Assembly: GCA_040755995.1 (NCBI GenBank)
Contig: JBFMAF010000013.1
Span: forward strand, 757 to 64,756
DNA: 64,000 nucleotides
Reading direction: 5' to 3'
Source of the DNA: Acidobacteriota bacterium
GTDB taxonomy: Bacteria > Acidobacteriota > CAIWXX01
In this document: piece by piece, positions 1 through 64,000 of the stretch
Layout: each line of letters begins with the position of its first letter
How positions within the stretch are numbered: the stretch's first letter is position 1
Translations under genes and position numbers: made by a program
The notes under the pieces: model-generated
The model's database searches: none
What the model saw: the letters and a program-made list of their open reading frames with translations, nothing else
What the model was told of the DNA's origin: nothing

Positions 1-356
1 GTCAGGAGGCTTCTCTTGATCGTCTCCTCTGCAGCCGAGAAACGCAGAAAGGGGTCTTCCAGCGGGTACCCTTTGCGAACGTAGACGAGATCGAAAAAAG
101 CAATCGCATCGAGGAAATACGTCTGGTGATTCGAGAGGAAGATGACGTTCTTGCGCGGCAGCTGGTCGAGGATCGAATGGCCCCGGACGCGGATGCGATT
201 GAGCAGGCGGAAGTAGGGAAGGGTGAACCCCAGGCCCAAGCCGGCGATCAACCCGCGGCGGATCCACCGATCCACGAACACCTGCCAGGCGGGCGCCACC
301 GCCCCACTGTCAGCCCACTGGTTTTCGTCGAATAACGAGAGAATCTCCTCGTTCAC
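1..356 (-). CDS. 1-acyl-sn-glycerol-3-phosphate acyltransferase-like protein (PlsC family), N-terminal part; gene runs off the left edge
   Basis: Minus-strand translation IVNEEILSLFDENQW...NVIFLSNHQTYFLDAIAFF contains the acyltransferase HX4D motif (NHQTYFLD) about 80 aa from a putative GTG start. No in-frame ATG is present and the start is uncertain. Confidence 0.5.
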   Translation of the reverse strand, partial: MNEEILSLFDENQWADSGAVAPAWQVFVDRWIRRGLIAGLGLGFTLPYFRLLNRIRVRGHSILDQLPRKNVIFLSNHQTYFLDAIAFFDLVYVRKGYPLEDPFLRFSAAEETIKRSLL

Positions 357-502
357 GATGGGTCCCCTCCGCGTTGCAGTTCGCGCGGCTTCCCTCGCCC
401 CCCTCCGCGCAGGCCTTCTGGTGAAGCCCTCCTCCCCGGACATGCACCCGATATCATTCGATCCCGTTCTAAGCAGAATCCTAGGCCAACGGGGTGATCG
501 TG

Positions 503-1030
503 TCAAGCGCGCCGTGCGAGAACGCTCCGCCGCCACTCCATGTCGCCGTGCGTGTCGGAGAACTGTTCCAGCTTCTGCAAGTGCAGCTCGATCTGCGCTC
601 GATAGAACGAGCCCCTCTCGACGGGAGTGACAAACCTGCTGGTGAAGAAGGCGAACATGGCGTTCACCTCCGAATGCTCCAGCTCATGAGCCAACTCGTA
701 TGCATGCTGGAGCGTCTGGACCGATCGGACCAACTGGCCCGCAGGCTGCAAACGCAACGCTCTCCACCTGGCAGCCCGGTCGGAGCCGATTGTCTGAGCG
801 AGCTGCTCGGCAGTCAGCCGGACGAGGATCATCTCGAGCGCCTCGTGGTGCGCGGCCTCGTCGCGAGCGAGGTCCTTCCAGAAACCGGAGACGTCAGGCT
901 CGTGAGCGAACATCTCGGCCAGGAGATCGTAGACCTCTTTGGCCACCTTCTCGGCGTCGATGGCGCGAAGGAGGAAAGAGCCGACTGAGTCGTCCGGACG
1001 GCCCGCAAACGGCTCGTGGTCGTCAGTCAT
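503..1030 (-). CDS. ferritin-like (diiron, rubrerythrin-fold) domain protein
   Basis: ATG at 1030 (MTDDHEPF...). Two ExxH motifs (DEAAHHEALE, HELEHSE) are typical of ferritin-like diiron proteins. The ORF-track start at 1195 is probably over-extended. Confidence 0.5.
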   Translation of the reverse strand: MTDDHEPFAGRPDDSVGSFLLRAIDAEKVAKEVYDLLAEMFAHEPDVSGFWKDLARDEAAHHEALEMILVRLTAEQLAQTIGSDRAARWRALRLQPAGQLVRSVQTLQHAYELAHELEHSEVNAMFAFFTSRFVTPVERGSFYRAQIELHLQKLEQFSDTHGDMEWRRSVLARRA

Positions 1031-1064
1031 GCCTGTTGTGAGCGAGCGGTGTGGCTCGTGACAC

Positions 1065-1541
1065 TCAAGGCGCTCCGCGCGGAAGGTCGAACAGCAATGA
1101 CTGGCCCAGGGCCAGCTTCTTCCGGTCGATCGTGCCCGCCTCGAGCTCCACTGCGTACAGCGCGGCCTGTGCCGGCGAATACGTTGGGCAATCAACCGTC
1201 TTGCACGGGGGCAGATTCCTCTCCAGATGGACGATCTGCTTTCTTCCGTTGAGCCACACTATGTCCAGCGGGATCTCGCAGTTCTTCATCCAGAAGCCGT
1301 GTGTATCGCTGGCCTCGAATACGAACAGCATCCCCTGGTCGGCAGGCAGTGTCTTCCGGTACATCAGGCCGAAGGCGCGCTTCTCCGGAGTATCGGCGAG
1401 TTGCGCAAGAATCAGGCTGCCGTCCGGCAGCGACACGGCAACGGTCGTGTACGTGGTTGCTGCCGGGACCGGCGCCAGGAGGGCCCACATGAGCGGGACG
1501 CATGCTGCGCGCCCTGCGCACTCTCTGCTCTCCACTCTCAA
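1065..1541 (-). CDS. DUF192 (COG1430) family secreted protein
   Basis: LILAQLADTPEKRAFGLMYR...MLFVF...FWMKNCEIPLDIVWL matches the conserved DUF192 core. The start is either 1541 (inside a dispersed repeat) or 1490 (MWALLAP). Confidence 0.6.
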   Translation of the reverse strand: MRVESRECAGRAACVPLMWALLAPVPAATTYTTVAVSLPDGSLILAQLADTPEKRAFGLMYRKTLPADQGMLFVFEASDTHGFWMKNCEIPLDIVWLNGRKQIVHLERNLPPCKTVDCPTYSPAQAALYAVELEAGTIDRKKLALGQSLLFDLPRGAP

Positions 1542-1606
1542 CTCTCTACGCGAGGCGGGGCCAAAGCGGCCTGGTATCCTTCATGGTCCAGAGGCCGTGC
1601 CTCGTC
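1519..1606. repeat. dispersed composite element, full-length copy ((CTCTCNN)n tract + CGCGAGGCGGGGCC + CCAGAGGCCGTGCCTCG hairpin tail)
   Basis: About 80% identical over roughly 90 bp to the copy at 28878-28965. Shorter copies are at 8317-8330, 19858-19910, 24568-24612, 27884-27912, 35162-35182 and 41309-41352. Confidence 0.6.
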
Positions 1607-1607
1607 G

Positions 1608-2186
1608 TTACTGCTCGTCGCCCGCCTCCGTGCCCATCTGCGTGCCGCCGATCTCGGAGCCGACCGTGAATCGGCTGTCCTCCAGAATGACGTCCATGGA
1701 GTCGCCGTCGCCTCCGGGCATCTGATCCTCGCCGAAGCAGGCAAGCGTGTACGACTGGCGCCCTCCCGATCGCCTCTCTACCATGTAGAGATAGCTGCGC
1801 CCCCACGGGTCCTTGTAGACTTTCTTGAGGTATTCGGGCATGAGCACGTTGAGACCATCCGGGTACGAGTTCGTGCGTGCCTTGTAGAATTCGCACGCCC
1901 GGGCGATCTGTATGATGTCATCCTTGGCTGTGAGCTGTTTCGAGAACTGGTAGATGTCGGCCGCGTCCTCGTAAAAGACGAGGTCCTTCCTGGCCTTCTG
2001 ACCCCATTCGGTGTCGGGGTACCGGTCGCGCACCTGCTGGAAGATCTCGATCGCCTCCTTCATCTTCTTCTCTCTCAGCATGGCAACGCCCTTGAGATAC
2101 TCCTCCTTTGCCTTGTCCTCGGGCTTCTTCGCGCTACAGCACGTGAACAGCAGTACCGCCAGGATAGCGACAGCACATGCCCGCAT
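1608..2186 (-). CDS. lipoprotein with TPR-like N-terminal region and a type II secretion GspG-like C-terminal domain
   Basis: Lipobox LFTC|C after the signal peptide. The C-terminus YLKKVYKDPWGRSYLY...LACFGEDQMPGGDGDSMDVI closely parallels the GspG pseudopilin C-terminal domain (YLKK.P.DPWGNPY...LGADGQEGGEGDDADI), but no prepilin leader is present. Confidence 0.55.
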   Translation of the reverse strand: MRACAVAILAVLLFTCCSAKKPEDKAKEEYLKGVAMLREKKMKEAIEIFQQVRDRYPDTEWGQKARKDLVFYEDAADIYQFSKQLTAKDDIIQIARACEFYKARTNSYPDGLNVLMPEYLKKVYKDPWGRSYLYMVERRSGGRQSYTLACFGEDQMPGGDGDSMDVILEDSRFTVGSEIGGTQMGTEAGDEQ

Positions 2187-2212
2187 GTTCCCTCCTCCTT
2201 CGTCCCTTCACT

Positions 2213-2878
2213 TCAGTGAACCCGGGTCTTCTCCGCCTCTCCAGTCATCGGCACGAATCGCACCGGAATGACCTCGCGCGTGACCGCCTTGCCGCCGTGC
2301 TTGGTGATGACGACCAGTTCCTGGCTGAAGTCCCCAACGGGGATCACCAGCCTGCCGCCGTCCTTGAGCTGATCGATCAGCGGCTGTGGCACGTGAGTAG
2401 GTGCCGCCGTCACGATCACGCCGTCGAACGGCGCTTCCTCGGGCCAGCCGCGGTACCCGTCTGCGCAGCGAACCTGGATGTTCTTGTAGCCGAGCGAGCC
2501 GAGCTTCTCGCGCGCCCTGTCGGCCAGGGTGCAGATGATCTCGATTGAAAACACGCGCGCGCCCATCACCTCGAGCACAGCCGCTTGATATCCGGAACCC
2601 GTGCCGATCTCCAAGACTTTCTCACCGCCTTTGAGCCCCAACAGCTGGCTCATCAGTGCGACGATATAAGGCTGCGATATAGTCTGCCCCTCTCCGATCG
2701 GGAGCGGCCGGTCGGCATATGCCTCGAACTCCTCGCCGGCCGGAACGAACAGGTGCCGCGGCACCGTCTCCATCGCCTTCAGCACCAGGCGATCTCGAAT
2801 GTCCCTGCCTTCGAGCTGCTCGCGAACCATCTGCCGCCGGAGCTGTGCGTAGCTTGAATCCGCCGTCTTCTGATCCAT
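2213..2878 (-). CDS. pcm: protein-L-isoaspartate O-methyltransferase
   Basis: QTISQPYIVALM, VLEIGTGSGYQAAVLA and the rest of the AdoMet-binding pattern are typical of Pcm. ATG at 2878 (MDQKTADS). The upstream in-frame extension has a hydrophobic stretch and covers a heptamer repeat. Confidence 0.8.
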   Translation of the reverse strand: MDQKTADSSYAQLRRQMVREQLEGRDIRDRLVLKAMETVPRHLFVPAGEEFEAYADRPLPIGEGQTISQPYIVALMSQLLGLKGGEKVLEIGTGSGYQAAVLEVMGARVFSIEIICTLADRAREKLGSLGYKNIQVRCADGYRGWPEEAPFDGVIVTAAPTHVPQPLIDQLKDGGRLVIPVGDFSQELVVITKHGGKAVTREVIPVRFVPMTGEAEKTRVH

Positions 2879-2961
2879 AGACTGCTCCTGCACGCTCGTC
2901 GCCCCACGACAATGCCATCCTGCGAGAGCCAGGAACAAGACCAGTGCTCTTGCCGGGCTCC

Positions 2962-2996
2962 GGAAATGCGAAATCCGCAATTCGAAATCCGAAATC
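2962..2996. repeat. tandem heptanucleotide repeat (GGAAATG CGAAATC CGCAATT CGAAATC CGAAATC) between proS and pcm
   Basis: Direct reading shows five 7-bp units. The same CGAAATC heptamer recurs at 24683-24703. Confidence 0.7.
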
Positions 2997-3076
2997 CGAG
3001 GTCGAGCCCGCCTGGCCCGCGGGCGCTGCCGATCGCCCACCGGCGACATGTTCTCTCGACCCTTGTCCTGGCTCAC

Positions 3077-4519
3077 CTAGTAGGCCTTGGCGAATAGGAC
3101 GCGCCCCTTCGCCTCCTTGTTGCAGTAGACGCAGGCTCCCTTCTCTCCGTTCTCCTCGAAAGGGATCACGCGGATGGTCGCCGACGTCTTCTCCTTGATC
3201 TCCGTTTCGCACTCCCCGCTCCCGCACCAGAAGCAGGACAAGAACCCCGGGCGCTGCTCCATCATCTCCTGGAATCTTGCGAAATTGTCTACATCCGTAG
3301 TATTCATCCGCCGGAACTCGACGGCGCGCTCGAAGAGTGATGACTGCATCCGGGCGAGCAGGTCGCCGACGGCCCCCGGCAGTCCCTCCACCGGCACGAA
3401 CGCCTTCTCGCGAGTGTCGCGCCTGACAATCACCGCCTGGCGCTTCTCGATGTCCTTCGGCCCGATCTCGATCCTGAGCGGCACTCCGCGCATCTCCCAG
3501 TCCGCGAACTTCCAGCCGGGGGTATGCATGTCGCGATCGTCGAGCTTCGAGCGGATGCCGGACGCCTTGAGAGCCTCATGGATGCCGCGCGCATGCGGCA
3601 AGACCGTCTCTCTCCAGTTCCCTGCCGAAATCGGCACGATCACCGCCTGGATGGGGGCGATGCGTGGAGGCACGATCAGGCCGGAGTCGTCTCCGTGGGT
3701 CATGATTACGGCGCCTACCAGGCGCGTCGACACACCCCAGCTCGTCGACCAGGCGTACTGGAGCTGCTGGTTCTCGTCTTCGAATCGGATCTCGAACGCC
3801 TTGGCGAAGTGCTGGCCGAGGTTATGGGAAGTGCCGGACTGCAGCGCCCGTCCGTCGGTCATCAGGGCCTCGATCGCATAGGTGCGAAGCGCCCCCGCGA
3901 AGCGCTCTCTCGCAGTCTTCTCACCCTTGACCACCGGCACCGCGAGCTCCGTCTCGACGAACTCCCGGTACATCTCGAGAATCATCAGCGTCTCTTCCTG
4001 CGCCTCCTCCGGAGTCGCATGCACCGTGTGACCCTCCTGCCAGAGGAATTCCGTCGTCCGCAGGAACGGCCGGGTCACCTTCTCCCATCGCACGATGTTG
4101 GCCCACTGGTTGATGAGGATGGGAAGGTCTCGATATGACCGCACCCACTTGGCATACATCGGGCAGATGACCGCCTCGGAAGTGGGCCTTACGGCCAGCG
4201 GTTCCTCCAGCTCCTCGCCGCCGCCTCTCGTGACCCATGCCACCTCGGGCGCGAACCCCTTGACGTGGTCGGCCTCCTTCTTCAGCGAGCTCTCAGGCAC
4301 GAACAGCGGGAAGTACGCGTTCTCGTGACCGGTTTCCTTGATGCGCCGGTCGAGCAGGTCGCGCGCCCGCTCCCATATCGCATATCCATACGGTCGAATG
4401 ACCATGCAGCCCTTGACGGGCGTGTAGTCTGCAAGCTCCGCCTTGCGCACCACGTCCAGATACCACTTAGAGTAGTCCACGTTTCTGGGAGTGATCTCCG
4501 AAACCCAACGCTTCTCCAA
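3077..4519 (-). CDS. proS: proline--tRNA ligase, archaeal/eukaryotic-type class II
   Basis: 480 aa. MEKRWVSEITPRNVDYSKWYLDVVRKAELADY..., class II motifs and the C-terminal zinc-binding region are characteristic of the short ProRS form that lacks an editing insertion. Confidence 0.9.
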   Translation of the reverse strand: MEKRWVSEITPRNVDYSKWYLDVVRKAELADYTPVKGCMVIRPYGYAIWERARDLLDRRIKETGHENAYFPLFVPESSLKKEADHVKGFAPEVAWVTRGGGEELEEPLAVRPTSEAVICPMYAKWVRSYRDLPILINQWANIVRWEKVTRPFLRTTEFLWQEGHTVHATPEEAQEETLMILEMYREFVETELAVPVVKGEKTARERFAGALRTYAIEALMTDGRALQSGTSHNLGQHFAKAFEIRFEDENQQLQYAWSTSWGVSTRLVGAVIMTHGDDSGLIVPPRIAPIQAVIVPISAGNWRETVLPHARGIHEALKASGIRSKLDDRDMHTPGWKFADWEMRGVPLRIEIGPKDIEKRQAVIVRRDTREKAFVPVEGLPGAVGDLLARMQSSLFERAVEFRRMNTTDVDNFARFQEMMEQRPGFLSCFWCGSGECETEIKEKTSATIRVIPFEENGEKGACVYCNKEAKGRVLFAKAY

Positions 4520-4648
4520 TCAGGCCCTCCGTCCGGGCGGGACGACCCCGCCCCTACAACCTTGTCGATAATTTCAGTCTACAGCGTGAAGCCGACCCGG
4601 TCAAGGCGTAGGGGCGGGGGCGGGGGCGGGGTCACCCCGCCCGTGGGG

Positions 4649-5836
4649 TCACCCTACCCGCGGGCGCACGTGTTCGCGGAAGAGAGCGCGGAATTCACGG
4701 AAGGCGGCGGGCGCCTTGCGCCCCGCGATCTGCTGGACAAGCTCGATGAGAACCCAACCCAGGTAAACGAAGGCCATTTCCTCGCGCGAGCCCGGAAGGA
4801 CGAACTGGATGAACCACAAGACGAAGAGCCCCGCCGCCTCGTACCACTCGAACTTCATGTTCAGCAGGAGCATGAAGGCAAGCGCCGATTGTGCGATCGT
4901 CAAGCCGATCTCGACAACGTGCATGTGGTCGAACTGGATCGGGACTACGGCCCGGGAGCTCCAGCAGTAGACCATCGGTATCATAGCCACCAGCACCGTC
5001 CACTGGTTGATGTTTGACGACACCATGTTCATGAGTGCCATCGGAGCTTCCGTGACCTTGCGGGCCCAGTAGAAGGCCGAAAACTTCTCGGGGAACTCCG
5101 ACACGAACGGGGCGATCCATTGGATGAAGACGAACTGCGAGACGCCGGCGGCAAGGGCCAGCCCCTTGATCGACTCCACGAACGGCTCGGCTACCAAGTA
5201 GATGATCGCCCCGCCGGAGGCGAAGAACGCCACGATCATCGCGTTGCGCAGGCGAGGCCCGAGCGCCAGCACCTTGCGCGGAACATACTCGAGGTCTTCG
5301 ATTGCTTCTTGGTCACGGGACGGGATCCGGTTGAGGATTCCGAGGTAGACCACGTAGAGGACGGTCAATACCACCGAGTCGACTAGCGTAAGCGTGGCCT
5401 TGTAAAAGATCCAGATGAAGTACAGGAGCGGCGGCAGCAGCGCCATGACCTCCACAGAGTGCTCCCTGTCCAGCTCGATGATCCTCAACGGCTTCCCCGT
5501 CCTCCTGCGATAGAAGAACGCAGCGGTGGCGTAGATCATCGGCCATCCGAGGCCGATCAGCAGCCTCAGGGCTCCTGTGAAATTCGCCGTGAGGTTCGGG
5601 ACGTCCCGGTTCCACGCAATCACGGCTTCCACCGCGAACTCCGGCAGCGTCTGAAGCCACGCGAGTATCGCAAGAGCCATGCCCTGCGAGATCACGAACT
5701 GCGCGCACTCGGCCCCCCACGCTATGAGCATCGCGGCAGCGATCATCGTCGGGAACGTCCACAACGCGTGCACGGCGTGGGCGGCGGACCTGGCCAGGCC
5801 GTGTGTGACCGTCTTGGCAAGCAGAACGAGTCTCAC
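4649..5836 (-). CDS. polytopic membrane protein, putative cation/Ca2+ antiporter (CaCA-like)
   Basis: Ten or more hydrophobic segments. Two alpha-repeat-like motifs (QTLPEFAVEAV and APFVSEFPEKFSAF) resemble the GxSxPE repeats of Na+/Ca2+ exchanger family proteins. The assignment is tentative. Confidence 0.4.
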   Translation of the reverse strand: MRLVLLAKTVTHGLARSAAHAVHALWTFPTMIAAAMLIAWGAECAQFVISQGMALAILAWLQTLPEFAVEAVIAWNRDVPNLTANFTGALRLLIGLGWPMIYATAAFFYRRRTGKPLRIIELDREHSVEVMALLPPLLYFIWIFYKATLTLVDSVVLTVLYVVYLGILNRIPSRDQEAIEDLEYVPRKVLALGPRLRNAMIVAFFASGGAIIYLVAEPFVESIKGLALAAGVSQFVFIQWIAPFVSEFPEKFSAFYWARKVTEAPMALMNMVSSNINQWTVLVAMIPMVYCWSSRAVVPIQFDHMHVVEIGLTIAQSALAFMLLLNMKFEWYEAAGLFVLWFIQFVLPGSREEMAFVYLGWVLIELVQQIAGRKAPAAFREFRALFREHVRPRVG

Positions 5837-5943
5837 TAGAGCTGCTTCCCGTCTAGCGAGGCGGGGCCTGGAGGAAAATCAGGCCAGGCCGATTCACCAC
5901 TGCGCCTGTGGATGTCATCATGCGTGCCGTGAAGCGAGAAAGC

Positions 5944-7494
5944 TCAGGCCCCCTGGAAGTCGGCCAGAGTCATGTGACTGTGGCGGCGCCCTCTTCGTTC
6001 GTCCTTCCGCGGGAAGTCCTCGCGAAAGTGCGCTCCTCGGCTTTCCTCCCGCCTCAACGCAGACAGCGCGATCATGCCGCCGACCTGGACCATGTTGTTC
6101 AACTCGAGCGCGGCTCTGCTGTTGCCCGGCTGGTTACGGCGATCCATCTCGCGGAGCAACCCGACGGCCCGGGTGAGGCCCTTCCGGTTCCTTGCTATGC
6201 CCACCATCTCGGTCATGATGGCCTTGAGCTTTGCCGGTGCCGTGGTTCTGGCGGATCGACTAGGTCTCGCCACGCGCGCAGCCTCGAACGCGGGCATTTC
6301 CAATCTGTCGGCGATCATCGCCTGAGCGCCGCGGGCACCCCAGACGAGGCCCTCCAGAAGCGAATTGCTCGCGAGCCGGTTGGCGCCGTGCACACCCGTG
6401 CAGGCGACCTCTCCGGCCGCGTAGAGGCCGGGGATCGAGGTGCGGCCCTGGAGGTCCGTGCGGACGCCACCCATCATGTAATGGGCCGCCGGCCTGACCG
6501 GCAGGAGCTCGCGGGTGATGTCGAGGCCGAAGCCCCGGCAAGTCTGGTAGATCCTCGGGAAGCGGCGCCGAATGAACGCAGGGCGTAGTCGAGTAAGGTC
6601 GAGGTAGACGCAGCTTGACGCCGTCTCCAGCATCTCGAAGTGAATGGCCCGGCTCACGATGTCGCGCGGCGCCAGCTCGGCCGCGTGATGGTATCGCTTC
6701 ATGAAAGCGTCACCGTGCCGATTCACGAGCACGCCGCCTTCGCCTCGGACCGCCTCCGAGATCAGGAAATTGGGCGCTCCCTTGCGGTAAAGGGCCGTCG
6801 GGTGGAACTGGACGAATTCCATGTCCTGCATGAGGGCACCGGCGCGCGCCGCGATGGACATCCCATCGCCCGTGGCCCCCTCAGGGTTGCTCGTCTCGCG
6901 ATAGAGCTGGCCGACACCGCCGCTTGCGAGCAAGACGGCTCTCCCACGCAAGGTTCCGCCACGCCGCTTCGCAAAGTCAAGATAGCTGATTCCTGCTGCT
7001 CTCGCTTCGGGCGCCATCAGCAGGTCCACGGTGAAGGTGTTTGGCAAAAACTGAATGTTCTTCACGTGCAGGGCACGCGCCAGCAACGCGCGGACGATCT
7101 CCTTGCCGGTCGAGTCGCCGCGGGCGTGCAAGATCCGGTGCACGCGATGCGCCGCTTCCCGCCCGAAGCTGAAGTGGTCGCCGGTCATGTCGAAATGCGC
7201 CCCCCACTCGATCAACTCGAGCATGTACTGCAGGCCGTCCTCGACGAGGATCTCGACCGCTCGGCGCGAGCACAGCCCGTCGCCGGCGGCGAGCGTGTCG
7301 TCGATGTGGAATCGAATGTCATCTTCCTCGGAGAGAGCCACGGCCACACCGCCCTGGGCGTAGCCGGTGGAGCTTTCGGAGAGGCTGTCCTTGCAAACCA
7401 CGGCCACCCGGCCCGCTCGGGCCAGCGTCAGAGCGGCCCGCAGCCCAGCGATGCCAGTCCCGATCACAATATAGTCGACCTGTTCGTCATTCAT
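5944..7494 (-). CDS. nadB: L-aspartate oxidase
   Basis: N-terminal FAD fold (DYIVIGTGIAGLRAAL) and the fumarate reductase / succinate dehydrogenase flavoprotein family signature (HYMMGGVRTD, ESRGAHFRED). Its length and conservation pattern match NadB. Confidence 0.9.
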   Translation of the reverse strand: MNDEQVDYIVIGTGIAGLRAALTLARAGRVAVVCKDSLSESSTGYAQGGVAVALSEEDDIRFHIDDTLAAGDGLCSRRAVEILVEDGLQYMLELIEWGAHFDMTGDHFSFGREAAHRVHRILHARGDSTGKEIVRALLARALHVKNIQFLPNTFTVDLLMAPEARAAGISYLDFAKRRGGTLRGRAVLLASGGVGQLYRETSNPEGATGDGMSIAARAGALMQDMEFVQFHPTALYRKGAPNFLISEAVRGEGGVLVNRHGDAFMKRYHHAAELAPRDIVSRAIHFEMLETASSCVYLDLTRLRPAFIRRRFPRIYQTCRGFGLDITRELLPVRPAAHYMMGGVRTDLQGRTSIPGLYAAGEVACTGVHGANRLASNSLLEGLVWGARGAQAMIADRLEMPAFEAARVARPSRSARTTAPAKLKAIMTEMVGIARNRKGLTRAVGLLREMDRRNQPGNSRAALELNNMVQVGGMIALSALRREESRGAHFREDFPRKDERRGRRHSHMTLADFQGA

Positions 7495-7729
7495 CAGCCG
7501 GCCATTCTAGCACAGGTTGACAGTCATCAGTTGGCGGTCGTCGGTTTCGCTGCGAAACACTCGCAGGCGGGCGCAGGGATGGTCCGTTTCGGGCCGGCTG
7601 GTGTGGGCCCCCCTTCGGGCTCTGAACGTCGTCGCGGACTGGGTGGCGTGGCGGCGCGGCGGCGTGGATTCTGGCTCGTTTTGTTCTTGCGACTATGGTA
7701 GAATGATGCGAGAGAGGGAGGTTGGGAAC

Positions 7730-8323
7730 ATGAAACGCTATTTTGCAGCCGTCACCCTCGGAACGATCGTTGCGTTGCTGATCGGCACGGCTTCTTTCGC
7801 CCAGACCCTTGCAGATGTGGCACGCGAAACGAAAAAGGACGCGGAGAAGACCGCCAAGCCGTCGAAGACTTATACCAACGCGGACCTGGAGAGGTTCAGC
7901 GGCGGGGCGGTGAGCACGGTCGTCGATAGCGGTGAATACGATACAACGGCTGGTGGAGAATCGCCGGCGGCGGAGGCAGGCGAGTCAAAGCTGGCAGGCG
8001 ATGAGGGCCAACCGGGCGACACGCAGCAGGGCGGCAAGGGAGAGGACTACTGGCGCCAGAGGGCAGCGGAAGCGCGGAAGACCAAGGCGCGCGCCATCGA
8101 GCGTGCCGATCTGCTGCAGACGAAGGCGAATATCCTCTATTCAAACTGGGTAGCCGTGGACGACCCTGCCCAGCGCGACTACCTGTGGGTCCAGTACCTG
8201 CAGGTCCAGTCCGAAATAGAGGAAGCCAGGAAGGAAACTGCTGACACGTCGCAGGCTCTCACCGATCTTGAAGACGAGGCCCGCAAGGACGGGGCGCTCC
8301 CCGGGTGGCTCAGGGAAGAGTAG
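7730..8323 (+). CDS. secreted hypothetical protein, paralog A (pairs with 27951-28568)
   Basis: GGGAGG RBS, then ATG at 7730 and signal peptide MKRYFAAVTLGTIVALLIGTASFA. Shares the QTLADVARETKKDAEK...YWRQRAAE...GALPGWLREE architecture with the ORF at 27951. Its stop codon lies inside an AGAGTAGAGAGTGG repeat. Confidence 0.6.
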   Translation: MKRYFAAVTLGTIVALLIGTASFAQTLADVARETKKDAEKTAKPSKTYTNADLERFSGGAVSTVVDSGEYDTTAGGESPAAEAGESKLAGDEGQPGDTQQGGKGEDYWRQRAAEARKTKARAIERADLLQTKANILYSNWVAVDDPAQRDYLWVQYLQVQSEIEEARKETADTSQALTDLEDEARKDGALPGWLREE

Positions 8324-8380
8324 AGAGTGGCGCACCCGGCCAGTCGGCTTCGCCCGCTGGCCAGGCTTCGGAGTCGCCAG

Positions 8381-9115
8381 CTACGCGGCCCCTTCGCGGC
8401 TGAGCCTCACGCTGAATGTGAAATCGGCGCTGGCGCCTTGAGGGTCGGTGACCCGCACGGTCGCTGAGTAGTCACCGTCCAGAACCGACTGAGCGTCCCA
8501 CGTGACCTTGCCAGTCTGGGCATCGATGTCCATACCGGGCGGTGCCTTGATCAAGGAGTATGTCATCTTGTCGTCTTCCGGATCGCGCGCAAGCACCTGA
8601 TACGTCAAGAAGCCCTCTGAGTCTATCTCCATCTGCTTGTTCGGCGTGATCATGGGAGCGCAGTTGGCAACGACCAGGCTCAGTGTTTCAGTCGGACCAT
8701 TGTCGATTCCGTCATTGGGCGTTATGTCGACGGAGACATTGTCGCCGCGCTTGAGTCCCGAGATGGAATCGGCGGTGGAGACGACCTTTCCGTTCAGGGT
8801 CCACACGTAAGTCAGCGTGACCTGCGCCCCCTCGCGCGCGGCCACCTTGAGGTCGACACCCAGGCCGTCCCCCTTGGCCACCAGCCTGGCTTGCTCTAGT
8901 CGCGGGCCTCTGATTGCGGCTGGCTGGGTTGATGGGGCCTGCAGCGCCGGGCCTCCGATCCGCCTGGGTGGAGTCGGCTCCGGACTGATCGTGGCCGGTG
9001 TCAGTGTGTCCCGTTCGCCCCGCTGCGCGGCTTGATCCTGGTAGGTGGCACTACCGCATCCAGACATGAGACACAGTGCAGCGGAAATGGACAGCAGCCG
9101 CGTCGTCTTGCTCAT
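8381..9115 (-). CDS. lipoprotein with Ig/cadherin-like beta domain, distal gene of the pilus cluster
   Basis: Signal plus lipobox (LCLMSGC). Beta-rich repeats (VTLTYVWTLNGKVV, YSATVRVTD). No close named homolog was recognised. Confidence 0.5.
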   Translation of the reverse strand: MSKTTRLLSISAALCLMSGCGSATYQDQAAQRGERDTLTPATISPEPTPPRRIGGPALQAPSTQPAAIRGPRLEQARLVAKGDGLGVDLKVAAREGAQVTLTYVWTLNGKVVSTADSISGLKRGDNVSVDITPNDGIDNGPTETLSLVVANCAPMITPNKQMEIDSEGFLTYQVLARDPEDDKMTYSLIKAPPGMDIDAQTGKVTWDAQSVLDGDYSATVRVTDPQGASADFTFSVRLSREGAA

Positions 9116-9119
9116 GGCG

Positions 9120-9734
9120 CTACTTCGCATACATGTACGTCATCCGAGCCGAGACGCCGGTCTGCAAGTTCGTTCCGGCGACTTCGACCGTGTAGTAGTA
9201 GTAGGGGAGCTCGACGGGTGTTATGGCCCCATCAGAGTTCACAACACCTCCGACCTGCAGATTGCCTGGAGGAACCATGCTCACCCCTTGGCGGCTGTCG
9301 ACGATCTTGGCGTCGACCCGGTACGTGGATCCGGATCCGGTCGACCCTCTAACTACGAATGAGATATCCGGAGTATCGGTTGGGTCCAGATTCCGAGCGG
9401 CCGCCGAACAGACAGTCCAGATCGTCGTAGGTTTCATGAGCTTCTCTTCCAGGCAAGTCCCGCCCGCCGGCACATAGTTTATCGGCGCCGTGAAGACGGT
9501 CGGGTCACTCAGGATGAGCATACGGTCATCGAGGAACTTGACGGAAAGGGAGACGCCGCCCTCAGCAGCATCCAGCGACGATTGGTATCGTTTCTGGATT
9601 CCGGACATGCGGGTTCCTCTCTGTACCATGAGCAGAACGGCGGTGATGAACAGGAACACGATCGCCGTGCACAGGAGCACGATGATGAGCGCCGCGCCGT
9701 CTTGGTCCCTAACAGTGTTTCTGATTCTTCTCAT
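9120..9734 (-). CDS. PilX-like type IV pilus minor pilin
   Basis: MRRIRNTVRDQDGAALIIVLLCTAIVFLFITAVLLMV matches the PilX N-terminal domain pattern (a charged leader then a long hydrophobic helix, without the GFxxxE motif). Its start overlaps the upstream PilW-like stop. Confidence 0.5.
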   Translation of the reverse strand: MRRIRNTVRDQDGAALIIVLLCTAIVFLFITAVLLMVQRGTRMSGIQKRYQSSLDAAEGGVSLSVKFLDDRMLILSDPTVFTAPINYVPAGGTCLEEKLMKPTTIWTVCSAAARNLDPTDTPDISFVVRGSTGSGSTYRVDAKIVDSRQGVSMVPPGNLQVGGVVNSDGAITPVELPYYYYTVEVAGTNLQTGVSARMTYMYAK

Positions 9735-10960
9735 TACTTTGCCCCCTGCGCCGCCCCAATCATCTTGTAGGTCAGGTTCTGCGGATTGACCACCATACGG
9801 TGAACCCGCCATCGATATTGCTGATAGTTGGTGATGGCCGACAGATTGTATGTCTGGCCGAGCGTAGAATCGGTGCCGCCGCCCGTACAGTCACACCCCG
9901 TGGGCGGCGTAGGATTAGTCTCACCCACGCGCATCGTGCTGGGCAGCACGTCGAAGTTATCGAAGTTCAGCAGGCTGTCGTGATCGCCATCTTGCGACAG
10001 GACGTATACCCTGACCTCGAGCAATCTCTCACGCAAGGTCTGGGCGATGACGCTCGCCGCCAGGTCCGCGGCCGGAAGCACCGTGGAGAGATCGTTTGTC
10101 AGACAGTCTATCGACCCGTCAGGAGTCGCCGTGGTATCGACCCCGAGCGCGATCTGGAAGTCTGCGACGCAGTCCAGGATCGAATAGTATCCGATTCGAT
10201 TCCCCGTCGCATGATCGATGACGGCCTTGACGAGCACACCCGTGCCCGCTGCGCAGCGGGTGGGAACATTGTTGGTGCTGATGAAGTAGTCAGCCCTGTT
10301 GAACGGCATGCGAGGGTCGGTGGTACCGCTGATCCCGAAGATGTACTGCACCTCGTCCGCAAACCCGGTGGCGGGAGGCGCTGCGACGCTGCCGTAAACC
10401 TGGAACGGGTTGGACCCGCTGGGGACCAAAATCATGGGCCGCCCCGTACTGGGGTCGACAAGGCGCATCTGAACCACCCGGTCAGTGCCGACGAAATCGA
10501 GCTCACTCGTGCCCCACGTATGAGGAGCGGCGTCGCCCTGCTGGATGAAGGTGACCTTCTGCGAAACCTCATCCACCCCCACATTGGATGCCTTGGCCGC
10601 GAGGTAATCGGAGTTGTGGAATCCGACGTTGTCCAGCTTCCCGAGGCCCCGTGGAGGATTTGTCGTGGCATCGTTCAGGCCCGATGGGAGAGCCTCGGTC
10701 GCCTCAGTGTAGTTGATGCCGCCGAGTTCCCACGGCAAGCCGTGCCCGGCGTGCATAAGGTCCTGGCGCATCAGCTCCAACCCGACTAGGTTCTCCATCT
10801 GGCTCTGGGCGACGCCTGCCTCGATCTTGGTCCGCCGCAGGAGCGGGATCATCAGCGCCCCCACGGCTGCCAGGACTCCGAGCAGCAGGAGCGTCGAAAT
10901 CAAAACCTCGACAAGCGAAAAGCCCCTTTCCGCCCTTCTCATTTCATTTCTTCTGTTCAT
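9734..10960 (-). CDS. PilW-like type IV pilus minor pilin (prepilin-type N-terminus)
   Basis: Leader MNRRNEMRRAERG|FSLVEVLISTLLLLGVLAAV carries the prepilin cleavage/methylation motif. An alternative ATG at 10942 would give a 7-aa leader. Confidence 0.65.
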   Translation of the reverse strand: MNRRNEMRRAERGFSLVEVLISTLLLLGVLAAVGALMIPLLRRTKIEAGVAQSQMENLVGLELMRQDLMHAGHGLPWELGGINYTEATEALPSGLNDATTNPPRGLGKLDNVGFHNSDYLAAKASNVGVDEVSQKVTFIQQGDAAPHTWGTSELDFVGTDRVVQMRLVDPSTGRPMILVPSGSNPFQVYGSVAAPPATGFADEVQYIFGISGTTDPRMPFNRADYFISTNNVPTRCAAGTGVLVKAVIDHATGNRIGYYSILDCVADFQIALGVDTTATPDGSIDCLTNDLSTVLPAADLAASVIAQTLRERLLEVRVYVLSQDGDHDSLLNFDNFDVLPSTMRVGETNPTPPTGCDCTGGGTDSTLGQTYNLSAITNYQQYRWRVHRMVVNPQNLTYKMIGAAQGAK

Positions 10961-11071
10961 GACTTCCCCTAGTGAGCCGCGCCTCAAAGCCACCAGATCC
11001 CCGCGTGCGCGTATTGAGGCACCGCTCCCGAAACTCGACACAATCCCAGCATCTCTTCAGCTCCGGGCATC

Positions 11072-11521
11072 TTAGCTCTTGATCACGAGCGTCGCAACAT
11101 TGCGATTGGTTTGCCCGTTGAAGATCCACGTGGTGACCGCCTGGACGCACTTGAAGTTGGGATCGGGCTGTGTGATCGTGTACACAGTTGTGTAAGTGTA
11201 CACGCTGGCCCCGGAGGTACCGCCCTTGATTCCAACTCTGCGTTGAACGGAGGTAGTGTAAGTACCAGGATTGAGAACCGGGTCGTCGAAGCGGCGGCTT
11301 AGCAGGCCGTTCAGCACGTCTTGCGTGGCGGTCGTTCCGTAGTCTCGCACCGTGTCGCGCACGTTGCTGCTCATGGTCAGAACCGCAGACGCCATCAGAG
11401 CGAGCATCAGGATGAAAAGGACCAAGAGGGAAACAAGGACCTCGACCAGGCTGAATCCGCGCGACCCGTCCGGCTGGCCGGCAGGCGGCGTTCGCTTACT
11501 GTACAACGCAGTTGGTTCCAT
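11072..11521 (-). CDS. PilV-like type IV pilus minor pilin
   Basis: SRG|FSLVEVLVSLLVLFILMLALMA prepilin motif. The start is either ATG 11521 or TTG 11503, and it overlaps the upstream gene's stop. Confidence 0.6.
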   Translation of the reverse strand: MEPTALYSKRTPPAGQPDGSRGFSLVEVLVSLLVLFILMLALMASAVLTMSSNVRDTVRDYGTTATQDVLNGLLSRRFDDPVLNPGTYTTSVQRRVGIKGGTSGASVYTYTTVYTITQPDPNFKCVQAVTTWIFNGQTNRNVATLVIKS

Positions 11522-12011
11522 CGTATTTCCCCAATCCCAGGCGCGTCGTGCCTGTTACTACGCAGTTACAAGGGGATCTCGGGCTGTCGATCCTGATCAC
11601 GGTATCTGGCTCCAGCAACCCCTTTCGAGATGCAGTCAACAGCCCGAGAGTGGTGCTCGGTGTCGAGGGAATGCTGAGGCCCCCGACCGTCCCGTTCAAC
11701 GTGAATGACAGAGTCGTGATGGAAAGATTCGGGATCTTCTCATTCGCGTCCGGCACGCCGTCGCCGTCTCTGTCCTCGTAGACTGTGAAACCGTTCTGGG
11801 CAAACTGGATGATATGGGGGACGTTCCGTTGCATGGCACGCTGGCGCGCCTCCATCATGTCCCCGTATATCGTGCGCATCTGGTTTTCGGCCCTGTAGCG
11901 GTCGACGAGCGTCTTCGAGAACGGCACCGATATCGCCAGTACCAGGGCCACGGCCAGAATCACAACCAGCAGCTCGACCAGGGAGAATCCTCGGCAGTCT
12001 TGTTTGATCAT
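11496..12011 (-). CDS. FimT/FimU (GspH-domain) type IV pilus minor pilin
   Basis: MIKQDCRG|FSLVELLVVILAVALVLAI prepilin motif. Its ATG overlaps the PilY1-like TGA (ATGA), implying translational coupling. It contains a DRDGDGVPDANE motif that is shared with the PilY1-like protein. Confidence 0.6.
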   Translation of the reverse strand: MIKQDCRGFSLVELLVVILAVALVLAISVPFSKTLVDRYRAENQMRTIYGDMMEARQRAMQRNVPHIIQFAQNGFTVYEDRDGDGVPDANEKIPNLSITTLSFTLNGTVGGLSIPSTPSTTLGLLTASRKGLLEPDTVIRIDSPRSPCNCVVTGTTRLGLGKYDGTNCVVQ

Positions 12012-15000
12012 CGCTCTATCACCGAGATGATTCGTTTGTAAGGTTTCGGGATGATGATCGGCGGAGGCGCAACCGTGGTTGACATGCCCAGTATCTCGCC
12101 GGTACGCCTGCCCAGAGTGGTACCCGATATCGCCGCTTCGTTGCTGGCAATCTTGCTACCGAACGCAGCCGGGATCGCCGTCTGTTCGATTGCGCCAGTG
12201 GAGGTCTGAATCAGACCGATGCCATAGAGCGTCCCCGCACCGGAGCTCCCGATGTCATACCGGATGGCCCAGAGGTAGGTCTTGCCGCCGCTGGAGCACA
12301 GATCTCCTGATGGCTTCGTAGTGGTGAACAGAATTGCACCTGTGAAAGTGGCCAACGGGTTCGTGACCATCCGCTCCGCCTTGTCGCCCGTAAGGGGGTC
12401 GCTGAGGTCCAACGCCAGCTTCCAGCCGGGGATGGGCGTTCCCGGAGTGACCGCGGTCGTGGTGACGTCGCTCAGGCCGGCCCAGCTCACAGGCGCGCTG
12501 CATGCGAAGTTGAACGTATCGCTGGTCGTGTAACAGGGTTCCTTGACGCCGAACAGGTGCCTCTGGGTAGTCGGATCGTCGTAGTTCCCTGAGCTATCTT
12601 TCCAGTAGAACCGACCCGTTCCTCCGAAAATCCACATCTCGTGCAAGATGTTGTCCTGCAGGTTGGTGATCGATGCGGTGACCGTGCCGATCCCGGTCAG
12701 CATCGGGCTGACCGTCCAGGTGGCCGGCACTGCGCCGTTCACCCACAGCCGCCAGACCCCCCCGTCAGTCCATGTCGCCGAAGGGCCGGATCCCTCCTTC
12801 TTCGTGTAGCCGAAGTAGATGGCATCGTCCACGTAGTCCTTGTTGCTGTCCACGGTCGAGTTGAGCAGGTTGCCGCAGAAGGATTCGGTCAGCCCCGTGT
12901 CGATCGTCCGGAGTAGAGTACCATCCTTCAGGTCCAGAACGAACAGTTTCAGATTCTGATCCGACTTGGCCAGGAATTGATGGGAGACAGTATCTATGGG
13001 TCCAGTCGGACCCGATCCAATGACCACATACCAGTTGCCATTGGCGTTCTCGACAGGTCCCGTGCCTGGATCGTATTTTGTGCGCACAACGGCTGCACCC
13101 GTGGTGGAGAGCCCGAGCCCGGGATCAGCAAACTCCCACAGCAGGTCCGGGTTGTTCGCATCCGTGATATCGATGGCAAAAAACGTGGACCGGCCGACGG
13201 GCGCATTCGTCGACGTGCGTGCGGTCGCGGGGCACTGGACGCAGTTCCCTGTAGCACAGCCCGTTGCGCCGCCGATACGCATCGACCCTATCAGAATCGT
13301 TCGCCACGTCGACTCGAGGATCACGTTGCTTGCATCTACTGTGGTGGCCCGTGGGCACGCCTGGTACGGACCGACATAGCCCGAGGTAGTACTAATACTG
13401 GCGTCCACCAGCAACGGCGTACCGTCAACATAGAAAAGGTGGCAGTAGTCGGGATCCATCAAGTAGCGTAGGTAGGGCAACGCATTGCTCGGAATGTACG
13501 CCCATTCCTCCCGTCCCAGGTTCGTGCCAGTGAGCCATGCCTTCTCCGAAAGAGTCTGGCCGGGCCACTGGAAATCCAGCACGCCCATCTTGAACGCATG
13601 CATCATCCCGTCGTTGCCGCCGGCGAAAGCCATGCCGCGGTTCAGGTAGTCGTTGGACCCAACGAACGCACTGTAGGTGCCATCCTTGTAAACGTTGTGA
13701 TACTGATTTAGCGGAACGGCGCCGGCGATCTTCGCGGTCGACGTGATGATGTCACCAAGTTTCCATGTCCCCGTATGCGGGACACCAAGGCTGTCGGTTA
13801 TGGTAGTGGTGCGGTTGCGCTTGCCCGCAATGTCGTATCCGCGGATGTAGTTGATGATATTGACGCCATCAGCGGTCTTGAGCGCATCGGTCGCGCCCAC
13901 CGCCTGCAAGTAGTTGAGCGGAGAGGGACCAACCAGCGACCCCACATTGGTAGGCTTGAACTCGATCAACGTCGTGCCGTCGGTCGACGTATACATCCGG
14001 CGCGGATCGAGCGCAGCCGGATCCGGGTCCCTCAGGAAAAGCTGATACCCGGCTTCCCACAGCGACTTCACATTCTCGACCGGGATGGTCGCATCGGGTG
14101 TCGTCGGGGCGTCCTTCACCCCGTCACCGTCGTTATCCCGGTATAGTCTGGCCTTGGTCTGCTGGTCCGCAGTGTCGAAGAAGAACTCAACGATCCTGTC
14201 GTTTCTCAGGTTCAGCTTGAGGTCCTGGACCGTGTCCTCACGGATCGTGGAGAGCTTCAGGTACGGATCCACGTAGAACCACTCGTTCTGGAGGTATCCG
14301 GACCAGTCGAGCTCCTCGGTGCCGAGGAGCTTCCGCGGGAAGAAGAATGCCTGCAGCAGGTTTGCGCCCTGGCCTTCGCCCGAGGCCAGAACGGTCGCCG
14401 ATGTCGAGGAGGAGGCCCTCTTGAGGATATCCAGCAGCGCGGATCGGATCTTGTCAGCAAGCTCCTGTCCATTGCTGGCTTCGAAGTAGTTGTCGGGAAC
14501 ACCGTCGCCGTCCCTATCGTACTCCGATTGGACGTCTGGGAGGTAGTTGCCGTTCGAGTCCGTGAATCCACCATTCCGTGCCGCTTGCCGGAGAAGCCGC
14601 CGGCCGTCCGGCGAGACTTGTCCGCCCAGATCGGCGAGCACCACGTATGTCGTAAGATATTGATCATCGGTCAGGTCGGACCGCAGATCCCGCCGCTTCG
14701 GGGCGCCGGCCCCGGTCAAATCCACGCGGGCCCACAAGGACACATCGTCGACGTAGTGGGACCCGTCAATCGAGCCGCACTTGCTCCAGAAGTAGTTCGG
14801 GTCACAGTCTCCCGCCCAGGTTGGTGTCGAAACGCTCCCTGAATCGGTGTAGGTCGGTGAGTATCCTCTGGGCGGAGACGGGATGCTGAGATCCTTGGTG
14901 GGCTCTCCATCCGTCAACATGAGGACGAAGGACATCGCGCACGGCACCATCACGGTCTGACCCCCAGTGCCGTAGTTGTACGGATCCTGACTTGACCCCG

Positions 15001-15921
15001 TCTGATAGGAGCTTTGCCCACTGTAATATCTCGGCCCGTTGGTCGAGTCCACAGTTGTATATTGGCGGAAGTAGCCGGTCATCGTCCAGAGAGTCTCGGC
15101 GAGTGGCGTATACCCGCCAGGATCCTCGTTCTTGATGGTTGTGACGAAGCTGGTGGGGTCCTGATCCATACATGCCAGAATGACGTGGCCCCCTCTTTCG
15201 TTCGAGTGCTGGTAGTTGGCCAGGCCAAAACGGGCATTCCCGCTCAGCTCTTGATAGATGCCGGTTTCCCGCTCTATTCCGTCCGTCACGTTGATCTTCA
15301 CCGCGAAGTAACTGGAGAAGCCGCTGCAGTTGTTGTAGGGGCTGACCGTGTCGACCCGAAACTGGGAAACGCCGTTTCCAGTGTCGAATTCGAAACATCG
15401 GGTGCCGCTGTAAGGCGTATACAGGTCGGCGCTGGAGACCTGCTTCAGATACCCTCGCGAAGTGTCGTCGGCCATTTCGGCAAGTTTGTCGTTGGTATTG
15501 GTGCCTGAACGCGCCGTCCCGTCACCCCCGATCAACACCTCACGCAGGATGTCGATGCGTCGCATCGTCAACCAGTTCATGAAGTTGCCGTCCCAGGAGT
15601 TGGCCGGGCGAGCTCCACTCTTGAGCCCGGCCGCCGTGTAGGCGTTGTTGGCGTAAGTGTACCAGTAGCTGGTATTGAAGTAGCCATAGTAGTCATTTGC
15701 AGGGTTGAAGCCCGTGCTGGTGCTGCTGCCGTTGAAGTCGTATGCAAAATACGCCATTGATCCGGAGTTGTCCAGCACGATCATGATGTTCGGCTTCAGT
15801 GGAGTCTGCATGAAAGGCGGCTGGATGCAATACGTGTTCATCGCCGTCTGGGCTGTCGCCACCGAGCCGACAGCCAGGCACACCAGCGCCGCGTAACAAG
15901 TGCATCTCACGAGTTTGGCCA
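12008..15921 (-). CDS. PilY1/PilC-like type IV pilus tip adhesin, N-terminal von Willebrand A domain (1304 aa)
   Basis: GGAGGA RBS before ATG at 15921. Signal peptide, then IMIVLDNSGSM (the vWA MIDAS motif DxSxS). Several DxDxDG calcium-binding-type loops (DRDGDGVPDNY, DNDGDGVKD) and a large beta-rich C-terminal region. It is the first gene of a minor-pilin operon. Confidence 0.65.
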
Positions 15922-16253
15922 TATCTAGTCCTCCGCGTCGAGCAGACGCGAGCTCGCTCGCATCATGCTTCAGTCCGTTTGGCTTGGAATGCGTCAACAT
16001 CTGGGGAGCCCCCGGTCGCGCTCACGCCTGCTCTCTGACCTCAAGGATCCTCCCACAAGTTGGGTTAATGCAAGAAGAGTGCCGAGATCGGCGGAGCCGG
16101 CCGGTCCGGTCAAAGTCCTTGTGTGTCAATGGATTGTGCTGAATCACGGGTCGATAGGGGGCTGCACGCCGGCGCGGAGCCGAGAGACGCTATCGTCGGA
16201 GTGTGTAGTTTGGTAACAGTTGCGACTCCCTCGATCGCCTGCCCGGCAGCGCC

Positions 16254-16290
16254 GCAAAAAAAATGGAGGAGCGCTTTGTGGCGCTCCTCC
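16254..16290 (-). terminator. rho-independent terminator of the M43 protease gene
   Basis: Minus strand reads GGAGGAGCGC-cacaaa-GCGCTCCTCC followed by TTTTTTTT, 23 nt after the stop at 16313. Confidence 0.65.
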
Positions 16291-16312
16291 AGTAGAGGAC
16301 CTATAGATCTAG

Positions 16313-17221
16313 CTATTTGCCGGCGCGATAGGAGCTCCAGGCGCTGTTCATTCTGGTGTTCTGCCCACCCGTGAAGAGGTACATGCAGTCGTCGTCTGAG
16401 TAGTCCATGAAGTTCTCGATCGGGTCGAGGCCGGCCAGCTTCGTGCAGCTGTCGCGCCCACTCGGGCAGCCGTACGCGGGCGACTTCTCGGCCGGTGTGT
16501 CTGCGACGTAGTCTCCACCCTTGGTCGCGCTCCTGGCGCAGCCACCCTGGAACGTGTGGTAAAGACCCATCCAATGCCCGACTTCGTGAGTCGCCGTGTC
16601 ACCCTCGTTGTACGGAGCAGCCGTGCCGCCTGGGAGCGAGGAGTAGAGAAGAACAACGCCATCCATCTTCGGCGCTCTGGTGTAATCCCACGGGAAGGTC
16701 GCCCAACCCAGGAGACCGCCGCCGAGGTTCGCCGTGTAGAGATTGAGGTCGTCTGCCGTACCCTGACGCAGTGCATTCTTGGCCTGAGACTCTGCCGTGC
16801 TGCCATAGCCCATGGTGTACCAGGTGGAATTCGTGGTCCGATCGATGCTGACCAGGTTGAAAGAGTAACCCATAGCAGCGTAGGCAGCGTTGAGCACGGA
16901 GATCTGGCTGCGGATCTGGCTTTCCGGCACATCGCCGTTGGAAATCCCGGTGCCCTTGTTGATCACGTGGACGTAGACGTCGACCGCCGCGCCCTGGATC
17001 GCCGTGTCCTTGTTGATCCCGTACATAGCCATCTCGAAGCGCATCCGCTTCTCGACGATGGCTGCGTCCGCTGGGTCGATGTGCGTGCCGCACCGATGGC
17101 CGGCCGCGATGAAGGCCTCTTGATTGACGTATTCCGTCCCCTCGAATACAAACGGAACTTCGGCATACGCGAAGCATGAGAACACCAACGCGACCGCTAC
17201 GGTGAAGAACAGGTTCTTCAT
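16313..17221 (-). CDS. secreted zinc metalloprotease, peptidase M43 (pappalysin/ulilysin-like)
   Basis: Signal peptide. HEVGHWMGLYHTF (HExxHxxGxxH) with a downstream Met-turn, which is the M43 family pattern. AGGAG RBS before ATG at 17221. Confidence 0.75.
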   Translation of the reverse strand: MKNLFFTVAVALVFSCFAYAEVPFVFEGTEYVNQEAFIAAGHRCGTHIDPADAAIVEKRMRFEMAMYGINKDTAIQGAAVDVYVHVINKGTGISNGDVPESQIRSQISVLNAAYAAMGYSFNLVSIDRTTNSTWYTMGYGSTAESQAKNALRQGTADDLNLYTANLGGGLLGWATFPWDYTRAPKMDGVVLLYSSLPGGTAAPYNEGDTATHEVGHWMGLYHTFQGGCARSATKGGDYVADTPAEKSPAYGCPSGRDSCTKLAGLDPIENFMDYSDDDCMYLFTGGQNTRMNSAWSSYRAGK

Positions 17222-17457
17222 TTAGACTGATCTCCTTTGGTTTTGAAGTTGATTGACGAACTGGTTTGGAACCTCGGAGCCCCGCCCCCCCACGCCACGT
17301 AGGCTACGGAACTCTCTCATCACAACCGTATAACGATCCGGATACCTGGGAGAATGAAAAAAAAGGTTACACTCCCTGCCAAACCGACGGAATTCTGACG
17401 CGTGGTGTGTTATAACATCCGATGTCGGGTGATGTGTGCATCTGACTAGATATATAA

Positions 17458-17640
17458 TGCCTTTGCATGGCAATGCCGCAGGGCGGCCACTGGGTCCGCC
17501 CCCACGTTGGGTTTTGCATTCTGCCTTTGGCAATGCCGCAGGGCGGCCACTGGGTCCGCCCCCACGTTGGGTTTTGCATTCTGCCTTTGGCAATGCCGCA
17601 GGGCGGCCACGGGGGGCCGCCCCTACGTTACATTTTGCCT
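17458..17640. repeat. three tandem approximately 60-bp direct repeats, each carrying an internal GGGCGG..CCGCCC palindrome; the third unit is degenerate
   Basis: Units 17458-17521 and 17522-17581 are identical except for a 3-bp insertion. The third copy merges into a TTGACC-N17-TAGGAT promoter-like sequence about 45 bp upstream of the response regulator start. Confidence 0.85.
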
Positions 17641-17686
17641 TTGACCTGAGGCGACCCGTCGATTAGGATAGCAAAGGGGGACCGGC

Positions 17687-18367
17687 TTGCGCATCCTGGT
17701 CGTCGAAGACGAGAAAAAAGTGGCGTCCTTCATCAAGAAGGGCTTGGAGGAGGAGGCCTACGCCGTGGATGTGGCGTACACGGGGCCGGACGGCGAGTAC
17801 CTTTCCGAGCTGAATCCGTACGACCTGGTGGTGCTCGACATCATGCTGCCGGGCAAGGATGGCGTCGCGGTGTGCCGGAGCCTGCGCGCGCGAGGCACGA
17901 AGACTCCGATCCTGATGCTGACCGCGCGGGGAACGCTGCAGGACAAGATCGAGGGCCTCGACAGCGGCGCCGACGACTATCTGACCAAGCCGTTCGCCTT
18001 CGAGGAGTTCCTGGCGCGGGTCCGCGCACTGCTGCGGCGCGGCGCCGCACCCGATCTCCATCCCATCCGCGTGGCGGATCTGATTCTCGACCGAGGCACT
18101 CGAAAGGCCCGGCGCGGCAAGAGGGAAATCCCGCTGACGAACCGAGAGTACGCGCTGCTTGATTACTTGATGCGGCGTTCAGGTCAAGTCCTCTCACGTG
18201 CCGTGCTTGCTCAACAGGTATGGGGCAACGACTTCGACACGGAGAGCAACGTAATCGACGTGACGGTCAGTCACCTGAGGAGCAAGGTCGATCGGAGCGG
18301 AGAGCCGGAGCTGATCCACACGGTCCGCGGGTTCGGATACATGCTCTGCGAGACCACCGAAACATGA
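17687..18367 (+). CDS. OmpR-family response regulator (receiver + winged-helix DNA-binding)
   Basis: MRILVVEDE...DLVVLDIMLPGKDG...LTKPF receiver motifs. C-terminal trans_reg_C (NREYALLDYLMRRSGQVLSR...VRGFGY). TTG start per the ORF track. Confidence 0.9.
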   Translation: MRILVVEDEKKVASFIKKGLEEEAYAVDVAYTGPDGEYLSELNPYDLVVLDIMLPGKDGVAVCRSLRARGTKTPILMLTARGTLQDKIEGLDSGADDYLTKPFAFEEFLARVRALLRRGAAPDLHPIRVADLILDRGTRKARRGKREIPLTNREYALLDYLMRRSGQVLSRAVLAQQVWGNDFDTESNVIDVTVSHLRSKVDRSGEPELIHTVRGFGYMLCETTET

Positions 18368-18371
18368 CGCC

Positions 18372-18406
18372 AACCTTGAACCTTGAACCTTGAACCTTGA
18401 ACCGTC
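18372..18406. repeat. tandem heptamer (AACCTTG)4 plus one degenerate unit, located between the response regulator stop and the kinase start
   Basis: Direct reading. Each unit contains the overlapping codons TTG and TGA (TTGA). Confidence 0.85.
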
Positions 18407-19847
18407 TTTGCTGTGGCCGCGCAGTTTGCGAGCCAGGTTGGTGGCTCTGCAGGTCGTTGTATTCGGGTGCATGCTCCTGTTCAGCGGTCCGTTCACGTAC
18501 CTGTTCATGCTTCAGACCCTCGATCGTGATTTCGACGACTACCTCTTGTTCCAGGCCAAAGAACTGGCAGCCGACTACAACCGGGGCGGCGGGGTGGATG
18601 AGCACGGCATCGGGATCCGGCCCTGTCCTTTGCCGCACGTCGGGCCTCGCTCGGTACACAGCCCCCGGCACCTTCTGATCTACGACGCTGCCGGACGCGG
18701 GCGAACCGTATGCAGTGATGGCGAAGAAGCGCCGCTGGGTATCCAGTCGGTGCTGGAGGCGTCGCGGAGCGGGTCCGCGGCTTTCGCGGACGTGCGGTGG
18801 TCGGGCGAGGTACTGCGCCTCGTGGCGTATCCATTCGAAGATCGGACCGGGCGGCGGCTGGTCATGGAGGTCGGATCATCGCACATCGTCATCGAAGGCA
18901 CACTCAGGAAAGGGCTATTCTTCATCCTGCTGATAGACGTGCTCGCGCTACCGCTGCTCGTCGCAGGCAGCTATCTGCTTGCGCGCGAAGCGTTCGCTCC
19001 GATACGACGGATCGTGCAGCAGGTGGAGCAGATTGACGAGGCGAACCTGGCCGAGCGGCTGCCGCATGGAGGGACCACCGACGAGGTCAACCGGCTGGTG
19101 GTGGTTATCAACCACATGTTGGGACGACTGGAGCGGGCCTTCGATGCGCAGCGGATATTCTCGAGTGATGTCTCCCACGAAATAAGGTCCCCATTGACGG
19201 CGCTGCGAGGCGAGATCGAAGTCGCGCTCAGGAAGGAGCGAACGGCGATCGAGTATCGTCGTGTTCTCGAAGGCAGTCTGGAAGAGGTCCTGCGTCTGAC
19301 CCGCCTCGCCGAGGACCTCATGAGCCTCGCCCAGGCAGATGCCGGCGTGTTCCAGATGAGGCTTGCCAGGGTGGATCTGCGGGAGCTGCTCGCGCAGATC
19401 GTGCGCCGATTCAAGACGCGGGCAGGCGAGAAGAACATCCGCCTCATCCTTCACGTTACCGAAGGGCTCTCGGTGCTCGGCGATCCCGATTGGCTGGGCA
19501 GGCTTGTCGAGAACCTCGTTGACAACGCGCTGATTCATGCGCCGCAAATGGGAGAGGTGAGTGTCGACGCGCGGAAGAGCGATCCGAGCTCCGAGCCTGA
19601 GCCGCATGCGCTCATCGCAGTCCGAGACACTGGGCCTGGAATCCCGGCCGAGCACCTACCGCATATCTTCGATCGTTTCTACCGGGCCGACCAGTCGAGG
19701 TCGCGGAGCCAGGGAGGCGCCGGGCTCGGCCTTGCCATCGCGAAGCAGATCGCCACGCTGCACGGAGGCAAGATAGAGGCCAGGAGCGCTGTAGGAGAAG
19801 GCAGCGAGTTCCTTGTGTGGCTACCCGTCGGGGGACCGAGAGCCTGA
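18390..19847 (+). CDS. sensor histidine kinase (two TM segments, periplasmic loop, HAMP, HisKA, HATPase_c)
   Basis: H-box SHEIRSPLTALRGEIEVAL. N/G boxes DTGPGIPAEHLPHIFDRFYRAD and GGAGLGLAIAK. The start codon TTG lies inside the heptamer repeat. Confidence 0.85.
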   Translation: MNLEPSLLWPRSLRARLVALQVVVFGCMLLFSGPFTYLFMLQTLDRDFDDYLLFQAKELAADYNRGGGVDEHGIGIRPCPLPHVGPRSVHSPRHLLIYDAAGRGRTVCSDGEEAPLGIQSVLEASRSGSAAFADVRWSGEVLRLVAYPFEDRTGRRLVMEVGSSHIVIEGTLRKGLFFILLIDVLALPLLVAGSYLLAREAFAPIRRIVQQVEQIDEANLAERLPHGGTTDEVNRLVVVINHMLGRLERAFDAQRIFSSDVSHEIRSPLTALRGEIEVALRKERTAIEYRRVLEGSLEEVLRLTRLAEDLMSLAQADAGVFQMRLARVDLRELLAQIVRRFKTRAGEKNIRLILHVTEGLSVLGDPDWLGRLVENLVDNALIHAPQMGEVSVDARKSDPSSEPEPHALIAVRDTGPGIPAEHLPHIFDRFYRADQSRSRSQGGAGLGLAIAKQIATLHGGKIEARSAVGEGSEFLVWLPVGGPRA

Positions 19848-19857
19848 GCCGTCGCCG

Positions 19858-19910
19858 CGCACTCTCCACTCTCTACTATTCTCCACCGGCTACGCGAGGC
19901 CGCGCCTCGC
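19858..19910. repeat. dispersed composite element copy (CTCTCCACTCTCTAC... + CGCGAGGCCGCGCCTCGC hairpin) between the convergent HK and mrcA genes
   Basis: Shares the GCGCACTCTC start and the hairpin with the copies at 1519 and 41309. Confidence 0.55.
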
Positions 19911-22210
19911 TAGAACATGTGCCGCGGGCAGAACTCGACGGGCTCGGTGCCCTCGATGAATGGCAGGATGTCGACCTGGTTGCACAGCGCAGTGGCGAGG
20001 TAGCCGGTCGTCGGATCGATCGCACGGAAGGCGATGCTGTCGGGGATGAAGAAGTCCTCCTCGCGGCTCCCGGCCAATGCCTTCGACATGAACTCCGTCC
20101 AGATCGGCACGGCGGCCTGCGCACCGGTCAGGCCCACGGGCGAGTTGTCGTCGAAGCCCACCCAGACGATTGCTACCAGTTGAGGGACGAACCCGGCGAA
20201 CCAGCAGTCGCGCATATCGTTTGAGGTGCCGGTCTTGCCGGCCGCAGGACGGCCGAAGCCCAATGACCTGATGGAAGCCGCCGTGCCCTGGTCTACGACG
20301 GCTTTCATAAGCTCGATGAGGAGATAGTCGACCTCCGGCGACATGGCTCTCTTGCGCTCGATCGTGGGTCTGCTCAGGACCTCGCCTGCTTCATCGCGGA
20401 TGCTCTCGATTCCATGGAGCCCGGCGCGGACGCCGCCGCCGGCGATCGTCGAGAACACCTCGGCCATTTCGATTGGAGCCACCTCGAAGCCGCCGAGCGA
20501 GATCGAGGGGTAAGCGGAGATCTTGGATGTGATGCCCATTCGGCGCGCCATCTGCACGACTTTGTCGAGGCCGGTTTCGAGCGCGAGCTTGGCAGTGGGG
20601 ACGTTGAGGGATTGCGTCAGGACGCGCTTGAGATTGACCTCGCCGTTGTAGCCTTCGAAGTTGGCCGGGGTCCATTCCTTGCCCCTGAACATGAACGTGG
20701 TCTGCTCGTCCATGAGGAGGCTGGCAGGAGTCCAGGTCGGGTCGGAGTCGCTCGCGAACGCCGCGGCGAAGACAACCGGCTTGAATGCGGAGCCCGGCTG
20801 CCTGTGCGCATCGGTTACCCGGTTGAACTGGCTCCCGCCGTAGTCGCGGCCGCCGACCATCGCTCGGATGGCGCCTGTGCGCGGGTCCACCGCGACCAGA
20901 CACCCTTCGAGCCGCCTCTTTCCAAACCGCTTCGAGTAGGTCTTCTGGAGTCTGTCGAGCGTCTCGCGAAGCGCGCGCTGCGCGATCTCCTGCATCGACG
21001 GGTCGATGGTGGTGAAGATCGAAAGATTCCTGGTCTGCAGCTCTTTCAGGTCGAAGCTGGTGCTGATGGTGCGGCGGATCCAGTCGGCGAAGTACGGGGC
21101 CTCGTTCACCTCTTTGCTCAGCGGCTCGATTCCCAGCGGCCGTGCCTTGGCCGGGGCCGCGAGGTCTTCGGAGATGTAGCCCTCCTCGGCCATCCGGTCC
21201 AGAACCCAGTTCCTCCGCTCGATCGCCTTCTCCGGGTACTTGTACGGCGAGTATGTGTTCGGCGCCCGGATGATTCCGGCGAGCAGCGCGCACTCGGAGA
21301 GCGACATGTCCGAGACGTTGCGGCGGAAGTAGATCCTCGCCGCTTTGGCGAAGCCGTTGATGCTGATCGCGCCGCGCTGGCCCAGGTAGATCTCGTTCAC
21401 GTACATCTCCATTATCTCCTGCTTGCTGGCGCGCCGCTCGAGGCACCACGCCATGAAGATCTCCTGAGCCTTCCTCTTGAGCGTCCTCTCGGGCGTGAGG
21501 AAGTAGTTCTTCACGAGCTGCTGGGTGATGGTGCTGCCGCCCTGGAGCGTGTCGCTGAAGAGGCTGGCAAAGAGCGCGCGGACCATGGCCAGCATGTCGA
21601 AGCCGGGGTGATCGAAGAACCGATGGTCTTCGGCGGCGAGTATCGCATTGACCAGGTTCTTGGGCATGCGGCTGAGCGGCACGACCTCGCGGTCCTCGCG
21701 CGAGCTCGGGTAGTACTCGGTGATGAGCTGAGGCTCGATCACCAGGGAGAACATGCGCGAGCCGTCGTGAATGTAGTTGATGTCGAGGATGCGGCCGCGG
21801 CTGAAGACGATTCGGACAGGGCCTTTGAGCTTCTGGATCGCCAGCGGGGGGAAGGCCCGCGGATAGACGTCGACGGCATTCTTCCTGAGGGCGTATTCAC
21901 CCTCGACAGACGGGTTGCCGGCGCTCACGCGGTAGTCGAGGTTGCGCAGGACTGCCAGGACCCGCTCCTGACTGAACGCCATCCCGGGCTGCAGTGCGTA
22001 GGGCTCGCCGTAGAGCTTGGAGCTGATGTCCCAGCGCGGTCCCGAGAGACGCTCCCCTATGACGGCACTGTAGCGACGTTCCAGGGCGACGATCCATGCG
22101 AACGACACTGCTCCAAGCAGAACACCTGCCGATGCGGCGACGATCAACGCCCGGTGCCGCTTCGGCAGCCTCAACCTCCCCCGCCGGCCTTCACCGCGTC
22201 TCCGTGTCAC
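19910..22210 (-). CDS. mrcA: penicillin-binding protein 1A (bifunctional transglycosylase/transpeptidase)
   Basis: Cytoplasmic RR-rich N-terminus plus a TM segment. GT51 motifs (EDHRFFDHPG, RQGGSTITQQ) and transpeptidase SxxK/SxN/KTG motifs (GSAFKP, KTGTSND). Confidence 0.9.
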   Translation of the reverse strand: MTRRRGEGRRGRLRLPKRHRALIVAASAGVLLGAVSFAWIVALERRYSAVIGERLSGPRWDISSKLYGEPYALQPGMAFSQERVLAVLRNLDYRVSAGNPSVEGEYALRKNAVDVYPRAFPPLAIQKLKGPVRIVFSRGRILDINYIHDGSRMFSLVIEPQLITEYYPSSREDREVVPLSRMPKNLVNAILAAEDHRFFDHPGFDMLAMVRALFASLFSDTLQGGSTITQQLVKNYFLTPERTLKRKAQEIFMAWCLERRASKQEIMEMYVNEIYLGQRGAISINGFAKAARIYFRRNVSDMSLSECALLAGIIRAPNTYSPYKYPEKAIERRNWVLDRMAEEGYISEDLAAPAKARPLGIEPLSKEVNEAPYFADWIRRTISTSFDLKELQTRNLSIFTTIDPSMQEIAQRALRETLDRLQKTYSKRFGKRRLEGCLVAVDPRTGAIRAMVGGRDYGGSQFNRVTDAHRQPGSAFKPVVFAAAFASDSDPTWTPASLLMDEQTTFMFRGKEWTPANFEGYNGEVNLKRVLTQSLNVPTAKLALETGLDKVVQMARRMGITSKISAYPSISLGGFEVAPIEMAEVFSTIAGGGVRAGLHGIESIRDEAGEVLSRPTIERKRAMSPEVDYLLIELMKAVVDQGTAASIRSLGFGRPAAGKTGTSNDMRDCWFAGFVPQLVAIVWVGFDDNSPVGLTGAQAAVPIWTEFMSKALAGSREEDFFIPDSIAFRAIDPTTGYLATALCNQVDILPFIEGTEPVEFCPRHMF

Positions 22211-22267
22211 CGTGTCACCGCGCCTGTCTGCGACTGAGCAAATCCGGTTGCTCTCTCTTCCGGCAGC

Positions 22268-24520
22268 TCAGTCTGACGGGGGCTTGAGGGTGTCGAGGTA
22301 GTCCGGTTTGACGAGAATCTCGCGGCTCTTGTTGGGGCCGGTCGACGGGCCGACGATCCCCTGCTCCTCCATGATATCTATCAGCCGCGCCGCGCGGTTG
22401 TAGCCCAGCTTCAGCCGGCGTTGGAGGTGCGAAGCGGACGCCTGACCGGAGCTCAGCACCAGCTCCACCGCCTGTCTGAACAGCTCATCCTGCACTTCGC
22501 CTCCGCCGCCTGCCTCGGTCTCCTCCTTGTCAAGGTCCTTGAGGAATGCGTGGTTGTAGCTCGGCTTGCCCTCTCTCCTGAGGAAGTTGGCGATCCTCAT
22601 CACCTCTTCTTCGCTGACGTAAGCGCCGTGGATGCGCTGCAGCCGGCTGGTGCCAGGAGCCAGGAAGAGCATGTCGCCGTCGCCGAGCAGGTGCTCTGCT
22701 CCGCCAGTGTCGAGGATCGTGCGCGAGTCCACCTTCTGGCTGACGCGGAACGAGATGCGTGCGGGCAGGTTGTTCTTGATCGTGCCGGTGATGACGTCGA
22801 CCGAAGGGCGCTGTGTCGCGAGAATCAGGTGAATGCCGACGGCCCGCGCCATCTGTGCCAGCCGCCCGATCTGGTGTTCGACCTCCTTCGGCATCTCCGC
22901 CATGAGGTCTGCGAGCTCGTCGATGACGATCACCAGGTACGGCAGCAGCTCGAACCGCTCATCCGGAAGATGCTTCGGCAGATCCTTGGTGTGGACCTTG
23001 TGATTGTACTGGTCGATGTTGCGCACCTGGGTGCGGAACAGGAGCTGCGTGCGCCGGTCCAGCTCTCGCTTGGCGTTCTTGAGCGCGATGACGGCCTTCC
23101 TCGGCTCGGTGATGACTTCACAATAGAGGTGCGGCATGTCTGCATACACGGTCAGCTCGACGCGCTTCGGGTCGATCAATATGAGCCGGACCTGTTCGGG
23201 TGTCGCCGAGTAAAGGAGCGAACAGATCATCGAGTGCAGCGAGACGGACTTGCCCATGCCGGTGGCGCCCGCGATGAGAAGGTGAGGCATCCGTGCCAGG
23301 TCGGCGACGAACGGCTCGCCCGTTGTGTTCTTTCCCAGGGCGAGCTTGAGCAGGGCGTGCGACCGCTGGTACTGCTGCGATGTCAGGATCTCGCGCAGGC
23401 ATATCCTCTCGCGCTTGACGTTGGGCACCTGGATGCCGACCGTCGACCGGCCTGCGATCTTGTCGATCATCACCGACTCGGCCTTCAACGCGAGCGAGAG
23501 ATCGTCGACCATACCCTGCATGCGGCTGTACTTCACCCCCGCACTCGCCTGGTACTCGAATGTCGTGATCACCGGTCCGGGGTGCATGTCCGTGACGGCA
23601 CCCTCGATCCCGAACTCGGCGAACTTCGATTGAATCACCTTGGCCTTCGCATGGAACTCGCGCTCGTCTACGGCGTTGTCAGGCGCTGGATTGTCGAGCA
23701 GCGATGGCGACGGCAACGTGAACCGCGACGTCGCGGGTCTGGGCTGGTCGGGGAACGGCAGCTCCTCCTGGACAGGGCGCTTGGGCGCGGCGGTCACAGC
23801 CGGTGCCCGCTCGGGCTGAGCGGGAAGAGCCGCAGCAGCCGATGGCGGCAGGGCAGGCGAGGACACGCGCGACGCGTGCTTCGCCAGGACCTCCTTCCTG
23901 AGCTGCGTGCGCTCGTGCCGATCCTTCAGAGCCCTGAGCCGCCCGGCGACAAGCTCGGCGAGACTCGAGAACGGCCGGAAGCACAGGCGCAGCATGTCGG
24001 GAAGCGAAAGGCGGGTCAGGAAGAGCATCGCGATCAGCGCGAGCGCCGCGCAGAGAAGAAGCCCGCCCCACGGGCTGAGCCGCGAAACCAGATACGTGCC
24101 CAACGCCTCTCCGAAGCCGCCTCCGAAAGACAGGTTGCGATACCGGTGGGCCGGCAGGAGAATGGCGAGCGCGGCGGCACCGACCGCCACGAGCACCAGC
24201 GCACCCGCAACGCGCGAGAGCACGCTGGTGGTGGGACGATGGAGCAGCAGGCGGAACCCAACGACAATGCCCAGAAGCGGCAGCAGAAACGAAGTGATGC
24301 CGAAGAGCTGCAGGAGCACGTCCGAGGCATAGGCACCTGCAACTCCAGCCTTGTTCTGCACCGACGGGGCCTCCGGCGACAGCCCCGTGCTGTTTAGCGA
24401 CGGATCGCTCGGGGCGTAGGTGAGGAGACTCAGGAGCAGAACCGTCGAGAGCGTGAGCATCAAGATCCCCTCGATCTCCATCACCCTCTTGTGCGCCCAG
24501 AAGGAACCCATGCTCATCAC
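22268..24520 (-). CDS. ftsK: DNA translocase FtsK/SpoIIIE
   Basis: N-terminal TM domain, proline-rich linker, motor Walker A (LIAGATGMGKSVSL), and a C-terminal gamma domain with a winged helix (ASHLQRRLKLGYNRAARLID). Confidence 0.9.
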   Translation of the reverse strand: MMSMGSFWAHKRVMEIEGILMLTLSTVLLLSLLTYAPSDPSLNSTGLSPEAPSVQNKAGVAGAYASDVLLQLFGITSFLLPLLGIVVGFRLLLHRPTTSVLSRVAGALVLVAVGAAALAILLPAHRYRNLSFGGGFGEALGTYLVSRLSPWGGLLLCAALALIAMLFLTRLSLPDMLRLCFRPFSSLAELVAGRLRALKDRHERTQLRKEVLAKHASRVSSPALPPSAAAALPAQPERAPAVTAAPKRPVQEELPFPDQPRPATSRFTLPSPSLLDNPAPDNAVDEREFHAKAKVIQSKFAEFGIEGAVTDMHPGPVITTFEYQASAGVKYSRMQGMVDDLSLALKAESVMIDKIAGRSTVGIQVPNVKRERICLREILTSQQYQRSHALLKLALGKNTTGEPFVADLARMPHLLIAGATGMGKSVSLHSMICSLLYSATPEQVRLILIDPKRVELTVYADMPHLYCEVITEPRKAVIALKNAKRELDRRTQLLFRTQVRNIDQYNHKVHTKDLPKHLPDERFELLPYLVIVIDELADLMAEMPKEVEHQIGRLAQMARAVGIHLILATQRPSVDVITGTIKNNLPARISFRVSQKVDSRTILDTGGAEHLLGDGDMLFLAPGTSRLQRIHGAYVSEEEVMRIANFLRREGKPSYNHAFLKDLDKEETEAGGGGEVQDELFRQAVELVLSSGQASASHLQRRLKLGYNRAARLIDIMEEQGIVGPSTGPNKSREILVKPDYLDTLKPPSD

Positions 24521-24682
24521 ATCTCAGCGAGGCGCGGCCTCAGACCGATGAACCATGGCAGGCTGCGTCGGCCGCACCTCGCGCAGTGAGTACAGAGTGG
24601 AGAGTGGCGGCGACGCACCGCTCCGAGAACTTGACTCAACCGCCACGTATTCCGCGCCTCAAGCCGGCTGTGCGGCAGTCCC

Positions 24683-24703
24683 CGAAATTCGAAATCCGAA
24701 ATC
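24683..24703. repeat. tandem heptamer (CGAAATT CGAAATC CGAAATC) immediately downstream of the rnj stop
   Basis: Direct reading. The heptamer is the same as at 2962-2996. Confidence 0.7.
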
Positions 24704-24715
24704 TCCATCGTCTGC

Positions 24716-26365
24716 CTAGACCTCCATGATCACCGGAATGATCATGGGCCTTTTCATGGTCCGCTTCGAGAGGAAGCGGCGGACTTCGCGCCTGAGTTTT
24801 TCTTTGACGGCCGCCCAGTCTTGTCTCTCTTCGAGCGGCAGCTCCGATATCACCGTGGCACAGACCTGCTGGGTGTCGTGGAGGACCCCGTCGTCCTCGA
24901 ACTCCAGAAACCCGCGTGCGATGACCTCCGGAGCGCCGCGCAGCGAGCCGTCTGTCTTGTTGATCGCCAGGACCAGGACCACGAAACCGTCGGCCGAGAG
25001 ATGCTTCCTGTCGGCCAGTATCGTCTCTTCAACCTCTCCGTAGCCGCTCACGTCGATGAACACTCGGCCGACGTCGATCTTGCCGGTGATGGCAGCCGAC
25101 TCGGGCGTGAGCGACACGACGTCGCCGGTCTCGGCGATAAGGATGTTTTCGTCCGGGATACCCACCTGCCGAGCCAGGTCCGCGTGCGCATAAAGCTGCC
25201 GGAATTCGCCGTGGATCGGGATGAAGTACCGTGGCATGACGATTCGGATGAGCAGCTTCAGCTCCTCCTGGCTCGCGTGTCCCGATACGTGGACATCGGC
25301 GACATCCTCATGGAACACTCTCGCTCCGCGCCGGACCATGCGGTTGATGACGCCGGAGACGCTTCTCTCGTTGCCCGGGATGATTCTGGCCGAAATGATG
25401 ACCGTGTCACCCGCGTCGACCTGAACGTAGCGATAATCCATCATGCTGATCCGGTTCATGGCCGAGAGGGCCTCGCCCTGGCTTCCCGTCGCCAGCACCA
25501 CGAGCTCCCCGGCTGGGATCTGCCGGATTTCCTCTCTGCGCACGAGCATTTCTTGCGGGACGGACAAGTAGCCCAGGCGGCCGCAGATGTCGAAAATCTC
25601 GATCATGGCCCGACCGAGCACGGCGAGTCTTCTGCCGTGCTTCGCAGCCAGCTCCACGATCTGCTGGATGCGAGAGAGACCTGTGGCGAAGCAGGTGACG
25701 AATATACGCCCGGTGGACGCGGCGAAGATCTCGTCCATGCGGCGGAGAATCGCGGACTCCGACGGCGTGTACCCCGGCTGCTCCGCGTTCGTGGAATCGG
25801 AGAGCAGCGCCAGGACGCCCTGTTCCGAGTACTGCGCGAGTCGCTGGAAGTCAATGCCCTCACCGCGGAAGGGTGTGGAATCGATCTTGAAGTCACCGCT
25901 GTGGACGACGTTGCCGGCCGGCGTCTTGATTGCCATCCCCATGGCGTCGGCCAGCGAATGCGAGACCTGAAGGAATTCGATCTCGAAACATCCCGCAGCG
26001 ATGATGTCTCTCGCCGACACAGCCACGCGTCTTCGACTCGCCTCCACTGCGTGCTCCGAGAGCTTCGATTCGATCAGCGCCATCGTTAGCGCCGACCCGT
26101 AGACCGGGGCGTCGATCTCTCTGAGGAGGTACGGCAAAGCTCCGGCGTGATCCTCGTGTGCGTGCGTGAGGAGGATAGCACGGATGCGGTCCCGGCTGTC
26201 GAACAGATAGCTGAAGTCGGGGATGATGACGTCGACCCCCGGCGCGCTTTCGTCAGGAAACATGAGCCCGGCATCGATCACGATGGCGTCATCACCACAC
26301 TCCATCACGGTGCAATTCATCCCGAACTCGCCGAGCCCGCCGAGCGGGACAATCTTGAGCTCCAT
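24716..26365 (-). CDS. rnj: ribonuclease J (metallo-beta-lactamase / beta-CASP family)
   Basis: MELKIVPLGGLGEFGMNC...HAHEDHAG beta-lactamase motif, beta-CASP and a C-terminal domain. 549 aa. Confidence 0.9.
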   Translation of the reverse strand: MELKIVPLGGLGEFGMNCTVMECGDDAIVIDAGLMFPDESAPGVDVIIPDFSYLFDSRDRIRAILLTHAHEDHAGALPYLLREIDAPVYGSALTMALIESKLSEHAVEASRRRVAVSARDIIAAGCFEIEFLQVSHSLADAMGMAIKTPAGNVVHSGDFKIDSTPFRGEGIDFQRLAQYSEQGVLALLSDSTNAEQPGYTPSESAILRRMDEIFAASTGRIFVTCFATGLSRIQQIVELAAKHGRRLAVLGRAMIEIFDICGRLGYLSVPQEMLVRREEIRQIPAGELVVLATGSQGEALSAMNRISMMDYRYVQVDAGDTVIISARIIPGNERSVSGVINRMVRRGARVFHEDVADVHVSGHASQEELKLLIRIVMPRYFIPIHGEFRQLYAHADLARQVGIPDENILIAETGDVVSLTPESAAITGKIDVGRVFIDVSGYGEVEETILADRKHLSADGFVVLVLAINKTDGSLRGAPEVIARGFLEFEDDGVLHDTQQVCATVISELPLEERQDWAAVKEKLRREVRRFLSKRTMKRPMIIPVIMEV

Positions 26366-26399
26366 CGGCGGAATTATAGCACAGCCCCGCAGACCGGCC

Positions 26400-26552
26400 C
26401 CGAGCAGTTGGCAGTTGACAGTTGGCAGTTGTCAGCGTAAAGATCCTTGCATGTGCGCCGTGTTGATAGAAATAGGGCAGTTGGGCGGCTCGGCACCGCC
26501 AGAGACTCCGCAGACCCCGAACTGCCAACTGGCAACTGGCGGCCGACAACTT
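26400..26552. repeat. inverted arrays of CAGTTGG-family heptamers flanking the rnj/rarA divergent intergenic region
   Basis: 26400-26434 reads GAGCAGT TGGCAGT TGACAGT TGGCAGT TGTCAGC. 26518-26552 reads the reverse-complement units GAACTGC CAACTGG CAACTGG CGGCCGA CAACTTC, about 85 bp apart. Confidence 0.7.
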
Positions 26553-26554
26553 CC

Positions 26555-27889
26555 ATGAGGAACGATCAACTCTCGTTGTTCGGCGAGGACAAGTCAGGCT
26601 CGCCGCTGGCCGAACGGATGCGACCTTGCGGCCTGGAGGAGTTCTGCGGGCAGGAGCATCTGCTCGGGCCGGGCCGGCTGCTGCGGGTGGCCATCGAGCG
26701 CGGCGACGCTTTCTCGATGATCTTCTGGGGGCCGCCGGGCACCGGGAAGACGACGCTCGCCTTCATCATCGCCAAACGCACGTCGTGTCGCTTCATACCG
26801 TTCTCCGCGGTGACCTCGGGCATCAAGGAGATCAAGGCGGTCATGGAGGAAGCCGAGTCGGAATGGAGAACACGCCAGCGGCGGTCCATGCTGTTCATCG
26901 ACGAGATCCATCGCTTCAACAAGGCACAGCAGGATGCGTTTCTGCCGTACGTCGAGCGCGGGCATATCGTGCTTGTCGGCGCCACCACCGAGAACCCCTC
27001 TTTCGAGATCAACTCCGCCTTACTTTCCCGCGTGAAGGTGCTGGTGCTGAATCCGCTGGCGGAGGCGGACGTACGGCGGATCGTGGAGCGGGCCCTGGAG
27101 TCCGAGAAGGGGCTGGGTCCGATGGAGCTGAGACTCGAACCGCCCGCGCTTGACTCGATTGTCGCGTTCGCGAATGGGGATGCTCGGGTGGCGCTGAACG
27201 CCATAGAGCTCGCAGCCGGACTGGTCGCAGACCGCGATCGCCTGATCACCATCGACATGGTCAAGACTGCGCTCCAGAAGAAGACCCTCCTGTATGACAA
27301 GGCGGGCGAGGAGCACTACAACCTGATCTCGGCGCTTCATAAGAGCCTCCGCAACTCCGACCCTCAGGCCGCGCTCTACTGGCTCGTGCGGATGGTCGAA
27401 GGAGGCGAGGACCCGCTCTACATCGCCCGCCGGATGGTAAGGTTCGCCGTGGAAGACGTTGGGCTGGCCGATCCGCGGGCTCTCGACGTCAGCCTCGCAG
27501 CTCGCGACGCATTCCACTTCCTGGGGCAGCCCGAAGGCAACCTGGCGCTGGCGCAGGCCGCGATCTACCTGGCGTCCTGCCCGAAGAGCAACTCAATCTA
27601 TAAAGCTTACGACGCGGTCACGGCCGACCTCGAAGGAGCGATCGCCGATCCAGCGCCGCTGCAGATCCGGAACGCACCGACGAGGTTGATGGACGAGCTG
27701 GGGTATGGCGAGGGCTACAAGTACGCGCATGAGGCTGCCGAGCGCATCACGGATCTGCAGTGCCTCCCCGATCGACTCCGGGACCGCATCTATTGGACAC
27801 CCATCAAGACCGGCTTCGAGAAGACTGTCGCCCAGCGCTTCGAGGAGTGGGAACGGCTGAAGAGGCAGTACCGGGAGAGAAAAGAGTAG
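26555..27889 (+). CDS. rarA: replication-associated recombination protein A (AAA+ ATPase RarA/MgsA)
   Basis: Walker A GPPGTGKTTLA. MgsA C-terminal helical domains. The stop TAG lies inside an AGAGTAG repeat. Confidence 0.9.
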   Translation: MRNDQLSLFGEDKSGSPLAERMRPCGLEEFCGQEHLLGPGRLLRVAIERGDAFSMIFWGPPGTGKTTLAFIIAKRTSCRFIPFSAVTSGIKEIKAVMEEAESEWRTRQRRSMLFIDEIHRFNKAQQDAFLPYVERGHIVLVGATTENPSFEINSALLSRVKVLVLNPLAEADVRRIVERALESEKGLGPMELRLEPPALDSIVAFANGDARVALNAIELAAGLVADRDRLITIDMVKTALQKKTLLYDKAGEEHYNLISALHKSLRNSDPQAALYWLVRMVEGGEDPLYIARRMVRFAVEDVGLADPRALDVSLAARDAFHFLGQPEGNLALAQAAIYLASCPKSNSIYKAYDAVTADLEGAIADPAPLQIRNAPTRLMDELGYGEGYKYAHEAAERITDLQCLPDRLRDRIYWTPIKTGFEKTVAQRFEEWERLKRQYRERKE

Positions 27890-27950
27890 AGAGTAGAGAG
27901 TGGAGAGTGGGCCGCTTGACATTGAGGCATGTCGGTCCTACATTTGAATT

Positions 27951-28568
27951 GTGATGAACAAACACTTGCAACAAGGTCGTCTCGCACGAGGAGCATGCTC
28001 GCATGTGAGCCTGCCGCTCCTATTGGCCGCAGCAGCGGCCCTCCTGATCGGCCCGTGCGGCATGCGCGCCCAGTCGCTGGCCGAGGTGGCCAAGGAGACG
28101 AAGAAGGCCGCGCAGACACAACCAGCGAAGCGGTCGTTCAACAACGACGACTTGCTGAATGTGCCGGAGGAGGGCGTTGACATGACGCACAAGTCAGGCC
28201 CTCGGGCGACGGTCGTGGTCACCTCGCCGGTGACGGCACCTGCCGCTCCGGCGCCTGAAGTGGAACCCAAGTCCCGCGGCCAGGACGAGTCCTATTGGAG
28301 GAGCCGGACAAGCCAGTTCGTCAAGGCCAAGGCCGATGCACAGGCGCGCGTGGACGAGCTGCAGAGCCAATTGAACATGCTCTACCCCGTCATGTGGGCG
28401 ACCGATGATCCCGCGCGGCGCGCCGAGTTGATGAACCAAGTCGACGCCAAGGAAAAGGCCATCGCCGCCGCCAGGCAGGCACTGGCGAAGGCCAACGAGG
28501 ATCTCGACAACCTGGCCGACGAAGCTCGCAGAGCCGGCGCCCTGCCGGGCTGGGTCCGTCACGACTGA
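27951..28568 (+). CDS. secreted hypothetical protein, paralog B (pairs with 7730-8323)
   Basis: Signal peptide. QSLAEVAKETKKAAQ...YWRSRTSQFVKAKADAQARVDELQ...NLADEARRAGALPGWVRHD is collinear with paralog A. Confidence 0.6.
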   Translation: MMNKHLQQGRLARGACSHVSLPLLLAAAAALLIGPCGMRAQSLAEVAKETKKAAQTQPAKRSFNNDDLLNVPEEGVDMTHKSGPRATVVVTSPVTAPAAPAPEVEPKSRGQDESYWRSRTSQFVKAKADAQARVDELQSQLNMLYPVMWATDDPARRAELMNQVDAKEKAIAAARQALAKANEDLDNLADEARRAGALPGWVRHD

Positions 28569-28877
28569 GGAACCCCGACGCGGAGACGCGGCGACACGGA
28601 GACGCGGTGATAAGGCCCGGGTCGCCTCTCCCCCTCACTGCGTCCTCTCGTCCGTCGCACAAGGCACGGGCTTGAACCACCGGCGAGCGAAGGCGCACGT
28701 CGAGTCCATCCCACGCCTCGATCACAACCTGTCGCGGCCTGCCTCAATTGCTTCACCGAGATTTGACACCCGCAAAGGCCGGGTCTATATTGAACTGCGC
28801 GCGTCCATGAGGCGAAACGACATGTTGCGATTGAGACAAGTTCTTGGAGCGATGGGTAATCGCCACAGGGGAGTCGG

Positions 28878-28965
28878 CTGCTCTCTGCTCTCTGCTCTCC
28901 AATCTTCACGCGAGGCGCGGCCGAACCAGCCTCGCATGCTTCATCGGTCCGAGGCCGTGCCTCGG
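28878..28965. repeat. dispersed composite element, full-length copy, directly upstream of the pgsA ATG
   Basis: CTGCTCTCTGCTCTCTGCTCTCC...CGCGAGGCGCGGCCGAACCAGCCTCGC...GGTCCGAGGCCGTGCCTCGG aligns along its length with 1519-1606. Confidence 0.6.
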
Positions 28966-28969
28966 TAGT

Positions 28970-29500
28970 ATGAACCTTCCGAATCTGCTGACGATCTTCC
29001 GGATCTTCCTGGTGCCGCTCCTGGTCGTAGTCATCCTCACCAAGTTCTCCGGCAAGGAAATTCTGGGGATAGTTATCCTCATCGTGGCATCGATCACCGA
29101 CTGGTTGGATGGTTTCATCGCCAGACGGCGAGGACAGGTGACGACTCTCGGTGTCCTTCTCGACCCGATTGCAGACAAGCTTCTGATCTGCTCGGCGTTC
29201 ATCGCCCTGGTGGAAGAGAGGCTGGCTCCGGCGTGGATGGTAGTGATAGTCATCGGCCGCGAGCTGGCTGTGACCGGGTTGCGATCGATCGCGGCGGCCA
29301 AGGGCGTCTCCATCGCGGCATCTGACCTGGGCAAGTTCAAGCTGGTCTCGCAGGTCATTGCCATTTGCCTGTTGCTGGGACGCGGGTTCCTCGGCCAGTT
29401 CGGGGTGCTGGCAGTCGTTGCCCTCTGGGTAGTGGTGGTCGTCGCCGTCATCTCCGGGGCGGAGTACTACGTCAGATTCCGGAAGGTCATCGGCACATAA
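28970..29500 (+). CDS. pgsA: CDP-diacylglycerol--glycerol-3-phosphate 3-phosphatidyltransferase
   Basis: CDP-alcohol phosphatidyltransferase motif DWLDGFIARRRGQVTTLGVLLDPIADK. Four TM segments. 176 aa. Confidence 0.85.
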   Translation: MNLPNLLTIFRIFLVPLLVVVILTKFSGKEILGIVILIVASITDWLDGFIARRRGQVTTLGVLLDPIADKLLICSAFIALVEERLAPAWMVVIVIGRELAVTGLRSIAAAKGVSIAASDLGKFKLVSQVIAICLLLGRGFLGQFGVLAVVALWVVVVVAVISGAEYYVRFRKVIGT

Positions 29501-29525
29501 CGACTCATCGCAGCCGAGGTGGATC

Positions 29526-30077
29526 ATGCTGGCAGAGGCAGAACGCCGGTACCTGTTGGACCTTGCTCGAAAGACTATCGCCGATCGGCTCGGCGTCGCT
29601 GCGGCACCGCCGCCCGCCCGCCCCGAGAACACGGCCGCCCTGCGAACACACAGAGGAGCATTTGTCACCTTGCACGCACGCGGCCGGCTGCGCGGCTGCA
29701 TCGGGTATATCCAGGCCGATCGCCCCATCGAGGACGTCGTGGTCGACGCAGCCGCGGCTGCCGCGTTCTCGGACTTCAGGTTCGCTCCGGTCGCGAACGC
29801 GGAGCTTGCCGGGCTGTCCATCGAGATTTCAGTTCTGACTCGTCCGGTGCGCACAGGCGCGCCCGAAGAGGTGCAGGTGGGCAGGCACGGCATCATCATT
29901 TCGCGCGGACACAGTCGCGGGCTGCTGCTTCCGCAGGTTGCGACCGAGCACTCGTGGGACCGGGCCACGTTTCTGTCCCAGGGTTGCCTCAAGGCCGGCC
30001 TGCCGCCGGACGCGTGGCAGAAGGGGGCGACGATAGAGGTGTTCGAGGCGGAGGTGTTCGGCGAAGCGAACGCGTAG
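29526..30077 (+). CDS. AMMECR1 domain protein
   Basis: GAFVTLHARGRLRGCIGYI and HGIIISRGHSRGLLLPQVA are conserved AMMECR1 motifs. Confidence 0.8.
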   Translation: MLAEAERRYLLDLARKTIADRLGVAAAPPPARPENTAALRTHRGAFVTLHARGRLRGCIGYIQADRPIEDVVVDAAAAAAFSDFRFAPVANAELAGLSIEISVLTRPVRTGAPEEVQVGRHGIIISRGHSRGLLLPQVATEHSWDRATFLSQGCLKAGLPPDAWQKGATIEVFEAEVFGEANA

Positions 30078-30227
30078 CGAGGCAGCGCTTCAGGCCCGCG
30101 ACGCGTCTCGCGGTTGAAGCGGCGTAGCCTCGTGTCGAGAGTGGGGAATGGAAGAGGCGGGGCCGCCCCTGAGGCGGCCGCGCCTTGCAGATCGGCGCGG
30201 CCAGGGCTGCCTTCGGGACGGCGAAGC

Positions 30228-31409
30228 CTACTGCTGCAACTCCACCTTGTCGCCCACCGCGACCTCTTCGGTGGAACCGGAGATGCGGGCGGTCGATGTC
30301 TTCTCCTGGGTAAGCACAACGACCAGGTTTCCTAAGACCCAGCGAGGCAGTCCGCTGACGTCGCCGCCCATTTCCATGGCACCTTTCATGGACGCTCTCA
30401 TGGTCTCGTGGCGGGCGATCTTGTCTCGGTAGATCGTGAAGACGTCGCCTGGGGCCACCCCATCCCGGCTGCCTAGGTCTATGGCGACGTCGTGACCGTC
30501 GGACAGACCGATGACGTCGTCCTGGGCATAGACGATGCAGCCGACGCTGCGGCCCGTGGGCGGATCACACTGCGCGGTCTTGCGCAGGGTTCCGATCGGG
30601 GCCGGGACTTCCTCCCAAGGCCTCAGCACCGTATCGAGCTCCATGGGGAAGCAGCAGTGCGCGATCACGCCCATGCTGGTCTTCTCGTATGCACAGTCGA
30701 TGCGGACGCGGCCAAGCATCTTGAAGAGGGTGCCCAGTGAGGCATGGGTCTCCGGGTGGACGACGGTCCCGGCTTCCATGACGGCCATGAACTCATCTCC
30801 GTTCTTGATGCCATCGGCCACGCCTTTGTTTATGAACACGACGTCGTCTTGGTCGAAGTTCAGCTTGGAGTCCTGATTCTGGGCTGCGACGATCCGGGTG
30901 GAATCGTCTACTCCTTCTGCAACATAGAAAGAGCAATACAGGTCTGCGTCGTCGGCCAGCGGTCGAGTCGCCTCGGCAATCGAGCTCACTGTGGGTGGCT
31001 GCTCTCCCGCCGGGGCTGCTGGCGCAGGAGGCGGTGCGGATGCCGGCGCCGGCTCGGCGGGCGGGGTTTCGCTGACTGGCGCGGGTGGAACCGTCACGGC
31101 CTCTGCGGCGGGCAACGTCTGCGGCTGGGCTTCGGCCGCGGGGGGCGCAGCGGCCTCGCCTTCCTTGGGCGGGATGATCAACTCCTCGCCCGGCGTCAAA
31201 GCCTGCGCATTGGTCACTTTGTCCTTGTTCGCATCCCAGATCTTCGGCCAGAGCTTTCCGTCGCCGTAATACTTTTCGGCTATGATCCACAGCGTCTCGC
31301 CCTCCACCACCTTATGCATCGTCGGCTCGGTGGCGGCGGGAGTGGCGGGCGTCTCCTGCGCAAACGCCAGCGGGAGAAAGGCGAGGACAAGACCGATCAT
31401 CATCGTCAT
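30228..31409 (-). CDS. secreted LysM-domain protein with a Pro/Ala-rich linker and a C-terminal domain of unknown function
   Basis: ATG at 31409 gives the signal peptide MTMMIGLVLAFLPLAFA. LysM: HKVVEGETLWIIAEKYYGDGKLWPKIWDANKD. The ORF-track start at 32261 is over-extended across the upstream gene. Confidence 0.65.
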   Translation of the reverse strand: MTMMIGLVLAFLPLAFAQETPATPAATEPTMHKVVEGETLWIIAEKYYGDGKLWPKIWDANKDKVTNAQALTPGEELIIPPKEGEAAAPPAAEAQPQTLPAAEAVTVPPAPVSETPPAEPAPASAPPPAPAAPAGEQPPTVSSIAEATRPLADDADLYCSFYVAEGVDDSTRIVAAQNQDSKLNFDQDDVVFINKGVADGIKNGDEFMAVMEAGTVVHPETHASLGTLFKMLGRVRIDCAYEKTSMGVIAHCCFPMELDTVLRPWEEVPAPIGTLRKTAQCDPPTGRSVGCIVYAQDDVIGLSDGHDVAIDLGSRDGVAPGDVFTIYRDKIARHETMRASMKGAMEMGGDVSGLPRWVLGNLVVVLTQEKTSTARISGSTEEVAVGDKVELQQ

Positions 31410-31474
31410 GAATCGTGCTGCCACAAAGACCTCCTTGACACCCCGTGTCACGGGACTGTGCCGGTTCCTGTGTG

Positions 31475-32302
31475 TCATGGTTCCTCCATCCTGGCCAACT
31501 CTTCTCTGGCCATTTGGGCGGCATCCGAGTCGGGGAAGGACTCGATGACCTTCCGGAAGGATTCGGCCGCCTTGACTTCGTCCTTGAGTTGCAAATAAGC
31601 GATTCCGGACTTCAGGTATCCATCGGGCACCTTGTTGCCGGCCGGATATCGAACGAATATCCTGCGGAACGCCTCGATCGCCGCCTTCGGTTGCCTCAGC
31701 TGCAGGTAGCTTTCCCCCATCCAGTACAGCGCGTTGTCTGCATACTGGCTCGCAGGATACGTCTCGAGAAACTCCTGGAATCGGGAGATCGCGTCCACGT
31801 ACGCACCTTGCTCGAAGAGCGCCCGTGCGTTGTCGTATGCAGTCTTGGTGCGAGTGATCCGGCCAGGGGTCTCCTGTGACACGGCGGTATCGGGTATCAC
31901 TCGGTGCTCCACGGCGGGGGATTTCTGCGCGGGAGGCGCGGGGGCGACCGTCGTCGTCGATGTGAGCGCTGAGCTCTGGGCGGGGCGTGTGCTCTGAGAG
32001 TCGGCCGGCTGAGAACGCGGCGCGGTCTGCGAGACGGCCGTCGTGCTCGTCGATTTCGCCGGCACGGTCTGGCTGTACATCTCTTTCTTCAGCGCCTCCA
32101 GCTTCGCCCTGCTCTCTTCGTACTCCCTCTGCATCCTCTCGATCTCGCTTCGAAGCTGGCTGACCTGTTGCTGGAGCTCGGGTGTTTTCTTGTTCCCGCA
32201 CGACGTGGTTGAGGTCAGCGTCAGAACGCAAGCAGCCACTGCCGCACTCCTGGTCAAGCAACGCGATCGATGTACAAAGGAAAACCCTGGACTTACTCTC
32301 AA
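31475..32302 (-). CDS. lipoprotein with coiled coil and C-terminal TPR repeats, CpoB/YbgF-like
   Basis: Lipobox (TSC), coiled-coil segment QQQVSQLRSEIERMQREYEESRAKLEALKKE, TPR-like repeats (YDNARALFEQGAYVDAISRFQEFLETYP..., ALYWMGESYLQL). The start is uncertain. Confidence 0.5.
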   Translation of the reverse strand: MRVSPGFSFVHRSRCLTRSAAVAACVLTLTSTTSCGNKKTPELQQQVSQLRSEIERMQREYEESRAKLEALKKEMYSQTVPAKSTSTTAVSQTAPRSQPADSQSTRPAQSSALTSTTTVAPAPPAQKSPAVEHRVIPDTAVSQETPGRITRTKTAYDNARALFEQGAYVDAISRFQEFLETYPASQYADNALYWMGESYLQLRQPKAAIEAFRRIFVRYPAGNKVPDGYLKSGIAYLQLKDEVKAAESFRKVIESFPDSDAAQMAREELARMEEP

Positions 32303-32440
32303 GGCCGCCTCGATTCTACAGAATTTGCGACAATTGTCAACAAAAATCAGAACTCAACAACGCAACGGCGATGCCGCTGGACCTGGACCAGCCGATCGTT
32401 GACACCCGCCGCGCCGGTCATTACACTGTCGATTGGTCGA

Positions 32441-34402
32441 ATGCGAGTCGCAGTAGTCGCTGTCGCTTCTATCCTGCTCGTCCCACTCTGTTCCGCTGCG
32501 ACAGAGAACCTCGTGCAGAATGGGGGATTCGAGCAACTGGACGCATCCGGGTGGGCCGTGGGGTGGCGTCGCGGAGTCGGATCAAGGATAGACACCCGAG
32601 GCTACGACGGCAGGTACTGCCTGCGTCTGGACGGATGCGCGACGGCTGCGGGCTGCACGCAGGGCGTGCGGCTGAAGCCGGGGAAGAGATACGACATCCG
32701 ATTCGTAATGCGCACTCGAAGCGTCCGCGACGGATCGTTCGTCCGTGCCTCGGCCTCGGTGGCACTCGGCTTCATCGGCCCGTCCGGCGGCGAGATCGGC
32801 CGGTTCGGGCCGGAGGCGCTGTCGGGCACCACCGACTGGACGCCGATCCGCATCATCAGTCCAGCGGTTCCGGCTGACTTGAAGGCGGCTTCACTGGAGG
32901 TCCGGTTCACGACCGCAGCCACGAGCGGTACGGCGTGGTTCGACAACCTGTCGGTGAACGAATACACACCGGATCCGCTGGAGACATTTCTGCTGTACCC
33001 GAACTACCGAGGGCTGCTGGGTGAGAGAACGTGGGAACCGACTGGAATCGGGATGCAATGCGAGGTGCACACACCCGGCATCCCGCTCTCCGAGCTCTCG
33101 GTCCTGGCACAGATCCGCGATTCGCAAGGGAACGTGCTCTGGAACGACGGCCCCGCCGGCGCCCCGGCCCGCTCTTTTACGAGAAGCTTCGACCTGCGGT
33201 GGATCCTCCGCGGCCACTACGATTTCCTTGCGGCGCTCATGGGCAAGAGCGGCCGGACACTGCACGTATCGAGCTTCCCTGTCGAGGTCTCCCACGTCGT
33301 CGACCTGTTCGCCCGCCCCGTGTTCGTCCGCGCCGACAACACCGTGCTCGTCGCAGGGAAGGCTTTCTTTCCTCTCGGCGTGGAGGACAGCGTCGACCCG
33401 GATGACCAGGCCCTCGTCGAGAGGCGCGCGCGGCTGCTCGACGGCAGTCCGTTCAATCTCATGTACAACAACGAGATGCTGGTGGGCCACCCCGAGCAGG
33501 TCACGGCGACGTTGAGAAAGTTCGCCGATCGAGGAGTGATGACCGCCATCCCGGTGGGCAGGTATCCAGGCGTGCGCGGCGACTCCCCCGGCGACATCCT
33601 CGAACACTTCAGAGGAAACAGCCCGGAGGCCAGGATATCAGACTGCGTGCAATCGCTCCGAAACGAGACGGGTCTGCTGTGCTGGGTCCTGGGCGAGGAC
33701 TTCGCTCCACAATTCGAGCCGTTCGTGGAGGCGCGGTACGCACGCCTCATGCGCCTCGACCCCGGGCACCCAACGTGTCTTTTCCAGCCCGGAGAGGATG
33801 TCGAGCAGGTCACGAAGTTCGGCCGGGCGACCGATGTCTTCGGCGCAGTCGCCGGCCCGCGCAGCACATCGTCTGTCGCCCGCGTCGGTGTGTCGACAGA
33901 TGCGGTCAAGTCGGCTCTCCACGGCTGCCGGCCGGTCTGGGTCAGCATCCGCCCGTACCAGGAGGAGCCGGACTATCGACCCACCAGAACCGAGCTGCGC
34001 GCCATGACCTACCTGGCGCTCGCGCGGGGAGCGCGCGGGATACTGTACGGATCGCTGCCCGCCCTCTTGCGCGGCGGATCGGGTGGCGAGCAGTGGAGAG
34101 TGCTGGCGAGTGTCGCCGCCGAGGTCCGCGCGCTCGAAGGGCTCCTGCTCAACGGAGGCCGAGTCCCGACGCCGCCGATCACACCGGCGTTCCTCGCAGG
34201 CGACTCGCGGGCACTGATTCTCGCCGATCGCAAGGTGCTCATCGTGGTGAACAGTCGTAGCAGAGCCTGCGATGCCACACTCCTGCTCCCAACCTCGGCT
34301 CGCGAGGTCGCGGTGCTTTTCGAGGATCGCATCCTGCCTGTCTCAAATCAGAGCGTCCATGATCGTTTCGAACCGTTGGAGACGCATGTGTATGAGTACT
34401 GA
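32441..34402 (+). CDS. secreted protein with N-terminal CBM4/9-like carbohydrate-binding module, putative glycoside hydrolase
   Basis: ATG at 32441. Signal peptide. NLVQNGGFEQLDASGWAVGW...AWFDNLSVNEY is the typical CBM_4_9 beginning and end. The C-terminal roughly 450 aa has no named family that I can assign. Confidence 0.5.
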   Translation: MRVAVVAVASILLVPLCSAATENLVQNGGFEQLDASGWAVGWRRGVGSRIDTRGYDGRYCLRLDGCATAAGCTQGVRLKPGKRYDIRFVMRTRSVRDGSFVRASASVALGFIGPSGGEIGRFGPEALSGTTDWTPIRIISPAVPADLKAASLEVRFTTAATSGTAWFDNLSVNEYTPDPLETFLLYPNYRGLLGERTWEPTGIGMQCEVHTPGIPLSELSVLAQIRDSQGNVLWNDGPAGAPARSFTRSFDLRWILRGHYDFLAALMGKSGRTLHVSSFPVEVSHVVDLFARPVFVRADNTVLVAGKAFFPLGVEDSVDPDDQALVERRARLLDGSPFNLMYNNEMLVGHPEQVTATLRKFADRGVMTAIPVGRYPGVRGDSPGDILEHFRGNSPEARISDCVQSLRNETGLLCWVLGEDFAPQFEPFVEARYARLMRLDPGHPTCLFQPGEDVEQVTKFGRATDVFGAVAGPRSTSSVARVGVSTDAVKSALHGCRPVWVSIRPYQEEPDYRPTRTELRAMTYLALARGARGILYGSLPALLRGGSGGEQWRVLASVAAEVRALEGLLLNGGRVPTPPITPAFLAGDSRALILADRKVLIVVNSRSRACDATLLLPTSAREVAVLFEDRILPVSNQSVHDRFEPLETHVYEY

Positions 34403-34476
34403 GAGGCCGGAGCGCGGAGACAGTTCCGCGTTCCAGAAATCGATAGCGTACCGTCATAGCAGGGCCGGAGCCTTGC

Positions 34477-35166
34477 ATGGAGGCTGAGATGAGATTCCCA
34501 CTGGCGATTGTCGTTGTTCTCGCAGCGGCCTGGCCGCTTTCCTGCATGGACCTGGACGCAGCCTTCTCTCTGGGCGTGACCGTCGGCTGGGCCGAGTTCT
34601 CGGCATTGCACTCGCCGTCTACGAATGCGGCCGCCGAAAGCCTCGGCATGGCGACGAGTTATGCCAAGGGCTGCGGATTGGACTCCGCCCCTCTCGACGA
34701 GATTCTCTCCAAGCTGGCGGGTGGAACAAAGCCGGACGCGGTATATAAGGATATCGGAGCAGCGCGGGATCTCTACCTTGCCACGACGGGCCAGTACAAG
34801 GCCGTGTGTGGAGAGGGGATGCGCAATCTGAGGAGTGTGATCTCGATGGGCTACCAGCTCGGCTTCGCCGAGGTCGCTTCAGCTGCGAATTGGAAGAATT
34901 CGAAATTCCTGATCCAGACGCTGTCGTGGGCGAAGGAAACCGCGGAAACGCTTCCCTGCGGTTTCGACACGGAGTCGCTCCAGTCCCTCATCGACCGTCT
35001 TACGGCGGGCGCTGCGGCTACCGAGATCGGAGCGGATCTGAAAACCGTGCGGCAGCAGTTTGCCGATGCGTGCAAGAGCGGCACAGTGACCGGCGGGCCC
35101 AAGCCGCCGGAACCGGTCGAGCCTCAGACGCAGCCGCAGACGCAGGAGGCAGCGGAAGTAGAGTAG
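34477..35166 (+). CDS. secreted hypothetical protein
   Basis: Signal peptide. No recognisable domain. The stop TAG lies inside a GTAGAGTAGAGAG repeat. Confidence 0.4.
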   Translation: MEAEMRFPLAIVVVLAAAWPLSCMDLDAAFSLGVTVGWAEFSALHSPSTNAAAESLGMATSYAKGCGLDSAPLDEILSKLAGGTKPDAVYKDIGAARDLYLATTGQYKAVCGEGMRNLRSVISMGYQLGFAEVASAANWKNSKFLIQTLSWAKETAETLPCGFDTESLQSLIDRLTAGAAATEIGADLKTVRQQFADACKSGTVTGGPKPPEPVEPQTQPQTQEAAEVE

Positions 35167-35202
35167 AGAGCAGAGCGCCAACTGCGCAAACCGCTGAGGG
35201 CC

Positions 35203-35316
35203 CTGGCCCGCGCTAAGGCCGCAGGTGCAGGGCGCCGAGGAGCGAGGAGCGCAGCGTACGCCCTGGTACGTGAGCACTGCAGCGACGAAGGCAACGCAGC
35301 AGATGCGGCCTTAGCG
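35203..35316. repeat. long-range inverted repeat (CCCGCGCTAAGGCCGCAG ... CTGCGGCCTTAGCGCGGG) between convergent genes
   Basis: 18-bp near-perfect arms separated by about 75 bp, read directly from the sequence. Confidence 0.6.
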
Positions 35317-35347
35317 CGGGATCAGGGGGAGAGTGGGCTCGTCCCGC

Positions 35348-35689
35348 CTACTCTTCGACGCTCTTATCCTCGTGCTCTTTGTACATGTACTTGATGTTGT
35401 GCTTGAGCACGAGCAGATTCGGTTCGCTCATCCTGTTGATCTTCAGGCAGGTCTTGTCGTACCACTCGATGACTCCGCGCAGGATCTCACCGTCGCTCAG
35501 GACCACCACCATCGGGGTCTTGCTGTTCATCTGCTTCAGGTAATAGAAGCTTTCGGCGTGCGTCTGCTCGGGCGGCATAGGCTTCTTGTGGACCGGGCGC
35601 ACGGAGAGCTGGTCCTTGTATTCCGACAGGCTGGGCCTGATGAGTTTCCTGTTGATGAAGTCATTCTTCGGCGGCAGCATCTTGGGCAT
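35348..35689 (-). CDS. divergent Hfq-like (Sm-fold) RNA-binding protein
   Basis: ESFYYLKQMNSKTPMVVVLSDGEILRGVIEWYDKTCLKI...NLLVLKHNIKYMY parallels the Hfq Sm1/Sm2 layout ([38 protein letters not shown]...VYKHAISTVVP), with a roughly 45-aa N-terminal extension. Confidence 0.5.
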   Translation of the reverse strand: MPKMLPPKNDFINRKLIRPSLSEYKDQLSVRPVHKKPMPPEQTHAESFYYLKQMNSKTPMVVVLSDGEILRGVIEWYDKTCLKINRMSEPNLLVLKHNIKYMYKEHEDKSVEE

Positions 35690-35920
35690 TTCAGTTCACC
35701 TCGTCGAGCCGGAGGAGCAACACGCTGCGACCGATACGCACGCGTGATTCCCTGATCTTGAACGTTTCCGGCGTTGGACCAACTATACTCTAGCGCTTTT
35801 CTCAAATCAAGAGGCAATTTTGTCCAGCAACCGCGTGCCGTGCCCCCTCGGAATCGCATGCAACAGGCATCCGTGGTCGAAGGACGCGACGAGGCCGGCC
35901 GCACACCGATGGGGTTGCGG

Positions 35921-36610
35921 CTAGGACGCCCGCGGTGCCGAGTTGTTCCCCCTTGCCGGGGCGCCGTTTCCTTCGTACTCGTAGCGGAGGCAGCACTTGA
36001 GCCTGCCGCAGAGGCCGGTCAGGTTGCATGGATTGCAGCCCAGGTTCTGGTGCTTGGCCATCGAGAGCGTGACCGGCTCGAAGTTGCGCAGGAAAGCGCC
36101 GCAGCAGAGCTCCCTTCCGCACGTTCCGTAGCCGTCGATCATTCGAGCTTCATCGCGGACTCCTATCTGCCGCATTTCTATTTTCATCCGCAGCTCGCGC
36201 GCCAGGTCCTTCACCAGCTCCCGGAAATCGATCCTGCCCTCGGCCGTGTAATAGAACACAGCCTTGGTGCCGTCGAAGAGGTAGTGTATGCGTACCAGCT
36301 TGAGTGGAATCACGCGCTCGCGCACGCGACCCTGACAGAACTCCCAGGCCCGCGCCTCGCTCTCACGATTCCGCTGATACGTGCGCCGGTCATCCTCCGT
36401 GGCCCTGCGAATCAGGCGCCAGATGTGGTTCTTGTGTTCGCAGTGGCTCAGTTGGCAGGCGGATCGCGCCACGACCTGTCCCATCGCGAGGCCGTAGGAA
36501 GCCTGCACGACGCACAGCTCGTCGGGCACCAGGCTGACGGCCTCGGCGCGACAGCTCCCGAACTCGTGCGTATCCAGTATTATCACACCCACGATGGGGT
36601 GTCGATCCAT
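35921..36610 (-). CDS. PSP1 C-terminal domain protein (YaaT/RicT-like)
   Basis: Cys-rich PSP1 signature (CGRELCCGAFL, CNPCNLTGLCGRLKCCLRYE). Canonical position downstream of holB. Confidence 0.75.
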   Translation of the reverse strand: MDRHPIVGVIILDTHEFGSCRAEAVSLVPDELCVVQASYGLAMGQVVARSACQLSHCEHKNHIWRLIRRATEDDRRTYQRNRESEARAWEFCQGRVRERVIPLKLVRIHYLFDGTKAVFYYTAEGRIDFRELVKDLARELRMKIEMRQIGVRDEARMIDGYGTCGRELCCGAFLRNFEPVTLSMAKHQNLGCNPCNLTGLCGRLKCCLRYEYEGNGAPARGNNSAPRAS

Positions 36611-37569
36611 TTCTCCGTCCATCTCTTCAAAGGTCCCTCATGTATGCCGATCAATGTCTCTTCCAGAGTCATCTCCGGGTTCACGTTGCCCTCGACCAGG
36701 GCCCGCGCCTGCATCAGGCGTACAAGTACATTGTAGCATTCCTGAAAGGTCGACAGGCCGCGAACCGGGCGTTTTGCGACCATCGCATCCCGGACGATGT
36801 CGGTCAGCCGCTCGATTTTCAGTCTCAGGTCGGGGATGTCTATCTTGGTCTTGCTCTCCCGCTTCACCAGCATGGAGACCAGTTCGCCCGGTGTCCTCAG
36901 TCCGTCGGCCAGCGCGGACTCGAGCCATGCAACGAGATCCTGCTGGCGGTCCATCTCTGCCGTCTCCATGGCCAACGCCCGTCCGATCGAGCCCTGGCCG
37001 ATCGTTCCTCGTCTCTCGGCATCCTCCGGGGTCAGCCCGAACACCTCACTCAGCGCACGGACGATCTCCGGAGCCGGCAGCGGCCGGAAATAGAAAAGCC
37101 CGCACCGGGAACGGATCGTCGGCAGCACGTCCGGCAGGTTCGTAGTGAGCAGCACGAAGTGGGTGAAGAGCGGGGGCTCTTCGAGCGTTTTCAAGAGCCT
37201 GCTTGCGGTCTGGTCGCGAATGCTCTCCGCTTGGTCCAGGATGTACACCCGCTTGTCACCCTCGTAAGGCCTGAGCATCGACTGGGCCACCAGCGGTTCG
37301 ATCTGGTCGACTTTGATGAACTGGCCGTCGGGCTGGATGAACCGGACATCCGGGTGCGAGTCCCTCAGCACCTTCACGCACGACTCGCATTCGCACGGGT
37401 TGGCGCCCGTGCGACAGTTCAGCGTCCTGGCCAGCTCCAGCGCCGTCGTTCGCTTGCCGACGCCGTCTTCTCCGTAGAAAATCATCCCGCTGGGAAGCCG
37501 ATCGGTGGCGATGGCCGTGCGAAGCCGGTCCACGACCCGTCCCTGCCCGACAATATTCTCAAACGCCAT
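36583..37569 (-). CDS. holB: DNA polymerase III subunit delta-prime
   Basis: ATG at 37569 (MAFENIVGQ). AAA+ clamp-loader motifs (GEDGVGKRTTAL, zinc module CRTGANPCECESC, SRC motif TIRSRC). Overlaps tmk at the start and yaaT at the end. Confidence 0.8.
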   Translation of the reverse strand: MAFENIVGQGRVVDRLRTAIATDRLPSGMIFYGEDGVGKRTTALELARTLNCRTGANPCECESCVKVLRDSHPDVRFIQPDGQFIKVDQIEPLVAQSMLRPYEGDKRVYILDQAESIRDQTASRLLKTLEEPPLFTHFVLLTTNLPDVLPTIRSRCGLFYFRPLPAPEIVRALSEVFGLTPEDAERRGTIGQGSIGRALAMETAEMDRQQDLVAWLESALADGLRTPGELVSMLVKRESKTKIDIPDLRLKIERLTDIVRDAMVAKRPVRGLSTFQECYNVLVRLMQARALVEGNVNPEMTLEETLIGIHEGPLKRWTEKWIDTPSWV

Positions 37570-38191
37570 GTTTGACCAGTTCGGCGCGGACCGCTGTGAA
37601 CACGTCTTCGGGACTCCGCGATGCATCCAGCACGCGGATCCGATTCGGGTGACGGGCGGCCAGTTGCAGGTAGCCCTCTCGCACCCGCCGTGAGAAATCC
37701 GATCCTTCGCCCTCGATCCGATCGCGCACGGCGCCGGCATGCCGGGCAGCCGCGCGCGCCAGCCCGACCTCGGGGGCGACGTCAAGCACGAAGGTCAGAT
37801 CGGGCTCCAGGCCTCCACTCGCGTATCTCTGGATCTGGTCCAGTACAATTCGATCCACCCCACGCGCGTAGCCCTGGTAGGCCATTGTGGCATCGTAGTA
37901 CCGATCGGAGACGACCATGGCACCCTGCTCCAGCGCCGGTCGTATCGCCTCCCACACCAGCTGCGCCCGCGATGCGAAGTAAAGCAGCACCTCCGTCTGC
38001 ACTCGCATCGATTGGTGAGCGGGATCGAGCAGGATCGACCGGATCCCATCGCCGACAGCCGTTCCACCCGGATCCTTCACTACGACGATCGGGCGCGAGC
38101 TCGATCGGGCCCGCAGCCAATCCGCCAACCTACCGACCTGAGTCGACTTGCCGCTCCCGTCGATCCCCTCGAACGTGATGAAGTTCAACAT
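37559..38191 (-). CDS. tmk: thymidylate kinase
   Basis: MLNFITFEGIDGSGKSTQ P-loop, DRY motif (VVSDRYYDATMAYQG), lid region. Confidence 0.9.
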   Translation of the reverse strand: MLNFITFEGIDGSGKSTQVGRLADWLRARSSSRPIVVVKDPGGTAVGDGIRSILLDPAHQSMRVQTEVLLYFASRAQLVWEAIRPALEQGAMVVSDRYYDATMAYQGYARGVDRIVLDQIQRYASGGLEPDLTFVLDVAPEVGLARAAARHAGAVRDRIEGEGSDFSRRVREGYLQLAARHPNRIRVLDASRSPEDVFTAVRAELVKHGV

Positions 38192-38610
38192 CTCCTATCG
38201 CCACCGCAGCTGCACGCCCGTTCGCTCGACTATCAATATACCACAATTGTCGTATGATCGATACCCGGTGATTACGCATCAGCTTTGCAGGGGAGCTTCC
38301 GAGATAGAGGTAGTGCGCCCGGGGGATCGGGTCGACGGCGCAACGGCGCGAATGGCCCTTCCCTTTCTCTGCGGCATATGCTATGATCCACTCCCTTATG
38401 GTTACCGCGTTCCGCACCGTGGTCGAAAGATAGGTTCCGATCCGCTCGTAACATTTCGAGTTCTCGATGCCAACCGCTCAGCCACGTGCCGCGAACGACA
38501 ACTCAAGTGCCGCGCAGTTCCGCGTGTACCTCGGCCTGGACACGGGGTTGTGGGATTGCGCCCAGTTCCACATTTCGATGCGGGCCAGGCCGCGTGCATG
38601 AGGTGAAGCG

Positions 38611-38877
38611 ATGGCTTACAAGACGCTGTACGTAGGCAACCTGTCCTACAGCGCAACCGAGCAGGACCTTAGGGACCTGTTCGCACAGTTCAACCCCGGT
38701 GAGATCCGGCTCATCGGCTCCAAGGGATTCGGCTTCGTGGATGTTCCATCTGAGAAGGTGGCCGAGGCCGTCTCCGCGACCAACATGAAGGAAGTCAGGG
38801 GCCGGGCGATTCGAGTCGACGAGGCGCGGCCTCGCCCCGAGAAGACCGGCGGCGGCCAGGGCCGTCACCGGGCCTAG
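38611..38877 (+). CDS. RRM-type RNA-binding protein
   Basis: RNP-2 LYVGNL and RNP-1 KGFGFVDV. 88 aa with a Gly/Arg-rich tail. Confidence 0.8.
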   Translation: MAYKTLYVGNLSYSATEQDLRDLFAQFNPGEIRLIGSKGFGFVDVPSEKVAEAVSATNMKEVRGRAIRVDEARPRPEKTGGGQGRHRA

Positions 38878-39015
38878 TCCCGAGCGACGAGACATAGACC
38901 GGAGCGTGAGGTCTGCGGGCACCGGTGTCGGTGCCCGCATGACCTGGCGCCGAGTGTGACTGCCTCCTGAGACGGGCGCGCCGGAGGCAGCCAAGCAGGT
39001 CTGGCAGGCGCCCAA

Positions 39016-39399
39016 GTGCCTGGCTGGCCCGTGTCGCGGACTGCGGCGTGGGGCTCGATCAGGTTTCCTGATGGCATCACACAGCAGAATCCCGTGAGGA
39101 CTCTCGTCCTCATCGCAGCGGCGCCGCCTCAGGTAGCCGTGACCGATGCCATGAGCTGTGCGGAGGCCGCCCTTGCGCGAGGCGACAGCACCTATCTTTA
39201 CCTCTATGACGAAGGCGTGCTGCTCGCCGACTCCGTGGCCGTGCAGAGCCTGGCGAATCGAGGAGCCCACGTTTACGCCTGCTTCGAGAGCTCGAGGCGG
39301 AGGCGAGTTGAGATCCGTTCGGAGCGAGTGCTCCTGAGCGGACTCGTGAGCCTGGCCGGTCTGATTGAAGGCTGCGATCGGCTGGAGGCGTTTACGTAG
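39016..39399 (+). CDS. DsrE/TusD-like sulfur-relay family protein
   Basis: TLVLIAAAPP...YLYLYDEGV...VYACFESSRRRRV matches the DsrE/TusD fold pattern with the conserved Cys. The true start is probably internal (GTG near 39095). Confidence 0.4.
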   Translation: MPGWPVSRTAAWGSIRFPDGITQQNPVRTLVLIAAAPPQVAVTDAMSCAEAALARGDSTYLYLYDEGVLLADSVAVQSLANRGAHVYACFESSRRRRVEIRSERVLLSGLVSLAGLIEGCDRLEAFT

Positions 39400-39402
39400 G
39401 CG

Positions 39403-39445
39403 GGAGACGAGAGACGAGAGACGAGAGACGGGAGAGGGGAGATGG
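39403..39445. repeat. purine-rich tandem heptamer (GAGACGA)x3-4 between the DsrE-like and DsrF-like genes
   Basis: GGGAGACGAGAGACGAGAGACGAGAGACGGGAGAGGGGAG read directly. It doubles as an extended Shine-Dalgarno-like tract. Confidence 0.75.
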
Positions 39446-39470
39446 TCCAGGCAGAGTGTGAGGGTCTATC

Positions 39471-39869
39471 TTGAAGGCTGTGGTGGTCGTTCTGCGGCTC
39501 GCTCCGTCTGAGACGCACCGATTCTCCGAGGCCGTCAGGCTTTGCGGCGGTCTGGCGGCCGGGGGGCTGGATGTCACGGTGATGTTCGAAGGCCCCGCCG
39601 TGCTCGCGCTGGACGAGCGGGCGCAGGAAGACCGAGGAAGTGAGATATCCGAGGCGCTCGGGCTGCTTGCCCAGGTCGGGCTTCGCATCTGCTACGACCC
39701 CGGCGAGGCGCGCACGTACGGAGTGCGCGTGGCTGGCTCGCCTGCCACGGACGCGCTCGATCGATCTCGGATGCGCGAGATTCTCGAACAGGCTCCGGGT
39801 CGCATCGTGTTTGACGCGCGCGACGAAGCCGGGCCAGGCACAGCAGCCGGCCCGGCGGCGTGGAGCTGA
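39471..39869 (+). CDS. DsrF/TusC-like sulfur-relay family protein
   Basis: MKAVVVVLRLAPSETHRFSEAVRLCGGLAAGGLDVTVMFEGPAV...RICYDPGEARTYGV parallels TusC/DsrF. TTG start. Confidence 0.4.
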   Translation: MKAVVVVLRLAPSETHRFSEAVRLCGGLAAGGLDVTVMFEGPAVLALDERAQEDRGSEISEALGLLAQVGLRICYDPGEARTYGVRVAGSPATDALDRSRMREILEQAPGRIVFDARDEAGPGTAAGPAAWS

Positions 39870-39953
39870 GATCGCCGGCAGTCGAGGCGCCGGCGGATGT
39901 GCGCCGGCGGCTCGACGTCGAAAGCGGCTGCGATATTCGGTCCCTGAGTCGAC

Positions 39954-41228
39954 CTACTGCGGTGTCACGAACGTCCCGTACACCTTGTAGCTGGTCTTGC
40001 TCACGAGCTGCGAATAGACCACCAGGTAGTTCTTGGCTACGGCATTGTAGACAACGTCGGCTTCGGCGTCGTGTGTCTTTGCCGAGGCGATCACGATGGA
40101 CTTGCCGCTGAGCGCTCCGGCGCTCGTCATGAACTGGGCGAAGAGGTCGAAGTTGGTCTCTTCCTCCGGTTTCTGCTGGGCCTCGTACACCATCAGGAAG
40201 TGGCCCTTGTCGATGTCGAATGCCGCAACCGGAGTCCCGGCGGTGTAGCCGTTGTAGAAGACCGAGACCGGCTTGGCTGCGGGATTGCCGGCAGAACCAA
40301 GGAGTCGCGATGTAACCCGTCCCTCGACTCTCTGCTTCTTCTCGATGTCGTCCCAGCCTGCCAGCCACTGGTGTGTTGTGAGATTCTCTGCGAAGCATGA
40401 GGCTCCAGACCTGGCGCCGAGCGTGGTCTGGTTCGTCTTGACCATCTTCCCTGCCAGCGAGCCGTCGTCCTTCAGCCCGTAGAACTCGACGTCCTGGTTC
40501 TTCGACTCGGCCGTAGAGATGACGTGATTCGTAAGAATGGCGTAGCGGTTGTTATACGCCTGCCAGCGGATGTGAAACCCCTGGAATCCGAGGTGAATGA
40601 GCCAGTCATCCTTGAGCTGGTAAGCCATCTTCGCCAGGAGTGCCTCGGACCCGATCGGCTTGGCGTCAGCATCGAGGAAGCGCGTGTAGAGCCCATCGGT
40701 CGTGTCGCTGTAGTTGCCGCCGTCCTTCGTGAGCAGGCCCTCCTTGGACCAAACCACGAGGTAGACATCGTCTATGGCGTTGTAAACGACGTCGGGCATC
40801 CAGTTCAACTTCTTGGATTCTCCGGCGAGCTTCAGCGTAGTTCCGACGGGACTCCCGTCTTTCTTGATGCGCTGAACGTAGATGCTCTGAGAGGATAGGC
40901 CCGTGCTGTAAGACTCCCAGACTACGAGATACTCGTTCGCTGTGCTGTTGAATGCGACGCCGTAGTGTGTGCCGACGGCCTTCTGGGTGAGGAGCTTCGG
41001 GCCCTTGGCGAATGTACCCGTCGCAGATGCGATCCGCCCGTACAACTTGTGGGCGAGCCGGTCGCCCCATACTATGAGGTACTGGTTGTCTGTAGTGTTC
41101 AGTGCCACCCGCGGGTGGCCATTTTGACCGCTGAGACCTCCTGAAACCAGAAACGCCGCCTCATCCTCCGCATACGCAATCCCCATGCTCAACAGCCAGA
41201 CGGCCAGGCATCCTGCAATTACTCTCAT
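39954..41228 (-). CDS. secreted repeat protein with periodic N.YLVVW beta-strand units (hypothetical, propeller-like)
   Basis: Signal peptide MRVIAGCLAVWLLSMGIAYA. At least 8 repeats of about 45 aa (NQYLIVWGD, NEYLVVWES, DVYLVVWSK, NRYAILTNH, HQWLAGWDD, GHFLMVYEA, KNYLVVYSQ). Confidence 0.5.
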   Translation of the reverse strand: MRVIAGCLAVWLLSMGIAYAEDEAAFLVSGGLSGQNGHPRVALNTTDNQYLIVWGDRLAHKLYGRIASATGTFAKGPKLLTQKAVGTHYGVAFNSTANEYLVVWESYSTGLSSQSIYVQRIKKDGSPVGTTLKLAGESKKLNWMPDVVYNAIDDVYLVVWSKEGLLTKDGGNYSDTTDGLYTRFLDADAKPIGSEALLAKMAYQLKDDWLIHLGFQGFHIRWQAYNNRYAILTNHVISTAESKNQDVEFYGLKDDGSLAGKMVKTNQTTLGARSGASCFAENLTTHQWLAGWDDIEKKQRVEGRVTSRLLGSAGNPAAKPVSVFYNGYTAGTPVAAFDIDKGHFLMVYEAQQKPEEETNFDLFAQFMTSAGALSGKSIVIASAKTHDAEADVVYNAVAKNYLVVYSQLVSKTSYKVYGTFVTPQ

Positions 41229-41308
41229 CGAGACATCTCCTTTCTTCGCCCATCCCTGGACAACCGGACGGGTCTCAGGGAGTATACACTGAAAAGCACG
41301 CTGGAGGG

Positions 41309-41352
41309 AGACTCTCCACTCTCTCTCTACTCGAGGCGAGGCCGCGCCTCGC
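41309..41352. repeat. dispersed composite element copy directly after the sulfatase stop
   Basis: GAGACTCTCCACTCTCTCTCTACTCGAGGCGAGGCCGCGCCTCGCTA. Confidence 0.55.
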
Positions 41353-41354
41353 TA

Positions 41355-43538
41355 CTAGTCCTGCTCCGCGCCCAGGTAACCCAGTGCCCGGAGCTCCTCG
41401 ACAGTCTCCCTGTCGAGGGTCCTGTGGAGCTCTTCGCGCGAAACCTTCAGGCGTCGCTCCGCCTCGCGCTGGTGCTGCCTCAGGAGGCTCGCCATGTAGG
41501 CCGCTCGCACAGGCTGCTCGCTGACCAGGTTCTTTCTTTCTGCGGGGTCGCGGGCAAGATCATACAGGCGGCAGTCGTCGGCGGTCCCTCGCGCTGTCCG
41601 ATCGAACATGATGAGCTTGTAGCGGCCCATGACAACGGAATGAATCTCGGCGTGCAGCTCCGTTTCGCTAAAGATTGGATACAGGCGGTCGAGAGCCCGC
41701 GCGGGGCTCCCGAGTACATCCAACAGGCTGCGTCCCTGCATGTGTGCGGGCACATGGTCTACCAGGGCTGCGAGGGTAGGAAAGATGTCGATCGTCTGGA
41801 CGGGCTGCTTCACATGGTGGGATTCGAAGGGCGCCGCCGGTTTCACGACCAGTGAAAGCCGTGTGAGCTCGTTGTACAGGCTGTGGCCGTGATAGTAGCC
41901 GTTGTGGTCCCTGAACTCCTCGCCGTGGTCCGCGATGAAGACGACGACGGTGTCATCGTAGCGGCCACGTTCCTTCAGCCCGCGGATCAGCCGTCCGAAG
42001 TGGTGATCCATGAGGGCTATCTCCGAGTCATAGAGCGACCGCATGTAGTCCAGCTCGACCTCATTCGGGACGTAGATCCTCCGGCGGAGGTTGTACATGT
42101 TCATCAACTTCATGTTCACCGAAACGCCCTTCGGCTTGCGGGCGAGAGTGTTGAAGGGGGCCGGTGCGAGCAAGTAGGGATAGTGGGGCTCCATCACATG
42201 GACGTAGATGAAGAACGGAGCCTGCTCCGCCTGCTCCAGGGCCGTCTCGACGAGCTCCGCCACACCCGCGCGCGGCATGAACCTGAAATCGTCGAACCCC
42301 TGTTCGTAGCCTCCACGGACTCCTATGCCCGTATTGGCCACGCATGCGGCGGTCCGGTAGCCGTGTTGCTGGAGGAACTCGGCGAGGGTCCCGAAGTTCG
42401 GGTGCAGCCGGTCGTTGTGCGTGCGGATACCGTGGGCCGAAGGATACTCGCCCGTGAAGAGCGAGGCCACGGCTGGGCTGGTCCACGAGCACTGAGTCCA
42501 TGCGTTGTCGAAAACCACTGCCTCCGAGCCGAACTTCTCCAGCTCGGGCGATGTCGGATAGGGGTAGCCGTAGAGCGAGAGATGGTCGCGCCTGAGCGTG
42601 TCGACCAGGAAGATGAGGATGTTCGGAGTCGAGCGCTTCGGGGTTTCAGGGTGCTCTCGGTGCTGGGCCGCGCGACGGACGAGCGCCAGCCGATTCCACG
42701 AGAGCCGCGCGCCGGGGTGGTCCGATCCGAACTGGGCCGAGATCCTGCTGGGCCTGCCGGCGAGCGATGAGAGATCGATCCGCCCCTGGAACTCGCGACG
42801 GCCGATCGTCCTGGCGGATTCCTGCCAGACCGCGTGCTTTGGCACTCCATCGAGCTCCACGTACAGCGCCGCCGAGCACTCCGCCTTCTCAGGCGATTCG
42901 ATTGAACAGCGGAACTCGAGTGTGTCTTCCTCGGGGAGTACCAGCCATGACACCTCTGAGTCATCGAGATGTTCGATCATGGCGGACGGCTTGTTCACGC
43001 GACGAATCGCGTTCTCAGCCTTGCCGACCTTGATGAAATCCAGAACAGCCCTGGGCCCCCCGCCCTCGTCCCGGTGGCACGGGAACTTCAGCTCCGCGAT
43101 GTTCCTGCCGCTCTCCACCAACTGCTGTGGGACGCGGAGGAAGTAGTTGGACTTCGAGCTCCCGATAAAGACGTTACCGGCGAACCGGTCGTTGACGCGG
43201 AGGACCGCCTCACACGCGGGAGATGCATAGCCGTGGAACACAATATCCAGGGCAGCCGGCCGGCTCACCTCGAAAGCGAACACGGCCTGACTCCGGTTGG
43301 GCGGTATCGTGAGCTCGTTGCGATCGCTGAGATCGAACCCTTCGACGAGCAGCTGCCTGACGGACTCATCGCCGGGACGCAGCATCGTCGTCGGGCTTGT
43401 CGCGGCGGGTTCATGAAGCAGCAGGTCCCGTTCTACGGTGTCCGGCCTTGTCTTGCAGTTATCCAGGTACAGGGCCGCGAGGCAAAGAGCAGGCAGTCCG
43501 ATGCGTCGACACAAGATCGCAAGTCTCTTTGCCAACAA
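41355..43538 (-). CDS. sulfatase (alkaline-phosphatase superfamily) with an N-terminal extension of about 300 aa
   Basis: The sulfatase core starts at NILIFLVDTLRRDHLSLYGY. The ORF-track start at 43736 would overlap rpmB and its promoter. The first plausible start is TTG 43538, giving LAKRLAILCRRIGLPALCLAALYL. The exact start is uncertain. Confidence 0.65.
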   Translation of the reverse strand: MLAKRLAILCRRIGLPALCLAALYLDNCKTRPDTVERDLLLHEPAATSPTTMLRPGDESVRQLLVEGFDLSDRNELTIPPNRSQAVFAFEVSRPAALDIVFHGYASPACEAVLRVNDRFAGNVFIGSSKSNYFLRVPQQLVESGRNIAELKFPCHRDEGGGPRAVLDFIKVGKAENAIRRVNKPSAMIEHLDDSEVSWLVLPEEDTLEFRCSIESPEKAECSAALYVELDGVPKHAVWQESARTIGRREFQGRIDLSSLAGRPSRISAQFGSDHPGARLSWNRLALVRRAAQHREHPETPKRSTPNILIFLVDTLRRDHLSLYGYPYPTSPELEKFGSEAVVFDNAWTQCSWTSPAVASLFTGEYPSAHGIRTHNDRLHPNFGTLAEFLQQHGYRTAACVANTGIGVRGGYEQGFDDFRFMPRAGVAELVETALEQAEQAPFFIYVHVMEPHYPYLLAPAPFNTLARKPKGVSVNMKLMNMYNLRRRIYVPNEVELDYMRSLYDSEIALMDHHFGRLIRGLKERGRYDDTVVVFIADHGEEFRDHNGYYHGHSLYNELTRLSLVVKPAAPFESHHVKQPVQTIDIFPTLAALVDHVPAHMQGRSLLDVLGSPARALDRLYPIFSETELHAEIHSVVMGRYKLIMFDRTARGTADDCRLYDLARDPAERKNLVSEQPVRAAYMASLLRQHQREAERRLKVSREELHRTLDRETVEELRALGYLGAEQD

Positions 43539-43668
43539 CCCAGGCGGCGTATCTCGCTGCAAGTTCCCCTCGTGAGAAAGTAGGATACCGCAGCGATCCG
43601 CTGAACTCAAGGAGTTGCACAAACGCACTGTATTCTGTATACTGACGCGTTTGAGATAGGGAGGAATC

Positions 43669-43863
43669 ATGGCAGCGAGATGCGAGATATGTGGAAAGGG
43701 TCCGATATATGGGAGTCGCGTCAGCCACGCCCACAACGTGACGAGCCGGCGGTACGAGCCGAATCTTCACCGCGTCAGGGCCTATCTCAACGGCGGCTAC
43801 CGGCACATGCGCGTGTGCACGCGCTGCCTGCGCAGCGGACTCGTCCAGAAGACCAAGAGCTGA
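43669..43863 (+). CDS. rpmB: 50S ribosomal protein L28
   Basis: MAARCEICGKGPIYGSRVSHAHNVTSRRYEPNLHRVRAYLNGG... matches the L28 N-terminal signature (CxxCGK..xxGNxVSHxxxxTxRRxxPNLQ). A TTGCAC-N17-TATACT promoter and a GGGAGG RBS lie upstream. Confidence 0.8.
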   Translation: MAARCEICGKGPIYGSRVSHAHNVTSRRYEPNLHRVRAYLNGGYRHMRVCTRCLRSGLVQKTKS

Positions 43864-43906
43864 GTCGCCGTCTGAACCAGGGCCGGCGGACGGCGGCGAC
43901 TCCGCG

Positions 43907-45655
43907 ATGGCACCTGCAGGTCTGCAATCCGGCGACATCGTTCCTGTCGGGGGCTCGCAGACATCCCTGTCTCGACACCGGGCTTACATCTATCTCGCTC
44001 TGATTGTGATCGGCGCCGCCGTCTGGCGCCTCCCACTCCTGCTGCGTGCCGACCGGTTCTTCACCTCCGACGAGGCGATCGTGGGACTTATGGCACGGCA
44101 CGTCCTGGAAGGCGACCTGCCTGTCTTCTTCTGGGGTCAGAGGTACATGGGCACCATCGAGTCGTTTCTTGCGGCGGGAGTCTTCAGCATCGCCGGGGAC
44201 TCCGTGCTGGCGCTCAAGCTCGTCCCGCTCCTCGTGTTCCTCGCCTTCCTACTCGCTCACTACGACCTGGCTTCATTGCTGTGCGGCAGCGAAGCAGCGC
44301 TGCTGTCAGTCCTGCTCCTGGCTGTCGGCACACCCGTGCTGTACTCCTGGAGCGCCCGGGCGATGGCAGGCTACATGGAGACGCTCCTGCTCGGCACACT
44401 CCTCCTGTCAACCATCGTCCGCTACGAGCGGGCGCCGTCACGAAGGTTGCTGTTTGCCGCCGGTGTGGTGGGAGGACTAGGGTGGTGGACAAGCCAGCTC
44501 GTGGCCTGCTTCGTGCTGGCGGGAGCCGTCTGGCTCGTTCGTGGCAGGATCCGGCGGGTCCGAATCCCGAGCTGGACCGAGGTGCGATCCTGGATCACGC
44601 TCAGCCCGATTGTCTCGTCTCTTCCCGTGGCTCTGCGTGCACTCCTGGTGAGCATGAACGTTCTTGCCGCGGTCTACCTGGGCCTCGGGGCGCTGGTCCT
44701 GCTGACTGGTGGCGGAGAGCTGAAATGGGGCCCACTGTACGCCAAGGCTACGGACGGTTGGAAGCTCGCAGGCTACGCGGGCTGTTGGGTGATAGTCGAG
44801 ACGGTGTTTCTGGCTATGCTGGTGCGTCGCGAGACGGCTCTGGCCGCTCTCCGCAGATACGGCCCGGTCGCCGTGGGATTCGTGATGGGCTACGCACCGG
44901 CGCTCTACGGGTGGCTCAAACTCGGCAGCAGCAGCGCTCAGTTGCAGAAGTTCTCTCTCCCGGAGCTGCTTGCGCGCCTGCCGGTGTTCTTCAGCGACAT
45001 CATACCGCTCGTGGCCGGAGGAAGCCTGCCGGACGGGCTGGGTCCCTCGTGGATGACCACGGCGGTGCTGCTGGGCCTGCTTCTCCCGGTAATCGCCGCC
45101 ACGGTCCGCGACAAGGCGGCGGCATTGCCCGCCCTGACTGCCGCCTCCACCATCGCCCTGCTTCTCTTCAGCGGCAACTTCAGCGATCTCAATTCGTACC
45201 GATACCTGCTCCCGATCTGCGCACCGATGTCCATCCTGTACGCCCGCGGAATCGGGAGATTCAAACCGGCGGCACTGAGGGTGGGCCTGGTTTCAGCACT
45301 GCTACTCATCTGGGGGTTGCAGGACCACCGCTACGTTGGAACGCTCGATCCCGATTTTGACACCGGGCGCATCGTTCAATGGCTGCGCTCCCGCAGCGTC
45401 GAATCCGGGTACGCGGACTACTGGATCGCATACCGCCTTGATTTCATTTCGAAGGAGGACCCGCTGCTGGCTCCGTACAAGTCGCAGGACCGGTACCCTC
45501 GGTACACCGAGAAGGCACGATCAGCGGGGGTTGCGGCCTATGTCTTCCATGTGGGCGATCCCATCTGGCCGAGATTCACTCGGGCAAAGCGACTGCTCAT
45601 CCGGGAGCAGGCCCTGATCGGCCGGCACCGCGTGTACCTGGTCTCACAAAGGTGA
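43907..45655 (+). CDS. ArnT/PMT-like glycosyltransferase (GT39/GT83 family) polytopic membrane protein
   Basis: The first loop DEAIVGLMARHVLEGDLPVFFWGQRYMG resembles the DE-containing catalytic loop of ArnT/PMT_2 proteins. About 12 TM segments. Confidence 0.6.
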   Translation: MAPAGLQSGDIVPVGGSQTSLSRHRAYIYLALIVIGAAVWRLPLLLRADRFFTSDEAIVGLMARHVLEGDLPVFFWGQRYMGTIESFLAAGVFSIAGDSVLALKLVPLLVFLAFLLAHYDLASLLCGSEAALLSVLLLAVGTPVLYSWSARAMAGYMETLLLGTLLLSTIVRYERAPSRRLLFAAGVVGGLGWWTSQLVACFVLAGAVWLVRGRIRRVRIPSWTEVRSWITLSPIVSSLPVALRALLVSMNVLAAVYLGLGALVLLTGGGELKWGPLYAKATDGWKLAGYAGCWVIVETVFLAMLVRRETALAALRRYGPVAVGFVMGYAPALYGWLKLGSSSAQLQKFSLPELLARLPVFFSDIIPLVAGGSLPDGLGPSWMTTAVLLGLLLPVIAATVRDKAAALPALTAASTIALLLFSGNFSDLNSYRYLLPICAPMSILYARGIGRFKPAALRVGLVSALLLIWGLQDHRYVGTLDPDFDTGRIVQWLRSRSVESGYADYWIAYRLDFISKEDPLLAPYKSQDRYPRYTEKARSAGVAAYVFHVGDPIWPRFTRAKRLLIREQALIGRHRVYLVSQR

Positions 45656-45712
45656 GTTGAGGAAACGGGGCGGCCTGCCCGGCCGCCCCTTGCGTTTGAC
45701 TCGGAGCCGGTT

Positions 45713-47269
45713 CTATTCCAGTGTGACCGAAACGTAGAGCTTGCTGCCGTCCCGCTCGACGCGGAGCAGCACCTCGTCGCCTGCCTTGGTGTGTGCCATC
45801 AGGTCGATCAGGTCCTGGGCATCATTGACCGGCTTGCGCTCCAGCTCGTGGATGATGTCGCCCCGCTGCAGCCCGGCCGTATCGGCCGGTCCGCCGGGAT
45901 CGACCTGGCTGATAACGGCGCCTGTGGTGCTATCGGTGCGGAGCCTCCTCTGGAGCTGCGGTGTCATGTCCTCAACGCCGATGCCCATTCTGCCGCCGCC
46001 GGTCTCCTTCTTCTCAGGCTCCGTGCTCCGTTCCTCCGGCAGGTCCCGCTCGCCGAGCGTCACCGTGACGCCCATGAGCTTGCCGTCACGGTAGAATTTG
46101 ACAGAGACCTGCTTCCCGACCGGAGTGGCCGTCACAAGCTGGACCAGCTGGTCCCGCGAGTCGATCTTCTTGCCGTCGAACTCCACGATGACATCGCCGT
46201 TCTTCATGCCGGCCTTGCCGGCGGGCGACCTGGGGTCGTTCACGTCCGCCACGAAAGCACCCTTGTCATCCTTGAGGTTGAAATTCCGGACCACTGCGGG
46301 CGTCACGTCCTGGACAGAGACTCCCAACCATCCGCGAACCACCTTCCCCTTGGACAGCAGCTGCTCGTAGACACCCTTGACCGTGTTTGCCGGGATCGAG
46401 AAGCCAATCCCTATGCTCCCCCCGTTAGGGTTGGTGGAGAAGATCGCAGTGTTCACGCCGATGACCTCGCCGCGCATGTTCACCAGCGGCCCGCCGCTGT
46501 TGCCCGGGTTGATCGATGCGTCCGTCTGAAGGAAGTTGTCGCTCAACGGCCCCATGCCGATCCCGCGCCCCTTCGCGCTGATGATCCCGGCCGTCACCGT
46601 CTGGGGGAGATCAAACGGCGATCCCATCGCCAACACCCAGTCGCCGACCTGGACCTCGTCCGAGTTGCCGAATCGCGCATATGGCAGCTCTTTGCCGGCG
46701 TCAATCTTGATCAGCGCGACATCGGTTGCCCGGTCCCTTCCGACCACAGACGCCGAGATCGTCCGCTTGTCGCTGGGCAGACGCACTTCTATCTTGTCCG
46801 CCTTTTCGACGACGTGGTTGTTCGTGAGGATGTACCCGCGCGAGTCGACGATGATGCCTGACCCGAGCGATTGCTGCGTGAACTGCTGCGAGTTCCCTTC
46901 GTCGCGGTCGCGCCGGTCGTCGTACCTGTACTCGCGATCCCTGTCGTCCCGACCGAACGGCCACATGTCTTCGCCCCCGAACCAGTTGAAGCCGTGTGGC
47001 AACCGCACCTTCGAGGACGTATTGATGTTGACTACCACCGGCATCACGGCGCTCGAGACGGCGTTGAATGTCGACGAGAGCTGTTGGGCCGATGGAAGCG
47101 TGCTCTGCTGCGGCTGCACCAGAGGCGTCATCGTTCCGCCTGCGGGCTCCGCCTTGCGTTCCTCCGCCCTCAGAGTGAACATCGACATCGTAAACGCGCC
47201 TCCGACCAGCAGGCCTATCAGCATCATCCCTGAAGCCAGCGCGTATAACTTCCGATTGAACCTTACCAT
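45713..47269 (-). CDS. HtrA/DegP-family periplasmic serine protease with two PDZ domains
   Basis: GGAGG RBS then ATG at 47269 (MVRFNRKLYA, TM anchor). Catalytic triad context HVVEKAD, DVALIKI, GNSGGPLVN. Two PDZ domains. Confidence 0.85.
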   Translation of the reverse strand: MVRFNRKLYALASGMMLIGLLVGGAFTMSMFTLRAEERKAEPAGGTMTPLVQPQQSTLPSAQQLSSTFNAVSSAVMPVVVNINTSSKVRLPHGFNWFGGEDMWPFGRDDRDREYRYDDRRDRDEGNSQQFTQQSLGSGIIVDSRGYILTNNHVVEKADKIEVRLPSDKRTISASVVGRDRATDVALIKIDAGKELPYARFGNSDEVQVGDWVLAMGSPFDLPQTVTAGIISAKGRGIGMGPLSDNFLQTDASINPGNSGGPLVNMRGEVIGVNTAIFSTNPNGGSIGIGFSIPANTVKGVYEQLLSKGKVVRGWLGVSVQDVTPAVVRNFNLKDDKGAFVADVNDPRSPAGKAGMKNGDVIVEFDGKKIDSRDQLVQLVTATPVGKQVSVKFYRDGKLMGVTVTLGERDLPEERSTEPEKKETGGGRMGIGVEDMTPQLQRRLRTDSTTGAVISQVDPGGPADTAGLQRGDIIHELERKPVNDAQDLIDLMAHTKAGDEVLLRVERDGSKLYVSVTLE

Positions 47270-47404
47270 CTTGCCAAACCTCCATTCATCGCCTGGGCTG
47301 CGACACAGGGCCGATGCTCTCCCACCGCTGCCCAGGTCCACCCTCGCTTCTTCATCATCCAATTCTAGCCATTCCACCGTTGAATACGCAATGCCAGCCG
47401 GACG

Positions 47405-47480
47405 AGTTGCAGCAAGACGCGGAGAACCGGGGGAACGGAGAATAGGAGAACCGGGGAGTCGGGGAAACGGAGAAACGGAG
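47405..47480. repeat. irregular GGAGAAC/CGGGGAA-type short tandem repeat tract
   Basis: GGAGAACCGGGGGAACGGAGAATAGGAGAACCGGGGAGTCGGGGAAACGGAGAAACGGAGAGGGGGAGAC lies between the htrA-like and transglutaminase genes. Confidence 0.6.
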
Positions 47481-47507
47481 AGGGGGAGACGCGGAGATGC
47501 GCGCGGG

Positions 47508-49571
47508 CTAGTCCAGGACCTGCTGGCTCAACGTGCGCAATCGCGCCTCGAACAACCGCGGATCGGCATCGCCGTAACGAGCGGCGTAGTATAGCTCGGC
47601 AAGCTCCCGGCAGGCTGCGCGTCGCCCGTCCCCGGGAAACCGCCGGGCGAATTCGAGCGGCGTCTCGGCTTCGAGCTTGTGGTACCCACGCCGCTCGGCT
47701 TCTCGAAGGAATCGGACGTACGCTCGGGCCACTCTCCCGATCCTGCGAGACTCGACCGGCGCCACCCCCTCCAGCCTGAGCGGCTTGCGTGAGCTGAGCG
47801 TGAAGAACAGCAGGGCCGCGGCGCAGATCGCGGCGACGGCCACGGCGGCGGCCCGCCGCGGGATCGTGGGGGCCTGCAGGTAGGACCGGCTCCTGTCGAG
47901 AGTCTCCTGCAAAGCGCCCCTCATGCGCTGCACCGCCTGGCTCACCTCCATGATCACATAGAACTGGTCCCAGAGATTGTAGGTGAGCACGTAGCGGTCC
48001 CAGTAGAGCTTGTACGAATCCCAGTAGTTGCGAATCATGCCGATGAGCGAGAACGGGCTCTCGGCAACGGTCTCGACGGCGCCAGGCGTCGGATCGAACC
48101 GGATCCAGCCGCTGCCCGGGAAGTGCGCCTCGACCCAGGCGTGCGCGTCCAACTGGCGGACGACGTAGAAGTTGCCGGTTGAATTGAACTCGCCCCCGAG
48201 GAATCCCGATACCACCACGGCAGGGATGCCGACGGAGCGGCAGAGGAGCGCCATGGAGGTGGCGAAGTACTCGCAGTGGCCCAGCTTCTGGTTGAACAGG
48301 AAATCGTCGACCACGCTCAGCGACTCGTCGCGCGCGGGGAGATCGAGCGTGTAGGCGTAGTTGGACCGGAGGTACTCCTCGATTTTTCTACAAGCGTCGT
48401 AGTTCGTGGCGGCGCCCTGGGTGATCTGCTGGGCGAACGGAGCGAGACGCTCCTCGCCGGGCGGCATCTTCAACTGCTCGATGTCCGCGCGCGGCCCTGG
48501 GGCGTCCGGCACCGATGCCGGCCGCTCGGGTAGCTCGGCCGATTCGACGTACGACATCCTGTAGTAGCGCTGGTAGCGGGAGTATATCGTGCTCCCGTCT
48601 GTCTCGAGCCAGAAGAAGCGGCCCCGGAGCGTCAGCGGACGCCCGGCTACGAACACCACCTCGGAATCCATCGGCTCGACGACGAACTCGAACTCCACCC
48701 TCGGTCCGTCGTGGCGCGGTCGCTGGATCGGGTGCGTGTCTTCGCCTATCCTGGTGACCATCGACCGCCGCTGCGCCCGCTGCCACTGCCTGCCGTCGTA
48801 GGACGAGTAGGTGATCCCCGTCCAGTAGATGGGCCTGTCGAGCGGGCCATCGCCGTCGAGCCGTTTCACGCGCATGACGACGGACGGATCTTTCTTTATA
48901 GAGCCGATCCGGTCCAGCATCACGCGGTCTGAGAAGCCCGAGACGATCTGCGATTCCGCCCGCAGGCGCTGGAAATACCCCATGCTGAGCCGCGGTATCA
49001 GGAAGAAGATGAGGATTGCCAGCGCGGCGGAGCCCGCCGTCATGACCGCACTGAGACGCAGCACCGGTGGAGCCTCGGCGGTTTCGCCGCCATCTTTCAA
49101 TGACGCCATCGCCATTAGCAGCACCAGACCGATGACGACAAAGGCGAGCAGGCCCGGAAGCAAAGTGGCCTCGGTGGTCAGCACGGAGGCCGCGAGGAGC
49201 TGGAAGAACGAGATCGCGATCAACTGGTACCGGTCGCGGTCGGCATGGCGGTCGAAGAGCTTGGCGAGCTGCAGGAAGTACAGCAGCCTCGCTATGGGCC
49301 CGATGATCTCGTGGCTCGCCGCGAAGTCCAGGAAGAGAACAGGGAGGTAGAGCAGCGAGAGCCCGTTCCAAACCCGGCGAAGAAGAACCTGGCGGCGCAC
49401 CAGGTAGCCGCGATCCAGGGCCACGACGAAGAGCGGTACATACAGCGCCGCTTGGAAGAGGAACTTGGCAGGGTCCGACGTGAATAGAGTCACGGCGGAG
49501 GCGAGGGCGAGTGCCAGCAGCGCCGGATCGACGATGAGATCGCTTCGACGGAGCAGGTGCGGCAGGGCCAT
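47508..49571 (-). CDS. transglutaminase-like domain membrane protein (TgpA-like; DUF3488 + TGase core)
   Basis: N-terminal TM bundle. Core C-H-D: GHCEYFATSMALLCRSVGIPA...DAHAWVEAHFPGSGWIRFDPT. ATG at 49571 (MALPHLL), or at 49613 inside the heptamer repeat. Confidence 0.75.
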   Translation of the reverse strand: MALPHLLRRSDLIVDPALLALALASAVTLFTSDPAKFLFQAALYVPLFVVALDRGYLVRRQVLLRRVWNGLSLLYLPVLFLDFAASHEIIGPIARLLYFLQLAKLFDRHADRDRYQLIAISFFQLLAASVLTTEATLLPGLLAFVVIGLVLLMAMASLKDGGETAEAPPVLRLSAVMTAGSAALAILIFFLIPRLSMGYFQRLRAESQIVSGFSDRVMLDRIGSIKKDPSVVMRVKRLDGDGPLDRPIYWTGITYSSYDGRQWQRAQRRSMVTRIGEDTHPIQRPRHDGPRVEFEFVVEPMDSEVVFVAGRPLTLRGRFFWLETDGSTIYSRYQRYYRMSYVESAELPERPASVPDAPGPRADIEQLKMPPGEERLAPFAQQITQGAATNYDACRKIEEYLRSNYAYTLDLPARDESLSVVDDFLFNQKLGHCEYFATSMALLCRSVGIPAVVVSGFLGGEFNSTGNFYVVRQLDAHAWVEAHFPGSGWIRFDPTPGAVETVAESPFSLIGMIRNYWDSYKLYWDRYVLTYNLWDQFYVIMEVSQAVQRMRGALQETLDRSRSYLQAPTIPRRAAAVAVAAICAAALLFFTLSSRKPLRLEGVAPVESRRIGRVARAYVRFLREAERRGYHKLEAETPLEFARRFPGDGRRAACRELAELYYAARYGDADPRLFEARLRTLSQQVLD

Positions 49572-49598
49572 GACGCTCAACCTCTGCCGGCCCGGCAG

Positions 49599-49633
49599 CG
49601 GATTCCGCATTCCGCATTCCGCATTCCGCAATC
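49599..49633. repeat. tandem heptamer (CGGATTC CGCATTC CGCATTC CGCATTC CGCAATC) at the DUF58-TgpA junction
   Basis: Direct reading. On the coding (minus) strand the unit GAATGCG contains an ATG in every unit. Confidence 0.8.
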
Positions 49634-49683
49634 CCAAGGACGAGAGCGCACGACAGGCGCATGCGGAACGGCCACACGCGCCA

Positions 49684-50838
49684 TTACTGTGCCCCTTCGA
49701 CGTGGCGGTCGGCAGGGGCGACGCGGTAGGCCTTGAACGGCAGGCCGGCGGACCCCGTTCGCGCCGAGAAGAAGATGGGTATCGATCCTCCAATGGCGTC
49801 GCTCGACTGCGAGCGACAGAACTCGAGCCCGCGCTCGACCGGGCAATAGGGGAGGAGTGCCAGGTGGCGCTGCGCGGCCGAGTAGTGACCGGGGCCGGCC
49901 CCGAAGGGCAGCCTTCCGGCGGTTGTGACAAGCTGGTAGCTCATGAGCTCGCGGTGCAAGTAGTCTACGATCGAGGCCGCCAGCGAGATCTGTGTCTCCA
50001 GATCGTCCTCCTGCTCTTTCGAGACAGCGGAGGCATCGACGAGGATCGTCACCCGCACGTTGACGTTCACAAGGAAATCGCGCGCCATGACCTTGGCAAC
50101 CCGGCTCGACGCCTTCCAGTCGATGATCCGCGCGCTCTCACCCGGCGCGTACTCGCGGATCTGGTAGAGATCTTCACCAAGCCCCTTGAAGACAGCTGCA
50201 TACTCGCCGTGCCCGCCCTCACGCTCCGGGAAAAACGGAACGATTCTCTCGATCTTCGGGTAGACCACTATCTTCTCGGGCGAGCGAATCCGCTTGTACC
50301 GCATGAAGAATCCGAACGGATAGTGGCTGCGCAGCTCCAGCGGCGCTCTGGGCACCTCGCCGCGCTTCGGGTGTACGCTCTCGATCATCAGCGTGCGCGA
50401 GGATCGCGTGCCCAGATACGGCAGGTAGGCGGGCTCCGTGGCGGTCTCGGTAGCCGCGCGCACGGACACCGTTGGGAACAGGCGTTTCTCGTTCTTGACG
50501 GCGATCGACTCCACGTACGGTGTCGTCGCGTAGATCGCGGTCGGCGAGCTGCGGACTATGGAGAGCTTCCGCATGGATGCGCGACTGCTGATCCCCGAGA
50601 CCAACAGGGTCGCCAGCATCATCGAGAAGACGAGAAACAGGAGGTTGTTGCCGGTGTTCACGGCGGCCAGCCCGACAACGAGCGCCATGATCACGAATCG
50701 AAGACCGAATCCGGTTGGGCGCACCCGGCTCTCGGAGGACGGCCACCACAGCTCCGCCAATCGCGCCCGAATGCGACGGAGCGTCGCCGCCAAATCGGAT
50801 GTCTCCCGCGAAGCATCCGCATCGGGCCTGCGCGACAA
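49684..50838 (-). CDS. DUF58 (vWA-like) protein, MoxR partner
   Basis: Two N-terminal TM segments plus the DUF58 core (YQIREYAPGESARIIDWKASSRVAKVMARDF). Confidence 0.8.
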   Translation of the reverse strand: MSRRPDADASRETSDLAATLRRIRARLAELWWPSSESRVRPTGFGLRFVIMALVVGLAAVNTGNNLLFLVFSMMLATLLVSGISSRASMRKLSIVRSSPTAIYATTPYVESIAVKNEKRLFPTVSVRAATETATEPAYLPYLGTRSSRTLMIESVHPKRGEVPRAPLELRSHYPFGFFMRYKRIRSPEKIVVYPKIERIVPFFPEREGGHGEYAAVFKGLGEDLYQIREYAPGESARIIDWKASSRVAKVMARDFLVNVNVRVTILVDASAVSKEQEDDLETQISLAASIVDYLHRELMSYQLVTTAGRLPFGAGPGHYSAAQRHLALLPYCPVERGLEFCRSQSSDAIGGSIPIFFSARTGSAGLPFKAYRVAPADRHVEGAQ

Positions 50839-50887
50839 CGTGATCCTCCTTCGTGGAACCCGGCCGGCTGCGGTCCGGAAGTTCTCC

Positions 50888-51847
50888 TCAGATCGGGACC
50901 GGCGTCCTGTCTACGATCCTCAGGATCTCGCTCTCCGCCGCCTCGCGCCTCTCCTTCTCATTCCCATACTGCGAGAACGTCCGCACTCTGTGAGCCAGCA
51001 CCGGAACGGCCATCGCCTTGACGTCGTCAGGTGTGGCGTAGTCGCGCCCGTAGAGGACCGACCGCGCCTGGCATGCGCGATAGCAGATGAGCGAGCCGCG
51101 GGGGCTCACGCCCAGCGCGAATACGTGGCTCGAACGAGTCTCACGCACGATCCGTGTCATGTAGTCCAGCAGCGAGTCCTCGACTCTCACCCGCTTCACC
51201 ATCTCCTGCAGCTCCAGCACCTCCTCCTTGGTGAGCACCGGCCGCAGGTCGTCGATCGGGTGATGAGACACCTGCGACCGGACAATCTCCTTCTCCATGT
51301 CCTGCTCCGGATAGCCCATTCGCACCTGCAGATGGAACCTGTCCAGCTGCGACTCGGGCAGCGGGAAGGTGCCGTGGAAGTCGATCGGGTTCTGGGTGGC
51401 GATTACCATGAAGGGCTGGCTTAGAGTGTACGTCCGGCTGTCGATCGAGACCTGCGTGTCCGACATCGCTTCAAGCAGCGCGCTCTGTGTCTTCGGCGTC
51501 GTCCGGTTTATCTCATCTACGAGGATGATGTTCGAGAAAACCGGGCCCGGTTTGAATTCGAAGCCGGCCGTCTGCTGGTTGAAGACATTCACCCCGAGGA
51601 TGTCGCTCGGCAGCAAGTCTGATGTGAATTGAATCCTGTGGAAAGTAGCGGAAATCGACTTCGCCAGCGAGGAGGCGAGCATCGTCTTGCCCACTCCGGG
51701 GATATCCTCGATCAACAGGTGGCCGCGCGCAAGGAGCGTCGCCACGGCGACCTCCACCACGCTCCGCTTTCCCTTGATCACCGTTTCAATATTCGATATC
51801 AACCGGGAGAGTTTCTTCTGGCCTTCTCTGTGGTCCATCTTCATCAC
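50888..51847 (-). CDS. MoxR-family AAA+ ATPase
   Basis: GHLLIEDIPGVGKT Walker A, VDEINRTTPKTQSALLEAM, and the C-terminal helical domain. Confidence 0.9.
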   Translation of the reverse strand: MMKMDHREGQKKLSRLISNIETVIKGKRSVVEVAVATLLARGHLLIEDIPGVGKTMLASSLAKSISATFHRIQFTSDLLPSDILGVNVFNQQTAGFEFKPGPVFSNIILVDEINRTTPKTQSALLEAMSDTQVSIDSRTYTLSQPFMVIATQNPIDFHGTFPLPESQLDRFHLQVRMGYPEQDMEKEIVRSQVSHHPIDDLRPVLTKEEVLELQEMVKRVRVEDSLLDYMTRIVRETRSSHVFALGVSPRGSLICYRACQARSVLYGRDYATPDDVKAMAVPVLAHRVRTFSQYGNEKERREAAESEILRIVDRTPVPI

Positions 51848-52103
51848 CGAATCATCGATGCGTTGTTTGCAATCGAGTACTCCTCTTTGTCCACATTATA
51901 CTGCCGTCGAACAGAACATCAACCCCGGGCTCCACTGCGCCCTGGTTTCGGTCCTCTGGGCAAGTGGCCGTGCTCTGCTGCGCGCCGTGTGTCACTATCC
52001 GAAGTACCCGGCGACGGTCCGTTGGTATTCCACGGCAGGGCGGGATCACGGAGATCCAAAGGCATGTATTGAAAGTTGAGTGTCTTATGCTAAGATTTTA
52101 TGC

Positions 52104-52132
52104 TTGACAGATGCTCATTTAGTTGCTATATT
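52104..52132 (+). promoter_or_regulatory. sigma70-type promoter of groES-groEL (TTGACA-17-TATATT)
   Basis: Read directly. About 35 bp upstream of the AGGAGG RBS. No CIRCE inverted repeat was seen. Confidence 0.55.
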
Positions 52133-52164
52133 AGGGTCTTGATATTTTTAGGAGGTGAGACTAC

Positions 52165-54107
<1,943 letters not shown>

Positions 54108-54164
54108 AAACACGCAGTGCACCTGCGGCGGCGGGCGGGTGCGCGTGGCACAGGACGTACGCGG

Positions 54165-54202
54165 GCGGGAAGAGGCGCGCGCCTCTTCCCGCTCTGCATT
54201 TT
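54165..54202 (+). terminator. putative intrinsic terminator after groEL
   Basis: GGGAAGAGGCGC/GCGCCTCTTCCC stem followed by GCTCTGCATTTT. Confidence 0.5.
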
Positions 54203-54225
54203 GGCGCGACGGCCGTGGGGCGAAG

Positions 54226-54593
54226 TGAAGCGAAGAGCGTTCGAAAAGCTGGTTGCAGAGGCGCTGGCAGAGATCCCCGAAGAGCTCGCCCGGAGGCTCG
54301 AGAACGTCGATGTCGTGATCGAAGACGAGCCGGACCCGGAGCTCCTGGAGGAGATGGGGATGGACCCGGAGACCTCGACGCTCTTCGGGCTCTACCAGGG
54401 CGTGCCTCTCACGCAGCGGGACTCGCGCTACGGCCTGGTCCTGCCCGACAAGATAACGATCTTCCGTTTTCCGATCGAAGACGAGTGCGAGTCGGCCGAG
54501 CAGATCAAGGCCGAGATCAGGCGAACGGTAGTGCACGAGATCGCCCACCATTTCGGCATCTCCGACGCGCGGCTCCGCGAGCTGGGGTACTGA
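54226..54593 (+). CDS. small zincin-like metallopeptidase family protein (HExxH)
   Basis: TVVHEIAHHFGISDARLRELGY at the C-terminus. Minimal zincin fold (DUF1025/Zincin_1-like). GTG start assumed. Confidence 0.5.
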
Positions 54594-54827
54594 AACCGGT
54601 CCTGCCGAACCTGCCCACGATTCAGTATTCAACCCAGACCTGTTCGTCCTCCCACACGGAGAACTCCGCTGCCCTGACCGGTTTGCGGCGATACCCCTCG
54701 CGCTGCCTGGCCTCGAGTTCCGCGACGCTGCTCCTACCTGAGGGCTTCAGGTCTCCCTGCGTAGACGCCGAGCGCGATGCCCTCAGTCGCTTCGTCGCCT
54801 TGACCGGTGCGGCAACGAGGTCCCTGC

Positions 54828-56792
54828 TCACCAGTCGTCGAAGCCGTTGCAGTTGGAGTCCTTGTGGTCGGCTGGGGCTTCGAACGCGCCCGGGTGGACG
54901 CTGGCGTCGTTATCGTTGCAATCGGAGCCGCGAATATCACCCAGGTACTGGCTGGCGTACTTGTCTCCGTCCACGTCGTACACCTTCAGCGTGTTGCTCG
55001 TGGTCGTCGCGCCGAGATTGTCGGTGGCCGTTCCAACGATCGTGAACACCCCGGCCTGCGCGTACGTGTGCGAATAGGCGGTGCCGGGCGTTATCGATCC
55101 AGATGCGCCGTCGCCGAAATCGAGCGTGGCTGATGCAACGTAACCATCGCTGTCGCTGGCCGTGAGGATTACGACCACTTTGAGCGGGTTCTGCGAACCA
55201 CCCCCCGTCGCAGACAGAATGGCAGACGGCGGCTGGTTGGGGAGCGTGACCTTGATCTGCTGCGTTTCGGTATCGGTCGCCCCCTTGTTGTCCGTGACCT
55301 TCAACACGGCGCTGTACGTGCCGTTGGCAGAGTACTTGTGGGTCGTGGTGGCGCCGCTGGCCTTCGCGGAGTTGTCCCCGAAGTCCCATTCGTACGCGAT
55401 GATCGTGCCATCGGGGTCGGTCGAGGCTGTTCCGTTTAATGCGAAGGTCGTGTTTGTATCACCCTGCGTCGGAGTCACGGTGAAGCTCGCAACGGGCGGC
55501 TTGTTGGGACCCGTGACGTTGATGAATGCCTCGGCCGTTCCCGTCAGATCGTCGTCGTCGGTCACCGTGAGCCTGCAGAGGTAGTTGCCCTCGCGCTGGT
55601 AGGTATGGCTGATGATTACTCCGGTTCCCTTCTGCCCGTCCCCGAACGTCCATTCCCAGCTCACGATGCTGCCGTCAGCGTCGCTGCTGTTCGAGCCGTC
55701 GAGAGAGGTCGTGAAAGGCACGGGCCCGGAGTTGGGATTGGCGGTGAACCTCGCCACGGGCGCCTGCTGGCCCGGGATCGGCGCGGGGGAGTAGATCATC
55801 TGCGCCGGCCCCACGGCTATCTCACCGCCGTCCACACCGTCGACGAAGACATGGTATCGTGCCGGTTCCAGGTTCTCCAGGTAGTACCGCTTGCTCACCT
55901 CGTTCTGCTTCAGATCGATCTGGGTGGTTTCGCCGTTCTGTTTGAGGTATGCCGACTGCCCCTTCACCTTGAACACAACTTCACCGCGGTCCTTGCCCAG
56001 TGGATCGCGACCGATCTTCTCCCAGGCAGCGTCGTCGGCGAGGAAAAGTGTCGAGAGCTTGTACACGGCGTCGTTCTCATCCTTGATGTCGAGGATCGGG
56101 CGCTTGCCCGTCACAAAGGGGCCGTGGCGCAATCCCAGGCGTATCTTCAGCCCGAGCACGAACTGCAGGATCGTCGGGTTCGACGCGCTCATCGGAATCA
56201 GGCCATCGTCCTTGGACGTCACGATGAGTAGCCTGGGATACTTGTTCATCAGCGTCGGATCGGCCCGGATTCGAGCCGCCGTGTTCTTGATGAGGGTGTA
56301 GAAGGCTGCGAAGTAGTTCGAACCCTTCTCCAGCGTGGGCTCGAGCTTGCCGCTCATGCCCGTGTACGTCAGCACCCCGCCGATGTCATGGGCATCCGCG
56401 TCGATACCGGATACCAGCGGACTGATGAGCACCGCCCGTGACACCATTGTCTCACGGATCGCCTTGTCCTTCAGGATCGCATCGAACACGGCGGTGGCCG
56501 CGACCGAGTGTGCGATGACGCCGATCTTCTGGTGATTGGACTTCTCGTAGGCCTCGCGGATCTCAGTTTTCACCGAAGCCGCGTACGCGGCGAACGACGT
56601 CGCCTTGAGATTGGGCTTCCCCACGATCGCCGACTGTCCGAGAACGGTGACCCATGTCTCGAATGCCGTGTCGGGATTCGAGTAGCCCAGGCCGCTCAGC
56701 AGAAGCACTTTCGACGGCATCGCCGCATGCGCCGCCGGATTGCTCAGGATCGCCAGCGTCAGAACCAGCGCAATCAACGCACCCTTCATCAC
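54828..56792 (-). CDS. secreted alpha/beta-hydrolase (lipase/esterase-like) with three PKD domains and a C-terminal Cys/Asp-rich motif
   Basis: Signal peptide. Nucleophile elbow GVIAHSVAAT. PKD repeats (WEWTFGDGQKG...SHTY, YEWDFGDNS...HKY, LDFGDGASG...SHTY). C-terminal DCNDNDASVHPG...DSNCNGFDD. Confidence 0.65.
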   Translation of the reverse strand: MMKGALIALVLTLAILSNPAAHAAMPSKVLLLSGLGYSNPDTAFETWVTVLGQSAIVGKPNLKATSFAAYAASVKTEIREAYEKSNHQKIGVIAHSVAATAVFDAILKDKAIRETMVSRAVLISPLVSGIDADAHDIGGVLTYTGMSGKLEPTLEKGSNYFAAFYTLIKNTAARIRADPTLMNKYPRLLIVTSKDDGLIPMSASNPTILQFVLGLKIRLGLRHGPFVTGKRPILDIKDENDAVYKLSTLFLADDAAWEKIGRDPLGKDRGEVVFKVKGQSAYLKQNGETTQIDLKQNEVSKRYYLENLEPARYHVFVDGVDGGEIAVGPAQMIYSPAPIPGQQAPVARFTANPNSGPVPFTTSLDGSNSSDADGSIVSWEWTFGDGQKGTGVIISHTYQREGNYLCRLTVTDDDDLTGTAEAFINVTGPNKPPVASFTVTPTQGDTNTTFALNGTASTDPDGTIIAYEWDFGDNSAKASGATTTHKYSANGTYSAVLKVTDNKGATDTETQQIKVTLPNQPPSAILSATGGGSQNPLKVVVILTASDSDGYVASATLDFGDGASGSITPGTAYSHTYAQAGVFTIVGTATDNLGATTTSNTLKVYDVDGDKYASQYLGDIRGSDCNDNDASVHPGAFEAPADHKDSNCNGFDDW

Positions 56793-57220
56793 GCCACCTC
56801 CTCGAAGTACCTCGGCTCATTATACCGGCTTGGCCCCGTCCCCCGCAACAGGCCTTGCGAACACGAACACCCTGAGCGTGGCCAGCCACTCCAACCCCGG
56901 AAGCGCCAAGACTGATTGTTCTTGACGAATGACCAGATGGGGCATATGTTGCGGTTCAAGATGGGATGCGTTGAAGGTCGAAGAGCATCGCAGGACGCGG
57001 CTGCCAGCCTCCGCCTCCTCTGGTGCTCTGATTCTTCTTCATTCCCATCCAACACGTCTTTTCCAGCCGTTCCCCAGAACGGGCACGAAGCTGGTGCCGT
57101 TGTTTCTGGACACGACTCCCATGTCGATTCAGGACTCGTCGGGGCCGCCGCGGAGCACGCCTTTCTGCTTCTGCGCAGATTCTGATCCACTCTGGCCATT
57201 GCCGTCGCCGAGGAGAATGC

Positions 57221-57469
57221 ATGGAGGGGATCATCCGGGCCTGGGGCCGCATCCTGAACGGCTACAAGCCGAATCTGTCGATAGAAGTCACGCGAGAATG
57301 CCCGCTTCGCTGCTCGCAATGCGGCTGCATGGCGGCTGCGGGGCTCGGAGCGGTTGGCCGCCACCGGCTGCCGGGCGGTGTGATGGTTGGGACGGTATTC
57401 GAGCTCTCCGAGCGAGTCGGCAGGAGGATGCGGAGAGTTCGAGAGCGGTTCGTCGCGGCAGCGACCTAG
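57221..57469 (+). CDS. possible small Cys-rich protein or remnant of a radical-SAM gene N-terminus (82 aa)
   Basis: AGGAG at 5 nt before the ATG. LSIEVTRECPLRCSQCGC carries a CxxxCxxC motif like the rSAM [4Fe-4S] signature, but the downstream sequence does not continue as a radical SAM domain. Confidence 0.25.
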   Translation: MEGIIRAWGRILNGYKPNLSIEVTRECPLRCSQCGCMAAAGLGAVGRHRLPGGVMVGTVFELSERVGRRMRRVRERFVAAAT

Positions 57470-57839
57470 TGGCTTTCTCGCAGGCGCTGGAAAGTCGAGA
57501 TCCGAGGGAGTCGCGTCCACCGGTCGAGCACCAGCCGACTCAGCCTCAGCAATTGCGGACTTCCCTTCGCGCTCCCGCAAGGCCCATGGCATCGAACATC
57601 CGTCCCAGACCGGCGCCCGGAACTGGTCTCCCCGGCTTCGTGAAAGCGAACTTGACACGCCGTGCCGCAGATCGCTATGTTTCACATGTCGCTCCGGGGA
57701 TGTCCGCCTGGGTGGGAGCGTCTCGCGCAGGCTGCCTTAGGGCACAACGTGGCCGCTCCAGGACAGGCGGTGGTTCCTTCGGCGCGGCTGCAGAAACGTT
57801 CCTTACAACATCGCGACCAACTTGGCAGGGGGGTGAACC

Positions 57840-60182
57840 TTGGTGTCCATGCATGAATCAGCCGAACTGATCCGGCTTCTGAAGGAGCAGGTATCGCTGT
57901 TCAAGACCTTCGAGGACGAGCGCATCGAGGAGCTCGTGCGCGGATCGCGACAGATTACCATCGAGCCCAACGAGTCGGTTATTCGCTTCGGCGAAGAGGG
58001 GCGGTTCCTCGGGATCCTGCTCGACGGGCAGGCGGAGGTCTCCGTTACCGACGACCGCGGCGACAAACACCCGCTGCATGTCTTGCAGCCAGGCGAGATC
58101 TTCGGCGAGATGTCGCTCATGACCGGCGACAGGACCATGGCCGACGTGATAGGCCTGACCCGCTGCAGAGCGCTGCTCGTGCCCCAGCGCCTCTTCTCCA
58201 CCCTCATCGCCTCCCACCCGCCCTCGGTTGTTCAGCTGTCCAGGACGATCGTGGAGCGCCTGCGAAGTATGGCGTATGAGGAGAAAGGCAGTGAGCTGGC
58301 TGCGTCCGCCCTGAGACGCAGCGAGGATCCCTACGGCTTCCTGCTGCGCACAGAAGAGCCTGTGAGGATCCTGGTCATCAACTGCGGATCCTCCTCCCTG
58401 AAGTACAACCTGTTCGACACAGCAGATCCGCAGGCCAACGCGCGGGGCGGTATCGAACGAATCGGTGAGGACGGCACCCGCCTGACCCAGCGGACCTCCC
58501 GCGGCGAGACGCGCCGCGACCTGCCGCGCGGGGGACACGGCCAGGCATTCGCCGCCATGATCGAGGCGATGACGACCGGGGACGGAGCCGTGTTGCGGTC
58601 GCCGGGTGAGGTCTCGGCAGTGGGTCATAGGGTGGTGCATGGCGGCGACAGGCACAGCCACGCAACCGTCGTCACCGATGACGTGATCAAGGACATCGAG
58701 CAGGCGGCGTCCTTCGCGCCGCTCCATAATCCCGTCAATCTGATCGGCATCCGGGAGGCCCGCGCGCTGTTCCCTGACGCGCCGCAGGTGGCGGTGTTCG
58801 ACACCGCGTTTCATCAGAACATGCCGCCTTACGCCTATCTCTACGGCCTGCCATACGAGTACTATGAGGGGAAGCACCTGCGCCGATACGGCTTCCACGG
58901 CATCTCGCACAAGTACGTGTCGCTGAAGGTGGCGGAGTACATGAAACGGCCCTACAACGAGCTCGAGACCGTCGTGTGCCACCTGGGAAACGGGGCCTCG
59001 ATCTGCGCCATCGATCACGGACGCTCGGTCGACACGTCCATGGGGCTGACGCCCGCCGAGGGGCTCATGATGGGCACGCGGTGCGGCGACATGGACCCTG
59101 CGATTCTCGTGCACCTGATGCAAACCGAAGGGCTCGGGCCGGACGCACTGAACCGGCTCATCAACAAGGAGGGCGGATTGCGCGGGCTGTCGGGCGTTTC
59201 GAACGACATGCGCGAGATCGAAGCCGCGGCCGAAGCGGGCAGCCACCGGGCGCTGCTGGCGCTGAAGACCTTCTCGTACCGCGTGCGCAAGTACGTCGGC
59301 GCTTACGTGGCTGCGATGGGCGGCATCGACGCACTGGCCTTCACCGGCGGCATCGGGCAGGGCAGCGTGGGCGTGCGCAGCCTTGCGTGCCAGGGACTCA
59401 GCCACATGGGCATACGGATCGACGAGCAAAAGAATCGGGATGCGCGGGGGTTCGAGCGCGTCTGCGATATCTCGGCTGAAGATTCCGTGACCCACATCCT
59501 GGTCGTGCCGACCGACGAGGAACGTATGATTGCGCGCGAGACGCTGCGCGCGCTGGAGCGCGGCTACGTGGCCGACATTCTCAGCAAGCAGGAGCCGACG
59601 CCGGTGCCGATCGAAGTCTTGTCGCACCACGTGCATCTGGCGCAGGAGCACGTCGAGGCGCTGTTCGGCCCCGGCCATCAGTTGACACCGGTCGACGAGG
59701 GGTCATGGCCGGGGAGGTTTCTGTGTGAAGAACGCCTGAGGCTGGTCGGCCCCAAGGGTCACATCGACGACGTGCGCGTGCACGGCCCAGCGCGCAGGAC
59801 GACTCAAGTCGAGATAGCGCTCACGGAGCAGTTTAGGCTGGGTGTGGACGCTCCGATCCGGGAATCGGGTGACCTGGAGAATACGCCGGGCGTCTGGGTC
59901 GTGGGCAGCCATGGATCGATTGCGTTGGACAAGGGGGTCATCTGTGCGATGCGCCACATTCACATGACCCCCGAGGACGCATTGCGGATGGGGCTGAAAG
60001 ACAAGGACGTCGTGCAGGTGTCCGTGCCGGGCGAACGGCGGCTCATATTCGGCGACGTGCTGGTGCGAGTCAGCCCGACCTACAAGCTCGCGATGCACCT
60101 CGACACCGACGAAGGCAACGCCGCGAACATCACGGCCGGTGCGATCGGGCACGTCGACAGTATACAAGGCCGGAAGCAGTGA
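57840..60182 (+). CDS. tri-domain fusion of cyclic-nucleotide-binding domain, acetate kinase, and PduL-type phosphotransacylase
   Basis: cNMP fold (FGEMSLMTGDRTMADVIGL). AckA (ILVINCGSSSLKYNLFD, VHGGD, HLGNGASICAI, GTRCGDMDP). Two PduL repeats (LSHHVHLAQEHVEALFGPGH; AMRHIHMTPEDALRMGL; RVSPTYKLAMHLDTDEGNAANI) nearly collinear with Salmonella PduL. Confidence 0.8.
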   Translation: MVSMHESAELIRLLKEQVSLFKTFEDERIEELVRGSRQITIEPNESVIRFGEEGRFLGILLDGQAEVSVTDDRGDKHPLHVLQPGEIFGEMSLMTGDRTMADVIGLTRCRALLVPQRLFSTLIASHPPSVVQLSRTIVERLRSMAYEEKGSELAASALRRSEDPYGFLLRTEEPVRILVINCGSSSLKYNLFDTADPQANARGGIERIGEDGTRLTQRTSRGETRRDLPRGGHGQAFAAMIEAMTTGDGAVLRSPGEVSAVGHRVVHGGDRHSHATVVTDDVIKDIEQAASFAPLHNPVNLIGIREARALFPDAPQVAVFDTAFHQNMPPYAYLYGLPYEYYEGKHLRRYGFHGISHKYVSLKVAEYMKRPYNELETVVCHLGNGASICAIDHGRSVDTSMGLTPAEGLMMGTRCGDMDPAILVHLMQTEGLGPDALNRLINKEGGLRGLSGVSNDMREIEAAAEAGSHRALLALKTFSYRVRKYVGAYVAAMGGIDALAFTGGIGQGSVGVRSLACQGLSHMGIRIDEQKNRDARGFERVCDISAEDSVTHILVVPTDEERMIARETLRALERGYVADILSKQEPTPVPIEVLSHHVHLAQEHVEALFGPGHQLTPVDEGSWPGRFLCEERLRLVGPKGHIDDVRVHGPARRTTQVEIALTEQFRLGVDAPIRESGDLENTPGVWVVGSHGSIALDKGVICAMRHIHMTPEDALRMGLKDKDVVQVSVPGERRLIFGDVLVRVSPTYKLAMHLDTDEGNAANITAGAIGHVDSIQGRKQ

Positions 60183-60346
60183 GCTCAGCCCGCGTTGCCG
60201 CGGGCTCCGTCGCGAAGGCGACTGGCGGTGCGCGCCTCCCGGCACGCTCCGCTCAGCGAACTCAGGCCGGCCGGGCTCATCGCCGGCCAGCCTGACTCAT
60301 TCAGGCGCGGACTGCCATGGCGCCAGCATTGCTGCCAGGGAACCGC

Positions 60347-61399
60347 TCACCTTCTCAATGAGGAAATGTCGACGACAAATCGGTACTTGACGTCGCTCCT
60401 GAGCATCCGGTCGTATGCTTCGTTGATCTTCTGCACAGGGATGACCTCGACGTCGGACAGGATGTTATGCCCGTTGCAGAAATCGAGCATCTCCTGCGTC
60501 TCCTTGATGCCTCCGATGAGCGAGCCTGCCAGTTGCCGCCTTCCCATAATCAGGTTCATCACGCTGGGAGACGGATGCGGTGTAGCGGGAGCGCCCACAA
60601 GGCACATGGTACCGTCGCGTTTCAGCAGCGCGAGGTACTGGTCGAGATTGTGGGTGAAGGAGACCGTGTTGAGGATGAAGTCGAAACTGCTGGCATGCCT
60701 CTTGAAGTCATCGGGATTGTTGGAGATCACGACCTCGTCCGCGCCCATCCGCACGGCATCTCCGGTCTTGCCGGGCGAGGAGGTGAACAGGACGACGTGG
60801 GCCTCGAGTGCGTGGGCGATCTTGACGCCCATGTGCCCGAGGCCGCCGAGCCCCACAATGCCCACCTTCCGGCCTTTGGTCGCATTCCAGTGACGCAGGG
60901 GCGAGTAGGTCGTGATGCCGGCGCAGAGCAACGGCGCTACCCCGGCAAGATTCTGCGTTCCCGGCACGTGCAGCACGAAATGCTCGTCCACCACGATGTG
61001 ACCCGAGTAGCCGCCGTAGGTCTGCTTTCCAGTGTGCTCGTCCTTGCTGTTGTAAGTCAGCACGAGCTTTCTGCGGCAGAATTGCTCGAGACCTTCCCGG
61101 CAATCCGGGCACGCGCGGCACGAATCGACCATACATCCTACGGCTGCGAAGTCGCCGGCCTTGAACCCGCTGACTGCGACTCCAGCTTTCGTCACGCGTC
61201 CGACGATTTCATGCCCCGGGACCACCGGGTACGTCGTGTTCCTCCACTCATTCCGCGCTGTGTGCAAATCCGAATGGCAGATGCCGCAGTAAAGGATTTC
61301 GATCTGCACGTCCTTGGGACCAGGCTCGCGCCGCTCGAACTCGAAGTACTCCAGAGGTGAGGTTTCGCTGTGCGCCGCGAAGCCGTGTGCCTTGCTCAT
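60347..61399 (-). CDS. NADP-dependent zinc alcohol dehydrogenase (YahK/CAD family)
   Basis: GICHSDLHTARNEW, GHEIVGRV, structural-zinc Cys cluster (CRACPDCREGLEQFC), GLGGLGHMGVK Rossmann fold. Confidence 0.85.
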   Translation of the reverse strand: MSKAHGFAAHSETSPLEYFEFERREPGPKDVQIEILYCGICHSDLHTARNEWRNTTYPVVPGHEIVGRVTKAGVAVSGFKAGDFAAVGCMVDSCRACPDCREGLEQFCRRKLVLTYNSKDEHTGKQTYGGYSGHIVVDEHFVLHVPGTQNLAGVAPLLCAGITTYSPLRHWNATKGRKVGIVGLGGLGHMGVKIAHALEAHVVLFTSSPGKTGDAVRMGADEVVISNNPDDFKRHASSFDFILNTVSFTHNLDQYLALLKRDGTMCLVGAPATPHPSPSVMNLIMGRRQLAGSLIGGIKETQEMLDFCNGHNILSDVEVIPVQKINEAYDRMLRSDVKYRFVVDISSLRR

Positions 61400-61684
61400 T
61401 TGTGTCCTCCTGTTTCATGGCTGTGCCCTTCTCGATGGCACCTGCACCAGGCATGCAAACGTCTCGTTCCTGGCTTGCCTGCCCCATCCAGGAGGATAGT
61501 CGTCCGGCCCAATGAGTTCAAGTCCTATGCGTCACACTGGGACACGAGGTATACAATTCAATTGCGCGCATGGATGCTTCCAGCTACCATTGGCAGACAG
61601 TGACGAAAAACGGGGATTACGGCTTGTTCAAGCGCCACATACCACAGAGTTTCCGAACGTCACACACTTCATAGGAGGGTAGTC

Positions 61685-63424
61685 TTGATTCTGACGCGAT
61701 GGCTGGTTTCCGGTGTCCTGCTGTTCTCCATGGTGGTGCCGCGGAGCGCGGCGCCATGCACGACGACTCTGATCACCAAAGGCGCCACAGTGGACGGTTC
61801 CGTGTTCGTCTCGCACTCCGACGACGACGAGCTCGGGGATCAACGGATCATCTATGTGCCGGCGGCGGACCACAAGCCCGGCGAGAAGCGGCCGGTTCAC
61901 TACGATGCATCCTGCTATGGCGCGATGCCGGAGTACGGTGTGGGCCTGCCGCGGTACGTTGGCACCGGCCGCGGTCCGGGCTACGTCAACAAGAGTCTCC
62001 CGCCCGACACGCCCATCGGCTACGTCGATCAGGTGCCTCACACCTACGCCTACTTCGACGCGAACTACGGCATCATGAATGAGCACCAGCTGTGTTTCGG
62101 CGAATGCACGGACGGGGCGAAGGTGGAGCCGCTGCCCGAGCCGGGCAAGCGCATGTTCTACAGCTCCGAGTTGTCCCGCGTGGCGCTCGAACGGTGCACC
62201 AAGGCGCGCGAGGCGATCAAGCTGATGGGGTCGCTCATCGATCAGTACGGCTACTACGGCACCGGCGAGACGCTCCTGGTGGCCGACACCGAAGAGGGCT
62301 GGGTGTTCGAAATGTGCGGCTACGACCTGAACGGGAAGGACGGGCTGTGGGTCGCCAAGAGAGTGCCCGACGGCGAAGTGTTCGTCGCGGCCAACGAGTT
62401 TCGCATCCGCGACGTGGAGCCGAATTCACCCGACATGATGCACTCGGCCAACCTCTTCGACGTGGCGCAGAAGCTAGGATGGTGGAAACCATCGGACGGC
62501 AAGCTCGACTGGCTCAAGACCGTTTCCAACGGCGAGTACAACCACCCGTACTACTCGCTGAGACGCGTGTGGAGCCTGCTGAGGCGGCTGCAGCCGTCGG
62601 CTAACTACAGCCCGTGGGTGGAAGACGGTTTCACACGCGCCTACCCGTTCTCGGTGAAGCCCGACAAGAAGCTGGCGCTCTCGGACGTCTTCGCTCTGCA
62701 CCGGGACCACTACGAGGGCACGGAGTTCGATCTGACGAAGGGGCCGGCGGCCGGGCCGTACGGATCGCCAAACCGTTTCATCGGGAAGTACGACGGCAAC
62801 CAGAACAACGTCAGCACGCCGGGCCAGACGATGTGGGGCGCGTGGGAGCGGGCGATCTCGGTCTTCTACTGCGGCTACACGCAGGTAAACCAGGCGCGGA
62901 GCGCGTTCCCGGATCCGATCGGAGGCGTCTGCTGGTTCGGTCCCGACAGACCTTCGGAAACGTGCTTCGTCCCATTCTATGTCGGAGTGACCGGCCTGCC
63001 GCAGACGTATCAGGCCGGAAGTACGGAGGCCTTCCAATTGAAGGCGGCATGGTGGGCGTTCGACTTCGTCTCGAACTGGGCCGACCTGAAGTATAGCTAC
63101 ATGAAGGAGGACGTACGGGCGAAGCAGGCCGAGCTCGAGACAAAGGAGCTGTCGGTGCAGAAGGCCGTGGATATCGCCGCGGCGGAACTGTACAAGACCA
63201 GCCCCGAGCGGGCGCGCGAGTATCTCACCGACTACTGCACGGACAACGCCACGCGTGTCATGGCCGAGTGGTGGGCGCTGGCCGGCAAGCTGGTCCAGAA
63301 GTACGCCGACGGGTACGTGAATGAACCGGGCAACATGGCTCAGGAAGTCGGCTATCCGGAGGAATGGCTGAAGCGGGTGGGCTACGACAAGGGACCCATC
63401 ACGTACAAACAGCCTGGCAAGTAG
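61685..63424 (+). CDS. secreted peptidase C69-family dipeptidase (Ntn-hydrolase)
   Basis: AGGAGGG RBS then TTG start. Signal peptide MILTRWLVSGVLLFSMVVPRSAAP|CTTTLI, with cleavage predicted to expose the catalytic Cys1. C69 dipeptidase pattern. Confidence 0.7.
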   Translation: MILTRWLVSGVLLFSMVVPRSAAPCTTTLITKGATVDGSVFVSHSDDDELGDQRIIYVPAADHKPGEKRPVHYDASCYGAMPEYGVGLPRYVGTGRGPGYVNKSLPPDTPIGYVDQVPHTYAYFDANYGIMNEHQLCFGECTDGAKVEPLPEPGKRMFYSSELSRVALERCTKAREAIKLMGSLIDQYGYYGTGETLLVADTEEGWVFEMCGYDLNGKDGLWVAKRVPDGEVFVAANEFRIRDVEPNSPDMMHSANLFDVAQKLGWWKPSDGKLDWLKTVSNGEYNHPYYSLRRVWSLLRRLQPSANYSPWVEDGFTRAYPFSVKPDKKLALSDVFALHRDHYEGTEFDLTKGPAAGPYGSPNRFIGKYDGNQNNVSTPGQTMWGAWERAISVFYCGYTQVNQARSAFPDPIGGVCWFGPDRPSETCFVPFYVGVTGLPQTYQAGSTEAFQLKAAWWAFDFVSNWADLKYSYMKEDVRAKQAELETKELSVQKAVDIAAAELYKTSPERAREYLTDYCTDNATRVMAEWWALAGKLVQKYADGYVNEPGNMAQEVGYPEEWLKRVGYDKGPITYKQPGK

Positions 63425-63431
63425 CGGTCTG

Positions 63432-64000
63432 TCATCCACCCAGCGCGATGGCCACACCCACGAGTGTGCCGCCGAGCAGGAACATGGCCCCACCGGACCG
63501 CCATGGATTTGTGCCGGTATAGTGCGCCCACCGAAAACCGAGAACGAACAGGAGACCGAGCAACAGGCCGTTGGAGACTCGCAAGGCTGCCATGGGATCT
63601 TTCAAGATCATAAACGGCACCGCCGCCGGAACCGTGCATAGGAACTCCAGGCAGAAGATGGCAAGCGCACCGAGCAGATCCTCTTTCTTCACGCGCGTCC
63701 TCCGAGGCGCGGCGCGCGACATGACGGTGAGAATCCCTCTGTACAGCCGTTCGCGTTCCTGCTCGGTCGTGACCGGCTGCAGTTGCGGGTCCAGTTCGCG
63801 CGCGATCCTGGCGAGGGCGGCAGGTTCATCGGGGGCTTTGCGGAAGGCTTCGATGAACCGCACTCGCCGGCCTCGCTCCATGAGCTCGTTGGCGACGTAC
63901 AGGAATCCGTCGATGATCCCCCAGGCGATGTTGCAGCCGATCGTGGCTGCCAACAACTGGCCGACACCCTTTTCACCCTTTGCAACGAGCATCCCCGAAG
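63432..64000 (-). CDS. VIT1/CCC1-family (iron/manganese transporter-like) membrane protein, probably truncated at the window edge
   Basis: C-terminal TM helices (LLGLLFVLGFRWAHYTG..., MFLLGGTLVGVAIALGG) are preceded by a VIT-family cytoplasmic region. The N-terminus is possibly outside the window. Confidence 0.5.
   Translation of the reverse strand, partial: SGMLVAKGEKGVGQLLAATIGCNIAWGIIDGFLYVANELMERGRRVRFIEAFRKAPDEPAALARIARELDPQLQPVTTEQERERLYRGILTVMSRAAPRRTRVKKEDLLGALAIFCLEFLCTVPAAVPFMILKDPMAALRVSNGLLLGLLFVLGFRWAHYTGTNPWRSGGAMFLLGGTLVGVAIALGG

Follow-up and report, generated by a model that had tools for sequence, protein, structure and literature searches.

We found that the heptanucleotide arrays lying between genes of the 64-kb window (the whole stretch of DNA analysed here, from an Acidobacteriota MAG) are real and far from random, and that 7 is the sole repeat period enriched in it. 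The window and the loci compared with it show a period-7 excess, exclusion from coding sequence, family structure, a post-stop bias, differences between equivalent junctions and 7-nt indels. With moderate confidence, we read the arrays as intergenic heptanucleotide simple-sequence repeats (SSRs; 'long SSR' or STRR-like) born by slippage, together with a lineage-specific REP-like family. Strand slippage would create the arrays and alter their length, a general bacterial bias would favour 7-nt units and, since a gain or loss of 7 nt within a gene shifts the frame, arrays would persist only in DNA free of reading frames. A few unit families appear to have spread additionally to many sites in this lineage. 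The largest would be a lineage-specific REP-like module, in which a GC-rich hairpin (CGAGGC-NNN-GCCTCG or a 55-nt version) precedes GAGAGT heptamers, placed at or just past stop codons and also forming an 84-nt dispersed element. The net effect would mainly be longer intercistronic spacers of mostly unstructured RNA; regulatory consequences (mRNA processing, termination, promoter context), if any, would be local and secondary, with no single designed function.

Heptanucleotide-repeat texture has already been described in many bacterial genomes, and the new example is an uncultured acidobacterium. Many bacteria have an excess of heptameric SSRs, of which 89-93% are intergenic, nearer the upstream ORF and mostly between co-oriented ORFs, with frequent inverted pairs and lengths that vary between species (PMC4692102; PMC4679880). 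The arrays described here are like the known heptameric families of Calothrix (STRR), Xanthomonas (GGGAATC) and Beggiatoaceae (TAACTGA), and the likeness to STRR-type repeats drawn by the first-pass annotation is apt as regards form. Its description of a high-GC, non-cyanobacterial genome was also correct (GC about 62-63%). RNase J is only 67-68% identical to that of the nearest relatives, and no strain-level relative of this MAG was found in the collections searched. Start codons were refined by means of Pfam domain boundaries, Shine-Dalgarno (SD) motifs and N-terminal consensus, which leaves 8.9% of the window intergenic; Pfam confirmed the gene names proS, pcm, response regulator/kinase, rnj, rarA/MgsA, DsrE-like, DUF58 and TgpA.

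Tandem Repeats Finder (TRF) placed 11 period-7 arrays in the window and recovered every array listed previously, with coordinate offsets of a few bases (Table 1), the second CAGTTGG arm being shorter than claimed. When periods 4-15 were scanned under one scheme, five period-7 arrays scored at least 12, against one each for periods 6 and 15 and none for the remaining periods (the four of period 14 are the same heptamer arrays), and 20 dinucleotide-preserving shuffles, which served as the null, gave 0 arrays of this score at any period. Perfect arrays of at least 3 copies were confined, within periods 4 to 12, to period 7 (four arrays) and period 6 (one). The arrays are short (3-5 copies), with perfect cores and degenerate ends, and lie on either strand relative to transcription. 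Their units (AACCTTG, GAGACGA, CGAAATC/CGCATTC, CAGTTGG and GAGAGTN) are diverse and unrelated to one another. AACCTTG is a singleton in the window and CGAAATC/CGCATTC arrays recur: the arrays at 2963..2999, 24682 and 49612 are related (repeat family D5), that at 24682..24703 being 95% identical to 2975-2996. Families, shared elements and an inverted pair mean that the arrays are not mutually independent.

The midpoints of all 11 arrays fall in the intergenic 8.9% of the window (P about 3e-12), a value that hinges on start assignments: if every ORF were extended 5' as far as possible, five arrays would fall within one. Arrays occupy 10 of 32 co-oriented spacers but a single one of the nine divergent and a single one of the nine convergent spacers, and 6/11 arrays in co-oriented spacers start at most 12 nt past the upstream stop codon (P = 0.025 against random placement inside each array's own spacer). 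The junction and post-stop placement noted by the first-pass annotation holds, and so does the period-7 specificity. This post-stop placement and the orientation of GAGAGT loci, 7/9 of which point like the upstream gene, look more ordered than pure neutral slippage leads one to expect.

Table 1. Repeat arrays and hairpin elements of the window, with detection and genomic context
Feature	Coordinates	Strand	Detection	Context
(GAGAGTN)4.3, ACTCTCT on + strand	1520..1549	-	TRF, 4.3 copies; families D3/I1/I21; alignment	between T2SSG-like and DUF192 genes; tail of 84-nt dispersed element
GC-rich hairpin module CGAGGC...GCCTCG of 84-nt element	1551..1604	-		3 nt past T2SSG-like TAA stop
(GGATTTC)5.3 / GAAATCC, CGAAATC on + strand	2963..2999	-	TRF, 5.3 copies	198-bp proS|pcm spacer; 77 nt past proS stop, 84 nt before pcm ATG 2878
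GAGAGT doublet	8316..8328	+		TAG within is stop codon of gene 7517-8323
(AACCTTG)4.6	18372..18403	+	TRF, 4.6 copies, 100% matches; perfect	fills response regulator|histidine kinase junction; begins 4 nt past regulator stop; candidate kinase starts TTG 18390, 18408, 18426
Short hairpin+GAGAGT module	19855..19909	-		GCGAGGC-GCG-GCCTCGC, then GAGAGT tract; hairpin directly adjoins PBP1-like gene stop (19910)
Octamer array, GACACGGN type	22191..22222	-	TRF; inverted pair I2	47 nt past ftsK stop
Third full 84-nt hairpin+GAGAGT copy	24528..24607	+	inverted pair I1, 77%; alignment	antisense to flanking genes; ends 10 nt upstream of ftsK ATG 24517
(GATTTCG)3.1 / CCGAAAT	24682..24703	-	TRF, 3.1 copies	12 nt past rnj stop
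(GCAGTTG)4.6	26404..26435	+	TRF	left arm of inverted pair, divergent rnj/rarA region; ends 18 nt upstream of rnj extended -10 (TGTGCTATAAT, - strand, 26385-26375)
(AACTGSC)3 / AACTGGC	26520..26540	+	TRF, 3.0 copies	right arm of CAGTTGG inverted pair; 14 nt upstream of rarA start, ATG 26555
(GAGAGTR)4.9 / GAGAGTA	27875..27910	+	TRF 27875-27908, 4.9 copies	overlaps rarA stop TAG 27887-27889; ends 5 nt before promoter-like site TTGACA-17-TACATT (from 27916)
Octamer array, GACGCGGN type	28576..28610	+	TRF	7 nt past stop of orf27954-28568
Second full 84-nt copy, CTGCTCT heptamers + hairpin	28878..28964	+	family D3, 80% identity; alignment; CTGCTCT array 28878-28899, 3.1 copies (TRF); fold z = -3.3	antisense to genes; pgsA 5' leader, between promoter-like site 28763 and ATG 28970
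55-nt hairpin CGAGGC...GCCTCG, then GAGAGTGGGG	30078..30149	+		directly past AMMECR1 stop codon
GAGTAGAGAGC doublet	35159..35171	+		overlaps stop of gene 34477-35166
Minor (CGAGGAG)2.3 array	35236-35251	+	TRF	after GAGTAGAGAGC doublet
(GAGACGA)4, degenerate GAGACGG/GAGAGGG units at end	39404..39442	+	TRF 39404-39435/42, 4.6 copies	begins 4 nt past DsrE-like stop, ends 28 nt before DsrF-like TTG 39471
Short hairpin+GAGAGT module	41311..41351	-		from 3 nt past stop of gene 41355-43736
Irregular period-8/16/24 tract, CGGAGAAN on + strand	47420..47501	-	TRF	6 nt past TgpA stop
(GCGGAAT)4.7, ATTCCGC on + strand	49602..49634	-	TRF, 4.7 copies	112-bp DUF58|TgpA spacer; deposited TgpA start ATG 49610 (700 aa) within array

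About 10 loci carry GAGAGT-type units, most of them at a stop codon or directly past it, and often with the GC-rich hairpin (CGAGGC-NNN-GCCTCG) in front. The window holds 17 matches to ACTCTCYACTCTC against 2.96 expected and 8 to the mini-hairpin against 1.05 expected, while the comparison set, 2.39 Mb of loci from elsewhere, most of them acidobacterial, has 0 matches to either (160 loci searched for ACTCTCYACTCTC, 162 for the mini-hairpin). For the GAGAGT-plus-hairpin subset only, it is possible, if on balance unlikely, that mobile REP/BIME- or MITE-like copies were spread by a transposase or recombination, with the heptamer tail as part of the element and not generated by slippage on the spot. 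The three copies of the 84-nt dispersed element, 77-80% identical and on both strands, the short forms with hairpin base and tail in common, the confinement of the family to this lineage and its preference for gene 3' ends, which REP elements typically share, are all consistent with such mobility. Neither terminal inverted repeats nor target-site duplications were seen, however, and no RAYT/IS200-like gene was found among the window ORFs searched, which are a subset of all ORFs. Moreover, three hairpin-less GAGAGT tracts supply a gene's own stop codon (8316, 27875 and 35159), a pattern more in keeping with local growth than with insertion.

Among the other loci, arrays of at least 3 copies numbered 47 at period 7, eight at period 9, seven at period 8 and two at period 6, no period but 7 exceeding eight; 44/47 period-7 arrays fell between genes, within what may be a 5' ORF extension or on the last bases of an ORF, and inverted pairs also occur among them. 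The nearest relatives keep the operons, but there the same junctions are compact and array-free or carry other units. The rnj|ftsK spacer, 198 bp here, has no array in L161 or L162, where it spans 18 and 64 bp respectively, and the DUF58|TgpA spacer shrinks to 46-51 bp in L163 and the contig of P0129 and to a 4-bp overlap in L164. L001 carries (AGGGACT)4 13 nt past its rnj stop, where the unit here is GATTTCG, and L161 has (GCATTYN)6 in its ftsK|PBP junction. Between L033 and L101, the length of an orthologous array changes by precisely one 7-nt unit. The unit upstream of a dapD-like gene varies by species (AATCAAC, ACTTCTG, CAATCGN or AATCGTA), with arrays in 21/57 loci and strict inverted pairs, of two unit families, in eight; their arms remain complementary though the unit differs between clades, and array-free species have ordinary hairpins instead. 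At the same time three MAGs share a conserved (AATCARC)3.7 despite divergence of the sequence further upstream. Unit swaps at one junction, complementary arms and this conserved array likewise look more ordered than pure slippage would produce.

We regard it as doubtful that the arrays are functional cis-elements acting by repeat architecture, not sequence, at the RNA or DNA level, with copy number setting their strength. Such elements would be unstructured post-stop or 5'-leader platforms for single-strand binders (cold-shock, S1-domain or Hfq-like), rut-like Rho entry sites or, as inverted pairs, arms of long hairpins that would serve as terminators or RNase III targets. The post-stop and orientation biases, the exchange of units at the same junctions and the paired arms or substitute hairpins of the dapD-like site speak for this reading, as do the fully unstructured RNAs of the GAGAGT, AACCTTG and GAGACGA arrays (MFE 0) and the C-rich, G-poor mRNA of the post-TgpA tract (C41, G12, U26, A3). 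There are also precedents in a 5'-UTR hairpin of H. influenzae hmw1A (ATCTTTC)n, which is cut by RNase III (PMC12721329), and in Nostoc heptamer repeats that influence recF and recO expression (bioRxiv 10.1101/2022.06.06.494920). Against it, arrays are missing at the same junctions of the nearest relatives with operons intact, two of the three full 84-nt elements are antisense to flanking genes, and concerted evolution of inverted arms is also possible through template switching without selection. Since no unit sequence is common to the arrays, no single sequence-specific binder explains them. The rnj/rarA inverted-pair region has a folding energy of -60.7 kcal/mol, where its shuffled versions give -51.5 +/- 4.1 (z = -2.3); the arms of this pair, the only one in the window, lie 84 nt apart around the promoter region and are therefore probably not co-transcribed. 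No canonical terminator tail follows any array, and Rfam gave no matches.

Contingency loci, that is, phase-variable SSRs switching or grading particular genes by frequent copy-number change, are a very improbable explanation. Heptamer SSRs of this kind are exemplified by H. influenzae hmw1A/hmw2A and by the TTTTGAT repeats of the Vibrio cholerae ctxAB promoter; in the window, the 27875-27910 array abuts a -35 box and that at 28878 lies in a 5' leader. The flanking genes, however, are housekeeping genes (proS, pcm, rnj, ftsK, rarA, pgsA, DsrE-like, MoxR-DUF58-TgpA) rather than surface or restriction-modification genes, no array lies within an ORF or between -35 and -10 boxes, each has only 3-5 copies, and the host is an environmental acidobacterium.

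Nothing supports a translational-coupling role here, and we give little credence to the earlier proposal that junction arrays offer starts in all frames and favour coupled translation of the next cistron, or reinitiation on it. Embedded starts do exist: TTG and ATG occur inside AACCTTG and GCGGAAT units, in all three frames because 7 mod 3 = 1, the longest kinase ORF begins at the in-array TTG 18390, and a 10-codon mini-ORF (ATG 39442) leads from the GAGACGA array end to a stop overlapping the DsrF-like TTG start. The same arithmetic, however, puts stops in all frames (TGA in (AACCTTG)n, TAG in (GAGAGTA)n), an in-frame TGA at 18384 closes all (AACCTTG)n TTGs but the last, and most units (GATTTCG, GAGACGA, GAGAGTN, ACTCTCT) have no start codon. 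Beyond their arrays, pcm (AGGAG-ATG 2878), TgpA (AGAGG-ATG 49571) and the DsrF-like gene (GAGGG-TTG 39471) have their own SD and start, and the pgsA start (ATG 28970) likewise lies beyond; for TgpA, we prefer ATG 49571, with which homologue N-termini agree, to the deposited in-array ATG 49610. Relatives achieve coupling by 4-bp overlaps or 18-bp spacers without arrays, so that arrays lengthen junctions rather than couple genes, and some arrays stand between convergent or divergent genes, within 5' leaders or in antisense orientation to genes.

The window also contains octamer arrays, a type found at three loci against 0.15 expected. The array at 22191..22222 is 91% complementary to 28579-28610, and both therefore share the same orientation relative to transcription. 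The tract past TgpA, which had been described as a period-7 GGAGAAC tract, proved to have longer periods and to lie slightly further along (Table 1); at the equivalent post-TgpA position, L163 carries inverted octamer arrays.

Tandem Repeats Finder (TRF) resolved 11 period-7 arrays in the window, together with two octamer arrays and an irregular tract with periods of 8, 16 and 24 (listed with the other features in the table). Every array named in the first-pass annotation was recovered to within a few bases, except that its 'GGAGAAC tract' proved to be octameric and its second CAGTTGG arm shorter than described. When arrays were scored under one common scheme across periods 4-15, with 20 dinucleotide-preserving shuffles as the control, period 7 yielded five strong arrays (score of at least 12) and periods 6 and 15 one each, compared to none at any period in the shuffles; the four strong arrays at period 14 are heptamer arrays re-read at double the period. 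Perfect arrays of at least three copies numbered four at period 7, one at period 6 and none at the remaining periods from 4 to 12, indicating that near-perfect 7-nt units are repeated head to tail beyond chance in a sequence whose GC content runs at 59-64%.

Coordinates of repeats, start codons and neighbouring features (window positions unless another locus is named)
Feature	Position	Strand	Detail
Period-7 array	1520
Period-7 array	2963		CGAAATC
Period-7 array	18372
Period-7 array	24682		CGAAATC
Period-7 array	26404		CAGTTGG, first arm
Period-7 array	26520-26540		CAGTTGG, second arm
Period-7 array	27875
Period-7 array	28878
Period-7 array	35236
Period-7 array	39404		GAGACGA
Period-7 array	49602		CGCATTC
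Octamer array	22191-22222		GACACGGN
Octamer array	28579-28610 (TRF, 28576)		GACGCGGN
Irregular tract	47420-47501	-	82 nt
84-nt element	1521-1604
84-nt element	28881-28964		80% identity
84-nt element	24528-24604		inverted, 77% identity
ORF in 84-nt element (rejected)	1551-1604		MKDTRPLWPRLA
ORF in 84-nt element (rejected)	24528-24582		MKHARLVRPRLA
ORF in 84-nt element (rejected)	28911-28964		MNHGRLRRPHLAQ
Short hairpin form	19855-19909
Short hairpin form	41311-41351
55-nt hairpin	30078-30149
Weak terminator-like site	41318-41302
pcm start	2878		ATG, SD AGGAG upstream
Histidine kinase start, candidates	18390, 18408 or 18426		TTG
ftsK start	24517		ATG
rarA start	26555		ATG
pgsA start	28970		ATG, N-terminus MNLPNLLTI
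DsrF-like start	39471		TTG, SD GAGGG upstream
TgpA start	49571		ATG, SD AGAGG upstream
Mini-ORF	39442-39474		MVQAECEGLS
rnj extended -10	26375-26385	-	TGTGCTATAAT
rnj extended -10, L161	about 112-122		TGTGCTATAAT
rnj extended -10, L162	about 4784-4794		TGTGATATAAT
60-bp unit, 2.7 copies	17468-17647
TTGACC-17-TAGGAT	17641-17669		promoter-like
Response-regulator gene	17687		just downstream of the 60-bp repeat
(GGGGCG)3.5, then 17-nt unit, 2.3 copies	4611-4664		GCGGGGTCACCCCACCC
Promoter-like site	4604-4576	-
Hfq-related gene	35348-35689		113 aa
RRM-domain gene	38611-38877		88 aa
dapD-like-site array, L033	7497-7580
dapD-like-site array, L101	7325-7425
dapD-like-site arrays, L045/L051/L126, L118/L125, L077, L071, L145 and others

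Three window proteins are identical, residue for residue, to MEW6364248, MEW6364261 and MEW6364280, deposited from an Acidobacteriota MAG on a contig of 133 kb, and the best RNase J relatives are also Acidobacteriota, which bears out the earlier impression of a non-cyanobacterial genome. No close relative of the window genome was found by RNase J search of one-genome-per-species GTDB contigs, JGI metagenomes and 5.8 billion proteins, where the best identity was 67-68%. The gene names given previously agree with Pfam, which matched ProRS, PCMT, response regulator, histidine kinase, FtsK, MgsA/RarA, CDP-alcohol phosphatidyltransferase, AMMECR1, DsrE (weakly), HtrA-like protease, TgpA, DUF58 and MoxR; neither tRNA nor tmRNA genes were found in the window. 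Based on domain boundaries, Shine-Dalgarno (SD) motifs and homologue N-termini, we refined the start codons. As the first-pass annotation had claimed, annotated starts can fall inside arrays: deposited TgpA (700 aa) begins at ATG 49610, within a (GCGGAAT)n array. The N-termini of six homologues agree better with the downstream ATG and its SD motif, and the deposited start may be a miscall due to the repeat, an example of how such arrays can mislead gene callers. At the DsrF-like gene, a 10-codon mini-ORF opens on the final base of the GAGACGA array, and its TGA stop overlaps the TTG start (TTGA). Upstream of rnj, an extended -10 element recurs in the window and in the relatives L161 and L162; because it lies about 9-10 nt from the ATG, it suggests that the RNase J mRNA may be leaderless or near-leaderless in this lineage.

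Intergenic DNA makes up 8.9% of the window and contains the midpoints of all 11 heptamer arrays (P about 3e-12), a figure that depends on the start assignments, because five arrays lie within the longest possible 5' extension of an ORF; these assignments rest on independent evidence. Arrays are present in 10 of the 32 co-oriented spacers, versus one each of the nine divergent and the nine convergent spacers, and thus occupy about one third of co-oriented spacers in one lineage. Of the 11 arrays located in co-oriented spacers, six begin no more than 12 nt after the upstream stop (P = 0.025 when each array is placed at random in the spacer that holds it). Nearly all co-oriented spacers longer than about 40 bp hold either an array or a member of the hairpin family described below, and in practice repeats make up most of the length of long intercistronic spacers. 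A promoter scan revealed no promoter-like site inside the array-bearing intra-operon junctions, and the arrays there are therefore probably carried on polycistronic mRNA; promoter-like sites at 27916 and 28763 adjoin arrays and lie outside them. That the arrays are contingency loci is very unlikely: such SSRs (simple-sequence repeats) lie in the ORF of a surface or restriction-modification gene or in the spacer of its core promoter, whereas all of the arrays lie outside ORFs and -35/-10 spacers and their neighbours are housekeeping genes.

A whole-window repeat search with alignment identified an 84-nt dispersed element in three copies, each made up of CTCTC-type heptamers and an adjoining GC-rich hairpin module. 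In the short forms, a 7-bp hairpin, GCGAGGC-NNN-GCCTCGC, precedes GTAGAGAGTGGAGAGT, and these forms abut a stop codon or lie within 3 nt of one; a 55-nt hairpin with the same base and tail is located 3' of the AMMECR1 stop, and the TAG stop of three genes (7517-8323, rarA and 34477-35166) is part of a GAGAGT tract. The motif ACTCTCYACTCTC gave 17 matches at nine loci in the window (2.96 expected) and none in 160 other loci, and the mini-hairpin CGAGGCNNNGCCTCG gave eight matches in the window (1.05 expected) and none in 162 other loci. Overall, the GAGAGT family occupies about 10 loci in 64 kb, compared to two expected, the other units being found at one or two loci, and GAGAGT lies on the strand of the upstream gene at seven of nine loci.

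The hairpin+GAGAGT subset is REP/BIME-like in placing a short GC-rich imperfect palindrome at many extragenic sites, and it shares with proteobacterial REP/BIME elements multiple copies, lineage specificity and positions at gene 3' ends and within operons; unlike them, it carries a tandem heptamer tail and shows no similarity to described REPs, its copy number being that of 64 kb only. No RAYT (IS200/IS605-type) transposase was detected among 30 ORFs scanned against Pfam. A scan of viral contigs for GTAGAGAGTGGAGAGT returned 22 scattered matches, which we judged uninformative without inspection. Each full 84-nt element also contains an ORF of 12-13 codons on the hairpin-to-GAGAGT strand, which we rejected as a gene because two of the three copies are antisense to operons and the hairpin explains the conservation; the ORF is probably a by-product of the conserved hairpin.

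Other units are less dispersed. The two CGAAATC arrays are 95% identical over 22 nt and related to the CGCATTC array, all three lying on the same strand relative to transcription. The CAGTTGG arrays are arranged as an inverted pair, and AACCTTG, GAGACGA and CGCATTC are singletons in the window. The two octamer arrays, a second dispersed repeat family with a period of 8, are unlinked, lie 3' of a stop codon in each case and are 91% complementary, and thus have the same orientation relative to transcription.

As RNA, the GAGAGT, AACCTTG and GAGACGA arrays are predicted to be wholly unstructured (MFE 0), and most arrays fold no better than shuffled versions, the only exceptions being one 84-nt copy (z = -3.3) and the inverted-pair region (z = -2.3). 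The mini-hairpin stem is predicted in every folded copy except the first full copy (1551-1604), which has a stem mismatch. A terminator scan flagged nothing at array or hairpin sites except one weak terminator-like site, and the hairpins are followed by GAGAGU rather than by the U-tract of an intrinsic terminator. In the window, no Rfam family matched at gathering thresholds, and the single match at E <= 0.5 (45603-45698) was weak and irrelevant. The irregular tract 3' of the TgpA stop would yield a C-rich, G-poor transcript (C41/G12) that resembles a Rho entry (rut) site in composition. The same tract precedes a promoter-like site of the HtrA-like gene, TTGCGT-18-TAGAAT, which was recognized by eye and is absent from the promoter scan listing.

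Next to these features of the window, we considered the corresponding junctions in the nearest relatives, in which the gene orders rnj-ftsK-PBP1 and MoxR-DUF58-TgpA are kept and the junctions differ. The spacer between rnj and ftsK measures 198 bp in the window, where it holds two repeat elements, whereas L161 has 18 bp there, L162 has 64 bp, and neither has an array. L161 carries (GCATTYN)6 between ftsK and PBP, and in L001 an (AGGGACT)4 array lies 13 nt 3' of the rnj stop. Between DUF58 and TgpA, the 112 bp of the window compare with 46-51 bp in L163 and in the contig of P0129 and with a 4-bp overlap in L164, which has an inverted (AGTTCAA)4/(GGAACTT)5.9 pair elsewhere. Directly 3' of the TgpA stop, L163 has inverted GA-rich/CT-rich octamer arrays (12105-12181) at a position matching the irregular tract of the window, followed by a different downstream gene. 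The repeat texture is therefore common to the lineage, and individual arrays come and go.

TRF analysis of 162 rnj-centred loci (2.39 Mb, mostly Acidobacteriota) revealed 47 arrays of at least three copies at period 7, compared to eight at period 9, seven at period 8 and two at period 6, so that period 7 dominates over neighbouring periods there as in the window, at a density of about 20 per Mb versus 94 per Mb in the window. Like those of the window, these arrays are mainly non-coding, with 44 of the 47 lying outside ORF interiors (between genes, in what may be the 5' extension of an ORF, or at the last bases of an ORF). Inverted pairs occur in four loci (L033, L101, L123 and L083), and an orthologous array differs between L033 and L101, both from other Acidobacteriota rather than the window genome, by exactly one 7-nt unit, which is the expected signature of slippage.

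Of 57 acidobacterial loci, 21 have heptamer arrays in the spacer 5' of a dapD-like gene, whose upstream neighbour ends in ...ECKC* and which itself has a -10-like TATACT. The unit varies by clade (AGAAGTN/ACTTCTN, TTGATTG/CAATCAA, CGATTGN/CAATCGN or AATCGTA), strict inverted pairs with complementary arms are found in eight loci, and species without arrays have ordinary hairpins at this site. The pattern can be read in two ways, either that the hairpin is selected or that the arms are homogenized by template switching. Two further impressions from the survey were not retained: other Acidobacteriota show a weak enrichment of arrays near rnj (7 of 154 flanks on the upstream side and 4 of 156 on the downstream side, versus 0.017 per 200 bp of other intergenic DNA), and a CAGT/ACTG core common to the units, reminiscent of TAACTGA, is seen in only about 6-7 of the 47 units, some of them orthologous.

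The first-pass annotation had likened the arrays to the STRR heptamers of heterocystous cyanobacteria. The STRR units CCCCAGT, TTGGTCA and CAACAGT form no tandem doublet in the window, where each occurs in 0-3 single copies, and neither these nor the other published units (TAACTGA, GGGAATC, GGGGATT and GGGACCG) are tandem there. The likeness thus holds for form, tandem non-coding heptanucleotides, and fails for membership, since the STRR units are not tandem there and the host is not a (heterocystous) cyanobacterium. The STRR of Calothrix, Nostoc and Anabaena, as well as the GGGGA(C/T)T and TTTTGAA repeats of Nostoc, are likewise few-copy tandem 7-nt units in non-coding DNA between genes or within operons, with several unit families per genome and no settled function (PMC4692102; bioRxiv 10.1101/2022.06.06.494920), and differ from the arrays described here in host and unit sequence, the copy counts of the latter referring to 64 kb only.

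Heptameric SSRs are over-represented in many bacterial genomes, and polymerase slippage has been proposed as their origin (Mrazek et al., 2007, as summarized in PMC4679880 and PMC4692102). The GGGAATC repeats of Xanthomonas resemble the arrays described here in placement: 89-93% are intergenic, most of them separate co-oriented ORFs, and their mean distance from the upstream ORF is 28 nt, with about 70 in inverted pairs and with sites retained and length variable between species (Rehm et al., 2015, PMC4692102); they differ in having one dominant G-rich, quadruplex-forming unit, compared to at least six unrelated units in the window, none of which is G-quadruplex-capable. The TAACTGA repeats of marine Beggiatoaceae, cyanobacteria and Bacteroidetes (MacGregor, 2015, PMC4679880) and the four-heptanucleotide elements of Geobacter metallireducens (PMC2700814) are also genome-specific intergenic heptamer families, often located just 5' of start codons with a regulatory role proposed and not shown; each of those genomes has just one such family, in up to hundreds of sets, whereas the window arrays mostly adjoin stop codons and the window lacks TAACTGA. 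Functional cases concern single loci, such as recF/recO in Nostoc (bioRxiv 10.1101/2022.06.06.494920) and the TTTTGAT repeats of ctxAB. In the best-studied one, the (ATCTTTC)n array in the 5'-UTR of Haemophilus influenzae hmw1A/hmw2A, the heptamers are transcribed as non-coding RNA and can supply one of the arms of a long hairpin, which in hmw1A is processed by RNase III (PMC12721329). That array has at least 10 copies, is phase-variable at one virulence locus and pairs with a non-repeat G-rich arm, whereas the window arrays have 3-5 copies at many housekeeping junctions.

In the light of these comparisons, the best-supported reading is that the arrays are heptanucleotide SSRs of the known intergenic kind. 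They would arise by slippage and be filtered from ORFs by frameshift selection, and the lineage holds a small number of dispersed families, among them a REP-like hairpin that carries a GAGAGT tail and lies at the ends of genes. The finding as it stands is descriptive and consistent with existing knowledge; it extends to Acidobacteriota, for which the literature searched yielded no papers on heptanucleotide repeats, a kind of repeat long noted and unexplained in many bacterial genomes, and it shows that the arrays form dispersed families, one fused to a REP-like hairpin. It confirms what the first-pass annotation observed and supports its interpretation only in part.

That the arrays have a function we consider unlikely; in favour of it, arrays are biased to the position directly 3' of a stop codon, the GAGAGT family favours one orientation, a given junction can carry arrays of different units in different species, and the arms of inverted pairs are complementary. 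We are distinctly doubtful that acidobacterial heptamer arrays are maintained as sequence-agnostic intergenic structural modules. As hairpin arms that can evolve, or as spacers free of structure, such modules would act in termination, in mRNA processing or in balancing the expression of neighbouring cistrons, and their copy number would tune the effect. Consistent with such modules, arrays persist across species while the unit turns over after rnj, after TgpA and 5' of the dapD-like gene, and complementarity is kept between the arms of inverted pairs. If the arrays turn out to be under selection and not just tolerated, their sites in Acidobacteriota would make a good comparative system that could help to explain the role of such repeats, because the unit changes while array position and arm complementarity persist. 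Translational coupling, as proposed previously, is unsupported, because start codons in all frames, the supposed coupling device, follow arithmetically from the 7-nt period, as do stop codons, because the downstream genes have their own SD and start beyond the arrays, and because relatives couple the same genes without arrays.

Some neighbouring features of the window are recorded here in their own right. The Hfq-related protein or the small RRM-domain RNA-binding protein encoded in the window could bind single-stranded repeat RNA; nothing links either to the arrays. The 129-bp spacer located 3' of the gene at 4649-5836 and 5' of proS holds a hexamer array that runs into a 17-nt repeat, adjoined by a promoter-like site. 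Just 5' of the response-regulator gene, a repeated 60-bp unit, with two identical copies followed by a third of 67% identity, ends in a promoter-like sequence; the regulator may bind these repeats and so autoregulate the two-component operon.

Follow-up and report, generated by a model that had tools for sequence, protein, structure and literature searches.

The window, by which we mean the whole 64,000-nucleotide stretch of a contig from an uncultured Acidobacteriota bacterium, has a GC content of 59–65% and carries ordinary chromosomal housekeeping genes: proS, a nadB-like gene, a type IV pilus/T2SS-like cluster, the PBP1a gene, ftsK, the RNase J gene, rarA/mgsA, pgsA, AMMECR1, holB, tmk, groES/EL, and ackA-pta, among others. 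An Hfq-like gene and a gene encoding an RRM protein are also present. The 64-kb window lacks tRNA genes, and a scan of ~50 of its proteins revealed no transposase of any type. Between the housekeeping genes lies a REP/MITE-like family of small non-coding repeats, built from a run of heptamers and a GC-rich hairpin. All copies are extragenic and they occupy nine sites, comprising four long copies (A–D), two short composites, and three copies that consist of the heptamer tract only; the hairpin is thus borne by six sites in 64 kb.

The initial annotation had described the element as one composite unit, which instead resolves into two separable modules, termed T and H, with T standing alone at three of the window sites. 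Module T is a tandem array of 2–5 heptamers with the consensus GTRGAGA (variants GTAGAGA, GTGGAGA, and GCAGAGA), equivalent to the tract previously written as GAGAGNN or, on the other strand, (CTCTCNN)n; the two strands are referred to below as the GA and CT strands. Most of the T arrays have a GC-rich left edge, GCSCCA, in common. The unit GTRGAGA also contains the REP tag GT[AG]G. Module H is a palindrome, CGAGGC-NNN-GCCTCG, which occurs singly in the short form and as an inverted doublet in the long form, the full unit being GCGAGGC-NNN-GCCTCGC with a stem of 6–7 bp and a 3-nt loop. The two units of the long form are separated by a partly conserved spacer of 25–30 nt that includes CATGNTTCATCGGTC, and the unit proximal to the tract is degenerate. 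The order of the modules is tract followed by H in all six H-bearing copies, and copies A, B, and C and the short composites at 19858 and 41309 all have CGY, as read on the CT strand, for the loop of their tract-distal unit. This constant order and loop sequence indicate either common descent or a strand-specific process.

Copy B is located on the plus strand immediately upstream of pgsA, with module T at 28878–28908 (TRF period 7, 3.1 copies, 100% match) and a long module H at 28911–28964, the full copy extending from 28878 to 28968 and scoring 103.6 bits with the covariance model described below. Its H ends 5 nt ahead of the pgsA ATG (28970), and a promoter-like sequence, TTGACA-17-TATATT, is found at 28763–28791, 87 nt upstream of its tract. 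Copy A, also on the plus strand, consists of a tract of four heptamers, CTCTCNN in one direction and GTRGAGA in the other, at 1519–1549 (TRF period 7, 4.3 copies) and a long H at 1551–1604, where the inverted palindrome doublet makes up a single hairpin (102 bits). The H module starts 3 nt past the TAA stop codon of a T2SS-G-like gene (1608–2186, minus strand), and the ATG of a DUF192 gene (1490, minus strand) follows the tract at a distance of 28 nt. These two copies had been reported at 1519–1606 and 28878–28965, and both were found there, being 80% identical over 84 nt without a gap.

A third full-length copy, C, runs from 24524 to 24614 on the minus strand (100.8 bits), with H at 24528–24581 and T at 24585–24612. 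Its tract end had previously been listed as a separate short copy at 24568–24612, which it is not. Read on the minus strand, the H of copy C stops 7 nt short of the earliest candidate start codon of ftsK (GTG at 24520, followed by ATG at 24517). Also missing from the earlier list was the diverged fourth long copy, D (30074–30163, minus strand), which was recovered by the covariance model at 28.7 bits (E 2e-5); its H spans 30078–30131 and is followed by a degenerate module T (CCTCTTCCATTCCCCACTCTCGAC) at 30134–30160, both on the minus strand, and the end of H adjoins the TAG stop codon of the AMMECR1 gene (29526–30077, plus strand).

The remaining entries of that list were retained, 19858–19910 and 41309–41352 as short composites and those beginning at 8317, 27884, and 35162 as tract-only copies. 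In the composite at 19858, module T (19860–19892, plus strand) carries an exact match to the 17-mer CACTCTCCACTCTCTAC and precedes a single palindrome, GCGAGGC-CGC-GCCTCGC (19894–19910, plus strand), the last base of which overlaps the TAG stop codon of the PBP1a gene (19910–22210, minus strand). The composite at 41309 has its tract at 41310–41331 and a palindrome, CGAGGC-CGC-GCCTCG, at 41337–41351, both on the plus strand; a partial duplication of one arm precedes the palindrome, which sits directly past the TAG TAG double stop of a sulfatase gene (41355–43736, minus strand). All three tract-only copies are on the minus strand and hold the TAG stop codon of a gene within the tract: that of a mgsA/rarA-like gene (27887–27889) within 27875–27910, that of gene 7517–8323 within 8316–8330, and that of gene 34477–35166 within 35159–35182. 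A promoter-like site starts 6 nt after the first of these tracts. A possible remnant at 5853–5871 (plus strand), where CTAG is followed by CGAGGCGGGGCCTGG in a manner resembling the 5′ arm of copy A, has no tract, and with such weak evidence it was left uncounted. A further palindrome at 38820 was rejected as a copy, since it is inside the RRM-protein gene and encodes the conserved C-terminal stretch VDEARPRPE.

The initial annotation had staked the family on an excess of copies over chance and on conservation of the hairpin among them. With 100 dinucleotide-preserving shuffles of the window as the chance baseline, all of the motifs counted were found in excess. The core pattern CGAGGNGNGGCC-N15-35-GAGGCCGNGCCTCG matched three times in the window against an expected 0.00, CTCTCNNCTCTC was present 11 times exactly (0.40 expected) and 27 times with one mismatch (10.2 expected), the 17-mer CACTCTCCACTCTCTAC gave nine matches at six sites with up to three mismatches (0.17 expected), and the palindrome CGAGGCSNSGCCTCG gave seven with up to one mismatch (0.34 expected). 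The arms of the hairpin are, moreover, the best-conserved part of the element. A covariance model was built from the three long copies A, B, and C, and the whole window was scanned with filters off. The model returned these three copies at 101–104 bits and also matched the short composites (19860–19913 and 41310–41355) and the tract-only copy at 27868–27909, with weak matches at 35140–35179 and 8286–8336. The mean column identity of copies A, B, and C is 77–84%, and copy D is much more diverged. The alignment of the copies runs through the non-palindromic spacer, which argues that they are homologous rather than convergent.

No further copy of the composite was found in the GTDB genome set or in the JGI metagenome set. 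In the GTDB species genomes the core hairpin pattern had 10 isolated matches, all attributable to chance, the one at L010 being read as coding sequence. In the JGI metagenomes, where the scan was seeded with the hairpin arms only, the same pattern was present at 102 loci. No match in either collection has the tract or the TTCAT spacer. Among all matches from these collections only two, L018 and L091, are homologous in the spacer; both come from one Vicinamibacterales-like metagenome, have a GC content of ~70%, and contain H doublets homologous to those of the window.

The two GC-rich segments of the long form, initially described as two hairpins, are the arms of one hairpin of ~55 nt with a stem of 12–14 bp, which can form in RNA or in single-stranded DNA. 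Terminal inverted repeats are present, with arms CGAGGCNCGGCC and GGCCGNGCCTCG. It had been proposed to fold the RNA in both orientations, and a consistent structure emerged for one of them: on the CT strand copies A, B, and C all fold into the same hairpin, whereas the folds of the other strand are inconsistent. The CT-strand fold has an outer stem of 12–13 bp, in which GCGAGGCGCGGCC pairs with GGCCGYGCCUCGC, and the tract is left unpaired. In each long copy the CT-strand fold includes one G-U pair, at a position that would be an A-C mismatch on the opposite strand. Folding gave z-scores of −1.4 to −1.9 for RNA and −1.6 to −2.6 for DNA, modest values that fit old, slightly decayed copies. For a comparison across lineages, the stems of the four long window copies were aligned with those of L117 (identical to L018) and L091, giving six sequences from two lineages. 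Over the 15 pairs of the outer stem, 84% of the cells can pair, compared with 30–50% when the 3′ partners are slid by 1–3 columns, and compensatory changes occur at three of the stem pairs in the six sequences. In a shuffle control of the stem, 23 of 500 shuffles reached the same number of pairs and 5–8 of 500 reached the pair-type and covariation scores. Conservation of the stem across the six sequences is supportive, not decisive. The spacer was inspected by eye for a protein site of the IHF or another type, and no match to WATCAANNNNTTR was found.

The hairpins had been suggested to act as terminators, a role that the surrounding sequence does not bear out. No T-run follows the hairpin at any copy, and a terminator scan of 19000–30000 flagged none of the copies; H is followed by CGTAGAGAG on one strand and by coding sequence on the other. 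Because the U-run is lacking, H is no canonical terminator. A search of Rfam 15 produced no match at the gathering score in the whole window and, for the regions of copies B and C, none even at E ≤ 1. The long form contains two kinds of short open reading frame. On the GA strand, 12–13 codons extend from an invariant ATGAA. On the CT strand, H includes a 10-codon upstream ORF, which in copy B encodes MLHRSEAVPR and ends in UAG-U-AUG at pgsA, and in copy C encodes MVHRSEAAPR and ends one codon before the ftsK GTG. The upstream ORFs of B and C have four coding-position differences, two of them synonymous and two not. Differences between copies do not cluster at third codon positions, and the ORFs of the long form were rejected as genes and are taken to be by-products. 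Integron attC sites, DNA uptake sequences, and KOPS/Chi were also considered and rejected for their different anatomy, with no R′/R″ boxes and no strand bias being found.

Module H lies within 0–7 nt of coding sequence in all six copies. It is positioned at a stop codon four times, directly at TAG in the composites 19858 and 41309 and in copy D, and 3 nt from TAA in copy A, and it precedes a start codon twice (copy B at pgsA and copy C at ftsK). The spacers that host these copies measure 62–400 nt, and our own rough product of the positional chances is ~1e-5. At seven of the nine sites the layout on the sense strand is gene, TAG, (H), and (GTRGAGA)n; copies B and C are reversed and upstream of genes. 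Overall, the CT strand is the plus strand at four sites and the minus strand at five. The initial view that the element is dispersed rather than attached to particular genes agrees with the use of both orientations, with the unrelated housekeeping genes alongside, and with the absence of the element from the RNase J–ftsK junction of relatives. The tetranucleotide CTAG is scarce in the window, where it is found 26 times against 219 expected from base composition, and many of its occurrences are stop codons, which would direct an element that targets (C/G)TAG to the ends of genes.

The heptamer arrays appear to have a history of their own. Exact matches to the 17-mer CACTCTCCACTCTCTAC are found at 19860 and 27893 and matches with one mismatch at 24590, 1533, and 27886, and the three tract-only copies have this 17-mer in common. 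This specific order of variant units, held in common, indicates that the T arrays are no independent slippage products. More widely, the window contains nine period-7 arrays compared with 0.17 in shuffles, and 18 arrays with a period of 7–8 nt and diverse units, none within a Pfam-supported domain. Eight of the 18 start 0–13 nt past a stop codon and four more are parted from the stop only by H, so that 12 of the 18 are associated with stops; the unit sequences differ widely from site to site. A related arrangement is found in L115, a relative whose RNase J is 61% identical, where a period-7 array (GTCCAGA GTCGAGA GTTCAGA GCGCC) begins 5 nt past the TAG stop of the PBP1a gene. At this same position the window has TAG, H, and then GTAG leading into GTAGAGAGTGGAGAGTGCGC, whereas L115 is without the hairpin. 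The best-supported reading is that T is an older gene-end module, separate from H.

The closest distinct relatives of the window RNase J are 61–68% identical, and the RNase J, ftsK, and PBP1a genes are syntenic in five relatives. The spacer between the RNase J gene and ftsK is 18 nt in L113, 25 nt in L114, 27 nt in L116, 64 nt in L115, and 80 nt in P0005 (as read from gene calls only), as compared with 195 nt here. Given these short spacers, copy C and the CCGAAAT array next to it are lineage-specific and do not represent an ancestral ftsK leader.

The metagenomic loci also provide evidence for insertion. L117 and L091 share with copies B and C both the arms and a spacer stretch, GGCCTC(A/G)GACCG..GA.CAT. 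The gene beside L018 encodes MlaD, with 67%-identity homologues that include proteins annotated as from an 'Acidobacteria bacterium' and a 'Vicinamibacterales bacterium'. Past the mlaD stop in L117–L119, which are three assemblies of one organism, the sequence reads CTGT TCTAG, then an insert made up of H, CTAG, a palindrome, CTAG, and two more hairpins, and then TCTAG GGAGCG. In L120, which is fully syntenic and has a MlaD that is 82% identical, the corresponding sequence is CTGT TCTGA GGAGCG, with a spacer of 10 nt. The comparison of L117–L119 with L120 shows a clean 184-nt indel with a 5-nt direct repeat, TCTAG, in a lineage other than that of the window genome. Matched flanks are also seen around individual H modules: TAG/TAG at 19858 and 41309, CAG/CAG at copy C, CTAG/CTAG at L117, and CCAG/CCAG at L091. 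The flanks thus match in five of eight sequences, with mismatches in copies A, B, and D. Flanks that are alike within a copy and different between copies would be the signature of target duplication, although CTAG is self-complementary and the CTAG flanks of L117 could merely lengthen the stem. For the window genome itself, mobility, spread by way of a transposase, targeting of (C/G)TAG, and possible effects on RNA are inferences. The copies look old (77–80% identical, with imperfect stems), so current mobility is doubtful.

The orientation of H to T, fixed in all composites, would be unexpected for a symmetric MITE of the TIR type. It favors either the duplication of T+H composites as units or a strand-specific (HUH-type) mechanism, whereas the paired flanks of H look more like target duplication of the DDE type. 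Most work on REP/REPIN and MITE-type repeats has concerned Proteobacteria and Cyanobacteria, and the Acidobacteria are an abundant, poorly cultured soil phylum. The family adds modestly to what is known of such repeats by extending them to another lineage, and a new kind of element is not claimed. Among insertion sequences, IS5 generates 4-bp duplications of a YTAR target (CTAG, for example), and IS630 inserts at CTAG and duplicates TA. Module H resembles an IS5/IS630-type MITE in its terminal inverted repeats of 12–14 bp around a short core, in the direct repeats that flank five of the eight H sequences compared, and in the pair of filled and empty sites in a related lineage. It differs in being very small (only 51–54 nt), in its orientation to the tract, which is fixed in six of six copies, and in the imperfect match of the flanks in three of the eight sequences. 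Neither the window nor the other loci retrieved contain a parent IS with such ends.

GTAG-type REP/BIME elements offer a second comparison. Like H, they are short, GC-rich, extragenic palindromes with a stem of 6–7 bp and a 3-nt loop, are found singly and as inverted dimers 20–100 bp apart with G-T wobbles in the stems, supply neighboring ORFs with TAG stops from their termini, and form mosaics with other short motifs (PMC3733652). The same survey (Di Nocera et al. 2013, PMC3733652) reports that flanking ORFs frequently take their TAG stop from the termini of GTAG-type REPs; for Acidobacteria it lists neither GTAG-type nor CGTC-type REPs but only TIR-flanked tyrosine transposases. With no more than six copies to judge by, the termini of H may fit this type in part, the GT[AG]G tag being present in only about half of them: (G/C)TAG is beside H on one side in only three of six copies, and CGTAG on the other side in two of six. 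In full, the left flanks on the GA strand are GTAG (two copies), CTAG (one), TCAG, CTAC, and ACGA, and the right flanks are CGTAG (two copies), GTAG 7 nt out (41309), CGTGA, CGCAG, and TGTCG. Unlike GTAG-type REPs, the TAG-like trinucleotide here tends to be repeated on both sides, as in a target duplication, H is joined to a heptamer array, and no RAYT was found among the window proteins. The REPIN is an inverted pair of palindromes around a spacer, forming one long hairpin and mobilized by a RAYT (PMC3116915, PMC3337134). The long form has this architecture and is likewise extragenic and non-coding (Bertels and Rainey 2011, PMC3116915). However, REPIN populations are near-identical around a master sequence, whereas the long copies here are 77–80% identical, and copies A, B, C, and D do not make up such a near-identical population. 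Membership of H in the REP, REPIN, or MITE class cannot be claimed.

The arrays also have counterparts elsewhere. The STRR of Cyanobacteria are short tandem heptamer arrays. Intergenic families of tandem hepta- and octanucleotides, of unknown function, are found in Geobacter metallireducens (PMC2700814), and TAACTGA repeats occur in the Beggiatoaceae, with arrays in Cyanobacteria and Bacteroidetes as well (PMC4679880). The window arrays are similar to these in having 2–6 tandem units of 7–8 nt, almost all of them intergenic and near gene boundaries. The window arrays have other unit sequences and belong to another phylum, and they mostly begin at or just past stop codons, whereas the TAACTGA arrays immediately precede start codons. 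A further difference is that one type of window array is physically joined to a palindromic element.

The copies are probably explained by a REP/MITE-like insertion family. By this model, T arrays would be situated at the 3′ ends of genes, with their own TAG often serving as the stop codon, and a transposase encoded elsewhere would copy H, which would land at (C/G)TAG, the stop-codon end of the arrays. The inserted H would end up between short direct repeats and would constitute a stable stem-loop right after the stop codon of four genes or before the start codon of pgsA and ftsK. Its effect on RNA would most probably be that of a 3′ structure that blocks exonucleases rather than one of intrinsic termination, and a role as a stabilizing 3′ stem-loop is possible. 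A different account would have the element as a selected 3′-UTR signal kept in place at gene boundaries, with the array as a protein platform and H as a protective stem-loop, and with the likeness of copies maintained through function and gene conversion. We regard this as unlikely, although several observations speak for it. In seven of nine copies the gene with the abutted stop has the GA strand as its sense strand, eight of the 18 period-7/8 arrays begin 0–13 nt past a stop, and in the relative with the 61%-identical RNase J the PBP1a stop likewise has such an array after it. Hfq-like and RRM-protein genes are present in the window, and the copies are old (77–80% identity) yet their arms are conserved. 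Such a signal is, however, difficult to reconcile with copies B and C, which have the opposite sense and precede start codons, with the element being missing from the RNase J–ftsK junction of five relatives, and with the direct repeats that flank H and the homologue of H within a clean indel. The array units also vary widely between sites, which argues against one common binding protein for the arrays.

Copies B and C, which end at distances of 5 nt from the pgsA ATG and 7 nt from the ftsK start, could be placed as a cis-regulatory leader or attenuator, in which the upstream ORF in the hairpin would couple translation. The unpaired tract and consensus hairpin of the CT strand and the upstream ORFs ending at or next to the start codon are in keeping with this idea, which we nevertheless hold to be improbable: four of the six H copies are past stop codons and in the opposite sense, the differences between the B and C upstream ORFs show no coding constraint, relatives are without such a leader ahead of ftsK, and no Rfam family matches. 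Still less probable is a set of multicopy trans-acting sRNAs, with a CU-rich seed pairing with Shine-Dalgarno-like GGAG and the hairpin as the 3′ structure. An unpaired CU-rich tract and a stable hairpin do resemble sRNAs with CU-rich seeds, and an Hfq-like gene is nearby. When copies B and C were scanned, however, no promoter-like site was seen directly upstream of C, and the only one near B, 87 nt upstream, fits a pgsA promoter. There is no U-tail after the hairpin, in copy A and at 41309 the genes on both sides run antisense to the CT strand, and short and tract-only forms exist, again with no Rfam match. Finally, GC-rich hairpins are common at 62% GC and single copies have only modest z-scores for folding (−1.4 to −1.9), as expected if the family were a chance product of GA/CT-rich low complexity and ordinary GC-rich terminator hairpins. 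This explanation can be virtually discounted, being excluded by every shuffle test and by the alignment of copies across the non-palindromic spacer.

A broader proposal is that the tandem 7–8-mers at or just past stop codons, in the window and in relatives, are a functional 3′-end system of this Acidobacteriota lineage, acting as platforms for an RNA-binding protein or as landing pads that a strand-specific HUH nuclease would both make and use, with the palindromic elements homing to them. The composite would be one visible case of such a system. We put this forward tentatively, as a rather improbable reading; were it true, the composite would exemplify a general association of palindromic insertions and heptamer arrays with the ends of genes. 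Heptamer arrays set on stop codons and joined to a palindrome are unusual, and if the link holds genome-wide, the long-unexplained heptamer arrays of bacteria would become approachable by experiment. The palindromic doublet in two divergent lineages of Acidobacteriota, together with an empty site, provides a handle on the mobilizing enzyme and for strain typing. The repeats also bear on the correction of gene calls, as several stop codons and one start region lie within or against them.

Besides the GAGAG type, the window holds tandem 7–8-mer arrays built from differing units at nine sites, namely GAAATCC (2963–2999), AACCTTG (18372–18403), TCACCGTG (22191–22222), CCGAAAT (24682–24703), GCAGTTG (26404–26435), GACGCGGA (28573–28611), GAGACGA (39401–39443), CGGAGAAA (47416–47501), and ATTCCGC (49602–49634). 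Nine period-7 arrays were observed in the window as compared with 0.17 in shuffled sequences. None of the nine non-GAGAG arrays falls within a Pfam-supported domain, and many of the 7–8-mer arrays in the window start 0–13 nt downstream of a stop codon. Tandem 7–8-mer arrays are also present in L113 and L115, two relatives syntenic at RNase J-ftsK.

Strong promoter-like sites were found inside or immediately after purine-rich arrays, in the window at 27916–27944 and 26404–26446 and in L115 at 3712–3800. At the first of these, TTGACA-17-TACATT begins 6 nt past the heptamer tract at 27875–27910; at the second, the GCAGTTG array contains a TTGACA, and in L115 a GCAGAGGA array is followed by TTGACA-17-TATAGT. 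A longer tandem repeat, comprising three copies of a 60-nt unit (two identical and the third at 67%), lies at 17468–17647, in the interval from which a minus-strand peptidase M43 gene and a plus-strand response-regulator gene diverge, and its computed fold revealed nothing exceptional.

REPIN-like doublets whose arms (CGAGGCC..GGCCTCG) match those of module H, the palindromic hairpin element of the window, but whose spacers are unrelated were found on unrelated metagenomic contigs (L027, L035, L042, L060, L073, L094, and L101; L014, L043, and L070). In one such family, on freshwater-sediment contigs (Ga03152xx), the GTAG tag is clear (GGAGTAG-CGAGGCCATGCCTCG), and another is present in several copies on a single 339-kb low-GC contig. 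Multi-hairpin clusters occur in a Vicinamibacterales-like metagenome organism at L117 (= L018; 9670–9853) and L091 (3084–3200), where three elements follow one another: the hairpin doublet, a second palindrome (CGCAGTGACGC-TT-CGCGTCACTGCG), and a third hairpin (GCCCCGCG-GAA-CGCGGGGC). The order of the three elements, which in L117 are separated by CTAG, is identical at these two different loci, and the arrangement forms a BIME-like mosaic cluster.

CTAG is strongly depleted in the window as a whole, with 26 occurrences observed versus 219 expected from base composition, and a large share of the observed sites coincide with the TAG stops of called genes. At 5853–5890, between a nadB-like gene and a Na/Ca-exchanger gene, CTAG is followed by CGAGGCGGGGCCTGG, together with a different 7-bp hairpin, GGCCTGG..CCAGGCC; this site may be a decayed H arm.

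A long inverted repeat at 35201–35329 has perfect 17-nt arms (CCCGCGCTAAGGCCGCA and TGCGGCCTTAGCGCGGG), a stem of ∼23 bp, and an interior of 85 nt. Its RNA fold gave z-scores of −5.3 and −6.0 for the two strands, and an Rfam search with this element returned no credible match. The repeat adjoins an Hfq-like gene and is flanked by the tract-only copy at 35159–35182 and a GGAGAGTGGGC remnant; it may be another palindromic insertion, one that interrupted a tract. Two genes for small RNA-binding proteins are located in the window, one encoding an Hfq-related protein that is extended at its N terminus by ∼55 residues (35348–35689, minus strand), and the other an RRM protein of 88 amino acids (38611–38877, plus strand).

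Follow-up and report, generated by a model that had tools for sequence, protein, structure and literature searches.

Fermenting bacteria make ATP at the substrate level mainly through the phosphotransacetylase-acetate kinase pathway, from which acetyl phosphate, a global donor of acetyl and phosphoryl groups, also arises. Regulatory domains are found fused to enzymes of the acetyl-CoA/acetate node, the enterobacterial Pta having an N-terminal regulatory domain and the mycobacterial Pat (CNB-GNAT), which has a canonical cAMP site, being a cAMP-dependent protein acetyltransferase that controls acetyl-CoA synthetase. Fusions of acetate kinase (Ack) to PduL were mentioned in one sentence of the paper reporting the PduL structure, where they were proposed to replace Pta and enable channelling, with the Ack-fused PduLs lacking an encapsulation peptide (Erbilgin et al., 2016, PLoS Biol; PMC4784909). 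The microcompartment phosphotransacylase PduL from Rhodopseudomonas palustris (rPduL; PDB 5CUO/5CUP) has a two-zinc site made up of H48, H50, E109, H157, H159 and H204 and contacts phosphate through R103 and S127 (PMC4784909). In the case of CNB domains, experiments with trypanosome PKA-R showed that the arginine of the ligand cassette is needed for the cyclic-nucleotide response and that domains without it bind other ligands (PMC10959531), the trypanosomatid PKA regulatory subunit (PDB 6FLO, 6HYI) having a CNB domain that binds purine nucleosides rather than cAMP.

The window, that is the whole 64,000-nucleotide stretch of Acidobacteriota DNA that was analysed, contains a gene in which a CNB-fold domain, an acetate kinase and a PduL-type phosphotransacylase follow one another in a single polypeptide (Table 1). 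The reading favoured here, with a probability of roughly 0.65, is that this protein is a bifunctional enzyme serving the phosphotransacetylase-acetate kinase pathway and carrying a probable allosteric sensor, one that probably does not bind cAMP or cGMP in the classical manner. The analysis shows which domains are present, that the catalytic residues are intact, that the architecture is widely conserved and that microcompartment context is absent, whereas the activities of the protein, channelling, allosteric control and direction of flux are what we infer from the sequence.

The preliminary description had reported one uninterrupted 780-codon frame, and this agrees exactly in position, strand and length with the ORF list, in which the frame begins with TTG and has no internal stops. 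The true start is likely to be the ATG at 57849 rather than the TTG at 57840, since NCBI calls a protein of 777 aa (MEW6364290.1, P0001 in our set of relatives) that is 100% identical to that of the window, and a start there agrees with the length of the N-terminus across the family. The promoter-like site upstream might possibly serve the fusion gene alone, the consensus scan having returned two sites where 0.7 would be expected, which is weak evidence. An Rfam scan of positions 49800-64000 gave no match, and neither a riboswitch nor a leader was detected in the 1-kb gap upstream of the gene. The fusion gene is genuine and stands alone on the chromosome in an Acidobacteriota MAG.

Table 1. 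Positions of the fusion gene, its encoded domains and the nearby promoter-like site in the window
Feature	Position	Strand	Basis
Promoter-like site TTGACA, 18 nt, TATGTT	57652..57681	+	Consensus scan, 10/12 matches, ~160 nt upstream of start
Three-domain protein gene	57840..60182	+	ORF list; 777-aa NCBI protein 100% identical
N-terminal CNB-fold domain, aa 17-145	57888..58274	+	Pfam PF00027; PDB sequence matches; AF2 secondary structure
Ligand cassette FGEMSLMTGDRTMADV, aa 88-103	58101..58148	+	Column counts; PKA-R and CRP alignments; distant representatives
CNB-kinase linker, aa 146-175	58275..58364	+	Invariant residues in 64 sequences; AF2 model
Acetate kinase domain, aa 176-570	58365..59549	+	Pfam, NCBIfam; 1G99 alignment; Foldseek
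Helical connector, aa 571-589	59550..59606	+	AF2 secondary structure; least conserved segment
PduL-type phosphotransacylase domain, aa 590-780	59607..60179	+	Pfam PF06130; 5CUO alignment; Foldseek
Stop codon of fusion gene	60180-60182	+	

Three Pfam domains were matched with full profile coverage and scores far above the curated cut-offs: cNMP_binding (PF00027) at aa 40-126 (62.9 bits against a cut-off of 27.5, E = 2.9e-17), Acetate_kinase (PF00871) at aa 177-566 (475.3 bits, E = 1.5e-142, profile positions 2-391 of 392) and PTAC/PduL (PF06130) at aa 590-764 (234.7 bits, E = 7.5e-70, profile positions 1-175 of 176). In keeping with this, the NCBIfam models TIGR00016 ackA (470.8 against a cut-off of 293.4) and PRK15070/NF011652 phosphate propanoyltransferase (236.7 against 209) were also matched. 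As such the earlier claim of three complete modules in this order on one polypeptide is confirmed by full-length Pfam and NCBIfam matches, with both terminal segments significant in the profile search. The AF2 model (pLDDT 85.2, pTM 0.84) suggests a defined domain arrangement, in which the linker between the CNB-fold domain and the kinase forms a second helix (aa 150-160) followed by the conserved motif D163-P164-Y165-G166-F167. Within the linker D163, P164 and L169 are invariant in 64/64 sequences, and the DPY motif recurs in nine of the 19 distant cluster representatives checked. The connector at the other end is modelled as an extension of the last kinase helix (model helix 560-583) into the PduL domain and has a mean pairwise identity of 0.40, the lowest of all segments. 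Foldseek searches of the PDB found no chain spanning more than one domain of the fusion protein.

The kinase domain, a member of the ASKHA superfamily, resembles the acetate kinase of Methanosarcina thermophila (PDB 1G99/1TUY; ~47% identity, 190/401 alignment columns identical) and superimposes on solved acetate kinases with target-normalised Foldseek TM-scores of 0.89-0.91. From the Ferry-laboratory literature we take the catalytic residues of the M. thermophila enzyme to be N7, R91, H123, D148, H180, N211, R241 and E384 and its acetate pocket to be V93, L122, F179 and P232. In the window protein the catalytic set is complete (N181, R264, H296, D321, H353, N384, R414, E560) and the pocket is identical (V266, L295, F352, P405) and of the acetate type, V266 corresponding to V93. 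All of the catalytic, Mg, ATP and acetate-pocket residues checked are shared except for F284M. Unlike the M. thermophila enzyme, the window kinase is flanked at both ends by extra domains.

The N-terminal domain has a CNB fold by profile score, by its modelled beta-barrel and long C-terminal helix (aa 127-145; pLDDT ~77-93) and by the Gly-Glu of its cassette, with the CNB domains of PKA-R, PKG, CRP and SthK among its PDB sequence matches. Column counts were made over 63 close relatives (64 sequences with the window protein) and over 15 or 19 distant cluster representatives. The cassette residues F88-G89-E90...M94-T95-G96...A101-D102 are at least 90% conserved, as expected of a working pocket, G89 being kept in 62/63 and E90 in 60/63 relatives. 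The preliminary description had taken the domain for a cAMP/cGMP-type sensor, a view not supported at the phosphate-binding arginine (defined as CRP R82 and PKA RI-alpha R209), the column of which is occupied by Thr99 in phmmer alignments to PKA regulatory subunits and in a MAFFT alignment with CRP and PKA-R. No arginine was found in this column among the 63 close relatives (T, S, A or N) or the 15 distant cluster representatives (I, A, S, T or V). Because the cassette is without the arginine that holds the cyclic phosphate, the sequence indicates that classical binding of cAMP or cGMP as the ligand is improbable.

A true cAMP or cGMP receptor, with the second messenger switching the acetyl-CoA-to-ATP module on or off, is judged unlikely. 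The PF00027 score above cut-off, the cAMP- and cGMP-binding domains of PKA-R and PKG as top sequence matches and the presence of G89 and E90 would all be consistent with such a receptor. Likewise the pair R98-T99 (Lys/Arg then Thr/Ser in the family) would resemble the Arg-Thr/Ser pair were the cassette one residue shorter, and the residue at position 98, directly before the arginine column and arginine in the window copy, could still contact a cyclic phosphate. However, the alignment is ungapped on both sides (E90, A101), and Thr99 rather than R98 stands at the arginine column in every alignment. Furthermore, position 98 is more often Lys than Arg in the close relatives (38 versus 22 of 63), and distant clusters have Pro, His, Leu, Ala or Lys there, a variability that argues against a conserved phosphate clamp. 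The dependence of the trypanosome PKA-R response on its arginine (PMC10959531) also speaks against a classical receptor, as does the Pfam scan, which identified no cyclase gene among the window genes scanned.

A sensor for another ligand would have a structural parallel in the trypanosomatid PKA regulatory subunit, since 6FLO and 6HYI rank among the best Foldseek matches of the window CNB domain and the two cassettes are equally long, each with Thr in the arginine column and a hydrophobic residue after it (GELELMYQTPTVA versus GEMSLMTGDRTMA). At cassette position 4 the kinetoplastid Glu, which binds ribose and clashes with phosphate, is Ser or Ala in the fusion family (S in 45, A in 13 and E in four of the 63 relatives), such that nucleoside binding is not implied either. 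A weak match of the domain to the Pat model of NCBIfam was also seen (E = 8.2e-07). Enterobacterial Pta and mycobacterial Pat follow the same logic of a fused allosteric sensor on an enzyme of the acetyl-CoA/acetate node, but their catalytic folds (PTA_PTB or GNAT) differ from those of the window fusion and the cAMP site of Pat is canonical while the window cassette lacks the arginine.

The C-terminal domain aligns with R. palustris PduL 5CUO at E = 2.8e-45 (77/178 identical, 43%) and superimposes on the solved PduL with a target-normalised TM-score of 0.94 and an rmsd of 1.4 A. All six zinc ligands (H597, H599, E658, H706, H708, H753) are intact, as are both phosphate contacts, R652 and S676, equivalent to rPduL R103 and S127. 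R652, Q656, S676, R743 and N760 are all kept in the window domain, the shared rPduL residues being R103, Q107, S127, R194 and N211. The window copy departs from the invariant or near-invariant residues of the 63 relatives at S594L, A595S, L621G, Q623W, Q626R and L648H. Four of these changes (S594L, Q623W, Q626R, L648H) fall in the CoA and acyl region, at the positions of rPduL S45, Q74, Q77 (Q or E at this site) and L99, where S is present in 63 of the relatives, Q in 62, Q in 63 and L in 63, respectively. Set against rPduL itself, S45, K70, Q74, Q77 and L99 become L, D, W, R and H. With these CoA/acyl-region residues replaced, the transacylase of the window protein may be altered or weakened. 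A compensated frameshift was rejected as the source of the odd residues, S622, P624, G625, F627, C629 and E631 being in frame and matching the family.

Taken further, these departures could mean that the PduL of the window copy is impaired and that the protein functions chiefly as an acetate kinase under sensor control, its C-terminal domain being vestigial, a reading which we regard as improbable. Such a reading would draw on the concentration of change in the PduL domain, in which 11 of the 20 departures from residues held at 90% or more fall, four of them in invariant columns, and which is the only domain where the window copy diverges more (0.66) than the relatives do among themselves (0.72). 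In several distant clusters the loss of one active site is clear, with PduL ligands missing from P0140 and P0131 and kinase residues from P0125, P0128, P0130, P0132 and P0142, indicating that decay of a single domain does occur in the family. Against impairment stand the intact zinc ligands and other conserved active-site residues listed above and a Pfam score sustained across the full profile. In addition, the changed residues face away from the metals in the solved homologue and may shift specificity rather than abolish activity (PMC4784909).

The alcohol dehydrogenase gene at 60347-61399 on the minus strand had been described as divergent, whereas the strands place it tail to tail with the fusion gene, which lies on the plus strand. 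A functional link between the two found no support, the genes being convergent and the pairing absent in relatives, and as such the alcohol dehydrogenase gives no functional hint. A conserved neighbourhood was likewise rejected, since three relatives on long contigs have unrelated neighbours (aldehyde:ferredoxin oxidoreductase, serine dehydratase and a DUF4114 protein).

A part in a bacterial microcompartment (metabolosome) pathway, like that of PduL and PduW in propanediol use, would be in keeping with the standing of PduL as a metabolosome core enzyme and with an NCBIfam similarity to microcompartment EutD that stays below cut-off (228.6 against 315), yet it is very improbable for this locus. 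A lead-level search for shell-protein homologues found none in the flanks of 84 related loci and none in the window, where the best match had E = 2, and no Pfam shell domain was present in any window gene scanned. Unlike R. palustris PduL, the window domain is fused, its N-terminus being joined to the kinase so that there is no free encapsulation peptide, and it is without a microcompartment locus; neither of the marks of a metabolosome core enzyme, an encapsulation peptide and shell genes in the locus, was found. The acetate-type kinase pocket also argues against this role.

The three-domain architecture is shared widely. The best 120 relatives, drawn from independent NCBI, JGI, ENA and Logan assemblies, all have the same three Pfam domains at 744-800 aa and 96-99% query coverage, and these relatives span at least eight named phyla. 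Around 13 further full-length clusters were found at 35-50% identity. This breadth indicates that the architecture has been kept by selection over a long time. Members of the family are plentiful in uncultured Acidobacteriota, Verrucomicrobiota, Planctomycetota, Desulfobacterota/Syntrophales and wastewater Rhodocyclaceae. An artefact, produced by chimeric assembly or by an overlooked stop or frameshift that merged three adjacent genes, is scarcely credible, and no point was found in its favour. The frame is uninterrupted, identical architecture and length recur in the 120 best relatives, which stem from independent assemblies, and in genomes of species belonging to many phyla, the linkers contain invariant residues and GC3 is a uniform 0.84 along the ORF.

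Two-domain AckA-PduL proteins of ~590-605 aa were found in Myxococcota, Bacteroidota and Gammaproteobacteria, the cultured Neolewinella agarilytica DSM 24740 (Bacteroidota) having one. In a rough tree the PduL domains of the three-domain proteins cluster together, and the group with the CNB-fold domain, that of the window protein, is separate from the two-domain proteins. Rarity of the architecture is not supported, as it is common in public databases under the generic name of acetate kinase. Relatives are named by NCBI only as "acetate/propionate family kinase", and the Ack-PduL fusion has been in print since 2016 (PMC4784909). The objection raised in the preliminary description, that the architecture might already be common and annotated, therefore applies in part. 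The Ack-PduL proteins of Erbilgin et al. share with the window protein a PduL fold fused to acetate kinase, the absence of an encapsulation peptide and the proposed role of taking the place of Pta and channelling the intermediate, but they were mentioned only, with no N-terminal sensor domain described. Literature searches returned that one-sentence remark and no paper on the sensor-bearing form, and the earlier statement that no characterised enzyme has this architecture stands, none having been found in these searches.

In the proposed mechanism the C-terminal PduL, through its two-zinc site, would reversibly convert acetyl-CoA and phosphate to acetyl phosphate and CoA, and the central kinase would reversibly convert acetyl phosphate and ADP to acetate and ATP. 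The earlier proposal that one protein takes acyl-CoA through acyl-phosphate to the acid with formation of ATP is a sound prediction, because both enzyme modules keep intact active-site residues. The fusion would set the two activities at 1:1, and acetyl phosphate, labile and active in signalling, may pass directly from the PduL site to the kinase site. The CNB-fold domain would most likely act as an allosteric sensor tuning the kinase, being joined to it by two helices and the conserved DPYGF linker. It is tentatively suggested, at clearly lower confidence than the bifunctional enzyme itself, that this domain senses another ligand (such as a nucleoside or nucleotide, a metabolite related to CoA, or acetyl phosphate) and gates the channelled PduL-to-AckA reaction via the DPYGF linker.

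The presence of both steps and a sensor on one protein would give direct post-translational control of this node, and the fusion would offer a natural test case for the channelling of acetyl phosphate as well as a compact module that engineers could use to regenerate ATP or activate acetate. The present label of acetate kinase conceals the predicted Pta-equivalent activity, such that metabolic reconstructions from MAGs may wrongly report phosphotransacetylase as missing. The non-canonical cassette provides a bacterial example for the question of which ligands are bound by CNB domains lacking the arginine. If gating by another ligand is true, the family would represent a widespread and previously undescribed class of ligand-gated enzymes of substrate-level phosphorylation in uncultured anaerobes, with the sister clades in which one domain is a pseudoenzyme having repurposed the scaffold.

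The three-domain fusion is real and not an artefact. The frame encoding it is single and unbroken, starts with TTG and specifies 780 amino acids, and its product carries, in order, a cyclic-nucleotide-binding (CNB) fold domain, an acetate kinase (AckA) and a PduL phosphotransacylase, in agreement with the preliminary description on both points. Each domain, including the N- and C-terminal segments, matches nearly the full length of its Pfam profile at a score above the cut-off (see table), while the NCBIfam models TIGR00016 (ackA) and PRK15070 (phosphate propanoyltransferase) each exceed their cut-offs. The NCBI gene call (MEW6364290.1, 777 aa) starts at ATG 57849, a start that also agrees with the N-terminal length across the family, and is labelled 'MAG: acetate/propionate family kinase [Acidobacteriota bacterium]'. 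As judged from sequence, the kinase and PduL halves are members of textbook families with the diagnostic residues of each, save those of the PduL CoA region in this copy (see below).

Features of the fusion gene, its product and the surrounding window
Feature	Amino acids	Nucleotides	Strand	Remarks
Fusion gene	1-780	57840-60182	+	
cNMP_binding	40-126			62.9 bits, cut-off 27.5
DPYGF linker motif	163-167	58326-58340		between CNB domain and kinase
Acetate_kinase	177-566			475.3 bits
PTAC/PduL	590-764			234.7 bits
Odd PduL residues	594-648	59619-59783		comparison with 63 relatives; zinc ligands untouched
Type IV pilus cluster		9734-16000	-	PilY1-like protein of 1330 aa, preceded by two small proteins
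TgpA-type transglutaminase		47508-49931	-	
MoxR AAA+ ATPase		50888-51847	-	
GroEL		52473-54107	+	544 aa
ORF after GroEL		54117-54593	+	HExxH zincin-like motif
Secreted PKD-repeat protein		54828-56792	-	weak, sub-threshold serine-hydrolase match
Short ORF		57221-57469	+	82 aa
Promoter-like site		57652-57681		upstream of fusion gene
Zinc alcohol dehydrogenase		60347-61399	-	convergent with fusion gene
C69 peptidase		61685-63424	+	
VIT-family protein		63432-63992	-	

The catalytic residues of the kinase are intact. The residues of the M. thermophila enzyme that are essential (N7, R91, H123, D148, H180, N211, R241 and E384), form the ATP motif (S10, S12 and K14) or make up the acetate pocket (V93, L122, F179 and P232) are all identical in the window kinase when aligned with 1G99. 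An AlphaFold2 model built from an alignment of the window protein and 63 close relatives (mean pLDDT 85.2, pTM 0.84) has the CNB barrel, then helices at aa 127-145 (long) and aa 150-160, and a coil with the DPYGF motif leading into the kinase, the last helix of which extends over aa 560-583 as a connector to PduL. In Foldseek searches of the PDB the kinase domain reached a target-normalised TM-score of ~0.9 and the PduL domain 0.94 (rmsd 1.4 Å), with no solved chain covering two of the fusion's domains. Within the 64-sequence family D163, P164 and L169 of the linker are invariant, and the motif, as DPY[GD][FL], turns up in 9 of 19 distant cluster representatives examined, among them P0134, which lacks the CNB domain and starts just ahead of the motif. 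Among the distant three-domain clusters examined (P0124, P0125, P0128, P0129, P0130, P0131, P0132, P0140 and P0142), several deep-branching ones have lost kinase residues (N7, S10, S12, K14, R91, H123 and others) with a perfect PduL site, with P0140 and P0131 having lost PduL zinc ligands instead. One domain seems to have turned pseudoenzyme in such clades, with misalignment possible at that divergence.

The PduL domain aligns with R. palustris PduL (rPduL; PDB 5CUO) at E = 2.8e-45, keeping all of the zinc ligands (H48, H50, E109, H157, H159 and H204, at window H597, H599, E658, H706, H708 and H753) and the phosphate contacts (R103 and S127, at R652 and S676), the roles of which were described for rPduL (PMC4784909). 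At 20 positions the window protein differs from a residue shared by 90% or more of the 63 relatives; 11 of these positions lie in PduL, where S594L, L621G, Q626R and L648H replace residues present in every relative and A595S and Q623W residues present in 62 of 63. Four of the odd positions match rPduL S45, Q74, Q77 and L99, listed as CoA-binding or candidate acyl-phosphate-positioning residues, with S45 also in the lining of the proposed propionyl pocket (PMC4784909), and the conserved CoA-region residues are not kept in this copy. PduL is the sole domain in which the copy is more divergent, with an identity to relatives of 0.66 vs 0.72 among the relatives themselves. Such replacements could alter acyl specificity, or could mark a partial loss of function with a weakened transacylase.

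The N-terminal domain has the CNB fold and lacks the arginine that defines a cyclic-nucleotide receptor. Canonical cyclic-nucleotide binders carry G-E-x-A-L-(4 residues)-P-R-[ST/A]-A, and the window cassette reads F88-G-E-M-S-L-M-T-G-D-R98-T99-M-A-D-V103. Thr99 falls on the arginine column both against three PKA regulatory subunits (phmmer) and against E. coli CRP and two PKA-R domains (MAFFT), with no gaps on either side in these alignments. This column holds T (45), S (11), A (6) or N (1) in the 63 close relatives and I, A, S, T or V in representatives of 15 distant clusters, never Arg; at the preceding position 38 of the close relatives have Lys and 22 have Arg, and the distant clusters have Pro, His, Leu, Ala or Lys. 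The cAMP/cGMP-type sensor initially proposed is therefore not supported, and the domain is better read as a CNB-fold sensor for which cAMP or cGMP, bound in the classical way, is an unlikely ligand. Conservation of F88, G89, E90, M94, T95, G96, A101 and D102 at 90% or more argues for a working pocket rather than decay. A comparable cassette is that of trypanosome PKA-R (GELELMYQTPTVA), with Thr-Val where Arg-Ala is canonical, which binds purine nucleosides, is unresponsive to cAMP and gained a cyclic-nucleotide response only on introduction of the arginine (PMC10959531). The window cassette likewise has Thr at the arginine column, and the CNB domain has trypanosome PKA-R structures among its best structural matches; yet the glutamate that binds ribose in kinetoplastids, at cassette position 4, is replaced here by Ser or Ala, such that the parallel does not point to a nucleoside ligand either.

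The fusion has been conserved over the long term and the architecture is not uncommon. All of the best 120 matches in a collection of 5.8 billion proteins carry the same three Pfam domains (744-800 aa, 59-71% identity to the query), coming from NCBI, JGI, ENA and Logan assemblies with source names including Acidobacteriota, Aminicenantes, Thermodesulfobacteriota, Kiritimatiellae, Verrucomicrobia, Planctomycetes, Myxococcales and Spirochaetales. A search of species-representative genomes that used the last 235 aa of the fusion as query, with domains typed by tblastn and ORF extension, gave three kinds of loci: the three-domain form in Binatia, Margulisiibacteriota, Draconibacterium, Chthoniobacterales and other Verrucomicrobiota, Rhodocyclaceae (Zoogloea, Azonexus) and Syntrophales; two-domain AckA-PduL (~590-605 aa) in Myxococcota, several Bacteroidota orders including the cultured Neolewinella agarilytica DSM 24740, Granulosicoccus, Oceanicoccus and an Oleiphilaceae isolate; and stand-alone PduL (~190 aa) in Firmicutes. 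A complete HMMER search of 1.84 billion representatives at 50% identity added ~13 full-length three-domain clusters at 35-50% identity, together with AckA-PduL proteins. A rough neighbour-joining tree built on PduL domains, only indicative as it has no bootstrap support, places the three-domain proteins in a cluster separate from the two-domain and stand-alone forms. Proteins from the HMMER search show that sensor domains have been joined to the acetate kinase N-terminus more than once, a CNB domain in P0133 and P0146, which lack PduL, and a receiver domain in P0197 (all Pfam-confirmed); P0199 (759 aa), from the same search, is an apparent AckA-Pta fusion, read from its sequence and not Pfam-confirmed. 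At one related locus (L023, 5557-9216), from a MAG labelled Syntrophus aciditrophicus, the PduL frame extends ~840 codons past PduL in an ORF of 1219 aa and the upstream kinase part is interrupted, which points either to a larger fusion or to an error of assembly or reading frame.

There is no microcompartment context: no shell gene, Pta or cyclase was found among the window genes scanned, and a lead-level tblastn with PduA and EutN sequences gave only chance matches in the window and none in the flanks of the 84 related loci. The alcohol dehydrogenase gene, previously taken as a divergent neighbour, is convergent, the two stop codons lying 164 nt apart with no terminator-like hairpin detected between them. 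In three relatives on long contigs the neighbours are unrelated to those in the window, so the fusion gene travels alone. No Rfam match was found in the fusion gene region and no convincing gene in the 1 kb upstream (56793-57839), where the 82-aa ORF has a radical-SAM-like beginning (…LSIEVTRECPLRCSQCG…) with a CxxxCxxC motif, an early stop and no Pfam match, and is probably a gene remnant. The remaining window is housekeeping (ProRS, an L-aspartate-oxidase-like flavoprotein, the type IV pilus cluster, PBP1, FtsK, RNase J, MgsA, a DNA polymerase III delta-prime-like clamp-loader subunit (PF13177), GroEL and the MoxR-TgpA operon). The GroEL gene accounts for the purine-rich skew at 52-54 kb; antisense ORFs chosen by a GC3 filter (52161-53855 and 54009-54632, both on the reverse strand) have no Pfam matches. 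The 1-kb gap between the MoxR and TgpA genes (49932-50887) may, judging by such operons in general, contain a DUF58-type gene. The two small pilus-cluster proteins, with N-terminal methylation motifs, are putative minor pilins, and several ORFs adjoining the cluster have no Pfam match.

By the established chemistry of Pta/PduL and of AckA, acetyl phosphate would be formed from acetyl-CoA and phosphate in the PduL domain and used by the kinase to phosphorylate ADP, or the two steps would run the other way. The direction of flux is probably host-dependent, acetate formation with ATP gain fitting fermenters and syntrophs and acetate activation fitting acetate-storing Rhodocyclaceae. The sensor domain, attached at the N-terminal lobe of the kinase, would regulate it through the helical and DPYGF linker. 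Fusion would enforce a 1:1 stoichiometry of the two activities and may channel acetyl phosphate, as suggested in one sentence for Ack-fused PduLs (Erbilgin et al., 2016; PMC4784909). The Ack-PduL fusion noted in that study has since been uncharacterised, and a search of 8 million full-text papers found no description of the sensor-bearing three-domain form, in keeping with the initial view that no enzyme of this architecture has been characterised. Databases already list the three-domain form, but with a generic name, a hidden Pta-equivalent that is overlooked, such that the fusion matters for MAG annotation and is a good biochemical target.
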